Part shown: positions 1-64,000 of the stretch, in pieces
Position numbering within the stretch: the stretch's first letter is position 1
How the letters are laid out: every line of letters starts with the position of its first letter
DNA from: Tubulanus polymorphus
Lineage: Eukaryota > Animalia > Nemertea
DNA: 64,000 nucleotides
Assembly: GCF_964204645.1 (NCBI RefSeq)
Contig: NC_134031.1
Location: forward strand, 14,805,807 to 14,869,806
Direction: 5' to 3'
The notes under the pieces: model-generated
Database searches by the model: none
Told to the model about the DNA's origin: nothing
Seen by the model: the letters and a program-made list of their open reading frames with translations, nothing else
Made by a program: the position numbers and the translations under genes

Positions 1-903
1 GTGTACCGTCGAATAACCTCAGTGAATTCCTTAATTCAATCACGGTTAATAGATCCACCGAATCGAAACGTCTTTAACAAAGTACTATAATTTTAGTGTC
101 TTCAAAAATAGTTGTTCGTTGAGTTACGGTACATGTTTTCGTAGCGTTGAGAAACGTGGAGCTGAAAGTATCTCCAGGTAAGCGATTAATACATAAACCA
201 TAAAATCGTTATTATCCTTATCATAATTAATGTCTACTATTATTTCATTATTCATGAATTAATATCATCATAAGTGTAATTCTTATTATTGATGCACCCC
301 CATAAAAGGGCATACCATGTAAATGAAAGAAAGCTGATCGGGAAACATTAACTCGCGGTGGACAAGCTTATAAATTTAAACTTTTTTAGGCATGAGTTTA
401 ATATTTTTCATTTCTGCGTAGAATTTCAGGGTTACTTGACATTCTATACGCACTCCTCCTGGATCGGCCCCCGTAACATTCGAAGTATGCCCCGGTTTTT
501 ACAACCTTCGTAGCTTGATAGAAATCGAACCACACTCGAAACATATCAAGTCGAAAAGTTTGTAGTTTCTGTGCTAAGAAAAACATCAGTGGTTTCCACA
601 CGGGGGTTTTTGTTCGGTTATTATTTATTCCACGTAGTTTTACTCGTGTTTGTCTTGTGTTAACCTGTGTAGAATTTGATGAAATTCAAACGAAACTTAA
701 TTGCTCGTACTTTATTTTTGAGCACTTGATTTGATTTCTTTTTTTTATTTTTTTTTTTATTTTTATTTTATGAACTGATGAGATGGGATTTTGTATGTTT
801 CGCAATTGTTGTTATTCAATTATAATCAAATGATGTATTTTCATTCGTAGGCGAACCTGTTGCGGTTATTTTACCAGGGAATCGATCGAGGTTGTATTAA
901 GGA

Positions 904-11261
<10,358 letters not shown>

Positions 11262-12632
11262 AATTTCTACGCTTGCATTCTGTGATGAATATACCTACCG
11301 TCCTAACCACATCGAAGCATATTCAACATCATTCCTATGGATGTTGAAGAAGAAACAGTTTCGTTTTTCATTCAGTATACATCATTTAGTATATACCCTT
11401 TCCTCGGTGAAGTCACAATTGATGCAGAACTACAGTACGTTAAGTTTACAGAAACAGGTGTCAATGGTGGTATTTCCAATATCGTATTAAAAATATGTAT
11501 GAAATATACATGAAATATACGAAATATATATGTACATATATATGAAATATAAATTTATATGAAATTATAAATAATGTAATATAATAATTATATTGTAATA
11601 TAATAAATATATATATATAATTCAAAATGTCATCACTGTTTCTTAGTCAAGAATTTGACATAAAGTGGTCCATAAGGTGAACGGACCTTGATGATTAAAA
11701 CATCTTAGGCAAATTTGAACTAGACGAAAAAGAGGTAAATTGTGGATTTCTGACGCGAGATTTGACTGCTTGGGTTAATAAAGAGCAAACATTTGGATAT
11801 TGGAAACGCGGATTTAAACATCCTGCGCTGGTTTTCGGGACTGGTTTTTTCTAATATCAAATATAAAAATGATTATCTATAGACCTACCTTCTATCAAAA
11901 ACATGTCAACGTGCATGTGTGATTAACTGATCACTTCTGTAAGATAATAGTTTATTTGATTCTTTATAGAAGCGATAAAGAAATAATATTTCTAACTACT
12001 GGCCAATGATATTTTGTGTATAACTTTCCCCCATTAAAGTCTTGCGAACTGGCTCTATATCAGAGCAATTACAATCAATGATAATTATCAAGAAAGGTTA
12101 ACGCTTTTAAAGCTTAGAAATGCGACATTGTTTACATTTGTCATTATTTACGATTATATTTTGATTCTACATTGTATGTACCAATTTTCAGACTGTAAGG
12201 TTTCTACTTTAAATGGAACATCAACGAATACACCGATTCAAGTGTCTCTACGGGCAATAGGATTTTTACCTAGGGTATTTTTACCCCCTAACCGAAACAA
12301 TAGTGTTATTGTTTTATTCCGTAGGCCGGAGTAGAACATGGGCAACCAGTCGGATACGGCTTGCGACGAGTCGGTTGGTGTCGGTATGCCGCAAGCCGGC
12401 TTATGTCGAACGGATTTAGCCCCAACTGGCGGCCTCTCGTTGGTCGCCAGTTGGTGCTAATCGGCGATAAACCCAGTTGCGTCGGTAGGCGCTTGTCGGC
12501 TTCAGTTGCTGGGAATCGGAGCGCAGTCGACATAAGCTGCGCTGCGATCGCGGTTGCTCTCAGTTGCGACGGTAGGAGTCGAGGCGCTTTTCGACATGAG
12601 CCAGCCTTTATAAAGGCGGGCACAGGTTGGCC

Positions 12633-13396
12633 CAGGGCCGGCGGAACTGGTACGGCCAGTACGGCTATGGCCGCACCAATGATTTTGCCAATGATGTTTC
12701 AAAATTTGTGTAATAAAATTCCTGTCACGCTGACGACCACAGGTCTATCTATGTTGTTTTGGTTTTCTGTGTAAACATAGGCTGGGCTTAGTGCCGTCGT
12801 CGTCGTTGATGACATCATCGACGCCGCTGCGTCACGATGTAGTACACCGGGATGCGTCTAACAAATATACCGGGTACCAGTCTAGTAAAAAGCCACGCGG
12901 TGGTCATGCTATTTTTGCGCGAAAACTTACATGGAAATTGAACAGCTCAAGATAATCCTGTTTACGATATTTTCAAGTTTGCATATCCCAATCTTGTACA
13001 TTGTTTCATCACGATATTAAAAAGCCGGTTTTGTGTCTATAGATTTCTAAACCAGTGTAGCAACCTTCTAATCTAAACCAACCTCAAGTACCTCCCCAAC
13101 AAATCGCCACAATGCCGATGGCGGCCACTCTTGATGTGTGGTTATAGAACCGGCAAATTTTGACCTCGAAAATCCTCGGTGCACGGGACATCGCTATTGG
13201 AACTTGATCGAAACGAAACAAAATTGACTATTAAAATGCATTCTTAAATGCTCCCAGAATGTGTATCATAAGTAAATTTTTCAAAATTTTCCGCGCAGTT
13301 ATTAATTGCGAAGAACCAGAGCGCGCTACACACTTCTGCCTATTAGGTACGGTTTGGGATGGCCGTACCAATAGTTTATACCTTCCGCCGGCCCTG
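12633..13396. mobile_element. Non-autonomous DNA transposon with 14-bp TIR CAGGGCCGGCGGAA (hAT-like termini)
   Basis: Perfect inverted pair CAGGGCCGGCGGAA / TTCCGCCGGCCCTG. No clear TSD was found. Confidence 0.55.
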
Positions 13397-13927
13397 TAGC
13401 CTCGCGATTGCTTGCGACTCACAGCGTCGCAGACCGACCAACGCCTGGCTCTACATCCCAGGTGGAATCCATCAACCCATATTCAGAGTTTATTCGTTTA
13501 TTTGTGGGTTTTCGCTTAATTGATATGCAAGACTGAAAAAAATATCAACTTGAGGTATGTCGGCGCCTGAATTGATCACTTTTAAGAATCTTCTTGCAAT
13601 GATAAAGCAATCTATTATAGCAACTTTCTGTTTTATGCAGATGTTTTTGTCAGTCGTGTATGTAAAGTAATTGATTGCATGTGTTCCGCATTGTATTTAT
13701 TAATGGCATGTTGTTGCTCAAATTGTCAACTCACTTTCTGTCACCTTTGTTTTTGATGCGTAGTTTTGTTGCTATGCGCGATGTATGTATAATAATCGAG
13801 ATCTGATTGGTGCCGCAAGTTTTCGTGCGGCAAAGCTGCGCATGTACCTGCGCACCGGTCTAGTGTGGCAGGGGTTCGTGGCAGGGGCTGAGTGTAGCGA
13901 TGCCATCAGGTTCGAATCCCTGCCGTG

Positions 13928-14135
13928 AGTAATAGGGGTTTAGTTGTTCTATACCAAAGGTCGAAAGGTCGAGGTCGAGAAATTTTCCAAAATGTTAAAA
14001 TAACAATAATTTCTACTTGAATTAGTCGCGTACACTCCTAATTCAAGTAGAAATTATTATTATTTTAACATTTTGGAAAATTTATCAACCTCAACCTCTC
14101 AACCTTTGATATAGAACAACTAAACCCCTATTACT
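13928..14135. repeat. Terminal 208-bp palindrome (98-nt arms, 12-nt loop 14026-14037), mirrored at 31619-31826
   Basis: AGTAATAGGGGTTTAGTTGTTCTATA...TATAGAACAACTAAACCCCTATTACT, with 7 mismatches between the arms. Confidence 0.93.
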
Positions 14136-14232
14136 CTATCTAATCACAAGTCTCATCATTTACAAGCCTCAACACGTTGAGTATTGCGTATTACATGTTG
14201 ATTCTAGAACCATCCATCTAGGAAATTACATT

Positions 14233-14566
14233 AGCCAATCACAGTTGAGTATTACGCTAGCCAATCACAGTTGAGTATTTCCAGCCAATCACAGTTGAGT
14301 ATTTTACTATTAATCTATCCAATCACAGTTGAGTATTACTCTATCCAATCACAGTTGAGTATTCCCTATTACACTAGCCAATCACAAGCCTCATAATTTA
14401 CAAGTCTCAACACGTTGAGTATTCCCTATTACACTAGCCAATCACAAGCCTCATAATTTACAAGTCTCAACACGCAGCTTGGTTTTCCCCACTGTTGAGT
14501 AGTATAAATAGGCGGGACTCACACGCGGTAGGACTCATACGTGGCGGGACGCGTTGAGAGGTAAGT
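14233..14566 (+). promoter_or_regulatory. Putative Pol II promoter in the TIR: 7 CCAAT boxes in tandem repeats, TATAAATA (14503-14510), two GGCGGGA motifs, splice donor AG|GTAAGT (14561)
   Basis: CCAATCAC at 14235, 14261, 14285, 14319, 14345, 14378 and 14438. A 60-bp direct duplication spans 14354-14473. The mirror copy is upstream of pPolB. Confidence 0.65.
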
Positions 14567-14932
14567 GTTATGTTCAATTTTAATAAAAAATATAGTATTA
14601 AAATGGAAGCAAATAAGTACTACTGTCCAACATGTAATATCGATATAGATAAATCCCAAAAAGCAAGACACAATAAAACTAAAACACATTTAGAGAATAA
14701 ATTGAAACTAGAATATGAAGATGATATATTCAGAACAGTTAACAAAAGGAAAAAAATTTATTGAATTATGGAATAATGATCCAAATAATGAACAATACGT
14801 TAAGGAATTTGATATCAAGGAATCGAAAGAACTTATCAAAAGCAGCGAGGAATGAAAAAGGATGACGTTGGTCGAAGAAATGGAAGAGGATTCTAAAATG
14901 TTAATCAATTTTAATAAAAATATGTATAATAA

Positions 14933-15718
14933 ATGGAGTCGGAACAATCACAAGCTATAAATATAAACAATAATGGAGTAATAAATATATGCTATAAGAA
15001 ATGTTATAAGTGTGAATTGAATAAATCATTAACAGAATTTCATAATCATAAAAAAACTAAAGATGGTAAAAATTGTTATTGCAAAACTTGTTATAAACTA
15101 TATAATAAACAATATCAAGCAAATAATCCAAATTATTCAACACAATATTATATGGATAATATTGAAAAATTCAAAGTTAGAAATAAACAATGGAGAGAAA
15201 ATCACTCAGATTATATAACAGAATATATGAGAGAATGGAGGGATAATAATAGAGAATATTATAAAGCGTATCAAAATAATTATCAAAATGAAAAATATCA
15301 AACAGATTTTAATTACAAATTGAAAAAATGTTTAAGATCTAAAGTATCAAAATTATTCAGTAAAGAAAACCACTCAGTTACACTAACACATTTATTGGAT
15401 TGTTCAGATAAATTTTTTAAATCATGGATAACATATCAATTCGATGATAAAATGAATATAAATAATTATGGCAATTATTTTCAAATAGACCATGTTTTAC
15501 CAGTTTCGAAATTTAACATGAATGATGAATACAATAAAAAGTTAATTTGGAATTGGAAGAATTTAAGACCTCTTGAAAAGAAGGAAAATATGATTAAACA
15601 TGACAAACTAGATTTACAATTATATTTAGAACAGTTAATAAAAGTAAAGAAATTCATTGAATTATGGAACAATAATCCAAATAATGAACAATATGTTGGG
15701 TCTTTATTGAGTGGTTAA
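14933..15718 (+). CDS. HNH-family (endonuclease VII-like) endonuclease with N-terminal Cys4 zinc ribbon
   Basis: KKCYKC...FH...KDG...YCKTC, then helical Y/W-rich repeats, then FQIDHVLPVSKF...WKNLRPLEKKENMIK. Confidence 0.75.
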   Translation: MESEQSQAININNNGVINICYKKCYKCELNKSLTEFHNHKKTKDGKNCYCKTCYKLYNKQYQANNPNYSTQYYMDNIEKFKVRNKQWRENHSDYITEYMREWRDNNREYYKAYQNNYQNEKYQTDFNYKLKKCLRSKVSKLFSKENHSVTLTHLLDCSDKFFKSWITYQFDDKMNINNYGNYFQIDHVLPVSKFNMNDEYNKKLIWNWKNLRPLEKKENMIKHDKLDLQLYLEQLIKVKKFIELWNNNPNNEQYVGSLLSG

Positions 15719-15967
15719 AGATTAATATATCTCAAATAAAATATAATTAAAAAAACAATAACTTCAACTAGCTAGTGAATTCTATTATATTTTTAATATT
15801 TTCTTTTCAAAAAGAGAATACTTTATATTTTGAATAGATCCGAATAGAAATTCTTTAAATTCAAATAGCTAGTATCAGTAGTCAATACTAGAATTCTTTA
15901 GCTTTAACTAGCTAGTATCATTTGAAGAATACTTATAATATTTTTTTGCTTTTTTTCTCTAATATAA

Positions 15968-16570
15968 ATGTCAAAGAAATCTAATAAGAATAGTATTGAT
16001 ATTGAAAAGACATTAGATGATTTGGGTATAAGTGATAATAAAGATACAGTTGCAACTAATTGTGCTCAAGTTAATAACAATATAGATTATGAATACTATT
16101 TATATTGTAAACATCATCTTGAATTATTAATTGCTGGCGGGAAATCTAAGGACTTCTTAGGAAAAATAATAACTTTTCAAGAACTAGACTCTATGAAACC
16201 CGATAAAGTAATAAAATATTTTAAGATTTATGAAGAGGCAAGATTAGCTAGAATAAACGACTCTATAAGTGATGGTATTGTTAAATGTTATTCAAAATTA
16301 TGTAACCAGTTAATACCAATTGATGATGAAAATAAATTATATAATGATTTGAAAAATGACTATTTAGTTATGACTGAATTACAAAAATGGGTCGGTTATG
16401 CTTCATTTCAATTAGGATCGGTTATGACGTTGATTTCTACTGGTGTCATAACATTTTCGAACATCAAACCTATGGAATATAAATCAGGTAAGAACGAAAC
16501 AGATATACTACAACAAAACGTCGAAACAGAAAATGAATCAGAACAAAAATTAACTAAAATAAATGAGTGA
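15968..16570 (+). CDS. Polinton protein of unknown function (200 aa)
   Basis: Intact ORF with TAAATG start context, a weakly hydrophobic C-terminal segment and an 8-nt overlap with the next ORF. Confidence 0.75.
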   Translation: MSKKSNKNSIDIEKTLDDLGISDNKDTVATNCAQVNNNIDYEYYLYCKHHLELLIAGGKSKDFLGKIITFQELDSMKPDKVIKYFKIYEEARLARINDSISDGIVKCYSKLCNQLIPIDDENKLYNDLKNDYLVMTELQKWVGYASFQLGSVMTLISTGVITFSNIKPMEYKSGKNETDILQQNVETENESEQKLTKINE

Positions 16571-16958
16571 TGGAGTTAAGAAAAAGGCTAGATCCGAGAA
16601 ACAAATTAAATGGGCAAGAGAATTAGGTAAAAGATCATCAGAATTAAAAAAAGCTAAGAAAAAGAAATTAACTGATATAAATGAATCACAGACTTTATCT
16701 GATGATGCCGTACGGCACCCACACGGTAGTATTGATTCAAATAATAATCCATCTAATTCTTCTAATGCTGGAAGTAATTATAAATTATATATTACAATTG
16801 GATTAGTAACAGTTATTATATTATCCGGTGTAATATATAAATCAAAATTCAAATCTGATGATAAATATGATTCCAATGATGATAAACCTATCATACTAGA
16901 AAATAAGTCAAATCATAAAGCCATTGAAACTAAATCTAAATTATTATTAATGGATTAA
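16563..16958 (+). CDS. Polinton small basic protein with one predicted transmembrane helix (131 aa)
   Basis: Basic N-terminus and hydrophobic LYITIGLVTVIILSGVIY. TAAATG start. Confidence 0.75.
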   Translation: MSDGVKKKARSEKQIKWARELGKRSSELKKAKKKKLTDINESQTLSDDAVRHPHGSIDSNNNPSNSSNAGSNYKLYITIGLVTVIILSGVIYKSKFKSDDKYDSNDDKPIILENKSNHKAIETKSKLLLMD

Positions 16959-16964
16959 AATAAG

Positions 16965-18050
16965 ATGAAAAAAGAACAATATTTAAGAGATTTATATTAC
17001 AACCCAGAAAGTGAAGTATCATATTCTAACGTTTCAGAATTATGGGATAAAATTAAATCTGATAAAGAAAAAATAAAATATAGTGAATTAAAATCATGGT
17101 TACAAAATCAACCCACATATCAAATTCATAAAAAGATGGATAAAACTTATTTAACAAGAAAAGTAATGGTTTCATATATTGACCAACAATGGCAAGCTGA
17201 TTTAATTGATATGAAAAACTTAGAAGAATATAACAAAGGATATTTTTGGATACTAAATGTTATAGATATATTCAGTAGATACGCATGGAGTATCCCGATT
17301 AAAAATAAAACTGGTATAGAAGTTACAAATTCTTTCAAATTAATATTTAAAGAAGCTATTCCAGATAAAATACAATTTGATGAAGGTAAAGAATTTTATA
17401 ACAAACATTTTAAAAAACTATTAACTGATAACGATGTAGAATATTTTTCAACACATTCAGATAAAAAAGCATCTATTATAGAAAGATTTAATAAAACATT
17501 GAAAACTAGAATGTGGAAATATTTTACTGCTAATGAAACATATAAATATATCGATGTGTTAGATGATTTAGTTAAAGGTTATAATAATTCTAAACATAGT
17601 TCTATAAATATGAAACCCATACAAGCTAGAAAAGAAGAAAATTCAGAAATAGTTTGGAATAATTTATATGGAGCATTTGTTACACATGATTTTGGAGAAC
17701 CTAAATTTAAAATAGGACAACACGTTAGAATTTCTAAATATAGAAAAACATTTTATAAAGGTTATACCCCTAATTTTACTGAAGAAATATTTAAAATTAA
17801 AAAGATAATATTAACTAAACCATTTGTTTATAAATTGTTTGATTTAAAAGATGAAGAAATATTAGGTTATTTTTATGAACAAGAATTATCATTAGTACCA
17901 AATCCAGATGAAATAGAATACAAAATAGAAAAGGTATTAAAAACTAAAACATTACGCGGTAAGAAATATTCTCTGGTGAAATATAAAGGATATGATGATA
18001 AATTTAATGAATGGATTTTATCTAGTAAAATTAAAAGAATAAATGAATAA
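16965..18050 (+). CDS. Retroviral-like (RVE, DDE) integrase with C-terminal chromodomain
   Basis: WQADLIDM, VIDIFSRYAW, QFDEGKEF, IERFNKTLK. C-terminal YKIEKVL...LVKYKGYDDKFNEWI. Confidence 0.95.
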   Translation: MKKEQYLRDLYYNPESEVSYSNVSELWDKIKSDKEKIKYSELKSWLQNQPTYQIHKKMDKTYLTRKVMVSYIDQQWQADLIDMKNLEEYNKGYFWILNVIDIFSRYAWSIPIKNKTGIEVTNSFKLIFKEAIPDKIQFDEGKEFYNKHFKKLLTDNDVEYFSTHSDKKASIIERFNKTLKTRMWKYFTANETYKYIDVLDDLVKGYNNSKHSSINMKPIQARKEENSEIVWNNLYGAFVTHDFGEPKFKIGQHVRISKYRKTFYKGYTPNFTEEIFKIKKIILTKPFVYKLFDLKDEEILGYFYEQELSLVPNPDEIEYKIEKVLKTKTLRGKKYSLVKYKGYDDKFNEWILSSKIKRINE

Positions 18051-18657
18051 AGATTTATTTATATTTGAACCTCATAATATGTTAGTTACTGGAGTTACAA
18101 ATTGTGGTAAAACACACTTCATATTAGATTTATTAGAAACTATTTATAAAAATCATTTTGATAATATAATATTATTCTGTCCTACTTATGAAATGAATGA
18201 AACGTATAATAGAGATATAGTTTTTAAAGATAAAAAGTTTATTATATTAAATTCTAAAACAGTGAAAGATAATTTAGATAATTGTATAAAAATTGCATTA
18301 GATATTTATAAAGGATCTAATACATTATTTATTATTGATGATTGCACAAATTTACATGATTCAAAAGTTAGAGAAAGTGAGTTATGTTATTTAGCTTTCT
18401 CTGGTAGACATTTTGGGATAACAACATGGGTTTTAAATCAGAAATATAATTCAATTGTGAAAGACTTTAGGGAGAATATAAGATTTCTAGTTTTATTTTA
18501 TAACAAAGATAAAAAATCTATGCAACAATCATTGGAAGAAAATCAAATTATACCTACTGAATTACATGATGAATATATGAATAAATTAAAGAATAATAAA
18601 GGTTCCAAATTACTTATGAGATTACAATTTCCATATGAATATAAATTTATAAAATAA
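18043..18657 (+). CDS. A32-like (FtsK-HerA superfamily) genome-packaging ATPase
   Basis: Walker A GVTNCGKT, Walker B LFIIDD, GRH motif, and Q...REN motif. Confidence 0.92.
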   Translation: MNKDLFIFEPHNMLVTGVTNCGKTHFILDLLETIYKNHFDNIILFCPTYEMNETYNRDIVFKDKKFIILNSKTVKDNLDNCIKIALDIYKGSNTLFIIDDCTNLHDSKVRESELCYLAFSGRHFGITTWVLNQKYNSIVKDFRENIRFLVLFYNKDKKSMQQSLEENQIIPTELHDEYMNKLKNNKGSKLLMRLQFPYEYKFIK

Positions 18658-18673
18658 AATCCTAATTCAAAAT

Positions 18674-19051
18674 ATTATAGAATTCACTGTATACTAATGG
18701 ATGAGTGGATGAATTGGATGAATTGGATGAATTGGATGAGTGGATGAATGGATGAGTGTAATAATATATAATTTACATATGTTTTTTATTTTTAAAACAG
18801 TAAGAGTTTGATTTGAAGTTATTTTATCAATTTTATACTATATTTAAATATTATTTTAATAATATATATATATTGTGTTAAATTTAATAAAGAATATAAA
18901 TATTATATTTATACTCATACTATTCTTCCAATTTATGTGTTAAAAAGTAAAATATATATATTATTATACTCATCCACTCTTCCACTCATCCAACTCATCC
19001 AACTCTTCCAACTCATCCATTCATCCATCAATATACAGTGAATTCTATAAT
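18674..19051. repeat. Central inverted repeat (97-bp arms 18674-18770 and 18955-19051) between the convergent gene blocks
   Basis: The arms align without gaps (10 mismatches). Each has 7 GGAWGAR units and ends ATTATAGAATTCACTGTATA. Confidence 0.9.
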
Positions 19052-19055
19052 CTTT

Positions 19056-20081
19056 TTAATTTTCATTTTCATATTTTTCTTTAAGCTTATTGTATTCTAA
19101 CCATAAATTCCTTTGCATTTTCATTGGTATAGGTCCTAAATGATTCTCGAGTTTATATTTATTGAATGTTTTTCTTGAAAATATTTTTGGAATATAATTT
19201 TCGATTTCAGTTTTAGATGGATGTTTATTTAAAAATTCTCTAAAATCATCATATTTAAGTTCAAATAAGTTCATTGCATAAGTAACATTTGGTTTAAAGT
19301 TATCTAACTTTTTCAATATGGTAACTATATCATTACTCAAGAAATAATCTATAAATGTTTTTCTATACCACCGATAATCTAATATATTCTTATTATTAAA
19401 TTTTGGATTTATAACTGTTGGATTTTCTATTACATTATCTGTACCAATATGTTTAATTGAGTATTTATGATTCAATTGTTTATCATATATTACATATTCT
19501 TTACATTTTTCACACCAAGATTTAAATACTTGTATTGCATGGGCTGAATCATTTCCACCTTTTGTTTTTAATTTATAATGTTTTGCCCAATTAGCCTTTG
19601 TTATACATTCATTACAGAAGGCACAATAATTCTGATCCTCTTTGCATTTATCTTTATATATATTGGCATATGTTTTTACTAATTGTAAAATATGTTCAAC
19701 TTTTTTTATGTGTAATAAATAATCATTATAATTATCAAAATCTTCTTCACAATACATACATCTGATGTTATCTTTTGGTTGAACATTTGATTTTTCTATT
19801 TTAGGTTCAATATTATATTCTATTTTTGTTTCAATCTTATCATCATTCGATGTAGAAGGTATAACATTATCTTCTATTTTAGGTTCAATATTATCTTCTA
19901 TTTTAGGTTCAATATTATCTTCTATTTTTGTTTCAATATTCTTATCTATTTTACTTATTCTATATTTGAATTGATTAAAGTAATCTCCAAAATACTTACT
20001 GTATTCATCATAAGGTAATATATAATATATATCTGATATCATTTCACTTGGAGATTGTATTTCATATATTCCACCTTCCAT
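19056..20081 (-). CDS. Polinton zinc-finger protein with KIEDNIEP tandem repeats (341 aa)
   Basis: CMYC...H...H, CAFC...H and CEKC...H...H motifs. 24-bp coding repeats at about 19790-19940. Confidence 0.75.
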   Translation of the reverse strand: MEGGIYEIQSPSEMISDIYYILPYDEYSKYFGDYFNQFKYRISKIDKNIETKIEDNIEPKIEDNIEPKIEDNVIPSTSNDDKIETKIEYNIEPKIEKSNVQPKDNIRCMYCEEDFDNYNDYLLHIKKVEHILQLVKTYANIYKDKCKEDQNYCAFCNECITKANWAKHYKLKTKGGNDSAHAIQVFKSWCEKCKEYVIYDKQLNHKYSIKHIGTDNVIENPTVINPKFNNKNILDYRWYRKTFIDYFLSNDIVTILKKLDNFKPNVTYAMNLFELKYDDFREFLNKHPSKTEIENYIPKIFSRKTFNKYKLENHLGPIPMKMQRNLWLEYNKLKEKYENEN

Positions 20082-20113
20082 TTATTATATACATTTTTAT
20101 TAACGTTAAAATT

Positions 20114-21361
20114 CTAATACATAACACTATCTAATTGTGAATTTACAATATTTAATTGCGCGTCAGATATAATATAAATATGCATTTTAAAATTTTTGAT
20201 TCCCTTTTTCTTTGTCATGAATAATTGTATTCCATCTTTAGTGTTCTGTAGTTTTTTTCCAGAACCATGTAATAAGTTATCCTCTGTTGTTCTAAAATCT
20301 AACCATAATGCATATTTATTACCGGTATAATAATCAATTTGATTAATGTTACAATTTTCAAATGATTTTACTTTTTCATTCATAAAATGTTTTTTAATTT
20401 CTACCCATTGATCAATCATTCTCATTCCTTGACAGAATATTTTATTTGCTATACCTTCGATAGTTATTTCTACTTTTGTTATTTCAGGATTATAATAATT
20501 ATCAACATTTATTGCGCCATTAGTATACGTTCCAATGGTAAAAAATATTAATATACCTTTAATAGATCTTCTAGGGAAGTTAATATTCTCATTAATTATT
20601 TCATCATTTGCATTAATAGTAACAGTTTTAAATTTATCAATATAATCATATAATAATGAAAACCCTTGATTATATTTAGTTTGAATTATACTTGAAATAT
20701 TTTCATCAGTTACTGTATCATATTCTAAACATATATTCGATAATTTATAACTCATATCTTTAACAACGCTAGATAATACAATTTCATTTACAGGAGCAAA
20801 TTTTATTTCAAATATAATATCTTCTTGAATTGCGTATTTATATAAAGGTGCATTATTATTTATCAATTCAAAATCTAATGGAATTTTATATTTGCTTCCA
20901 TATATACTTTTTATCAATTTATCTACATCATTAGTTAATATTGCGCTATTAGCTTCTGATCTTAATTTATTTTGGTTTTCTGATTGAATTCCTTGAAATA
21001 TCATATTATTTCTATTTTCTTTAGTTAACCATAAATCTTTATAATGCATAAATAAATTATAATCATCTAATGAGAAAACTGTTTCTGGACCAATCTTTAT
21101 TGTTAACTTTTTAATCAAATATCTTCCAACATTATCAACGACATAATTATTATTATTACCGATTACTTTTATATCAGCTGATAAATAAATACTGTTTGGA
21201 ACATAAAAAGTATTTTGTGTTAATCGAGGGATTCTAACATATAAAGTTTCATCAGGATTAATATTAGAAGGGTTATGAGTAATTATATGATGTGATCTTT
21301 CTGCTTTGATAGCATTAGATATTCTAGAAATCTTAGAAGGACTTATATAACTCCCACTCAT
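20114..21361 (-). CDS. Major capsid protein (double jelly-roll), putative
   Basis: 415 aa with beta-rich patterning (TLYVRIP, IKKLTIKIG, LSNICLEYD, NINFPRRSIKGILIFF, YNPEITKVEITIEG, YALWLDFR). Size and context fit a Polinton MCP. Confidence 0.8.
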   Translation of the reverse strand: MSGSYISPSKISRISNAIKAERSHHIITHNPSNINPDETLYVRIPRLTQNTFYVPNSIYLSADIKVIGNNNNYVVDNVGRYLIKKLTIKIGPETVFSLDDYNLFMHYKDLWLTKENRNNMIFQGIQSENQNKLRSEANSAILTNDVDKLIKSIYGSKYKIPLDFELINNNAPLYKYAIQEDIIFEIKFAPVNEIVLSSVVKDMSYKLSNICLEYDTVTDENISSIIQTKYNQGFSLLYDYIDKFKTVTINANDEIINENINFPRRSIKGILIFFTIGTYTNGAINVDNYYNPEITKVEITIEGIANKIFCQGMRMIDQWVEIKKHFMNEKVKSFENCNINQIDYYTGNKYALWLDFRTTEDNLLHGSGKKLQNTKDGIQLFMTKKKGIKNFKMHIYIISDAQLNIVNSQLDSVMY

Positions 21362-21382
21362 TTATTTAACAAAAAAAATTAA

Positions 21383-23077
21383 TTATTTATTTTTTGATAT
21401 CATATTTACTAAACCAAAAATAATAGCACTTACAACCGTAATTAAAAATAAAATAATATGTTCAGCAGCAAAGTTAATAATGTTTCCTGCAGATTTCAAT
21501 ATAAAACCAACAATTGATGCAATAACTCCTGGCAATGCTGCAGCAGATTTCTTTGATAGTTCCCATAAATATTTTGCTAATTTTTTTAAACCATCTTTAA
21601 CTTTATCTTGTATAGAATTATTATCATTCGGGGGTTTATCCGGTTTATTTGGAGTAGGAGTAGATTTCAAAGCATTTGATATTGCTAAACCAATTGTTGT
21701 AAATAACATAGTTACAGCTGTTAGAATTGAAAGAATTGTTATTCCTTCTAACTTAAATAATAATTTTATTCTGTCTTTTAATGATATTTTAGAATTTGGT
21801 TTAATCAACAAATCTTTAAAAATAACTTTTAATCTATTAATATTATAATCATATGATTTTAATAATAATTTAATTTCTTCTTTTTGTAATTCTATGTTAT
21901 ATTCTAAATCATCTTTTTCTTTTTCTAAACGTAATTCTTTTTGCCTATATTCTATTTCATCAATTACTTGATGATCTAAATCAGACTTTAATTGTTCTAT
22001 TTCTTTATTTTTATCAGTTAATTCTTTTTCTAAAGTTCTAATCTTAAAATCTCTTATACTTTTATCATGCGCAATTTTATCAGCTGATTCTTGCATACCT
22101 TTAATTTCTCTACGTGTTTGTTCAGGAAATGCTTCTAATTCATCATCAGTTAAATCAAATAATCCTTTTTCTAGTAAATATTGCAGTCGATTTATTCCAG
22201 TACTATTCATTTCTTCTTCTGAATCACTTAATCTATTAATTTGTTTTTCTAATTGTAATTGTAATTGTAATTGACTTGAATCATTATCAATTGGTTGAGT
22301 GTCTCTTCTCGATGTTTCGGGTGTTGAAGATCTTAATTTATCTAATCGATTTCTATTCTCTTCCATTTCTGGATCAAAATCAGTAGGATTTGGATTTTTA
22401 AATGGTGAATATTTGTTTATATCAATATTAGGAATTGGTTCTTCTTCATTTACTCTATCGAGTGCATTCCATATAATTCTGAGAAATTCTCTACCACCTT
22501 TTGAACTTTCAATTGTAGATGTTGCTCGCATTCCAGGTTCAAAAATATTTTCTTGACCCATTCTAGATAATTGAATTGATACAGTATTCCTATTTAATTC
22601 AAGATTATAATACCATGCATCATTTTTAAATTCTAAATTATTTGTGAAATATGGGTCATCTTTAAAAATTTGTTCTACAACACCTTCAGTATCAATTTCA
22701 TCTATTACAACTTTTGGTAATAGTTCGTTAACAATTGTATCTGTTACTCTAGATTTCATTTTATATAATTCCATAGGTTTATCAGGATATTTTTCTTGTT
22801 GTTTTTCTAATAGTTCCATAAATTCTTTTCTTTCTCTTCTAGTTGAAATTCTACCCCTTTCAGGAGCTTCTGAATATTTATTTAATTTTTCACGTAATTC
22901 GGGATCATCATCATAATCATCATCATAATCATCATCTTCACCTAAATTAGTATTATATGCTGATTCATCATCATTATCAATATTAGTTTCTGCATCATTA
23001 TAATCATCATCAATATATCCTTCATTATTATTTCCCATTTCTCCCATTTCATAATCTTCTCCACCTTCTACATCCAT
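21383..23077 (-). CDS. Polinton acidic/coiled-coil protein with C-terminal hydrophobic and amphipathic helices (564 aa)
   Basis: D/E-rich N-terminus and heptad region, then GITILSILTAVTMLFTTIGLAI, AAAALPGVIASIVGFIL and IILFLITVVSAIIFGLV. Confidence 0.8.
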   Translation of the reverse strand: MDVEGGEDYEMGEMGNNNEGYIDDDYNDAETNIDNDDESAYNTNLGEDDDYDDDYDDDPELREKLNKYSEAPERGRISTRRERKEFMELLEKQQEKYPDKPMELYKMKSRVTDTIVNELLPKVVIDEIDTEGVVEQIFKDDPYFTNNLEFKNDAWYYNLELNRNTVSIQLSRMGQENIFEPGMRATSTIESSKGGREFLRIIWNALDRVNEEEPIPNIDINKYSPFKNPNPTDFDPEMEENRNRLDKLRSSTPETSRRDTQPIDNDSSQLQLQLQLEKQINRLSDSEEEMNSTGINRLQYLLEKGLFDLTDDELEAFPEQTRREIKGMQESADKIAHDKSIRDFKIRTLEKELTDKNKEIEQLKSDLDHQVIDEIEYRQKELRLEKEKDDLEYNIELQKEEIKLLLKSYDYNINRLKVIFKDLLIKPNSKISLKDRIKLLFKLEGITILSILTAVTMLFTTIGLAISNALKSTPTPNKPDKPPNDNNSIQDKVKDGLKKLAKYLWELSKKSAAALPGVIASIVGFILKSAGNIINFAAEHIILFLITVVSAIIFGLVNMISKNK

Positions 23078-23093
23078 TTACATAATAAAAAAA

Positions 23094-24476
23094 TTAAAAT
23101 TTAAAATATAATATTCCTCCGATTACAATTCCTATACAAGTTATAGCTAATTTAGTATTTTCATGGGATTTATTATCATCATTTAGTTTAATTATATCAT
23201 GTTGAATTTTATCAGTTCTATTATTTTCTGATGTATTGTAATCTTTTATTTTAGAATCATTATTTAATTTAATATTATTAGTTTTAGTTTCAGTTGATTG
23301 AATATGTTTTTTATTTTTTTCACCTTCCATTAATTTTGGAGTAGTAATAATGTTTTTATTTATATCATTTAATCCAAATGAATTATTTATTGTTGCAGTT
23401 TTAATTAGATTATTATAACCAATTATATTTCCCATCTTTAATACTAAATCATTAGAAATAATTAATAGATTAGGGCCTATACAATAATTTAATCTAATAT
23501 GTGATTTATCTAAATAATTTTGATATCTTATAATGTTTTCTGGAATCGATCTATTTTTATCATTATGAATTGAATCTTCAAATAAAACTTTAAATTGTTT
23601 TTGTGTATCAAATGATGTATTCTAATTTCCAATTATCGGTGATCTTGTTTCAACTTGTGATCCTAGAATACATATCAAATAAGTTCTAATAGATTGATTT
23701 ATTCTTTCTATACCTGATTTAGTAAAACCTTCACTATTTTCTAAAATAAAATAAACCCAACCATTATTGTTTTCTTGTTTTAAATTATCATAAAATTTCG
23801 GTAATTTATTGAAATTTAATGTTTCTAAATCCTTTGTTTCTATTTTACCATAACCTAATTTATTATTATAGATATTATAAAAACTATTAGATGGTATGGG
23901 AAGTGCACAATATTCTGCAATCTTTTTAGGGCAAGGAAGTGATCTTATTGTTCCAATTTTTGTTCTAAAATCAGAATTATTCATATCTATATTAAATTCA
24001 TTACAAATCTTATAAAACTTAGATAAATTAATATTATTATCCAATTCTTTGAAATATTTAGATCCTGGTAAAGCGCACTCTAATTCATTTAATATTATTC
24101 TGATTTGAAAGTATGTATGAAATCTAAATAAACTTTGAATTAATTTATATTTAGAATTATTCAAATGATCATTCCAACTAATTCCACATCCTGTTGTTGC
24201 ACAATAAACAGCAAAATTTAATTGATTCTGCCAATACTTCATATTAGATTTTAATAACCATTGTTTTTCATCTTTCAATTTTTTAAAATTAATTAAATAT
24301 ACATGAAATATATTTTCCATCTTTGCATTAAAATTATTAGTTTCAGTAACATAAATTTCTAAATTAGTTAATGAATCTAAAACTTCATTTCTATATGTAA
24401 TATCTTTATTAAAATCTATTGCTGGAATATTATATTTAATTGATTTATTATATTGGAAAGCTTTTGGAAACCCCAT
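23094..24476 (-). pseudogene. Single Polinton gene (about 460 codons, C-terminal TM anchor) interrupted by an in-frame TAG at 23622-23624
   Basis: Reading through the TAG gives ...SPIIGN*NTSFDTQKQFKVLFEDSIH...DLVLKMGNIIGYNN..., joining ORFs 23622-24476 and 23094-23435 in one frame with no other stop. Confidence 0.85.
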
Positions 24477-24492
24477 TTATATAACTAAAAAA

Positions 24493-24924
24493 TTAATAAT
24501 TTATTAATTCTTTTAATAATTTATCTTTTTCAACTGTTATATGACCATTTAAACTTATTATATAATCTAGTGTGTTCTTTAATTTATTAATTTCTTTTAT
24601 ATTAGTTTTAATTTTTTCTTTATTACTTTTTATATTTAATTTTGAACTTATACCAGTTAAAACACTTGAACTTAATCCTAATACACCAATTGATATAGCT
24701 AAAGGTGTTAATGGGCTGAATATTGCTAAAAATGTTATTACAGAACTAATTGTAACCGAACCACTTATAATCAAATAATATATAATTTTACTTTTTAAAT
24801 ATTTTTTCTTTTTAACTTTTAAGTCACTTTCAAATTCTAATATTTGTTTTTCTAAATATGTTTTTAATTTAGTTTTATTTATATCATGAGGAATAATATC
24901 AATACTATCAACTTTATCTTCCAT
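24493..24924 (-). CDS. Polinton two-TM hairpin membrane protein (143 aa)
   Basis: IIYYLIISGSVTISSVITFLAIF and LAISIGVLGLSSSVLTGI, flanked by basic coiled-coil segments. Confidence 0.78.
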   Translation of the reverse strand: MEDKVDSIDIIPHDINKTKLKTYLEKQILEFESDLKVKKKKYLKSKIIYYLIISGSVTISSVITFLAIFSPLTPLAISIGVLGLSSSVLTGISSKLNIKSNKEKIKTNIKEINKLKNTLDYIISLNGHITVEKDKLLKELINY

Positions 24925-24943
24925 TTATTTAGAATAAAAATTA

Positions 24944-25366
24944 CTAATTAGTAAACTTATAAGCAACAAATATAACAATAACTGTTCCACCTAAAATCCA
25001 TATTATTTCATATTTTTGTTGTTCTTTACTTGGGGTATAATAATCTGATAATTTAGGTTTGTATAGATGTAATTTTTCTTTATTGGTTACTGCGTTATAT
25101 AAACTCATTGCATCATCAACTGATTGAAAATCTCTATGTGAAATCTTCTGATCATATAATTCTTTATTGATGTAATCCATATAGTTTTGCCTCTTTTCTC
25201 TATATTCTTCTGCAGCTTTATTGTATTTCTCTAACGCTAAGTTATGTCTTCTTTGTTCTCCTAATGAACTATTTTTATCAATATGTTTAAATAAATAACC
25301 ACCACCAGTAAATGCTAAAGCGTTAACAATTGCCGATCCTATAATAGTTATAATTGCAGAAGCCAT
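24944..25366 (-). CDS. Polinton small protein with N-terminal hydrophobic helix and C-terminal TM (140 aa)
   Basis: MASAIITIIGSAIVNALAFTGGGYLF, ExRRHNLALE and IIWILGGTVIVIFVAY. Confidence 0.78.
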   Translation of the reverse strand: MASAIITIIGSAIVNALAFTGGGYLFKHIDKNSSLGEQRRHNLALEKYNKAAEEYREKRQNYMDYINKELYDQKISHRDFQSVDDAMSLYNAVTNKEKLHLYKPKLSDYYTPSKEQQKYEIIWILGGTVIVIFVAYKFTN

Positions 25367-25391
25367 TTATTTAGCAAAAAAAATTATGCAT

Positions 25392-25613
25392 TTATATGGG
25401 AGGAATATATTTTTGTTTTTCCAAATAATCAATAGTTAAATTAGATAAAGTAACTGCTAATGTTAACTTTAAAATATCATTTATATCAAATCTATCAACA
25501 TTAACACTTCCCATTTTGAATACTTTTTTTAATACCATTGAATAACCAACCGTTCCAACTGATAGTAATGCGCCATTATATAATCCAGTTATTATCCACT
25601 TATTATCACTCAT
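25392..25613 (-). CDS. Polinton small hydrophobic protein (73 aa)
   Basis: Intact ORF whose ATG directly abuts the upstream TAA (TAAATG). Two hydrophobic segments. Confidence 0.72.
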   Translation of the reverse strand: MSDNKWIITGLYNGALLSVGTVGYSMVLKKVFKMGSVNVDRFDINDILKLTLAVTLSNLTIDYLEKQKYIPPI

Positions 25614-25955
25614 TTATTTATCAAAAAAATTACTATCATCAAAATATTTAGTTAACTTATTTATGATTAATTCAACATTTATTTCATTACTAGTTTTATG
25701 ATTATCATATATTTTGGTTAATATGTTTTTAATATCATCAATAATTCCATCTTCATTTAATTCATAATATTCTAAAGGTGATTTAATTAAATCAATTACT
25801 TTTTCTATATCATAATTTTCTTTATCAATCATTGATGCATTGTTAAATGATTTACTTTTTATATCAGTAATTACATCATTTAGTTTAATTCTCATTTCTT
25901 TACCATGTTTAAAATCAAACCCAAAACATATACTCGGTCCAACAGTTATATTCAT
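25614..25955 (-). CDS. Polinton protein of unknown function (113 aa)
   Basis: Intact ORF in a tightly packed block with the shared AATTTTT...TAAATG start context. Confidence 0.7.
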   Translation of the reverse strand: MNITVGPSICFGFDFKHGKEMRIKLNDVITDIKSKSFNNASMIDKENYDIEKVIDLIKSPLEYYELNEDGIIDDIKNILTKIYDNHKTSNEINVELIINKLTKYFDDSNFFDK

Positions 25956-25971
25956 TTATATAGGTGAAAAA

Positions 25972-26733
25972 TTACTCTTTACATCTTATAACTAATTCAT
26001 AAATTACAGGAAAGTTATTCAAATCAATTAAGTATCCATTATGATTTCTAATTTCTAATCTAAAATTATTAAAACTAGGAATGCATGGTTTGAAATCACA
26101 TTCTGTTAAATTATAATTTATTTGCGTTCCAAATTCTTTAACATTCTTCAATGGTAAAATGTTTAGTAAACCAGAATTACAAGTTATATCTTTAGTTGCT
26201 TCGAATGTTTTTGTAGGATCGATTAAATTGCAATAAATATAAAAATGTGTGTAAGGTATTAAGTTTGGTGTAGTAGCGTCAATATTTGTAAAAGATCTAT
26301 CTGGAAGAATTCCTAACAGTTTAGCTATAGGTTTTTTTACCATAATTTTATGTTTTTCACTATTAGACAACCTTATCTTTATTCTATCAGAACTCTCACT
26401 TTTTAAAAATCTAATACTAAACCCAGAACTACTACCTAATTTGTGCCAGGCTTTTCTATTAATTTCTTGTGCTAATGTATCTAAATTATATAACCCCGGT
26501 TTTAAATATATATAGACCCATTCATTTTTATTTTTATTAAAAACTAAAAAGACTCTATGTTCAATAGACTTATCCGATACATTGTAAAAAGAATTACATA
26601 AACTTATATTAACTAATTTTAAATCTACACAATTCTTAAATTCTCTATCTAATTGTACTAGTAAATTATGAGATTTATAATTTGTAAGTTTTCTTGAATC
26701 TACAAATATTCTGTATTCTTTTAATTCTACCAT
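25972..26733 (-). CDS. Minor capsid protein (penton, single jelly-roll), putative
   Basis: IFVDSR, FYNV, LKPGLYN, FYIYCNLID, LLNILP and C-terminal FRLEIRNHNGYLIDLNNFPVIYELVIR are typical of Polinton mCP. Confidence 0.8.
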   Translation of the reverse strand: MVELKEYRIFVDSRKLTNYKSHNLLVQLDREFKNCVDLKLVNISLCNSFYNVSDKSIEHRVFLVFNKNKNEWVYIYLKPGLYNLDTLAQEINRKAWHKLGSSSGFSIRFLKSESSDRIKIRLSNSEKHKIMVKKPIAKLLGILPDRSFTNIDATTPNLIPYTHFYIYCNLIDPTKTFEATKDITCNSGLLNILPLKNVKEFGTQINYNLTECDFKPCIPSFNNFRLEIRNHNGYLIDLNNFPVIYELVIRCKE

Positions 26734-26750
26734 TTATTTTACATATTTTC

Positions 26751-27088
26751 TCATTCGAAATCTATTTCATGGTGCCCTTTTTCATTCTTACCTTTGTATA
26801 CGAAATAGAAATCTCCAGAACATAATTCTTCTAGATCTTCACTTGATAATCTATGAAATCTATCTGGTAAATAAGTTCTGAATTTATATGTATTTCCTTT
26901 TAATCCTTCATATTCTAAGTGTATAACTAATTTATCTCCATATTTATTAGTAATTGTTTCAATGTTAGTAATTAAATATTTCTTGTGAATTGTTAACTCA
27001 GTTAACTGAATTTATAATCTACAGATTTGACGCTTGAAGTATCTTTAATTCTATCTAAGAATTCACTGTGTACTTGTTTACTCTCCAT
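26751..27088 (-). pseudogene. Small Polinton gene (about 112 codons) with a 1-nt frameshift near 27011-27013; absent from the ORF track
   Basis: MESKQVHSEFLDRIKDTSSVKSVDYK, then in the -1 frame IQLTELTIHKKYLITNIETITNKYGDKLVIHLE...TYLPDRF...FYFVYKGKNEKGHHEIDFE*. It has a TAAATG start and fills the gap between pPolB and mCP. Confidence 0.75.
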
Positions 27089-27116
27089 TTATTATACAAA
27101 TTTTTATTGAAATTGA

Positions 27117-30100
27117 TTAACACGCCGCTAGAATCCTTTTCATAATCTCATTTTCTTTTGTTTCTTCTCTTTTGAATTTTATATATTCATCTAAATTGCA
27201 ACCATAGGCGACTGTGTGGATTCCATCATCTAAAATATATCTTTTATCATCAAATGGATTCAAACTTATCTTCTCTATCTCTTCAATATACATTTCATGA
27301 TCTTCAGATCTTAAACATTTCATCTTATGTTTTCTAACTTCTTCATTAAATATACAATTGATATAATCTTTGAAATGAATATTCTTTTCAACAACGCTTT
27401 TGGTAATTCCTTTTAACTTTTTAGCTTCATGTTCTTTAGTTTTATATGAATACATTTTAGATCTAATACCAATGAACTCTATCATTTCTTCACCACCTAA
27501 TTCATCCTTAAACTTCCCTGGAACTTTTTTATTATCATTGCTAAACAATTCATGATTTTTAGGATAGTTACTGAAATCAAAATGATGTTTTAATGTTTTT
27601 AAATCATCAGTTATGTTATCAGTTTTTATCTTTAATCTGTAAGAATCTGTATCAAAATATAATATTTCTATGTGTTTTTCTCCAAAATGAGGTTGTAATA
27701 TATTATAATAGAATTCATACATTAGTAATTTTGATAACTCTAAAACTGCAGCTCCAACATAAATCGGTTTATTGAACTTCATAGAAGTTCTTTTTAATTT
27801 AACTGCTGCTAAATTTTCATCGAATATTCTATTACCTATAAATTTCGGATACGATTGTAAATGCCTTATCCTTTTACCATTACTAACTAACTCAATATCA
27901 TTTCTATTTCTTATGTTTTCACAAGTCTTACCATAGAATGCATTATTCATTAGTTTGAAGAAATCTTTCTCGAAATCAGTTTTAGATTTAGTTCTCTGTG
28001 TAGTATTAAAATCTATATATTTTTCTAACCATTTAGATTGACTGAATGAAATATATCTATGTACTTTTTTTAATATCATTCCTTGTCTCAAATAAAACTT
28101 CAACATTCTATAATGCACAACGTAATTATATTTACCTTCTTGAGTTACCATTAACTTTTCAGTATGAATATGATTATCGGGTTTAATTCTTTTTTGATAA
28201 TTTGATAATTCTTCATGTTTAACAGTTTTATGTTCGGGACAGTAAGCTAGATTTCTAGATTTGAATTTAATATTTTCAGGGTATTCTAAATCTACAACAA
28301 AGAAGTAACCAGTATCTGAATCATCTACAATATCTAGGATTCTTTTCTTCCAATCAAATTTATCAATTTGTAAAACTTCAGTTATTTCAAACATTCCATA
28401 AGGTTGTGGTTCCATCATTGCCCAACCATAAAGATTATTTGCATCTATGTATAATAATTTATATCCAGGATTATCATTTACATTGAAATATCTATCACCT
28501 AATACACCTGAAACACCTCCTCTTATAGATTTTTCAAATAATAGTAATTGATCTATATTTGTTAACAAATCCATTTCTATATCTGTAAATTCTAATCCAC
28601 AATCCCATGTTAATCCTGGTGATGAATAACAATGACAAGGATCAATATTGAAATATTTTAGGTTTACATCTCTAAACCTTTCGAATATATCGGTTAATAA
28701 TAATACATCTGATTTTAAATATAAATCTACTAATTGCCCATGATTTTCTATTTTGAAATGATTCCAAATATTCAATGTTCTATTATAGACTTCATCTTTA
28801 ACATATTCATTTTTTAATTCATCATAGAATTGTTCTTTTAATAATTCAGTTATATTAAAATCATTATGATTTTTATAGAAAGAATATGGAATCGCTCCTT
28901 TATATCTCATTAATTGGAAATCATCATTATTTGGGTAATATTCTTTTAATATCTTTAATTCATCATCAACTAATGATTTTGATAAGTTATCTAATGAACT
29001 ACTTAAAAATCTATATGAATCTATAAATCTTAGACAACCAAATTGGAATGATATATAATTCTCAGATGTTTTAGCTAACATTCTAAATTTATAAGTTGGT
29101 ATTTTATCTTTTGATCTATTTGAATTTAATATTTCTATTTCATTATTGATTTCTTCTATTTTATAACATAACTGTTTGATAAATAAATGTGCATCATACC
29201 CCGATAGATTATGAAATATAACTGGTACAAAGTTAATTTTCTTAGCTTGTAAGTTACAATTCTCATGTGCAGCGCCTCTAAACTTTCCATTCAAATGATC
29301 ATGGTCTCTTACTTTTTTATCTTTATAATTAAATATCTTTTCACAATAATAACATTCATCTGCAAACGCAAATTCTTCTTTATCTTCTTCTGTCATTATA
29401 ATTTCTATGTTTTTATTTAACTTTTCATTAAATCTTATTTCATATTCAATTAATAAGTCACAAAAATGATTGATAACATTTTCATTTCTGTAATCATAAT
29501 ATTCACTTTTAATTAGTTCTGGATAATTAGATTTAATATATAACCCGAAAGCTGCAGCTGATTGATGAATCTTTTTAATTGTATTTGTTATTGGTGGTTC
29601 ATCTGAAAAATCATTTTCATTAGAATTTAATTTCTTTCTTTTATAATATATATCTTTTCTATCTTTATCTGTTAATTCTTTATTTAATGATTCAAAATCT
29701 CCATATATTACAAATGGTACTTTATTTTTGTAATCATATTTTTTGAATTCTAATATTTTATCTTTTTCATTTGGTAAAACTAATTTACAATAATCATGAT
29801 TTTCACATAATTGTTTATGATTTAATAATGCACTTTCAGTTCTGAATTTATGTAAACATTTTCTACATAGATATATTTTATTATCAAAATCATTTTCTGA
29901 TTTAAAAAATAAATCAATTCTTTTAATCCACATATAATGATTCTCATAATATAGTATATCTATAACATCATTTGAATCATAATATTTTGATAGGTATAAA
30001 GGTTCTAATGTATAATGTTTAATATTATTTCCTTTTGTATTTGGTAATTTGATTAAATCAAATACATTTATCTTTATATTATTATCTCTTTCTATTTTTG

Positions 30101-31184
30101 GGATGTTTTTAATTCTAACAGGATACTTATCTATCTTATAATTACTTTCAAATGGTTTATAATGAGTTAATCTAAAACTATGTGTAATATCTTCTGTTGG
30201 ATGTAAACAACTTATTATAGCCCATAGAAAACATTTATCATCTTCATTTTGTACGTTTATAACAGCATTAGTTTTAAATGGTAGTTTAATATAACTTGTT
30301 CCATTTATACTATCATCTTTATAATATGATAAATTATTTTCATCAATTGGTTTTGATTTAGTTAACTTATTATATTTTGTGTTATAAACATGTAAAGTTA
30401 TAAATATTATCTCATCAAATATTAAACCAGATCCTTCAAAATATTTCTCTTCTATTTTAGTTTTTACTTCATTATAACATTTATCTAATTTATCATCTAT
30501 ATGTTGTTTAGATATAATATGTTGTGAATGAGAATTTATATTATATATTGGTTTATCTTCAGATTTTATAAACTTTACTTTAACTGATATACTAATTTTA
30601 GGATATTCAACATCTGTAATTATTTTTATTATTTCTTTCATATTTTCTAAATGTTTTTTATTTTCTTCTATTGTTTTACTTTTATGAAATTTAAACTCGA
30701 TAGCTGCTGGACCAATATCACTTTTAAATGCTTCGGTTATTTCTATATCTTTTTTATTATCTAATGAATTAATATAATTTCTTACATCTTCCATGTATGG
30801 TCTTTTATTGTTTAATTTATTTTTTATTCTTTTAATTGTCTTCTGTTTCTTATCGTTATCATTATCAAAATAATCTTCACCTAAAATATCATTATTCTTA
30901 TTTCTAATATGACTTATAGATTTTAAATGTTCTTTATAATATCTTTTATCACTGAATGATTGATTACATGCATCACATTTGTATGCTTCTTTTTCATCCT
31001 TTAATTCTTCTAATTTATTTTCTAATATATCATCTTCATATTCTAGTTTCAATTTATTCTCTAAATGTGTTTTAGTTTTATTGTGTCTTGCTTTTTGGGA
31101 TTTATCTATATCGATATTACATGTTGGACAGTAGTACTTATTTGCTTCCATTTTAATACTATATTTTTTATTAAAATTGAACAT
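27117..31184 (-). CDS. Protein-primed family B DNA polymerase (pPolB) with N-terminal zinc fingers, OTU-like and endonuclease VII-like domains
   Basis: Exonuclease motifs YGDFES, FHNLSGYDAH and RFIDS. Polymerase motifs YIDANNLYGWAM, KLMNNAFYGKT and YFDTDS. Also NEDDKCFLWA...NHY and CYYC...RDHDH...AHENCN. The real start may be the second ATG (31151). Confidence 0.97.
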   Translation of the reverse strand: MFNFNKKYSIKMEANKYYCPTCNIDIDKSQKARHNKTKTHLENKLKLEYEDDILENKLEELKDEKEAYKCDACNQSFSDKRYYKEHLKSISHIRNKNNDILGEDYFDNDNDKKQKTIKRIKNKLNNKRPYMEDVRNYINSLDNKKDIEITEAFKSDIGPAAIEFKFHKSKTIEENKKHLENMKEIIKIITDVEYPKISISVKVKFIKSEDKPIYNINSHSQHIISKQHIDDKLDKCYNEVKTKIEEKYFEGSGLIFDEIIFITLHVYNTKYNKLTKSKPIDENNLSYYKDDSINGTSYIKLPFKTNAVINVQNEDDKCFLWAIISCLHPTEDITHSFRLTHYKPFESNYKIDKYPVRIKNIPKIERDNNIKINVFDLIKLPNTKGNNIKHYTLEPLYLSKYYDSNDVIDILYYENHYMWIKRIDLFFKSENDFDNKIYLCRKCLHKFRTESALLNHKQLCENHDYCKLVLPNEKDKILEFKKYDYKNKVPFVIYGDFESLNKELTDKDRKDIYYKRKKLNSNENDFSDEPPITNTIKKIHQSAAAFGLYIKSNYPELIKSEYYDYRNENVINHFCDLLIEYEIRFNEKLNKNIEIIMTEEDKEEFAFADECYYCEKIFNYKDKKVRDHDHLNGKFRGAAHENCNLQAKKINFVPVIFHNLSGYDAHLFIKQLCYKIEEINNEIEILNSNRSKDKIPTYKFRMLAKTSENYISFQFGCLRFIDSYRFLSSSLDNLSKSLVDDELKILKEYYPNNDDFQLMRYKGAIPYSFYKNHNDFNITELLKEQFYDELKNEYVKDEVYNRTLNIWNHFKIENHGQLVDLYLKSDVLLLTDIFERFRDVNLKYFNIDPCHCYSSPGLTWDCGLEFTDIEMDLLTNIDQLLLFEKSIRGGVSGVLGDRYFNVNDNPGYKLLYIDANNLYGWAMMEPQPYGMFEITEVLQIDKFDWKKRILDIVDDSDTGYFFVVDLEYPENIKFKSRNLAYCPEHKTVKHEELSNYQKRIKPDNHIHTEKLMVTQEGKYNYVVHYRMLKFYLRQGMILKKVHRYISFSQSKWLEKYIDFNTTQRTKSKTDFEKDFFKLMNNAFYGKTCENIRNRNDIELVSNGKRIRHLQSYPKFIGNRIFDENLAAVKLKRTSMKFNKPIYVGAAVLELSKLLMYEFYYNILQPHFGEKHIEILYFDTDSYRLKIKTDNITDDLKTLKHHFDFSNYPKNHELFSNDNKKVPGKFKDELGGEEMIEFIGIRSKMYSYKTKEHEAKKLKGITKSVVEKNIHFKDYINCIFNEEVRKHKMKCLRSEDHEMYIEEIEKISLNPFDDKRYILDDGIHTVAYGCNLDEYIKFKREETKENEIMKRILAAC

Positions 31185-31826
31185 AACACTTACCTCTCAA
31201 CGCGTCCCGCCACGTATGAGTCCTACCGCGTGTGAGTCCCGCCTATTTATACTACTCAACAGTGGGGAAAACCAAGCTGCGTGTTGAGACTTGTAAATTA
31301 TGAGGCTTGTGATTGGCTAGTGTAATAGGGAATACTCAACGTGTTGAGACTTGTAAATTATGAGGCTTGTGATTGGCTAGTGTAATAGGGAATACTCAAC
31401 TGTGATTGGATAGAGTAATACTCAACTGTGATTGGATAGATTAATAGTAAAATACTCAACTGTGATTGGCTGGAAATACTCAACTGTGATTGGCTAGCGT
31501 AATACTCAACTGTGATTGGCTAATGTAATTTCCTAGATGGATGGTTCTAGAATCAACATGTAATACGCAATACTCAACGTGTTGAGGCTTGTAAATTATG
31601 AGACTTGTGATTAGATAGAGTAATAGGGGTTTAGTTGTTCTATATCAAAGGTTGAGAGGTTGAGGTTGATAAATTTTCCAAAATGTTAAAATAATAATAA
31701 TTTCTACTTGAATTAGGAGTGTACGCGACTAATTCAAGTAGAAATTATTGTTATTTTAACATTTTGGAAAATTTCTCGACCTCGACCTTTCGACCTTTGG
31801 TATAGAACAACTAAACCCCTATTACT
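31024..31826 (-). repeat. Right terminal inverted repeat (803 bp), includes the promoter and 5' end of pPolB
   Basis: Reverse complement of 13928-14730. Confidence 0.95.
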
Positions 31827-31968
31827 GCCGTGAAAGGCCCAGTGCACAGATATATGCGCAGCTTGGAGGATGTCGTTACTAACCAATCAGAAATCCCGTT
31901 TTATTTCAAACCGGGTTTTCAACGGTATACATTGAGTAATCTGATAAGATATCACTATCATCAGTTGA

Positions 31969-32201
31969 GGCGCAGTGGCCGAGTGTGTTAAGCCGCCAGT
32001 CACTACTGGTCTCGTCAATCCAGGGTTTATGGGTTCTACGAGCAAGAGATAATAGCTCGTAGATGGGTTCAAACCCTGGTGGCGACAGAGTTTCTTGGTC
32101 GAAGGTTCTTCTCTGGTCTCTCTCCCATTGGGAAAAAGAAACATCGAACCCGCTTATAATGCCCTACGTGGCGCTTAGCGGGTAGAGGGTGTTAAAAAAA
32201 A
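31969..32201 (+). mobile_element. tRNA-derived SINE
   Basis: A-box-like GTGGCCGAGTGTG, B-box GGGTTCAAACCC (32065-32076), 3' hairpin ACCCGCT...AGCGGGT and an A8 tail. Confidence 0.6.
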
Positions 32202-32587
32202 TTTTCTGGTCTCGACCCCTTCTCGTCATCCCCTCCCTCCACCCCTCCCTCCTCCCCTCCCTCCTCCCTTAGATCAAGAAAGGATAAAAACCGGTTGTTG
32301 CTAAGCGCATCACTGTTGGTTGTACATTAACTGCCTCCTCGATGATCGTGCGATACGGGCGCCATCTAGTGAATATTAGAAAACGAAGTATAACTACAAA
32401 GTCCAGAACGCAACATGAAAATAATAATTGTTTTAGTGAAATCAAGAAGAAAGAAAAGTGTTGAGGTTTTTATTGAAATGTAGAAGAAATTTATGCTAAC
32501 TAGTAGCGCATCTAGCGGCTCCTCGATCACCACAGTATGATTCACACTAGTAGCGCACCTAGCGGCTCCTCGATCGCCGAAGTATGA

Positions 32588-35254
32588 TCACTCTACGAGT
32601 TCCGGTAACGACATGAAAGCTAGAAATTCTTGCAGTTTTCTTGGTAACGGAAGCTCACGTATACTACCCAGAATTCCTTGGCGTCGATTCATCCTTAAGA
32701 TGTGACGTAATCTCAGGCGACACGCCCCTTTTAACGACACGACCTGATTGACGTGAAATTTGAAATCATTTACGAAAACCTCCACATTGTTATCGCTACT
32801 ACCAGTATCAGCGTCTTGCGCTAACTTGCATCTATCCATAACCGACTCGGTGATGTCGTAACCGCATTCGTGGAGCCTCAGTACGGTCAATAGATCGCGC
32901 TTTGAGACGGCCATGTTTACGAGGAATGTCGGGAAGTTCTGATTAGCTAAACAAATTACTAAACTCGTCACATATAAATTCCACTCGTACAAATCGAGAA
33001 TGCACTTATCATTGAGGTTAATCTCTGCTCCGTATGACGTCATTGTCTTCAACAATTCAACCGTATTCACCAGCGTAAACTTACGGAATCGAATCGGTTT
33101 CTGTAGCGACCGAATTAGCAAATTCTGAGTAGAGCTTCTAAGCAACCAATCATCGGTCAAGTGTGAGGGGAGTTTAGCCAATAGGAACTTGACCAATTCG
33201 ACATTGCACGCGCTATGACAGGCCAAATCCAAAGCCGTTGACATTGTATCCGCGGTTTTATCATCACCTCTGGCCCCGTTGTCCAGAAGTTCCGCTACGG
33301 CCCGAGTTTGTTTATTCAGATTGGTTTTATTAAAACGCATTAAAGATGGCGGCGCGAACTTACACAGCATCAGCAGCGGTGTCTCACCGGTTATTGGATT
33401 CCGTGAATTCACCTCAGCACCGGAAGTCAGCAATATTCTAATCGATTCGACCGGAACTCGCGTTGACGAGGTTTGCGAACAACACATCATCAGTGGCGAC
33501 GTCTGTTGGGCGTTAAGAGTATTAACATTGGCCCCTGCGTTCACGAGCGCGGAGATAACGGCGGGTTTTTCGGGATCCTGCGCGCAGGCTTTATGTAACG
33601 CAGTGCAGCCGTTTGTATCTTCACATTCCACGTCGCACAACCCGCTCTCAATCAAAATGGCGACGGCTTCCTCCCTCACCACGGCATAATGTAAACTCGT
33701 GCAACATTTGTGATCGACCTTGTTGGGATCGGCTCCGTGAGATAACAGCTTACCTATGATGGCCGCAAAGCCACCCGCGCATGCGTAGTGTAAAGCCGTC
33801 TTGCCATCCTTGTTGACGGCATTGGTCAAATCTTCGATTCGTTTCGATACGAATTTATTCGTTAAGATGCTGTCGACGATGTCTGAACAGCCGGAACGAC
33901 AGGCCAGGTGTAACGGGGTGTTCTTATCGCAGTCGACGTACTCGACTCCCGCCCCGCTCTCAATCAGATATACCGCCATAATACCGCGACCCCTAGCGGC
34001 CGCAATATGAAGCGCCGTCGAGTAGTTCTTGTCCACTTCCGTCAATGCAGAGGGCGCTGCGTCGAGTAGGATTTTAACGACATTAGGTTTACACGTACCG
34101 AGCTCACAAGCTTCAGATAACGGCAGGCGTCCATTGTTGTCCTTAGCCAATGGATCAGCCCCGTTTTCTAGCAATAGACTCATGATATCCTCGGATAGTC
34201 CTATCCGGGCTGCCGCGTGTAGAGCAGTTCGATTCTGAGTGTTTTTGCCGTTAATATCCGCCCCGAGTTCGAGTAGGATCGGAATCACCGTAAACATCTG
34301 CGACAACACTGCTGTATACAGAGGGCTGTTACCGAATCGTAAATTATTCACATTAGCGCCACGTGCGGACAGATTCCGAACCATATCACAGTTTCCGGTT
34401 ATCACAGCTAGATGAAACAGCAAATCGATATCGAGGCTGAAACCGTTAATATTAGCGACGGCGGATTGGTGGTTGTGATTGCCGTCATTAGCAACGTTCA
34501 ATTTCAAAAATTCAAATTCAGATTCTACATTATCTTTATCAGAATTCAAACATTCACGAATTTCGTCCACTTTTGAAAGCACCATTTTCGCAATAGCCAT
34601 ATGACCTTTCTTCAAGGCCGTATCTAAGACAATTTGCATATTCTTGAAATCGATCTTAATCCCGGAAGACAACAATTGATCGAGAACCTTCGTGTAGCCT
34701 TTAGAACATGCCTCCATCATGGCGCTGTGTACATCCGCCTGCGCAAACACGCCCCAGTTCAACAGTCGTTCTACGATCCGATCATAACCTCTACTGGCAA
34801 GCGAGGGTAGAATATCCTTACCGAACATACGACCACCTTTTTCGTGTATGAAATTAGCAATTTCTATATCGCCCAGAATACAGGCCCGCGCTAACGGTGA
34901 GGCGTAGTCAAACGAGCAGTTTATATCAGCGCCATATTGGATCAATAACTCGACCAGCGGTTTAGATCTTAGCCCTACGGCGCACATCAAACATTTACCT
35001 AACAGTTTAGCAGACGACACGGTCCCGAGATGTTTTAACAGTACGGTGGCGACCTCCAGTTGTGATGTGGATACGGCCTCGAGTAATGGCGACTGCGGCC
35101 ATTGGTCCGCGGCCGGAATAATCGCTTCCGGTGAGAACCGGTGTAGAAGCAGCTCCTGTACCATCTCGGTGTCACGAGCTTCAATAGCGAATTTTAGAGC
35201 GTCGCCGAAATACCTCGTTCTGGCGGCGGAAGCGTCCGCTGCTGCCGGCTCCAT
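32588..35254 (-). CDS. Ankyrin-repeat and SOCS-box protein (ASB-like), single coding exon, 888 aa
   Basis: Many TALH/TPLH ankyrin repeats and a C-terminal SOCS box SLKGACRLRLR...IRELPLPRKLQEFL. Confidence 0.9.
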   Translation of the reverse strand: MEPAAADASAARTRYFGDALKFAIEARDTEMVQELLLHRFSPEAIIPAADQWPQSPLLEAVSTSQLEVATVLLKHLGTVSSAKLLGKCLMCAVGLRSKPLVELLIQYGADINCSFDYASPLARACILGDIEIANFIHEKGGRMFGKDILPSLASRGYDRIVERLLNWGVFAQADVHSAMMEACSKGYTKVLDQLLSSGIKIDFKNMQIVLDTALKKGHMAIAKMVLSKVDEIRECLNSDKDNVESEFEFLKLNVANDGNHNHQSAVANINGFSLDIDLLFHLAVITGNCDMVRNLSARGANVNNLRFGNSPLYTAVLSQMFTVIPILLELGADINGKNTQNRTALHAAARIGLSEDIMSLLLENGADPLAKDNNGRLPLSEACELGTCKPNVVKILLDAAPSALTEVDKNYSTALHIAAARGRGIMAVYLIESGAGVEYVDCDKNTPLHLACRSGCSDIVDSILTNKFVSKRIEDLTNAVNKDGKTALHYACAGGFAAIIGKLLSHGADPNKVDHKCCTSLHYAVVREEAVAILIESGLCDVECEDTNGCTALHKACAQDPEKPAVISALVNAGANVNTLNAQQTSPLMMCCSQTSSTRVPVESIRILLTSGAEVNSRNPITGETPLLMLCKFAPPSLMRFNKTNLNKQTRAVAELLDNGARGDDKTADTMSTALDLACHSACNVELVKFLLAKLPSHLTDDWLLRSSTQNLLIRSLQKPIRFRKFTLVNTVELLKTMTSYGAEINLNDKCILDLYEWNLYVTSLVICLANQNFPTFLVNMAVSKRDLLTVLRLHECGYDITESVMDRCKLAQDADTGSSDNNVEVFVNDFKFHVNQVVSLKGACRLRLRHILRMNRRQGILGSIRELPLPRKLQEFLAFMSLPELVE

Positions 35255-36685
35255 CTTATAAACACACCAGCTGCAATAGCAAATATCATTATATATAATT
35301 ACCTTGAATTTGTTTTATGTGAGTCATAAAATATAGTGGAACTATGACCTCGGATACATATAACGATTTATTGGTTATTCGCAAAGCTAAAATCCCATCC
35401 CAAATAGGACAATTCAACTAATTTCATACTGGATATTACGGAATATCGGTTAAAACGAAAAGATTTTCTAGCGTCTAACCGAGTTTCAGCTCTGTTACAT
35501 GTTTAGAGGATGAAAAGTGTGATTGGCATCAGACTGCGTGTATCTAGACGTTTCACGGTATATGTCCCTGGGGAGTCTGTTGGCGATGGGTTTACAAGGC
35601 AATCCAAACAGTACCACTATAACGAAATTTTATAAATCAACCCACAAGTTTTTAATAAAAACCCTAATTAAACCTGCTGAAAGGTTAACTTACATGCAAA
35701 CTCCAATTTGTTCAGAAATAAAGTTAGGCCTAGTTGGTGATGCATGAATCGTATAGATGGCGAATGCGTCGTATTGAACGTCACTGGCGCGTCACACTTT
35801 ATCAATGACATGTATTTAAGGCTATTAATAAACTAGCTTTATACATGTGTATATCCATGCATACAAGAGTCTTAGAGTGACAGTAACGGGCTCAAGTATT
35901 TATTATTCTTTCATAGATTAGTTTTACAAATACCTCAGATTTATGGAGCATTCTAGTGCTCTGTATATATACAAATAAACGGACTTTACTTGAATAATTC
36001 AGTCCACAGTAGCACACGTATTTCTGTGTGGTTGTAAGCTAAAAACAGCTATTTGAACGATCAAGTGTTCGAAGAGCCCACTGCCGTCTCCTCCCGGAGC
36101 GCAAAACCTATACGAGCTCATTCCTCGTCACTATTAACACAACTACATTGTACGACGAAAAGAATTTTGCCTCCACACAAAAAAAATTGTTTATACATGC
36201 AGAATGGTGGGTGACCCGATCTGTAGACTGGTGTGATAGTCTCTGCGAGTAGTTAGGCCTTCAGTCATCGGTACATAAGTCATAGATTCTGCAGCCTCGG
36301 TTTCAGTGGTTTTCAGTCGTTTCCGAAGAGCCGTTACCGCCTGATCGTAATAAAACGTTCATCATTATGGAATAGTATACCCGAAAATCTCATCTTACTT
36401 ACAACTGTATATCTCAAATATGATAAACTATCGATTTGTTTATCTCCGACATCGCATGACCTGAACAGTAGTACACTTTCTATAGCTTGCAGCAGTACCA
36501 GTACTGGGTGTATTCCGCCATTACAGCGCTCCACAATAATAGCACTCGACACACGACGCGCGCGCGCGCTGATCACAGCCGCCGCCATCGCGGTCAACAC
36601 GCGGCAAATTTGAATTAGACCGTCGTGCAAGTGCCCTCTAAGAAAACTGTCTGTGTTTTTCCATGTGTTGATCTGTATCACCCTA

Positions 36686-36909
36686 CAGTGGAACCCGCCC
36701 TAATTCGGATCATTTGGGGCCAACAAAATTCATTCGGTTTACGGCAAATCCGCAGTAAATCGAAAAACATGCAAAATCTATCAATCAAATAAATTACAGG
36801 GTCAATCCCTATCTTGAGATTGAAAAAAGTCATTTCGTTCTTGTATATTAATGAACAAATGGACTGCAAATATTGTCCAGATTAGACAGATCAAGATTGG
36901 ATTTGACTG
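36686..36909. mobile_element. Tc1/pogo-like MITE (TA|CAGT...ACTG|TA), dispersed family
   Basis: TA-flanked CAGT termini and an internal TAATTCGGATCATTT shared with copies at about 4983-5141 and 40523-40678. Confidence 0.6.
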
Positions 36910-37424
36910 TATAGCTAATTTTTCCATTAACTCGGTTGATTTTAAATTGATTCAATAGTTGTGAAATATCTGGACTCGCCATTAAATAAAAACTCAAGTC
37001 AATCTATATATGATAGTATATCAAAGCGTGATAATAGCATAGAACGAACATTGATTCTACATATCAAAACATTAAATTGTTGAAAAAAATATAAAACAGT
37101 ACATGTATGAATACTAATTTCGTATTGTTCAAGTCGAATGTAATAATATGAAATGTTTAAAATTCACAACATTGTAATATAACATTATTCGCGCTAAATT
37201 TACATCGCATAAAATGATTAAAGCTTGACACAGTCTATCTATAGACGCTAACGACCATACATAGTCATTATATAATGTCTTAAACACGGTAAACATTTAA
37301 AGAAACGTCAAAAAATCGCCTACCACACTCCGACGATTTGAATCGAATGCCATTCAACTCGGTGAATATCAACGGTCCTACTAGTAGCTGAGTAAAGGTC
37401 AAGGCTGAGTGATTTGAAACTTTA

Positions 37425-38903
37425 TCAATCTTTCGATTTTTTCTTCAGTTTTTCCGCGTTTTCTAACCGCAGTTTGATTTCATCGCGTTTCTTTTCCAAG
37501 TCGAGTTTATCTTTTTCTAGCGACCGATTCACATCGGACATCATCAACTGTTCATCGAAGAATCGTTTAGCGGTTTGTTTGGAAATTCCCGATCCGCCGC
37601 GACGACTACTACAGCTCACTCTATTTTTCGAATCTTTCAGTGATTTCTGAATTCTCGAACAAATATATTTGTATTGAATTTCGAGGATATCGTTATTTCT
37701 GATGGAATCAATAGAATTTGCGCTTTTTAAGAATTCATTTCCGTTGAATAATTCTGCAATCGTTTTAATCGCTTTCTTTTCGTCGATTTGAACCGGGGGC
37801 TTTCTGTCACGAGGTGGTGTTATTTTCTTTCTGACGTCAGGCGGTTTTGTTTTCGTTTTGTCACCAGACGGCGTTACCAGCTTACGTGTCGGTTCCGACT
37901 CACCAGACGAGCTGGACGCCGGACTACCCGGACCAGTCAGATCGATCTTCTGTTTTTTCGTAACCACGCCGCCAGTAACCGCTCCGCTTGTCGAAGGAAT
38001 CGCTGCATCAAAATCTCGATACATTTTCAACTTCATTTCTTTGTTTTTATGTTTTTTACTCTCATTATGAATTTGAAGTTGTTCAGCGCTGTTTAACGGA
38101 CAGTCACAAACATAGCAATTATAGGGATTTCTCATCTGTAACAAACTCGTACTAGTTACACTGGTTACACTAGTTACACTGGTTAAATTGCTCTCCCCGC
38201 GGATGCCAATTACAGACGAATTTTCATTAGTCACCATATTGGAACTGCTAGCGCCCTCTCGCAGCTGTAGCCGTTTTGATTTGTGTTTCGAACTTCGACA
38301 GTGAATTTTATATTGTTCGATCGTATCCACGCAACGTTTACAACAATCGCACCAGATTTTGCAGTTTGGCATGATAACAGGACAATCATCGTCACTTTCA
38401 TCTTCATCTCCGGTCAGCGCCTGTAACCCGCTTGCACCTCCTAGGGCTGGTGTTGTCAACGACAACTGTTTGACATTTTTCTGATGTTTTTTGCCCCTGA
38501 TATGCTGTATAGCCTGCTCACGTGACGTGTACTCAGCCCGACAGATTTTACATTTGCCAAATCCTCGTTCGTCGCAAGTTTCACTTTCCCGGATTATATC
38601 GGCATGACTTGCAGCGCCGTCTGATGTTGAAGATGACTGACACTGCCTCCCGAACGGCTCATCTCTAAGTTGTGCAGGTTGGTTTATTATCGGCGATGTT
38701 TTCGGGGCAGACCACGAACTGCGTTCCATACGCGCCGCGATATCTTGAACCCTTTTTTCAATTCGGACACATCGTTCTCGGGAGGAATCAGACGCCATTG
38801 CGAATCTTTTCTTATGTTTTTCGGACGCGTAATGTTGCTGTACATTGAGTAAACCGCTGAATCGTTTGTCACATATCTCACAATGTTGTATCTCTTCATC
38901 CAT
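37425..38903 (-). CDS. Matrin/U1-type C2H2 zinc-finger protein (ZNF346/ZNF385-like), single coding exon, 492 aa
   Basis: Four widely spaced CxxC-x12-H-x5-H fingers (HYASEKH, HIRGKKH, HCRSSKH, HNESKKH) and a C-terminal coiled coil. Confidence 0.85.
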   Translation of the reverse strand: MDEEIQHCEICDKRFSGLLNVQQHYASEKHKKRFAMASDSSRERCVRIEKRVQDIAARMERSSWSAPKTSPIINQPAQLRDEPFGRQCQSSSTSDGAASHADIIRESETCDERGFGKCKICRAEYTSREQAIQHIRGKKHQKNVKQLSLTTPALGGASGLQALTGDEDESDDDCPVIMPNCKIWCDCCKRCVDTIEQYKIHCRSSKHKSKRLQLREGASSSNMVTNENSSVIGIRGESNLTSVTSVTSVTSTSLLQMRNPYNCYVCDCPLNSAEQLQIHNESKKHKNKEMKLKMYRDFDAAIPSTSGAVTGGVVTKKQKIDLTGPGSPASSSSGESEPTRKLVTPSGDKTKTKPPDVRKKITPPRDRKPPVQIDEKKAIKTIAELFNGNEFLKSANSIDSIRNNDILEIQYKYICSRIQKSLKDSKNRVSCSSRRGGSGISKQTAKRFFDEQLMMSDVNRSLEKDKLDLEKKRDEIKLRLENAEKLKKKSKD

Positions 38904-39716
38904 CGTGATGCCACGGAGTCCAGTCGAGCACGCTTACAGTCCACTTAAAACGCGACAGTATCCACAGTAACCACTAAACATACGATCCGGAACGACGCAG
39001 ATCCACAGTTAATAACAGCGCAAAAACTGAGAGGACGTTCCCATAAGCATTTTAATGCTGTAACGAAATTACCACGTCTCGGGGAAATCCCATTCGCGGT
39101 TTCGCTTTGTTAGTCGTGAGCTTCGCTAAGTAAATAAATACTGTTAAAACGGCACCGGGATTCGGAGTAACATTGATATCACTGATCAATTCTATGTTCC
39201 AGGTTTTGAAGCCTACTTTTACTGGAATTATTCCAGTCAAACAGCCAGACCCGTCCCGGCCCGTTTTCTGAATCTGGGAATCCCCTGTACACAGTGCTGA
39301 TGATCTTCATTCTCAGACAATGATCTCCACTCACTCCAACCGTCACCGAAATTGATAAAATCAATAGATATTCGCATTGAAAAAGTAAGTAGTTCTCTGA
39401 CTTTATTCAGTTTTGAACGTCGGAGTATATGTTTTTCAGCGGTTTAATCGATTGACTGGGACTCGAACCTAATTCGCGCCAGATTCCGGTCGTTTTCTTA
39501 ATTCAATTCAATTCAATGGAATGTTGAGGGTCGCGTGGAGACTATTGAATTGAATTGGGGCTGAATTGATACAGTATTCGCAGATAAATAAATTCGTTTC
39601 AATCATTAAATCGCTGGTAAATAGATGTTCGAACCGGATATTGGAACTCGTGTAAATTCGATCTTATTTTGATGATAATCAATTCGAGACAATTAATTGT
39701 ATTTGTAGAAGAGAGA

Positions 39717-42161
39717 ATGGACGATGCGGCTAATGATGAGCCGGCGGCGGCGGCTGTGTTGCTTGAATCACAGCCGGCATTAGGATTCAGCGCAGCTTTA
39801 TTTGTATTCGTCGTTGTATTTGTGTTTACAATGTTTCCACATATTTCACCATATCTTGCAAAAATTGTAAGTATCTCCCAGGAACCTTATTCATTGTATT
39901 ACTCATAACTTGACTCGGCTCAGTAGGCCTAGGCCTACTGTAAAAACAATATCAATACAGTCAACCCCGCATAAGTCGTAGTCCTCGGGACTGACGCTTT
40001 TACTACGACTTACATGATGTATGAGTAACGTGTAAGTCGTATTTTTACGAGTTACTTATAAGTTGTGGTTTTATACGAATTCCGCAAATAACCCGTGAAA
40101 ATACGATATACGACGTTCAGATTCCAGTATGGTTCGTCGTATCATGAGCATATCCTATAGGCCTATTGCTCAATCAATCAATTAAAGCTGCCACGTGCAC
40201 CACACAAGACAACTTCACCAGAAAATTACATTGTCACTGTCTGAACACTTACACTGACAATATTGTAGCGTATTTTTTATATGCTGCTATGGCATAGGCC
40301 TATAAGACTTATGCGAGGTATTTTGAATGGAATCAGACAATTTGGCTTCTAAAATTACGTGAAAATACGACTTATGAAGTGCGAGTTATTAGCATAATAT
40401 TTAAGGTATAACGAAGAAGAAAATCGGGACCAAATTAATGATACGAGATATGTGATGATACGACTAATTCGATGGCGACTTATGCGGGTTGATTGTCTGT
40501 AATATAAGTTATTTTGTGTATACAGTACAACCCACTTAATTCGGATCATTTGATTTAGGACCGTCAAAATTCATCCAGTTTTTTGGAAATTTAGATTAAA
40601 AGTCATTTTCCAGAAAATAAAATCAACAAATGGACCAAAATCCTGATTAAGCTGATCCGGATAAAGTGGGTTTGACTGTATTATAGACACTGGATTAAAA
40701 AATCATCGTTGTTACTGTACCTACGACTCCGATATGAGCCTGTGTGTCCTCTCCCTGAGTCTCCTCTCCTTCCTTTCCTTACTGTCTCTCCCTTTTCATC
40801 TCCCTCTCTCTGCGGACTCGTTTTCCCTTCCTCTCTCTCTCTCTTTTTGAACCAACGTTTTCAGCCTTGAACCTCTGTGCAGACCGGGCTGCTTCACTCC
40901 GATACCTGTATCAAGCGAACTGGTCGGCTAAGAATTGTTCATATTTTTTGTGTCGTTCCGTCGTTTGTAGATAACCGTGAAAATAGTTAAAGAAGAAAAA
41001 GAAGAAATCGATTTGAAAAGTGAAATATCAACTTTACGCAAACAACTGAGAACGATTCACATGGTCGACGAATTCTCAAAATACGCGAAAACAGAGAGAA
41101 AAATTATTAAATTCACGGAACAATTAAAAGTACACGGTAACCATGAAACGTCACTCAGTGTTTTTAGCTCGTCGTAAAATTGTCTTTCGCCCCATTTCTA
41201 ACATTTACGAATCAAATTTTGCCTATTTCGTTACAGAAACAAATCGATCTGAATTTCTGACGAAAGTAAAAATATTTATGACCGTAGCATTTCAAATAAT
41301 CCGGGTAGGTTTGATGAGTTGACCCGTGTTTGTCTCAAATCATGCTGAACCGATATAAATGAATTATTTTCTACTATTTTGACAGGTTATATGTATGGGT
41401 TTGTTACTGTGGTGGTGGAAATCATATCCGGTTCTAGTGTTCAGTGATAATTATTTCAGCCCAGTTTCTTCGTTGGTTTCTTTTCCCTCTCAAGTTACAG
41501 GTAAAAAGAATTCTCTTAATTCTAGCAGAAAAATAAGTCAAATTGTGGTTCAAGTTGTCATAGCTGGAATGATTATGTTTATGACTTATCCAAACGATGA
41601 CTTACACTTAGTAAATTGAATTAGAAATACAAATTGAGACTCAAAAATAGAGATAACTTCAGTATTGCGTCGACTTACACATCATTAGACAACATAAAAT
41701 TTGAGATAGAAATTGGGACTCAGAAATACAGAGACGACTTTGAGTCAGTTTGACTCAAGCACAAATAGATGAATTACAGTAGACTCCGCACCTCTGTCCG
41801 ACTTGAGTGTGAAATCCGAGTTGGATGTTATGTAATTCATAAATAATGTCTGCACAAAATTATTTCAACAAACATCCGAGTTGAACAGTTCCGACTCGAG
41901 CAGAAACTTGGTTTATGCGTCATCATATTACTTTGGTCAATCATCTTTTGCGTCCCAATTTGTATTTCCAATCTTATTGTAGGCCTTAGTTTAAAACCGT
42001 TATATCCGGTCTGACTCGAGCCGAGTCAACTAGTCTGTATAAAGCATGTTTGAAATTGTGAATTTTTTTTTCCAGGAGGTATCGGTCTCATCCCGTGGCT
42101 GTTAATTTGTGGAGTAATCGTTAATAAAATCTCATCTACGTTGACAACATCGAAACATTGA
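39717..42161 (+). CDS. GET1: Guided entry of tail-anchored proteins factor 1 (WRB), 5 exons (39717-39866, 40971-41136, 41237-41304, 41386-41500, 42076-42161)
   Basis: In-frame GT-AG exons. An N-terminal TM is followed by a coiled coil with MVDEFSKYAKTERKI, then PV...P....VSFP...GGIGL.PW. Confidence 0.88.
39958..40495. mobile_element. Tc1/pogo-like MITE in GET1 intron 1
   Basis: TA|CAGTCAACCCCGCATAAGTCG ... CGACTTATGCGGGTTGATTG. Confidence 0.7.
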
Positions 42162-42446
42162 AAATCTTGTCTACGTTGACAACATCGAAACATTGAAAAT
42201 CTCGTCAAAAATTTAATGATTCTTGTGAATGTTTTTTTAAACATTTTTAATAATAAACAATTTTCTCTTCGCTCCATTTATGTTGTGATGCCTTCATTAA
42301 AAGTCTATAATCTTGGAAAGATATTGTCTGTTACATTTACTTTTGTTGATTCTGAAGAAAGAAGTCCTTTCAAACACGAAAAACTTTCCACAAGAAATTC
42401 CAACGACTAGAAGTAAATCTTTTTGTATTAAAAGCCATTCATTCAT

Positions 42447-45400
42447 TCATTCAGTCTCTGTTGATTTTATAACTCCTAATTTCGGTCTCTTGGCAAAGTT
42501 TTCCAGTCGTTTTTCTAACGTATCTGAAAAAAACAATAGACTGTTTATGAGAAGGACAAGCTCTTACGTGCGCCAGGAGCCACCCACTGGAGAAATGTCT
42601 TGACATGTAAGGAAACCTCACGTTAGCTTCACACTTACCACTGGTTGTGCGTTTTGCTAGAGGTTTATGAATTTTAGTTCTATTTCCAGGTATTAAACAA
42701 TGTGTTTGAGTCATCACTGGGTCAACTGTAATAAGAAACCAATTTGAGATCCTAACTATATCAAAATCTAGAGCGGATCCTTTTTGATCGACGATTACCA
42801 GTAGAATTCTGCTCCTGACGTTTTATCTCTAAACTTGTAATCATCCTTTTCACCAAATTCGCCCTGCAAAAAATTATTCAAAAAGTTTATAATACGAAGA
42901 CGCTGAGAAGTAATCTGGGTAGGGAAGGTATTACACCCTCTCTCCCTCCTGTCGTCCTACTTGAACTCACCGCACTGAATGAGTCGTCCATTGTGACTGT
43001 AAACATTTAACCACCACGTCCAATTCCTCTAGAACCAGAATTAAATACAATCAAAATAACACTCTAGACAGTGAAATACTATGAAATACACTGTAGCGGT
43101 AAAGCCCGTCTGCTACTGACCTGAATCATACAACCAGTCGATATCAGCATATTCACATTCATACAGCACCAGGGGTAATTCTACAAAATACAACCAATTA
43201 AATCCAAGTAATTGACAAGTTATTTGACAAGGGAGAGGAGGGGAGAGGCAGAAGAGACTGACCTGAAGCCATTGTATACTGAGGTTTCTGTGGAGTTTTT
43301 TCAATATCTAACAATTCATCGATGACCTACAACAATCAATACAGTTATCATCAACAGATTTGAATTTCAAATAATTTCATGAATAACAGGGCGTAGTATT
43401 AAACGTATAACGAGCTGCAGTTTTACGAACCTGTGGCATTTCGTGTTTCTCTCCTACGAGGAATAATATCGCTACAATGCATCTGATCTGGTGCCACAGA
43501 AACGCGTTTCCGGTTATCGTCAATTCGCACATCTGGTAACCGCCTGCAACCGCTGAATCTACGGTCGCTACAGAAACGTCTCTGATACGTCGTATATATT
43601 CTTTGACGCCGTTTCGGACGTCCATTTTACATAAATTACGGAAATCATGTGACCCGATCAGTTTCACTCCGGCTTCCTGCATCAACTGACGGAAAGAAAT
43701 ACACATTTTTACAGAAATTTTCTTTTACAAGATAGATTGCGTAATTGGTTGAGCAGAGCAGAAGGGAAAAGAGAGTTGAAAATTTTAGTTTTAATCTATG
43801 CCTAAATAAGGCCAAAATTGCTTGTTTCTCATCAGTTTCATTTTCCGCGCGTCAAAAAAGGTTTATCAGTATAATTTAAAATGCGCATCCTGCCTGCAGT
43901 TTATTGCTGCCTGCGCCGCCCAATGCCGATAGAAGGTAAGAATACAAAGAGTACCTTCATTCAGCCCTCTCTATCTCATGTCAGTTTACTTAGTGAACTC
44001 CCTCTCCCTCCTTTCTACGAAACTAATGAATATAGATATATCATTCGTAAGTACCTCAACATCGAGTTCTCCTTTAGGGAATAGGTATTTATAAGTTCGT
44101 TGAGTGCAGTTGAATCTGGCGCTGAACTCCGTATCGACGGGGGACCACGCTAAAACACGGATCTCCGGCGGCAACGAGCGATTTAATATCAATATGTAAT
44201 TAATCTCTTCAGTCGTAGAATCAACTACAAATACAATCAATAATCTCATCTCAAACATTTATCACAGTGACTGTCCACTGACATTTAACACATTGACTAA
44301 ACACTGGTTTAAAGTCAAATTACAGGGTTTCCAGTGGATAAAAAAGAGTATTAAGAAGGACTTTTCAGCAATTTTAGGAAGGAAGCACTTTTTGACTGAG
44401 AAAGAAGTACTTCCCAGTAAAATGAGGACCCTTAAGGAAGCATTTTCGAATGCCTTCACCAAGCAAAAGACGTACTGCTGTTCAAGCTTTCTCAAACAAA
44501 CTGTTGAATTTGTGACAAAATTGCGAGCGAAAAATAAATAACAAGGAGCCTATCGGCTTATATAGCTCCGCTGTGTGATTTGAAGAAAAAAAAGCTGCAT
44601 ACCTAGGGGTGCCCCCTTTTGGCCAAATCCAAAAAGGGCTCTGTACTGTAGGTATTGGTCCATAGAACATTCATACCAAATTTGGACTTGATCTAATTAA
44701 AACTGTAGTAGGACTAGTAGCGGTTTGAAGAAATAGAAACTCCACCCCAGGGGCGCCCCCTGGGGACGAATCCAAAAAAGGCTCTGTAACTTTATAGGCC
44801 TTGGTCCATAGAACATTCATACCAAATTTTGAATTGATCTGATTAAAACTGTAGGACGAGTAGCGATTTGAATAGAAACTCCAACCCCAGGGGCGCCCCC
44901 TGGGGGACAAATGCAAAAAAATTGCTCTGTAACTTTATAGGCCTAGGTCAATAGAACATTCATGCCAAATTTGGAATTGATCTGATTAAAACTGTAGGAC
45001 TAGTAGCGATTTGAAGAAAAAGTTGACAGACGAACGAACGAACAGAGGATGACGGCTCACCCCCTAACCCATTAGCTCTGCTGACCTTCGGTCACAGCGG
45101 AGCTAACTAGGGGTCCAGGGACACCATGCCCACTTGGGAAGTGGTTCCAAATGCTCAACAATCTAACAATTTCAATATTCAACGCCCCCTGGCGACCATA
45201 TACAGAATCCAATGACCTTGAAACTCACCACAATCATAGAACATGTCAGCAGCTACGATTTTGTAATTGATTGTGATAACAAAATATGCCTCGTTACCAC
45301 TTTAATATGGAAATACTAAGTTATTCTACTATTCAACGCCCCCTGGTGACCATATTCAAAACCCAATGACCTTGAAACTCACCACAATCATAGAACACGT

Positions 45401-47666
45401 TATGAGCTACAACTTTCTAATTGATTGTGGTAACAAAATACGCTTAGGTATCAATATAATGTGGAAAAACTTTTTCCCACTTACGAATGAGTACTGCTGA
45501 CACCAAGATGGCCGCCAATTGCGTCATAATTGGCTGATGAAAAATACCTGTCTCAGGTATAAAACATCCCTTTCCAAAGAATACCCATCACAAATTGCAA
45601 TGAGAAATGATAAACCAGTAGGAAGCTACAGGACTCAGAATTTGGGCCAAAATCAACATTTTTGGGCACTAAAAAGGTCATAGGACGGCCATCTTGAGTC
45701 CGATCGACCCAATTTTTGTTATGCTGATGGGCCCTGGGGGAATTCACATATATCCGAAAGATCAAGGTAATTGATCAAAGCGTCTTCAAAATTTCCCTCA
45801 AAAAGTTCAAAAATGTGTAAAAAGTGCTGATTTTGGCGAACAACAATGGCTGCCAGTCGGCCATCTTGAATCTGACAGGGCCAGTTTTTGGGCTGAAGAT
45901 GTGTCTAGGGTAGATACATGTGTAACCCAAATATCAAGACATTATCTTGAAGCGTCTTCAAAACTTCCCAAAATAACTGGATTCCGTCTACGGACGGACG
46001 GACGAACGGACGGACGAAAAGTGAACGCAATAGCCCGCTGGGACTAAAGTCCCAAGTGGGCTAAAAATGAAATTTGGAAGGACATACAGTCAAAAGGTGG
46101 ACAAAGATGATGTTTGTCCAAACTTTTTCCAAAAGAAGGACTTGGAAGGATTTAGAAGGACCACTAGAAACCCTGAAATCATCTCTTACCAGAATCACTT
46201 TGAAATTGAATACTCAAATTATAGCCGAGCACAAATATCAACACTTCAAGGTTCTTCGAATTGAATCATCTGGCACCAGTAATAATGTTAACACAGACAC
46301 CAGTTCAGTTAGACTTAAATTCAGTCCAATTACAATGCGTTAACTCTGAGGCAAATCTTAATTCACACCTGTGAAACTGGAGGGTCAGATCGTAAAGTAT
46401 CACGCATACAACCACTTGATTTTTGAAGAAGAATATACCTGGCTGGTATCCAGTATTGAAAACAACTAGATTACAGGGTTAGGATTAGAAGTTAGGTCAG
46501 GCTATAATGTTGTTAACTTAACAAACTTTTCATCCCTGCATGATTATCATCAGCCTATTTCCAGGACTGGGAGAATAGTTATGATGGTCCTCTTTAGAAA
46601 ATGCTGAAAATTTGATGGAATGACTAACCCAGTTCTGGTGTCAAGCGAAATGCTTACCGGGTCTCAAATGAGCAGTACCTCCCTCTCTCTGTTTCACGCC
46701 AACTCCTTCCAGTAAATTCGTTCGCAGATCTATGGATATGACCTGTATAAATTCAAAACACTGTAACATGGGTTTAAAACAATGCCCCCTAGCGGGCAGA
46801 ACAGTTAAACAAAGTAATTGAGCATTTTACCTGTGAAAATGCACTGACCCCTTTATCAGTTCGACCACATCTGTGATAATTAGAGGTGTCCCTAAAAAGT
46901 AGAGTACAGCTTACCAATGAGGGTGTCTCCAGACTGCACATTATCAGAGGGGTGGCTCCAAAATGCAGTAAATCAGTGAGAATGGCTCTGCAGTTTGCCT
47001 GGGAGGGTTGCTCCAGACTACAATTAATCAGTGAGAGTGGCTGCAGATTATCTGGGAGGGCGGCTCCAGGCTGTGAGGGGGTAGATTAAGGGACGTACCT
47101 GGATTGTATAAGTTTTGTAGTTCTAAGAGCCTCAAATAGAATTGATTCGATCGTTTTACTGGAGTCTTCCTGTTCAGCGAGACCGCAGTAGTCCCATCCT
47201 AAATACAACAGTTTTAATACTACATGACGTGTGTTATACCTGAAAATATGCAAACAATAGAAACAGTTCACTTAGGTTCCTTTATCTGATGATAGAGGGG
47301 ACGGATGGTCGGCAAAAAAATAAGTCTATTTAAATTAATATCAATCTTACTTATTAAAGTCAAAAGGTCTTTGTTTTCGTAATTTCTTGGTTTTTTCTTC
47401 ACATCTCGTTTTAGAGAGGATATTTTGAAGTTGTTTCACGTGTCTTTCAAGGCTCTGCGTATAATTCAACATTTCCTGAAACAACGTTCAATAAAGTGTA
47501 CATTGAATTGATATTTGAATTTGATTGAGTTGAGCGCATTTCACCCATATTCAATATTTCAGCAAATGTATTTCCATTTTTGGATAAATACCCTGAATAG
47601 GTAATATATGAATAATTTTACCTCGTGTGTGAGATCTTTAAGCAACTTTTTGGGAGGTTTTTCCAT
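42447..47666 (-). CDS. PUS3: tRNA pseudouridine(38/39) synthase, multi-exon
   Basis: Exons encode RPFDF, RHVVLKLLYLGWDYCG, YHRCGRTDKGVSAFSQ (catalytic Asp), FSARFNC..RTYKY, GSHDFRNLCKMD, AFLWHQIRCIVAIL and KPQYTMAS. Some internal exon boundaries are approximate. Confidence 0.92.
44540..45106 (+). mobile_element. Helentron-associated (HINE/DINE-like) non-autonomous element
   Basis: Subterminal IR TAGCTCCGCTGTG/CACAGCGGAGCTA, about 147-bp internal tandem repeats, a (GAAC)n microsatellite and a 3' hairpin. Confidence 0.65.
45105..46066 (+). mobile_element. Second HINE-like element, head-to-tail with the first
   Basis: Subterminal IR GCCCACTTGGGA/TCCCAAGTGGGC, about 154-bp internal repeat, (GGAC)n and a 3' hairpin GGGACTAAAGTCCC. 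Its 3' end recurs at about 63286-63305. Confidence 0.65.
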
Positions 47667-48074
47667 CACGAATACACCGGCAATGCAATTCAATTATGTT
47701 TAATTACATGAGCTAAACTATTTTCCGGTTCAGGACTTGACCGAAAATTCAATTCATGTATATTTTATTACTCTGAGTTAAGCTATTTGCCGGTCCAGGA
47801 CTAAAAAATACACAAGCTCCTCGAGTCGGCTTAATTCGGCGCCGGTCCGTCAATCTAATTAGAGTTGATGAATGTGCTTACGCTTAAAATCTAAATAATT
47901 TTCTAAAAATTCATTTTTGAAGCATCGGTGGGGTTTGATTTTGTTTATGATACATATCACGCACTGGACACAATCTTAGTTCTTTTTCTCTACAAAGTTC
48001 GTGGAAGTGCCCGCCACATCCCGACTGAGTCCCCCATTCGAATCAGTTGCTTGGAAGTTTAGAGATTTTAACCG

Positions 48075-50899
48075 ATGTTACTGTTGTCTCCCAAGAAAAT
48101 GCCGCCGGTTATCAATCGTCTGGTCGTGATTTTGGTCCTGTCCACGAAGTGGCTGAATGCGGCACAGAATTACGGTTGGAGCTCGTGGGGACCGTGGGAA
48201 GATCGTTGTTCGAGACGCTGTGATATGGACAAGGGTAAAGTGCAAAGAACTAGAGCATGTTTAAAACTGAACTGTGGAAACCACCCCTGTAAAACTCGAA
48301 TTGATAGTCGATATTGTCAGGGTGGAGGAAGCGTACAGAAAAAGTGGTGTTACGATGCCAAATTCTGTACAGGTTCTGGAAGATATACAGGGCAATGGAC
48401 GAAGTGGGATGCTGACGGACCGTGTCAGGTAACATGGGGCAATAAAAACGGAGGAGCAGGTAGCGGTGGATGTCAACAGCGGAGCAGGCGACGCTGCGTC
48501 AATCTACAGACCTCTAAACGATACTACAGGTGTCCCGGATCTAACGGCCAATACCAGACCACTGGTAAACCGTGTCAGTGTCCAGCTGGATACGGTGGTA
48601 GCCGTGTAAACGGTGGGTACAGCGGTTACTGGAGCCGATGGGCGCCTTGGACCTGTACCCAGGATTGCGAGCTCCCGGGCGCCATGGCCGCCAGAAAACG
48701 TACGTGTAAGAATAGAATAAAAGGTACTTCGTGTGAACCGGATAAGCGTGGAGTAGGCGCCATAGAAACGGCTTCATGCCGGACTACAGTTTCTGATGAG
48801 GTTCACTATAAGTGTCAGAGATCGTGGGGTGAATGGACGGCGTATTCGGCGTGTACAGCGACATGTGGATCTCAACAGAAACAGCGCAGGCGACAGTGTA
48901 ACGGATACGGAGCGCCTTGTCTGGGGAATGAGATCGAGATCGATTCGTGCCAGATTCACACGCACTGTCCACTGATCGACGGAAGCTGGGGTCCGTGGGG
49001 TAAATGGGAGATTGCCTGCAGCGTCACCTGCGGCGACGGAATCCGTAAACGCTTTCGACTGTGTAATAACCCAGCGCCGTCTGGTGACGGTTTGGATTGT
49101 GAAGGCGATAAGGATGATTATCAGACGTGTGAAGTGAACGTGATTTGTCCAATTCACGGCGCGTGGACAGAGTGGACGCCGTGGCTGTGCGATAGAACAT
49201 GTGGAAACGGAACAGGTAATAACATCCCCTAAGGAGATAGTGAATAAAATAGATACCAGGGGGCGATGGTTGCTCAAACAGTTAGAGTTCAAACTTTAAT
49301 TCTTGGAAAACATACGATGATGGTCACTATTACATCTATCCACCACCAACTTTCGAGCTTGCTCCGGTGTTGGCGGCCATAATCTCAGAGATTGCAGTTC
49401 TCAAAAGTTAAGAATTAACTTTAACCAAATCGACATATAAGTTTTTAATTTCACTATGAGTCATTTACTTACCTACAGGTCAACCAACTTTTGAGCAACT
49501 ACAGCCCCTGACTGGTCTATGAAATTTGGGTTAGATTCCATACTATTACAGTATCAAGTTGCCATAAAGTTAATACAAAGAGTTAATACTTTAGGCCTAC
49601 ATTTTGTAACGTGCATCCACGGAATTCATTTTCTAGAAGTCCGATGAATTTATCTATTAGATCTGGGCCCAGTTTCACGAAAAAGTTTAAGCCTAAAACG
49701 GTTAAGTTTGAATTGTTGTCCTCATTGAAAACATGAAGTAACCAATGGCGATTACATCCAGAAATTTGGGTTTAACTTTTAGTTTAAGTTTAACTGTTTT
49801 CTATATTTCAGCTACTCGTAAACGCGTTTGCGACAACCCAGCTCCGAGATTCGGAGGTAAATTCTGTCTGGGCGAAACTGACGACTTTTCAGTCGGATGT
49901 AACCCCAATCGGTGTTCGCTTTCAGACGACATTCTACCGGTACACCTAAAACAAGCGATCACCGACCATCTGAACACGACGCACAATAATCTGAAACGTC
50001 GCGAAGCTGACAAAGCGTTTCTGCAATGTCGCACGCAAGTTGTAGAAATGTTCCTGGAGATATTTTTCTCGGCCGTGATTCGTTGGATGAAGAACGCCGA
50101 ACCATTAAAACTCGACCCGCACCGCCACGGTTATTACCAAGGCGACATCGAGATTAAGAGTTTAAACTCGTCCGATAACGGGGTCTATATATGTCAGATG
50201 GAGTTTACACCGGAAGGAAGGACCGAGCTGCGCACGCAAGTCGTCGGGGTCTATTCGTTAACGGTAGTGACGTCTAAACCGGAAACAGCGACCCGCGAAG
50301 GTGAGAGTTTAGTATTAGACTGTAACGGACCCTCCCTGGCGTTAGTTTATCCGGACTGTCATCAGAAATGGTTCCATAACGACAAAATCACTAAAGACTT
50401 CCTCGAAATTCCGCCGCAAACGGCTGATAAATACGTTATCGCCATGGTAACGCGTAAACACGCGGGTAACTGGACGTGTGAACTGACCGATAGGGAGACA
50501 GGTCGACAGTGGCAGACGAATCGAGTTTACGTCGAGGTCGGACCTCCGATAACCGCCTGGGAGATATTCCTAGCGTCACCGGCTTACATCGCATGCGCAG
50601 TGACGGCTATTGTTGCACTGGTTGCCGTGGCGATGATCGGTTGTTTTTACAAAGGTCATAAAGTGGAACGGACGCAGAAAGAAACGGCGGATAAAATGAT
50701 GTCATTGTTGCAAGAGAAGGCGAACGATGGAGTTGAGGATCTGGGTGGTGATGATGATGACACTGAGAAGGATGCTGACCAGGATATCGATGTGGATGAC
50801 GAGGCTAATGATACGGATGTAGATAACGAGAATATCGAGGAAACCGAGGTCCGAACAAACAGGGATGAAAATTCTTTCTCAGACGCACAAAAGTGGTAA
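48075..50899 (+). CDS. Type I membrane protein with multiple thrombospondin type-1 repeats and two Ig-like domains; 2 exons (48075-49215, 49812-50899)
   Basis: Signal-peptide-like N-terminus, repeated WxxWxxW...C...RxRxC, Ig motifs DNGVYICQ and HAGNWTCE, TM YIACAVTAIVALVAVAMIGCFY, and an acidic tail. The phase-1 GT-AG intron joins in frame. Confidence 0.87.
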
Positions 50900-51499
50900 A
50901 CTACAGGTTGCATATAGGGTTAACAAGTTATATTTTAATGAAATTGAATTATAAGTCTACAAAATAAAATGCTCTCCATGAATAATAGATTTAGAATAGA
51001 AAAAAACACGATTATATAAATATATTTACAAATAAATCTACAGATAAAAACCTCATTTTATGTACTGTACAGAATGAACCCTCAGGCAAAACAAGTTTTA
51101 TCCATGGTCTTCCAGATAACATTGACTTTGATAAAGTAAACGGGCTTGTGCTCTGGACCCAGTTCCGAAGGTTCTGAGTATCGAAAATGAACAATTTGAA
51201 CTCCATCCCATAACTACAGTGGAACTGGATCCTTTCTTGTCTGGAGCCTGTTTCGCAAAATTGTTGGGGTCATCGATAATGGGAAGGTTGTCAAATAGTA
51301 GGCTATAATTGATCATGATTTTGCTTTGTGAAATTTGTCCATGGTAGATTAAAAAACGAAAATTGTCTATGCTCAACATACGTATAACAAGCATTGGATT
51401 AACAAGCTTTATACAATGGATAAAAATCATAAAAGATTGTAATATAATTCTTTAGAAACGTTATATACATACATTTATACACAAAGTAATTTATACGCA

Positions 51500-51824
51500 A
51501 AACAATGTCAGCTTAAACTGAAACAATGTAAGCTTAAACTGAAACAATGTCAGCTTAAACTGAAACAATGTCAGCTTAAACTGAAACAATGTTAGCTTAA
51601 AACTGAAACAAAGCTTAAACTGAAAAAATGTCAGCTTAAACTGAAACAATGTCAGCTTAAACTGAAACGATGTAAGCTTAAACTGAAACAATGCCAGCTT
51701 GAACTGAAACAATGTAAGCTTAAACTGAAACAATGTCAGCTTAAACTGAAACAATGTCAGCTTAAACTGAAACAATGTTAGCTTAAACTGAAACAAAGTA
51801 AGCTTAAACTGAAAAAAATGTAAG
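51500..51824. repeat. 21-bp minisatellite (AAACTGAAACAATGTCAGCTT)n
   Basis: Directly visible tandem array. Confidence 0.95.
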
Positions 51825-52067
51825 TAGTTTACGCCGTTAGATTAATATAGAACTTTTAAACTTTTCATTACAATTGTAAGGTAACAGAAATAACAAAATT
51901 GCTGATAAACTCAAGGCCCGCAGTTGCGCAGTCGTGACCTATACGTCTAAACATGGTCTAGAAATCAAAAGACTAGTATTTAGTTGTAGGCAATGGGTAC
52001 CTTGAAACTAAACAATTTTGATTTAAGTCTAGATAATTTTCTATGAATCGTGCCGTGAATTTGCAAT

Positions 52068-55000
52068 TTAAGTAGTAGTAATATTAGCAAAAGCAGTTAC
52101 ATTGAGCGGAGAAGAAGTGATACCAGTATTACTAGTGATATCAGTAATATTAGTAATATTCAGTTGAGAGATTGTGGTGGTCGTGGCGGCTTCAAGGGCC
52201 CTCGCCCAGTCGGGGTATGTATCCAGACCGTACATACGGCTACCCCAGCCTATAACAGCCAAACCAACCGTACCAATACACACTACGTTCATCACGAAAC
52301 CGACTACAAACTGAAATATATGAAACATTACAATTAATGAAATCATTGTCATAGAGAGAATTCTAAAGGATCCAGTTTCACAAAACACGATCGATAAACT
52401 CATAAACGATTAGATGAATACAGCAGGTGACACTGAGTCAAATGTACTGAACTGAAAGTCGCCATCCACGTTTTAATGCCACCGGTCAATTTAATGCCAA
52501 CATTTTTTGAGAAAATAAATGCTCCATTTTTTTTCATTGGTCCCAACAGTGGCGTAATTAAGGATTTTACTTTAATTTCAATTCTACCTGAAGCTAACTC
52601 AGGAGGGGGCTCAGGAGGTGAGGTTTTAGGGGAGGGGGCTCTCGGTGGTGAGGTTTTAGGGGAGGGGCTCTCGGGAGGTGAGGTTTTAGGGAGGTGAGGT
52701 TTTAGGGGAGGGGGCTCTCGGGAGGTGAGGATTTAGGGGAGGGGGCTCTCGGGAGGTGAGGTTTTAGGGGAGGGGGCTCTCAGGTGGTGGGTTCTCGGGA
52801 GTTTCTTACCATTTCCCAAATTTTCAGATATCCGCTAGAGAATACGATAGCATTCGGTGGCGTTGCTACTGGTAACATGAACGCAAACGAGGCTGATACA
52901 GTGGCAGGTAACATGAAATACAATGGGTTCGTTTTCAGTTGAACCGCCTGAAATAGATTCAAATATTCATATTACTGGAAATAACCGCGATCAGATTCAG
53001 CCAAGGTCAAAGCTAAGAGCTACACATGACGTCACAGTGACCGTCGAGCACAAGCGGCTGAATGAATCAAAAAGTCTGAATAGACGTCCAATCTGACGCG
53101 CTGTGAACATATAACGTCTGCTCGAGACTGACTCACCAGGTTTGCCAATATAGGTAACATGAGTGTCGCTGTCGCTGTGTTACTGGTCACTTCAGTTAGA
53201 GCCGCTATTATAGCAGATACAATAATAGCAATAACAGGATTGGGTAAAAATTCCAGTACTGTTAACTCTTTTCCAATCCACTCTGATAAACCAGACTTCT
53301 ATAAGATCCAGTAAAAAGGGTATTTCAAATCATGATCGTGTCCATTTTCCGATGGACCTTAAAATGATTTTATACATTTGTTAAACAATTTCAGTTGAAT
53401 TCATAACAATCAGTTGCAGTTGTCAAAAGTGCCCCTTACTCTACTGTACTGCCCCCTCTACTATACTGTTAGTCTACTGTACTGCCCCCTTTACTATACT
53501 GTTAGTCTACTGTACTGCCCCCTATAGTATATATTGTACCTGTGAGGCATCGGCCATTGCGAAACCGCCACCTAGCAATAACACAATATTCCATGGTAAC
53601 CGATGCGTGAGAACTTCCCAAGTCATCAGAGGGCGCGGTCTCCTGCCAGAACCACCTAAAAAAACCAAACAACATCTGAGAAACCTTAGTAAGGAGAATA
53701 GAGAGGGGAGAGGGGAGAGCCAAAAAAGGAGTGAAAAGGGAAAAAAAGAGGGAGAGAGGAGAGGGGTGGAGAAGAGGGATAAAGACTTACTACAAGATGG
53801 AAGTTCAGATGGAATCGCAAACAGCAGTATCGACACAAATATAGCGCATGTAGCATCGCTTGCATATCTGTAAAAAGAAATAGAAACATACCGTATTCGA
53901 GATTATTTAGAAATTTGTTTGAAGGGCGAATTTGTACGGATTAATCATTATAATCAAACGAACCCCGCTTTGAAATAGTCTCCCCAACCTTTAAACACTG
54001 AACCAGGGGCGGGCGAACGCAGTATCCATAACAACGCTAATAATATAAACATCAGTAGACTCATTATTTCGCCGCAACTGAAAAAAAGAACATAAGACAA
54101 AATGTACAATACATTACAATATAAAATATACAACGATATCCAAAAAACAACAATATATAACAGCATCAGCAATATATCACAATATACTACAATATATAAT
54201 ATATTACAATATACAACAGAATACAACAATATGCAATTTACTACAATATATGAAATACAACATACTACAATATACTACAATATATAGGACAAAAATATTA
54301 GAAAATTCATTTCAAAGTGACAGAATGATTATTTTAACTATTGGATTAGGCTCTTATTTCTCCTTTCCGCTTAGCTTAAAAGTTGACCCGGCCGGCCGCC
54401 TATCTACCCTGTGCATTACTTTTTTTGAAATTGGTGATCAACAGACCTGGCAGCTATAGCAATGAACCGATTATTAATTTTATTGGATTTTACGAAATGA
54501 CCCGGCCGCTGCGGATAAACAAGGTATCACTTTTGATGAGCATTACTTCAAAATGTTGCAAAAGTATCAAAAAACCACAGAAAGCTAAATTCTAATCGGT
54601 AAATGACGTTTATCTGTTGTTCTACGGCTGGACCCAGTTCCACATTTGCGAATTAGAGTTAACTCAGTGAGTTTAAATCAGTTCATTATCAATGTTTTGA
54701 CTCAAGAGCCAACTGTGGAACCGGATCCTAATGAACAGTTCAATGTTTACCTCATTCTGCCGAGTTTTTTGTATTGATCTTTGATAAAATCGTGTAACGT
54801 TTTCTCTTCAACCGATTCGCCACATTTGAAACAACCCCCGAATGTTCTACAATAATAAACAACAACGATTAATCATCATTAGAAATCACCGTTCCCATCT
54901 CCCCTCCCCCGCCCCCGTCTTCCGTCCCAAGCCTCCTAGGCCAGATGACGACGTGTAGTACATCCTCGTGGATCTTACCCTCTTAATCCTAAAAAACAGA

Positions 55001-58000
55001 TTTGAAGCCAAATCCAGCAGAACAGAAGAGTTATGATTGAAATCGGCAACGCGAAACCCATCCATGAGGCAAACGTCACTCCGGTTTCTTTGCCTTTAAA
55101 TAACCTTCAAAAAAAACGAGAGAAAATCAGCAGAAACAACGTTTAACAATGAATGGAATCAACTTACTTTTTTTAATAATCTCTATTTTCTCAACTTAAG
55201 TCATCTCTATCTTTGAGATTTCAATTTACTTCGTAAGTGTAAGTCATCATTTGGATGCAAGGTCACATTATAGTTCCACAGTGGACTGCATTGTAAACCA
55301 GGTCGTCCACAGTGGACTGAGCGGTGAACAAGTTCCACTTAACTCAGTGAACCAGTACTCAGAATATTGTGGTTATATATATACATGTATACTTACACAT
55401 CTAACTGTCCAGTGAGTACCAGGTTAGGTGGAGTGCCCTTCAACGTAGCTATACCCCCAGCATTAGCAGCATACGCTATACACAAACTCATTAATTTACC
55501 GATTTTGCCGATGTATTCAGTAACCTCTTTTGGTTCCTCGATAGTTTCACCTTCCAACTGATCTAAAACGGGGGTAACTCCATTAACCACTCCCACCGTG
55601 TCATAGCTAAAACATGATAGATGAACCATTCAATCCATGTGCGGCCCACCAAAAAATTTCCACACGGATTGGTTTGGATCAAAGAGGGAGGGGTAACCTT
55701 CAACTGTTGGAGGCTATCTGGATATCTTTTACTGATGGTTATTGTCAATCAGATGGGATTTACATTCAATAATATATACAGTCAACCTCCGATCTACCGC
55801 CGCCCTCCCATATACCGACACCCCCGCTTTACCGCCAGGTTTTCTCAACACAGATACATAGTAAAACACCCCCGATATACTGCCATACTCTCAATATACC
55901 GCCAAAATCGTTTTGCACCGATATGGGCGATATATCGGGGGTTGACTGTATACCATTGAGGGCAGAATAGAAAAGATTCATTGGACAATATCTGTTCACC
56001 TAGGTGGCGGGCAGAAGAAGGCTTATTGTGGAATAGTTTTTACAGGTTGCAGGACAGAAGGAAGTTTATTGGGGAATAGTTTTTTACCTAGGTGACGTGG
56101 GAGAGGTAATCTCCATATCTGTGTTATTCGTTTGTATTTTGATGTCGTCTGTTTTAACAATGGCGACCGTTGATCCCGTCTGTGAGGATTCTGCTGACTT
56201 TGATAGATCGACCATGTCTGAAAACAAAACAAATGACGCAATACTTGAAGCAAATCACTGCAAAAGCTTCTTTCATACATGTTCTAAATACCTAGTGCAT
56301 ACATTAGTAACATATAAAAGAATTCTTTAGCAGACTTCGCAGAAAAATGGGTGCACCCTATTTTGTGAAACGAATATAAAGCACTGTCTACTTCAAGTAA
56401 AACCTGCTCAATGTATTCTCTGAATGCCGGTACACTGTTCTGGACGCCCGCTCAACCGTCTCGTCTCGCTAGTCAAATCGTAATCCATTCAATGCAAGTT
56501 TTATGGGTTTTCAATTGAAAGAAACCATTTACACAAAAACGAACGGAGAGAAAGGTTTTTGTTAACTCATTAAAAAAAGTAAGTGGCATTGTACGTATGG
56601 TTTTAACTATTCTCGATTTGGAAATATTGAGATGAGAATAAAACGGCTATCATAATATTTATCCAAGGTCCTCGTGTTTGCTTTGTGAAATAACCGCATG
56701 TTTGTGATCGTGCATTGAAAATGTGATTTCTTTTACAACAATAGACACCGCTTCCCATGATACCTCGTGTTGCTATGATATAGAATTGTTGAGTAAAATT
56801 TGAATTTTGTTCAGCAATGTCGTTTCATAGCAACAACGACACTCCTCCTAACAGGGTGTATTATGGGAAGATCCGCGCCGATATTGAGAAATAAGATACA
56901 GATTAGTGATTATTTCAATCCTGATTCCTGAATGCGGATTTTTATTTTGAATTCGAATTAAGCCATACTTACCGATTCCATCACTTTCTGGTTTCTTCAG
57001 TTCGGCTAATTTGCATAGACGAATTTGTTCAATAACGGCTTGTACTATTGGAATCATCATGGCGGTGGTGGCGGTGTTACTGATCCACATCGATAGGAAC
57101 CAAGTGGGCAGCATGAACCCCATCATCAAACTATTACAAATGATATGAACATATATAGACATATACAACAGGAGAGCAGAAAAACTGAGGAGGGATACTC
57201 TTTATCAGAATAATTGGAATTCAAAAAGTTGATAAAATTGATGATTAGAAACTCTTTATTCTAAGAATGAGAGGCTGGGTATTGTTAGTGAATGAAGTCA
57301 CCACATCTGACTGGTCACCAGCCACCACACCTTACTGGTCACCGGTCATCACACCTGACTGGTCACTGGTCACCACACCTGACTGTCATCAGTCACCACA
57401 CCTGATTGGCCACCGGTCACCACACCTGACTGGTCACCAGTCAACACACCTGACTGGTCACCACAGTTGAATGGTTACCACACTTACCAGACTGACCTCA
57501 CTACACTGCTCGGTCTAGTTGTAAGGTCAGTAGACTGTGCATAACGTGTTTGCTAGGCAGGGTAATGTTCAGAGCTGTTAAGGGCCGGGCGAAAGGGTCT
57601 GATTTAGAATTTCCACGTTTTTGCTTTTTTGAGTAGAAATTCCGCTTTTTAATGGTATAACGAACTGGTCCCTTGAATATTGTTATCAATGATCTCTGTT
57701 CCTACGTACCTACGTGGTTTAGTACCGACTAGGGAAAGTATACCCAGAGCTATCCGTCTATGCAGCTCCCAATGTTCGATCGTAACAGCCATCATTAAAC
57801 CTCCGATGAATAGAAAATTCGTATCCTAGAAACATAAAGAAACACAGCGTATAACAATTAGATCCGTTAAATTTCCTTTAAATTCTTAAAAATCATCAAA
57901 TTATCACTTTCAAATCAATTTCGGTAATCCTTCCGATTTTCGGGACATTTCGCTTAATCTTTGGAGTTGATAAATGAAAAAAACAAGTTACAGTGACCGG

Positions 58001-59668
58001 TGAAAGTCTGAAAAAACCATCTTTTTATATCCATTTTACACTCTATTGAACAATATTGCCAAAGAAAATTTCTTCGCAACATTAATCGCAGAAAAGTCCA
58101 CCTAGCTTTATTTCAATAATCAAACATTCTTACCTTGAAATAGTTCGGGCAAATTTCACGTGACTTCATGATACCGAACAGTGGTGCCATGACGACGGGT
58201 AATAATGCAGTGACAGCCATAGGGACAGCTTCTGTGATCCAGTAAACAGCCATTACAACCATCATATACCCACATGATACCTTCTGTATATAAAACAAAA
58301 TAACATCTATCTAAGAATTTTGCCTCTATTCGCAATTATCACGTGAATTAGATTTCAAAAAGAATCTTTCCGATGCTTCTCAACAGATGGTGTGTGTACA
58401 TTATGTGTCCATGACGTACTTAACGTTTACATGAAAATACATGACGCTGTCACATATATACATGACGTGTACATGACGTTGACACATATTTACATGACGT
58501 GTACATGACGCTAATATGAGTGTATATGACTGTTACATGAGTGTATGTGACGCTCATATGAGTGTACATGACGTTTATATTAGTTTGCATGAGTGTATAT
58601 GACGTTTACATGAGTGTACATGTGTGAATATGACGTTAACATGAGTGTACATGACGTGCTATACGTGTACATGACGTTTACATGAGTGTATATAACGTGT
58701 ATATACGTGTAAATGACGTTTACATGAGTACATATGACGTTAACATGTGTGTACGTGATGTGTATATACGTGTACATAAGTGAACATGAAGTTTACACGA
58801 GTGTATATGACGTGTATATTCGTGTGCATGAGTTTACATGAGTGTACATGACGTTTACATAAGTGTAAATGACGTGCTATACGTGTAAATGACGTTTACA
58901 TGAGTGTACATGACGTTTACATGAGTGTATATGACGTTTACATGAGTGTATCTGAGTGTATATGATTTTTACATGAGTGTATATGACGTTTACATGAGTG
59001 TACATGAGTGTATATGACTTTACCATGGGTGTACATGACGTGCTATTCGTGTACAGGATGTTTACATGAGTGTAAATGACGTGTCATACGTGTACATGAC
59101 GTTTGCATGATTGTGACGTTTAAATGAGTGTACATGAATGTATATGACGTTGATATGAGTGTACATGACGTGCTATACGTGTACATGATGTTTACATGAG
59201 TGTTAATGACATGCCATACGTGTACATGACGTTTACATGAGTGTACATGCGTGTATATGACGTTTACATGAGTGTACATGAGTGTATATGACGTTAACAT
59301 GAGTGTACATGAGTGTATATGAATGTATATGACGTTAACATGAGTGTACATGATGTTTACATGAGTGTAGTTTATATCACTCTGGGAGCAAAGGAATGTA
59401 CATGGCAAATTAAGTTAACAGTATGGTGTTTATATTGATAAGGGTTCAGTTTCACAAAAGTCAATCTCAAATGGTTTTTTAAGTGCTCCATTGCACTTAA
59501 GTGCTCGACTGCACGATCGTTAGGCACGATATATATATATGAAATATGTTAGAAAATAATTTTTACCAAATCAAAATCGTAGTGGGCGACGACTGGTAAC
59601 AGGGCAAGAGGCGTCACCAAAAACACTGCAAACTTCCACCAGTAGAAAATGGGATGACATTTAACCAT
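52068..59668 (-). CDS. SLC13 family Na+/dicarboxylate-citrate cotransporter (SLC13A2/A5, Indy-like), about 14 exons
   Basis: The first exon is 59567-59668. Motifs: [93 protein letters not shown]. Confidence 0.92.
52597..52800. repeat. G-rich minisatellite (about 31-bp unit GGGAGGTGAGGTTTTAGGGGAGGGGGCTCTC) in the last SLC13 intron
   Basis: Directly visible. Confidence 0.9.
55779..55948. mobile_element. Tc1/pogo-like MITE with TA TSD
   Basis: TA|CAGTCAACCTCCGAT ... ATCGGGGGTTGACTG|TA. Confidence 0.75.
57296..57470. repeat. Minisatellite (about 24-bp GTCACCACACCTGACTGGTCACCA)
   Basis: Directly visible. Confidence 0.85.
58405..59370. repeat. Degenerate minisatellite built of CATGAGTGTA/CATGACGTTTA units
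   Basis: Directly visible, in SLC13 intron 1. Confidence 0.9.
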
Positions 59669-59893
59669 CTTGTAGCCTGTGAGAGATGACGCCCGGTGTC
59701 AGAGATGAAATGTATTGTCACCTGTTAAAAGATAATTCGATACTGAATATTGTGAACAATTTAACTAAAACTGAATTCCATTTTCAAGTTTCAAAATAGT
59801 AAATCATCCATTACATTTATGATAATGAAGTGTTCCGTGGTTTGAATGTGTATCTATGAATTAGTGACATTAGTCGGATTCAAATCCATGAAA

Positions 59894-60385
59894 CCACGGA
59901 GTCCTCCACGGAGTCCTGCGCCCAGCTCTACGGAGTCCTCCACGGAGTCCTGCACCCAGCTCTACGGAGTCCTCCACGGAGTACTATGCCCAGCTCTACG
60001 GAGTCCTCCACGGAGTCCTGTACCCAGCTCCACGGAATCCTGTGCCCAGCTCCACGGAGGCCTGCGCCCAGCTCTACGAAGTCTTCCATGGAGTCCTGTG
60101 CCCAGCTCCACAGAATCCTCCACAGAGTCCTGCGTCCAGTTCTACGGAGTTCTCCACGGAGTACTATGCCCAGCTGTACGGAGTCCTCCAGGGAGTCTGT
60201 ACCCAGCTCCGCGGAGTTCTCCACGGAATCCTGTGTCCAGCTCCACGGAGTCCTCCACGGAGTCCTGCGCCCAGCTCCACGGAGTCTTCCATGGAGTCCT
60301 GTGCCCAGCTCCGCGGAATCCTCCACGGAATCCTGTGCCTAGCTCTACGGAGTCCTCCACGGAGTTCTATGCTCAGCTCCAAGGA
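59894..60385. repeat. Minisatellite of CACGGAGTCCT / GCCCAGCTC units (about 33-bp period)
   Basis: Directly visible. It explains the stacked spurious ORFs here. Confidence 0.92.
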
Positions 60386-61504
60386 TTCCTCTGCTCAGCA
60401 CACTACTGTCCACAGAAATCCTTGGAGCCCTCTGGTGCAGTTAAGAAGCCATATAATAAAAACTAGGAAAGCTTAGAATTTCAAAGTTCACTTGAAAGGG
60501 GGCGTGTATGCGCACAGTTGAATGTTTGAATTTTTTGGGAAATTATTTCTAAAAACAACGATTTCAAAGTTGAGTACCATGAATTTTGACGCGCGGCAAA
60601 AAGGCCACATGTTTTTATATCTCTCTCGTCGCATTGTTGCGCATTTTGAGAACTGATTTTTGCATAACTGAAAACTAGAGATTAACACGGTTTCAATGTT
60701 GCTGAAACTGTCAAATCCCATCTATGGACCAATGAAATATGATAAAACACGCATCACAAATAGTTTTTGAAGAGTAGAAAATTGACCCAACAATACAAAA
60801 GTACCCTAGCAAAATATGGCGGCTTGCAAAATGGTTTATTAATAACCGGGTTAGGAGTTACCCAAAAATTTGAACCCACAATAGATTATGGAACTGAGTC
60901 CAGATGGGCCTTTTTCGAGAGTCCCTCTATTTTGATAGTTCATATTAATCTTTAAATCTCTTTAAATCTGATTTTTTTGATACGTAAATCTTTTGAAAGT
61001 TGATAATTTCGTTTATCTTTTAATCTTATGTGCTTTTTCGACGTACATCGCAACCTGTTTATAAAAGATTGAAATAAATGTTACTAACTTTTTACTTCCC
61101 AGTAAAACCATCCGATATAATATCAACAGCAGCCTTTTATATATTGCAGAGCTGAAGAGTATTTGAAAGCAGGTACTACCTAGACAGGTGCGGTCCGCAT
61201 ATGGGACATTCTATTATAAACGGTGAACTATTTTGAAATATCCTGTTTTCATAATGGAAACTAAAGAATGATTTCATGACAAACTTCGCTTTCTGGCTAT
61301 ATTTGGGCCCTTGGAAAAATCCTTTGTGTTCACACAAATGCAGAGTACTTTCGGTTATACCATTCACTCCCACCTCCCTGGTTATACTATGAACTAATCT
61401 GAATCGTATCGGTAGATTATTCATTGCTGCACTCTCTCGATGGTCAGTTCCGCAGTCGTGACGAGAGAATCTAAACGGGTCTTGATTCCAAGAGTAATTC
61501 TGTG

Positions 61505-62038
61505 AAATTGGTCTAATTCTGTTAGATTGGTCTAATTCTGTTAGACTGGTATAATTCTGTTAGACTGGTATAATTCTGTTAGACTGGTATAATTCTATTA
61601 GAATCGGTCTAATTCTGTTAGACTGGTCCAATTCTATTAGAATTGGTCTTAATCTGTTAGATTGGTCTAATTCTGTTAGAGTTGGTCTAATTCTGTTAGA
61701 CTGGTCTTATTCTGTTAGACTGGTCTAATTCTGTTAGATTCTTCTAATTCTGTTAGATTCGTCTAATTCTGGTAGGCTGGTCTAATTCTGTTAGATTTGG
61801 TCTTATTCTGTTAGATTGGTCTACTAATTCTGTTAGACTGGGCTAATTCTGTTAGAGTGTGCTAATTCTGTTAGAGTGGTCTATTTCTGTTAGATTTGGT
61901 CCAATTCTGTTAGACTGGTCTAATTCTGTTAGATTGGTCTAATTCTGTTAGATTGGTCAAATTCGGTTAGACTGGTCTTATTCTGTTAGATTCGTCTAAT
62001 TATGTTAGACTGGTCTAATTCTGTTAGACTGGTCTAAT
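61505..62038. repeat. Approximately 20-bp minisatellite (TTCTGTTAGAYTGGTCTAA)n
   Basis: Directly visible. Confidence 0.93.
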
Positions 62039-62215
62039 GTTAGTGAATATTTCATATGAAAGTCGCTGAAATACAATGCGTAATCTAATGAATTTTCTTT
62101 GACAAATAAGTGGAGGATCTTGTGGGGAGGTGCATTCGCACCCAACGCATCCCCCTTGGGTAGAGGCCGGATGTTTGTTTTCAACGTATTCATTTATATT
62201 TGCCCGCAAAAATAA

Positions 62216-63260
62216 CAGGGGCGAGTCAAATATCAAGGAGGAGTTGAAAGGCGTGGCTAGCCACCCCTTCTAATGCCTTCCGAAAATGTTTTAAAAGGGG
62301 CATTTTCGTATAGATAGCCTATCTCTTATATCGCGGCAGTTCGACAGACATTGGCGCTATAGGTCAAACTTGACTCGGATGAGAGATCGAATTCGCCGCC
62401 GCAAATTAAACCGTAAGCTCAAAATAACAGATTTCTTTCGCATAAGTGTAATCGACCAATGTAGCCTTTCTGATAACTCGCACTGTTTGTTGAATTATGA
62501 AGATGAAAATGGTTTGGGACTATTAGCAGTATAGGCCCCATAAGATTGTTGCTTTTCTGCCTCGGAACCAGAACTAACGGTAATACATGATACCTATCAT
62601 GCGGTATATAAGATTATATTAGTGCAGCTCCACTCGATATTTATTAGCCCCTTCGTTCGGTTACAGACATTCCGAGGGGCGGATCCAACCTATCCTCACT
62701 GCATTCCATAATGTTGTCAGAAAAATGTGAATAGAATATCTTCTAGAAGAATGCCTTTAAATACGTGGAAAAACAGTTATTTTTTCATATTCTTCTTGGA
62801 GAGAAACTCCCCCCCCCCTTTAATGAGCTTCGCCGCTGGAATATCATTTAGCAATAATTTTTAGGAATAAAGTCAAATTCACCGCGGCTGGATCCGCCCC
62901 TGCGCTAGGCCGTGTCCGGTAAACGAACATATTCGCCTAATCAAAATTATCTGATTTTTTCCCAATCTGTGTCAAAAAAATTCCGAAAACCAGTTCTATG
63001 ATGAATTGTAAATCATAACGATAGATGTTTGATTAATGACCTGTATGGTAAGTTTACCCAAATCAATCGTGTGGGTATCTCATTAAATTTATCAACACCT
63101 CGCATCCTGGTCGCGGCACGATGACTCAGCAGGTTGTCATAATTTTTGCTGAAACCATCGCTCAAATGCTGCAAATTCCTCCCTGGCATTTTTCGAAATT
63201 TTCTACGGTCTCTTCATTACGTTTCTTATCAGCCAACCCCTTTGAAAAATCCTAGATCTG
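62216..63260. mobile_element. Diverged second copy of the 8702-9492 MITE carrying a nested insert (62675-62901)
   Basis: Colinear shared blocks (GTGGCTAGCCA, CAGACATTGGC, CACTGTTTGTTG, GCTAGGCCGTGT, TGAAACCATCGCTCAAAT, TTTGAAAAATC). The nested piece has TIR AGGGGCGGATCCA/TGGATCCGCCCCT. Confidence 0.72.
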
Positions 63261-64000
63261 ATGCGTTTTAGAGGCATTTCTAGCAACTAAAGTCCCAAGT
63301 GGGCCAAAAACAATTATCACATCAACACAAAGTTGATTTCAGCTTTTAATCTTTTAGTTATATCTAGGACCTGAAAAATCCTCAAGCAATCCTCATCTAA
63401 ATGCTAGTCCTCAAAATCAAAATCTCATGAATACTAATTAATGAAAGACAGACTCATGAATATTAATGAAAACAACCTGTTTCTAATATTTTATTTTTTT
63501 GAGTAATAATATTTTTTTCATATATATATATTTCAGTAGAAAATGCACATTTAAATGATGAGTCACGAGGGCACAAGAGCGGGCGAGGCCCGTGAGGGGT
63601 CACGGGTGGGGGCCTGGCCACCAGTGACGGGTCACGGGCCGGTGATATATTCCTAATCGAAGCCTGTTTTATCTCTCCGGGTTATCAGCGTTCATCAGTC
63701 GCTTACGATCTCGGCAAATATCAATATGAATTCTCCAATCTTTCTGTTGACAAACAGTTCCGCAATATCTGCAATATACAAGGCAGAGAAAATAAACGTC
63801 CACTTGAAGCCACCCGCTAGGAAGAGATTGCTCTGTCATTTGTATATTCTCGGAGCCACCCTCAATGAACGGCTAAACAGGTATCATTCTTAACCGATCT
63901 GAATTTCGAGTTTCGATGAGAAAGTTACAAATATAGCAATGATAAGGCCACACAAAACAGATACCCGAGTTTCTCAGCACATTTTTTTCTGGAAAGTGAC

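Follow-up and report, generated by a model that had tools for sequence, protein, structure and literature searches.

The element described in this article, about 18 kb long (13928-31826) and chromosomally integrated in Tubulanus polymorphus, is by sequence comparison a Polinton-3_NV-type virus of a PLV-like capsid lineage and not a typical Maverick. It lies in the window, by which I mean the whole 64,000-nt stretch that was analysed; reads of the species hold many related sequences, and the lineage of its relatives (L numbers below) comprises 382 clusters at 50% identity (E<=1e-30). The "small clade" so far made up of two Nematostella elements turns out, on these comparisons, to be a large lineage with conserved membrane proteins and no detectable protease, so that protease-baited surveys would miss such elements. 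New here are the TAAATG start motif and the 208-nt terminal hairpins. No virion or helper has so far been shown for any animal Polinton (for virions, the available part of the Bellas 2026 preprint reports none observed), and the promoter signature would name a likely trigger, a pox-like virus. If the helper model is true, the provirophage model known from protists would apply to animals too, and would point to undiscovered pox-like viruses of invertebrates; the size of the lineage, its membrane-protein core and the missing protease stand even if the helper idea fails.

Boundaries and ends of the element

The termini read AG...CT, and the features at and between the ends are these:

13922-13927, plus strand: left TSD GCCGTG, exact 6 bp
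31827-31832, plus strand: right TSD GCCGTG, exact 6 bp
13928-14730, plus strand: left TIR, 803 nt, which also carries a copy of pPolB codons 1-53
31024-31826, minus strand: right TIR, containing the terminal palindrome 31619-31826
13928-14135, plus strand: imperfect palindrome of 208 nt that begins with base 1 of the element, folding as ssDNA at -79 kcal/mol (z -20)
14126-14570, plus strand: TIR repeat region with seven CCAATC boxes, TATAAAT (14503), GGCGGG (14511, 14543) and GGTAAGT (14560)
14725-14952, plus strand: remnant stretch with 77 nt resembling the HNH gene at its 3' end (90%), followed by 59 nt that resemble the pPolB end/next gene start (85%)
18656-19069, no strand: inverted repeat with 115-nt arms, 87%, at the convergence point of both gene blocks

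The earlier note had placed the ends at 13928 and 31826 with an exact 6-bp TSD and had described 803-bp TIRs with one mismatch, and both statements hold exactly (the single mismatch over 803 nt falls at 14157/31597); there is support as well for its proposal that an endogenous virus of Polinton type, equipped with a real capsid module, inserted here recently. Each TIR opens with the 208-nt hairpin, the region at 14126-14570 is likely a host-type promoter driving pPolB, and the remnant at 14725-14952 was likely left when the TIR extended over an older gene. The GC content of the element is 20-27%, against 29-52% elsewhere in the window. AT-rich palindromes similar to the one at 18656-19069 also lie between the convergent blocks of L001, L002, L003 and L005. 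Hairpins in L081 and L083 were considered as element ends and rejected, as they resemble a different repeat that is also found outside L084. The left flank of the element is a high-copy repeat in which no tRNA and no Rfam family was matched, and its description as "SINE-like" comes from a motif resembling a B box and from its high read depth.

Gene content

Sixteen ATG ORFs form two blocks that both point inward, as had been claimed, although two of them (23622-24476 and 23094-23435) are halves of a single gene interrupted by a stop, and one further gene had been overlooked because it is frameshifted; the corrected count is again 16 genes, two of them broken:

14933-15718, plus strand: HNH/endonuclease VII-like nuclease, 261 aa, accessory (phrog_1035, E 2e-13); TAAATG start; low read depth
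15968-16570, plus strand: conserved lineage protein, 200 aa, C-terminal part hydrophobic
16563-16958, plus strand: basic protein, 131 aa, with a single TM helix predicted; likely to have distant homologues
16965-18050, plus strand: RVE integrase with chromodomain, DDE motifs present
18043-18657, plus strand: A32-like packaging ATPase (Pox_A32, E 3e-12), catalytic motifs present
19056-20081, minus strand: Cys/His-rich protein, 341 aa, short tandem repeats, close relatives only
20114-21361, minus strand: MCP, double jelly roll, Polinton-3_NV type
21383-23077, minus strand: acidic/coiled-coil protein, 564 aa, three predicted C-terminal TM segments, lineage core
23094-24476, minus strand: conserved gene of ~460 codons, C-terminal TM, in-frame stop at 23622-23624
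24493-24924, minus strand: 143-aa protein, two predicted TM segments, weak SLATT-like match
24944-25366, minus strand: 140-aa protein, TM at both ends, lineage core, highly conserved
25392-25613, minus strand: 73-aa amphipathic protein, lineage core
25614-25955, minus strand: 113-aa protein, found in one close relative only
25972-26733, minus strand: probable minor capsid (penton) protein, mCP candidate
26757-27088, minus strand: gene of ~110 codons, frameshifted near 27010, intact homologue L003:125-466
27117-31184, minus strand: pPolB, 1355 aa, with vOTU-like Cys/His, Exo I-III and Pol A-C motifs and an endonuclease VII insert

The calls of pPolB, RVE integrase and A32-like ATPase are confirmed by their catalytic motifs. 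Of the suggestion that the element is intact and possibly still active, the intact hallmark genes and the many related copies survive, but two genes conserved in the lineage are broken: the split gene at 23094-24476 shares 69% identity spanning the stop with a 442-aa relative, in a family where 19 of 25 ORFs in relatives measure 410-511 aa, and the frameshifted gene at 26757-27088 may perhaps have encoded an OB-fold/ssDNA-binding protein. Homologues of pPolB in L027, L033, L044 and L084 match DNA_pol_B_2 (PF03175) weakly, the window protein itself has no PF03175 match, and its sequence looks like the divergent "Beta" type. The mCP candidate has a motif order like that of published PX proteins (by eye), and its family gives a weak DUF5901 match (E 0.002) in 3 of 20 members. 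The 143-aa gene may or may not be related to a distant two-TM family (E 0.008 among 16), Pfam and PHROGs searches gave no name for any membrane gene, and PDB sequence searches by alignments of the MCP, mCP, 460-aa and 200-aa families returned no match. The set of about nine unassignable genes, which had been called atypical, is mostly the conserved, membrane-protein-rich core of the Polinton-3_NV-type lineage and not a random collection.

Capsid lineage and the missing protease

The claim of a virion-forming lineage had been made to depend on jelly-roll folds, and for the MCP an alignment-based model predicts a double jelly roll (pLDDT 89.9) that superposes on PBCV-1 8h2i with Z 26.5 and rmsd 3.6 over 353 aligned residues; a single-sequence fold (pLDDT 32) was discarded in its favour. 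In the structural search NCLDV capsids scored best; one adintovirus entry ranked 25th, at 11% identity. In sequence, MCP residues 19-112 align without gaps to the Polinton-3_NV (P3_NV) MCP, taken from PMC4028283 suppl. 4, with 45 of 94 residues matching (counted by hand). The available parts of published work list P3_NV as positive for MCP and ATPase and negative for protease, and group it, with support 89 (PMC11296320), next to PgVV and the PLVs associated with entomopoxviruses, apart from mavpol. The lineage placement given here is that of published trees for P3_NV.

No protease Pfam match was found in the 16 window ORFs or in the scanned ORFs of relatives, none of 789 open frames, taken from the element and from 87 loci of relatives, shows the adenain/Ulp1 catalytic-order pattern, and no PLA2 was detected in the element. 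The lineage is one with no detectable capsid-maturation protease, though a highly divergent one may have escaped these searches. The name Maverick/Polinton, given in the earlier note, is right under the transposon definition (pPolB, RVE integrase, long TIRs and 6-bp TSD are all present), but assignment to the strict class Polintoviricetes, with an adintovirus capsid of the mavpol lineage and an adenain/Ulp1 protease, fails because the MCP is of P3_NV type and no protease is detectable; the element does have a P3_NV-like MCP and an A32 ATPase with no detectable protease, two marks of the Polinton-3_NV type, of which a third, a single-jelly-roll penton, may be present in the mCP candidate.

The TAAATG start motif

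Of 16 gene starts 14 carry TAAATG, compared with 23 of the 412 remaining sense ATGs (p 1e-14 by Fisher's test); the two starts without it are those of integrase and pPolB. Among the 14, a T-run ends 6-8 nt upstream in eight, and AATAAAAA lies 9 nt upstream in three. Since poxvirus late promoters are described as having a core that contains T, then a spacer of 5-7 bp and then TAAAT(G/A) (PMC5294985), the motif with its T-run matches that layout in sequence; this puts a helper-type promoter motif at the gene starts as a match of sequence, not of function. Within the window's clade of 14 loci (SH-aLRT 99 in a quick tree that flags the window row for compositional bias), TAAATG is found at 48 of 56 core-gene starts and 34 of 1066 internal ATGs, a count that includes the near-identical pairs L001/L002 and L012/L013 and in which starts are correlated by descent, a single origin of the trait counting once. 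The sister clade has it at 2 of 208 core-gene starts and the remaining branches at 8 of 31, mostly in L069 and L072. Loci with the motif include L007 and L008 at 39-44% GC, loci that lack it include L017, L018, L057 and L015 at 26-29% GC, and position -3 shows reverse preferences, T in 49 of 56 clade starts versus a purine in 160 of 208 sister-clade starts. Two further ideas were rejected: the low count of TTTTTNT in sense orientation (5 versus 72 antisense) as evidence, since A-rich coding strands produce the same, and stop-start coupling as a source of TAAATG, since TAA is the upstream stop only once (25614/25613).

Transcription and proposed life cycle

The poxvirus-type starts make it likely that a co-infecting pox-like large DNA virus would supply the RNA polymerase for these genes, and since Pfam and PHROGs searches found no RNA polymerase among the element genes, such a helper is the leading reading, one to which I would give about an even chance. 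There is precedent in PgVV and mavirus, which bear promoter motifs of their helpers according to the available parts of the literature. On this reading, integrase would insert the linear genome, duplicating 6 bp; pPolB, probably expressed from the host-type TIR promoter, would copy it by protein priming; the terminal hairpin would possibly rebuild the duplex end on displaced strands; and from leaderless late mRNAs, produced by the helper machinery, would come MCP, penton, ATPase and membrane proteins, which may assemble without capsid cleavage into a particle that probably contains or recruits a lipid membrane. The lifestyle would be comparable to that of a virophage, with transcription borrowed from the pox-like virus, and this copy, with its two broken genes, would depend on intact relatives in trans. 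Against a pox-like helper speak the CCAAT, TATA and GC boxes and splice-donor-like site in the TIR, which suggest nuclear host transcription of pPolB, the motif-less integrase and pPolB, which require the nucleus for integration, and the wider lineage, mostly without the motif. No free relative turned up when IMG/VR viral contigs were scanned, once with the MCP and once with its alignment. Only tentatively, as a possible account, do I extend the helper reading to the whole clade as provirophages of pox-like giant viruses of invertebrates, with many germ-line copies, poxvirus-type intermediate and late promoters and protease-free, tectivirus-like membrane particles, woken by the helper and possibly serving as an inherited antiviral defence.

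Possible too, if somewhat doubtful, is an autonomous nuclear Polinton-type virus served by host RNA polymerase II, in which TAAATG would be a clade-specific compact signal, either an initiator or an upstream poly(A) signal fused with the next start. AATAAA overlaps 10 of 14 window motifs, so part of the pattern could stem from polyadenylation signals of upstream genes; the host-type promoter elements of the TIR and the sister clade, which keeps its core genes without TAAATG, fit this as well, and coral polintoviruses express hallmark genes (PMC11131425, in the part available). However, there is no reason for a poly(A) signal to keep a fixed register with the ATG, AA precedes the motif in only 26 of 62 TAAATG starts in relatives, AATAAA inside ORFs is not depleted (49 observed, 47.8 expected), the T-run spacing is fixed at 6-8 nt, and the motif also stands before genes that lack an abutting upstream gene.

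It is unlikely that promoters and capsid genes are relics in a family that spreads intragenomically as a self-synthesizing transposon by means of pPolB and integrase. The two broken conserved genes, the promoter-like TIR region that pPolB has to itself and the relatives of 90-99% identity at high read depth would suit such a history, but MCP and membrane-gene differences to L003 fall mostly at third codon positions (for example g73: 0.08, 0.04, 0.33), so that these genes were under purifying selection until recently, and the motif is retained at nearly all starts, even within upstream coding sequence. That the assembly joined family members or free viral DNA into a chimeric locus is very improbable, for although none of the contig pieces listed bridges a junction and the left flank is repetitive, both ends carry the exact TSD, as does the relative L084, the locus sits within a 21.6-Mb contig, and contigs of run X1 show 0-2 differences from the left flank and from pieces inside the element.

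Comparison with known systems

The nearest known elements are Polinton-3_NV and Polinton-N1A_NV of Nematostella vectensis, with a homologous MCP, an ATPase, no protease and a similar size (16.6 kb); the Polinton-N1A_NV penton has the motif order of the window mCP candidate (by eye), and the available descriptions do not mention TAAATG promoters, terminal hairpins or a membrane-protein core. Mavericks, Polintons and adintoviruses (Polintoviricetes, Mavpol 1 and 2) share pPolB with vOTU, RVE integrase, A32 ATPase, a DJR MCP, long TIRs, AG...CT ends, a 6-bp TSD and a length of 15-20 kb, but differ in that the element has no detected adenain/Ulp1 or PLA2 and an MCP structurally nearest NCLDV capsids; six short lineage motifs were absent from the available part of one adintovirus supplement.

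The PgVV/Gezel PLVs (Aquintoviricetes), AHEV_PLV2 and Ca_PLV1 adjoin the P3_NV clade in the published trees noted above. In the accessible sources, PLVs are described without the protease, like the element, and Gezel uses the promoter of its helper, a mimivirus early motif. Unlike the PgVV/Gezel group and the entomopoxvirus-associated PLVs, the element combines pPolB with RVE integrase; the latter PLVs encode a protease, according to the part of PMC11296320 available, in which neither "promoter" nor "TAAAT" is mentioned.

Mavirus-type provirophages integrate by RVE integrase and use a helper late promoter, as proposed here from sequence. Mavirus integration leaves a 6-bp TSD too. Unlike these provirophages and the Halocafeteria elements, the present one has a non-virophage MCP and an animal host. 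Endogenous virophages and PLVs of Halocafeteria carry palindromes at the TIR ends adjoining the TSD, as here, but theirs are ~52 nt long and accompany non-pPolB replicases, whereas that of the element is 208 nt and accompanies pPolB.

Identity of the element

The element at 13928-31826 is very probably an integrated virus of the type of Polinton-3_NV (P3_NV) from Nematostella vectensis, resembling Mavericks in replication and integration and Polinton-like viruses (PLVs) in its capsid module. The earlier note's label of Maverick/Polinton suits the former but not a PLV-like, P3_NV-type capsid with no detectable protease, and I do not file the element under Polintoviricetes, the strict Maverick/Polinton lineage. 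Pfam matches comprise rve with a chromodomain, Pox_A32 and an endonuclease VII insert within the polymerase; using a domain plan from the accessible part of PMC11161782, the vOTU Cys/His, Exo I-III, Pol A-C, DDE triad and Walker A/B motifs were all found; and ORF 14933-15718 encodes a nuclease of the endonuclease VII/HNH type. The ORF proposed earlier as the MCP (20114-21361) was checked for a jelly-roll fold by structure prediction from a 116-row alignment, and the resulting model (pLDDT 89.9) is a double jelly roll, matching the capsid protein of PBCV-1 best (Z 26.5, rmsd 3.6, 353 aligned) and then faustovirus, ASFV, Sputnik, mavirus and PRD1, with Foldseek concordant. Judged from sequence, ORF 25972-26733 is the probable penton, with a weak DUF5901 match (3 of 20 members) and a motif order that by eye is that of published PX proteins.

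By hand count, residues 19-112 of this MCP are identical at 45 of 94 positions to the P3_NV MCP printed in PMC4028283, which, in the part available, also tables Polinton-3_NV as protease-negative. No window ORF or scanned ORF of the relatives has a Pfam protease match, and the catalytic-order pattern occurs in 0 of 789 open frames; excerpts of PMC4642659 say that PLVs have none, and the survey PMC8502044, as excerpted, used protease as bait. In the text available from PMC11296320, 3_NV and N1A_NV (Polinton-N1A_NV, also from N. vectensis) form a small clade adjoining PgVV and a pair of insect PLVs and separate from mavpol, the strict lineage. Animal outliers of this kind are noted in the accessible parts of PMC10120064, 10.64898/2026.06.19.733378 and 10.64898/2026.10.13.758929, as are holin- or SLATT-like genes of polisuviruses. 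The accessible parts of PMC11131425 and 10.1101/2023.08.22.554363 do not single the lineage out.

The host is an animal, given the TSP1, Ig and ankyrin-SOCS genes that flank the element in a 21.6-Mb contig. No contig piece among the matches listed bridges either junction; that the locus is an artefact is nonetheless very improbable.

Flanking features
32588-35314, minus strand: host gene of ankyrin-repeat/SOCS-box type, without introns, whose end lies about 760 nt away from the element's right end
37425-38933, minus strand: zinc-finger ORF
48072-50899, plus strand: long TSP1 and Ig/TM exons, an animal-host marker

Elsewhere in the window, a long AAT-type/GAT-type microsatellite (3900-4700) and a GC-richer minisatellite (59850-60470) yield spurious ORFs, and 1755-2735 looks by eye like a LINE fragment, with no Pfam match.

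Gene content and relatives

The total of 16 genes claimed earlier stands, with a changed composition: a 442-aa protein of L003, a relative locus, aligns at 69% in one frame, through one stop, across two of the earlier ORFs (23622-24476 and 23094-23435), making them one split gene (23094-24476, minus strand), and a gene at 26757-27088 (minus strand), frameshifted near 27010 and intact in L003, had been missed. In the split-gene family, 19 of 25 ORFs measure 410-511 aa, the other 6 being broken or cut by contig ends. The copy is not intact, two of its 16 genes being broken, and the breaks may be genuine, inherited or assembly errors. Predicted TM segments occur in five window proteins or halves (hydropathy threshold 1.6), and differences from L003 lie mainly at third codon positions.

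A search of the 90% collection gives the MCP 769 relatives; in the 50% library its profile retrieves 382 clusters at a cutoff of E<=1e-30, rising to 1850 at E<=1e-10, and the weaker ones may take in other PLV groups. In the best 80 of 162 metagenome loci, most of them short, tblastn found as neighbours the ATPase (62), the 564-aa TM protein (21383-23077; 35), the 140-aa protein (24944-25366; 30), the split gene (24), integrase (22), the 200-aa (15968-16570; 16) and 73-aa (25392-25613; 16) proteins and pPolB (8). Most of the roughly nine genes to which the earlier note could assign no function are shared within the lineage, the 564-aa, 140-aa, split, 200-aa and 73-aa genes recurring beside the MCP in relatives.

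Modules are swapped among relatives, a helicase-bearing replicase replacing pPolB in L028 (9970-13596) and L035 (9279-12458); others carry a VLTF3-like gene (L046, 5082-5576), a deoxynucleoside kinase (L003, 10343-10981) or a fibre-like protein (L027, 944-2218). Lineage members L081 (with a 4.7-kb block in duplicate), L083, L084 and the P0046 cluster are filed within bacterial MAGs and Bartonella assemblies, contamination from the host animal being the probable reason.

Start motifs and transcription

TAAATG stands at 14 of 16 gene starts, compared with 23 of the 412 remaining sense-strand ATGs (p 1e-14). In 8 of these starts (MCP, six same-block neighbours and the 200-aa gene) it follows, at a distance of 6-8 nt, a run of at least five T. 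In the HNH, 341-aa (19056-20081) and frameshifted genes, AATAAAAA lies 9 nt upstream, an A-rich class that may represent 'intermediate' promoters. Poxvirus late promoters, according to the accessible part of PMC5294985, consist of a core containing T, followed by a spacer of 5-7 bp and TAAAT(G/A); intermediate ones are bipartite, with TAAA. A quickly built 57-row MCP tree, from which partial and broken sequences were excluded (L081-L087 not counted), places the window in a 15-row clade (SH-aLRT 99) with TAAATG at 48 of 56 core starts, compared with 2/208 in its 34-row sister clade, 8/31 in the remaining 8 rows and 4/83 in loci off the tree. AT content is not the cause, because L008 (44% GC) has 3/4 but L017 (26% GC) 0/5.

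No RNA polymerase is encoded among the element's genes, and virophages and Gezel, a PgVV-group PLV, have promoter motifs in common with their helpers (10.1101/2022.07.28.501842, in the part available). The TAAATG pattern is best read as dependence on a pox-like helper, with about an even chance of that being right. Somewhat doubtful, but to be taken seriously, is an autonomous element transcribed by host Pol II: only integrase and pPolB lack TAAATG, and upstream of pPolB the TIR carries seven CCAAT boxes, a TATA box, GC boxes and a donor-like site. That the promoters are relics carried by a transposon is unlikely. Among the matches listed, all from outside the subscription journals, no polinton paper has TAAAT and one virophage paper has a single TAAATG (PMC4722103); both 'promoter' and 'TAAAT' are absent from PMC11296320.

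Copies in sequencing reads

X5, raw reads from another study, places 72,396 reads on 12000-31000 (3,026 at >=99% identity, 28,884 at 95-99% and 40,486 at 90-95%), with depths, to be read as relative, of ~280-880 over core genes. Depth is 35-78 across the genes for the HNH nuclease and the 341-aa protein and across part of the one for the 564-aa protein. The identity spread and uneven depth show a multi-copy family that is diverse and varies in its accessory parts. In near-identical contig pieces, word depth, which is not copy number, is 1500-1770 at 19173-19880 versus 43 in the flank (13367-13830) in X1; in X2, which comes from the same study, the values are 71-81 versus 15-34. These runs may be the assembly's own source data, not independent of it, and the contrast may come from unequal copy numbers, from a library biased against AT-rich DNA or from amplified free copies.

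Ends and terminal hairpins

The ends and TSD described earlier were confirmed (13928 and 31826, AG...CT termini, exact GCCGTG on each side), as were, by TIR comparison, the 803-bp TIRs with one mismatch; a stub ORF in the left TIR arises because the TIRs contain the first 53 codons of pPolB. GC is 20-27% in the interior versus 29-52% elsewhere in the window, and CpG observed/expected is 0.51 within the element versus 1.04-1.15 in the flanks. The insertion lies at the end of a host repeat of high copy number (13801-13927) with a B-box-like motif (13910-13920) and no tRNA or Rfam match, where thousands of X5 reads have loose ends at 13801 and 13923-13925.

Each TIR opens with 208 nt predicted to form a single hairpin (-79 kcal/mol, z -20, 0/200 shuffles), with a possible role in re-forming a duplex end on displaced strands. 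Among the three relatives with both ends visible, L027 and L033 have no long hairpin and L084 does: this complete element (285-15433; MCP 36% identical; its own 6-bp TSD, TAGGAA) has one of ~174 nt, similar in design and unrelated in sequence. Terminal palindromes of protist virophages and a PLV, in the part available of 10.64898/2026.07.28.741278, are by contrast ~52 nt and mostly without pPolB.

Several stem mismatches of the hairpin at 13928-14135 are C/T pairs at CpG sites, common to both TIRs, and the hairpin is itself a mini-element with a terminal motif at either end. Across 14137-14574, 95 X5 reads link the hairpin end to the pPolB start and lack the CCAAT-repeat region of 436 nt, so the element's family includes a variant with a shorter TIR.

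Follow-up and report, generated by a model that had tools for sequence, protein, structure and literature searches.

A long fold-back palindrome at both ends of an intact Polinton from the nemertean Tubulanus polymorphus

An intact Polinton/Maverick of 17.9 kb occupies positions 13928-31826 of the window (the whole 64,000-nucleotide stretch of Tubulanus polymorphus contig NC_134031.1 that was analysed), and at each end it carries a fold-back palindrome of 208 nt, with arms of 98 nt and a loop of 12 nt, at 13928-14135 and 31619-31826, as an earlier sequence-only reading had described. Public reads of the same species contain related hairpins with other stems and in mixed flanks, which argues against a one-off inverted duplication, and the fold-back is a family trait in T. 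polymorphus. What is new is a long, family-wide fold-back at the ends of an otherwise ordinary and intact Polinton. The hairpin likely helps protein-primed copying of the element instead of serving as the primer itself, since the protein primer appears undamaged and no sign of flipping is seen at the ends.

The element, its genes and its surroundings

The features of the element are as follows, in coordinates of the window.

13922..13927, plus strand: left target-site duplication, 6 bp, identical to the 6-mer at the right flank
13928..14730, plus strand: left terminal inverted repeat, 803 bp
13928..14025, plus strand: outer arm of the left hairpin, 98 nt, the true tip, starting with AGT
14026..14037, plus strand: loop of the left hairpin, 12 nt
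14038..14135, plus strand: inner arm of the left hairpin, 98 nt, a second, internal copy of the end
14126..14493, plus strand: subterminal repeat array with seven CCAATCA motifs
14933..15718, plus strand: ORF of 261 aa with a weak HNH endonuclease match (Pfam HNH_4, E 0.0075, below the curated cut-off)
16965..18050, plus strand: retroviral-type integrase with chromodomain (Pfam rve, E 8e-9, above the cut-off; Chromo, E 2e-4)
18043..18657, plus strand: packaging ATPase, A32-type (Pfam Pox_A32, E 3e-12)
20114..21361, minus strand: double jelly-roll capsid protein (predicted model, pLDDT 85; best Foldseek E 7e-17)
27117..31184, minus strand: family B polymerase, 1355 aa (from motifs and alignment)
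29247..29393, minus strand: HNH / endonuclease VII-type insert in the polymerase (Pfam Endonuclease_7, E 6e-5; motif in 115 of 120 homologues)
29910..30341, minus strand: vOTU protease domain with Cys318 and His416 (viral OTU fold match; conserved residues)
30369..30722, minus strand: terminal-protein domain with predicted linking Ser252 (little-finger fold match; Ser in 76 of 76 rows)
31024..31826, minus strand: right terminal inverted repeat
31619..31826, minus strand: right hairpin (inner arm 31619-31716, loop 31717-31728, outer arm 31729-31826)
31827..31832, plus strand: right target-site duplication, 6 bp

The same 6-mer lies on both flanks, and the 803-bp terminal inverted repeats, with AGT/ACT tips, are identical at 802 of 803 positions, a near-perfect agreement that suggests a recent insertion. 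The polymerase, the integrase and the 6-bp target duplication, which the sequence-only reading had assumed, are all present, and the two gene blocks of the element point inward. Foldseek matched the capsid model to the capsids of iridovirus, PBCV-1 and mavirus. Among the 15 element ORFs of at least 113 aa, Pfam gave no match to an adenain/Ulp1 maturation protease and none to an HUH Rep, and a search of Rfam returned no matches. The polymerase is probably of the Beta or group 1 (adintovirus) type, an assignment that rests on the missing match to PF03175 (available part of PMC8502044), and not on a tree.

The start and the first 54 codons of the polymerase gene lie inside the terminal repeat, and the left repeat opens a truncated copy of 64 aa (14570-14764), upstream of which stand a TATA-like box at 14503 and the seven CCAATCA motifs. 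The ORF with the weak HNH match stands alone and adjoins the left terminal repeat; PADLOC found no match to it. Exactly between the converging gene blocks lies an imperfect palindrome of 414 bp (18656-19069), with 9-nt repeats in both arms and without wobble bias (4 versus 8), which is possibly a two-way 3'-end signal.

On the host side, the element adjoins the end of a repeat of very high copy number (13801-13925; read depth 5,000-10,000 versus about 4) that bears a tRNA B-box-like motif and in which ARAGORN detected no tRNA. ORFs of host type occur at 32588-35254, 37425-38903 and 48075-50899, with ankyrin repeats and a SOCS box, C2H2 zinc fingers, and thrombospondin and immunoglobulin domains.

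The terminal hairpin and its variants in reads

The palindromic unit starts with AGT and ends with ACT, and the right hairpin has the orientation of the left. The two arms differ at seven sites, five with C in the outer and T in the inner arm, one with outer A and inner G, and one transversion; all six transitions form G-T pairs on the strand whose 3' end is the tip and A-C pairs on the other, as had been noted from the sequence. When both strands were folded as DNA, the 3'-end strand reached -89.2 kcal/mol and the 5'-end strand -78.8 kcal/mol, an advantage of 10.4 kcal/mol for the former. The fold has a z-score of about -21 to -24, none of 200 shuffles being equally stable, and its geometry sets the 3'-OH against a template inside the element.

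Public runs of the same species from two studies, as short reads and contigs, were aligned to the end of the element. In run X6, of which about 12% was read, 2819 reads were placed at 88% likeness, and 420 of these run past the tip into flanking sequence, whose agreement of only 0.37 points to many insertion sites. Sixteen X6 reads join 13972 to 14094, and at least eight of them show a different stem of 11 bp, enclosing a loop of 10 nt that is near-identical to the 12-nt loop of the window copy. Single reads span this hairpin of 122 nt, with the same outer arm, the other stem and nearly the same loop, and contigs of run X1, from the other study, contain the same loop-and-stem piece as a loose end. 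A longer form is also abundant: 71 reads connect 14030 with 14033 through a longer insert, the loose ends of which (358 and 402 reads) begin as reverse complements.

A look for compensatory changes had been proposed for other copies. Nine mirrored position pairs were picked among 40 of the 70 variants listed; in seven of them the variants on the two arms are complementary and similar in frequency (e.g. 0.44/0.43, 0.27/0.22 and 0.28/0.24), one coincides with a mismatch of the window copy itself, and for one no partner is listed. As these frequencies are unphased, and could come from reads of one arm that align to the other, the hairpins contained in single reads are the stronger evidence.

The orientation of the ends bears on how they are copied. 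Hairpin replication of the AAV type gives flip and flop ends, independently at the two ends (available part of PMC11575299). Both ends of the present element are in one orientation. Since the arms have no 31-mer in common, an interior with a flipped end attached would split the assembly graph near 14110, assuming contigs built from 31-mers; one X1 contig is unbroken over 14068-14186, with one difference, at a depth of 561 against 623 in the adjoining interior contig (about 90%). The unique-flank contig has a depth of 42.6, and by this depth ratio, a rough measure that rests on summed depth, some 13 terminal copies in X1 are in one orientation and carry the same inner-arm mismatches. The alternative loop orientations that had been anticipated were seen neither at the two ends nor in these roughly 13 copies, in contigs that drop rare variants and may hide a minor flop class, and no tip-to-tip (head-to-head) joint occurs among 15 of the 19 joints listed from short reads and contigs. 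Asymmetric resolution can keep one end orientation, as at the left end of MVM.

Protein priming and a proposed origin of the fold-back

A model of polymerase residues 125-475, built from 76 aligned sequences (pLDDT 83), matched Y-family little-finger domains (Z 8.3, rmsd 2.8, 103 aligned; Z 8.2, rmsd 2.7, 94 aligned) and viral OTU proteases (Z 7.7, rmsd 3.8, 108 aligned). These Z values are middling alone, but the folds are those that define the terminal-protein and vOTU domains in the available part of PMC11071308, whose criteria place the predicted linking residue in the loop that follows the second helix and precedes the last strand. Ser252 lies within this loop and is present in 76 of 76 aligned rows, and the putative protease residues Cys318 and His416 are each present in 75 of 76. 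Exonuclease and polymerase motifs are found as well, and a sequence search of the PDB with the polymerase gave weak zinc-finger matches only. By every sign checked in sequence and model, protein priming appears to have been kept and its module looks intact. The HNH insert was considered as a hairpin-specific resolvase and set aside, as it is general in the clade and occurs in two of five relatives that have no hairpin.

The reading that we prefer, tentatively and somewhat short of calling it likely, is that the fold-back is a copy-back structure which arose by strand switching and has been kept as a local fold-back that aids protein priming or end repair, and not as a routine primer. The protein-primed polymerase of the element would switch strands; synthesis that began at the tip would return to the end by copying it back, and would rejoin the interior at a microhomology of 9 in 10 nt. 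Such an origin fits because the junction between hairpin and interior is in register with the subterminal repeat: the last 10 nt of the inner arm align with the repeat copies at 14364 and 14424 (9/10, then 45/51), and the match of the subterminal repeat to the inner arm ends upstream of those 10 nt. Once formed, the structure would allow a displaced single strand to fold at once into a local duplex end, suited to protein priming and occasional end repair, and would avoid the wait for a 17.9-kb panhandle. If a folded, shortened 3' end were extended now and then, the tip would be restored, and stem changes that are symmetric in both arms could be accounted for, one arm being re-templated from the other. 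This sequence of strand switching, functional maintenance and re-templating is inferred, and the domain folds and the linking serine are predicted.

Work by Esteban in 1997 is said to have obtained short palindromic replicons from phi29 in vitro. Strand switching by phi29 polymerase is cited in the available part of PMC5910420, and that of PMC11886824 treats panhandles as the usual explanation of how displaced strands are primed and ends repaired, and describes direct evidence for them as lacking even in PRD1 and adenovirus. Against the preferred reading, a panhandle could already be made from the 803-bp repeats, leaving no need for a local one, and distant relatives with the same type of polymerase manage without a hairpin (none at eight ends of five elements). 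Moreover, the arms are evidently not re-templated often, since the seven mismatches are common to about 13 copies.

The G-T bias between the arms had been taken as evidence of selection for a hairpin on the 3'-terminal strand. The bias is real and suggestive only. Its chance of 1/32 was computed correctly, but the two ends are one sequence, to be counted once, and the six changes are perhaps not independent. A C-to-T change always yields a G-T pair on the strand where the change occurs, and deamination on one strand gives the same pattern, so that the bias fails as proof of such selection. Five of the six transitions lie in the inner arm as C-to-T on one strand, three of them at the three CpGs of that arm, and if the direction of change follows the AT pressure of the element (9.5% GC at four-fold sites), all six read as C-to-T on the 3'-end strand, where one clustered deamination event would explain them. 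Counted post hoc, the inner arm lost 5 of 11 such cytosines on the 3'-end strand versus 0 of 21 on the other. Selection for a fold-back of the 3' strand is expected under protein priming too, and the bias cannot separate protein from hairpin priming, as the 3'-end strand is used in each. Control palindromes were without wobble bias (0 of 6 others in the window and 0 of 28 at other loci; smallest p 0.375), most of them having few transitions and low power. Simple strand-displacement deamination was rejected as a source of the changes; it would longest expose the 5'-end part of the displaced strand, which is the opposite strand to the one affected.

A clustered deamination is part of a second explanation, which we regard as rather unlikely, whereby recurrent copy-back accidents produced the hairpin as a neutral by-product and homogenisation of the terminal repeats spread the tip to both ends. 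The one-strand pattern of the transitions under AT pressure, with the loss of all three CpG positions in the inner arm, is in keeping with this, as are the microhomology at the junction and the absence of the hairpin from distant relatives. What it leaves unaccounted for is that the loop motif and the pairing persist across stems of differing length and sequence. Nor do the surroundings point to such a process: CpG is not depleted in the host flanks (o/e 1.31 on the left, inflated by a CGT repeat, and 1.04), the outer arm retains its three CpGs, and the four-fold sites (G 57, C 48) lack a strand bias from which the pattern would be expected.

It had also been suggested that the palindrome itself could move as a mini-element. 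Worked out in full, which we consider decidedly unlikely, this would make the hairpin a self-contained unit of two Polinton ends joined head to tail, multiplying on the polymerase and integrase of the Polinton and capping the full element. The AGT start and ACT end of the unit and the single reads that span the 122-nt form are in its favour, and hairpin ends are in surplus. Depth is about 1200 at the hairpin centre versus 250-290 just inside and about 4 in the unique flank, and of a summed arm-end depth of about 1040 only 289 (28%) runs on into the interior of the repeat, against 50% expected if every hairpin capped an element. This corresponds to roughly 260 arm ends and 73 interiors, a surplus of about 116 ends, figures that are rough since the unique depth of about 4 comes from another individual. 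The surplus may consist of solo units, of diverged Polintons, or of ends that share the first 45 bases only, 214 reads leaving at 13973. The 64-kb window contained no solo copy flanked by a 6-bp duplication, and scans of sequence collections for the end pattern gave chance matches only: none in viral contigs, four in metagenomes, without hairpin and without Polinton genes, and one in prokaryote genomes, a bacterial record without palindrome. A separate palindrome of 205 bp at 6255-6459 has AGT...ACT tips, is unrelated in sequence to the Polinton end and lacks a 6-bp duplication; it may be the decayed remnant of a solo unit from a different family.

The mini-element reading is compatible with the preferred one. 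A broader proposal, unlikely if not markedly so, is that of a minimal Polinton satellite. Here a self-complementary replicon of 120-290 nt, formed from two ends joined by strand switching, would be copied by the terminal-protein polymerase and inserted by the integrase at a number of sites of the order of one hundred; it would now cap the autonomous element, fold-back extension repairing the ends and keeping the arms matched.

Routine hairpin self-priming of the parvovirus type, as first proposed for this element, with the 3' end folding back and being extended and an HNH nuclease (the insert or the stand-alone ORF) resolving the closed end, is permitted by the geometry, by the better folding of the 3'-end strand and by the two HNH-type candidates, both putative nickases, is in line with symmetric stem changes that require arm-to-arm copying at some time, and has been proposed in print for elements of Halocafeteria (available part of bioRxiv 10.64898/2026.07.28.741278), but it is the most improbable of these explanations, neither new nor supported as a routine route, given intact terminal-protein and vOTU residues, one orientation at both ends and in about 13 copies where the AAV type would give flip and flop, an HNH insert that is general among homologues and present in relatives without the hairpin, and no HUH Rep among the ORFs scanned.

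Relatives and comparable systems

Relatives that are 78% identical exist (P0002-P0004), but the 33 related loci found with their DNA context are all distant (26-41% identical); a search with the single polymerase and a capsid alignment yielded none, and a close-clade alignment gave only 22 that were already in the set. Five of these 33 elements had ends that could be examined, and at none of the eight ends does the tip recur inverted within 400 bases; only three of the five have typical tip motifs, so that some may not be true ends. The terminal fold-back is not general for this type of polymerase. One distant relative (L011 / G002; L039, L040) has 123-bp end repeats composed of AT-rich units that occur in both orientations, and these repeats show a loose internal fold-back; its contig ends may not be true tips.

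In most respects the element agrees with Polintons/Mavericks as described in the available parts of PMC8097293, PMC8502044 and PMC11071308: the size, the long terminal repeats with AGT-type tips, the 6-bp duplication, the integrase, the ATPase, the double jelly-roll capsid, the TP-vOTU-Exo-palm polymerase and the two inward gene blocks are alike. It differs in that each terminal repeat opens with a fold-back of 208 nt, which contains the end sequence a second time, and in that its 15 ORFs gave no maturation protease by Pfam. The strings 'palindrom' and 'hairpin' are absent from the available text of PMC8097293, as is 'palindrom' from that of PMC10748475, PMC6431247 and 10.1101/2025.02.07.637071.

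On terminal palindromes in the Polinton/virophage group, a single preprint was found in the literature as far as it was available. In its available part, bioRxiv 10.64898/2026.07.28.741278 describes palindromes that lie within the terminal repeats of Halocafeteria seosinensis virophages and of one PLV subtype, proposes hairpin priming, names accidental annealing as the alternative, and ties the palindromes mainly to non-pPolB elements; its supplements may list pPolB cases. The two systems are alike in having a palindrome within the terminal repeat that adjoins the target duplication. There, however, it measures 52 nt (subtype 5) and accompanies mostly non-pPolB replication genes, whereas here it measures 208 nt, occurs in several stem lengths and belongs to an animal Polinton with an intact pPolB.

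Two better-known systems offer partial parallels. The hairpin telomeres of AAV and parvoviruses (available part of PMC11575299) are likewise terminal palindromes whose 3' end can pair on an internal template, but the present element has no Rep that was found, a simple stem and not a T shape, no flip or flop seen, and an encoded protein primer. Adenovirus, PRD1 and phi29 (available parts of PMC11886824 and PMC5910420) resemble it in self-complementary ends that restore a duplex origin on the displaced strand and in polymerase strand switching; here, by contrast, each end of an integrating element has its own local fold-back of 208 nt.

A direct demonstration of how Polintons start and finish copying was not found in the literature as available. 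The present element is a counter-case to the view that palindromes belong mainly to elements without a protein-primed polymerase, as it combines a long fold-back with an intact animal Polinton in which the protein primer appears to be kept. If the satellite proposal is true, Polintons would mix protein priming with hairpin-templated synthesis, and if solo units exist, the ends of Polintons would be linked to palindromic satellite elements. Moreover, natural stem variants within one species provide material on which protein priming, hairpin priming and end repair predict differently, in the orientation of the ends, in a protein linked to the 5' end and in the occurrence of solo copies.
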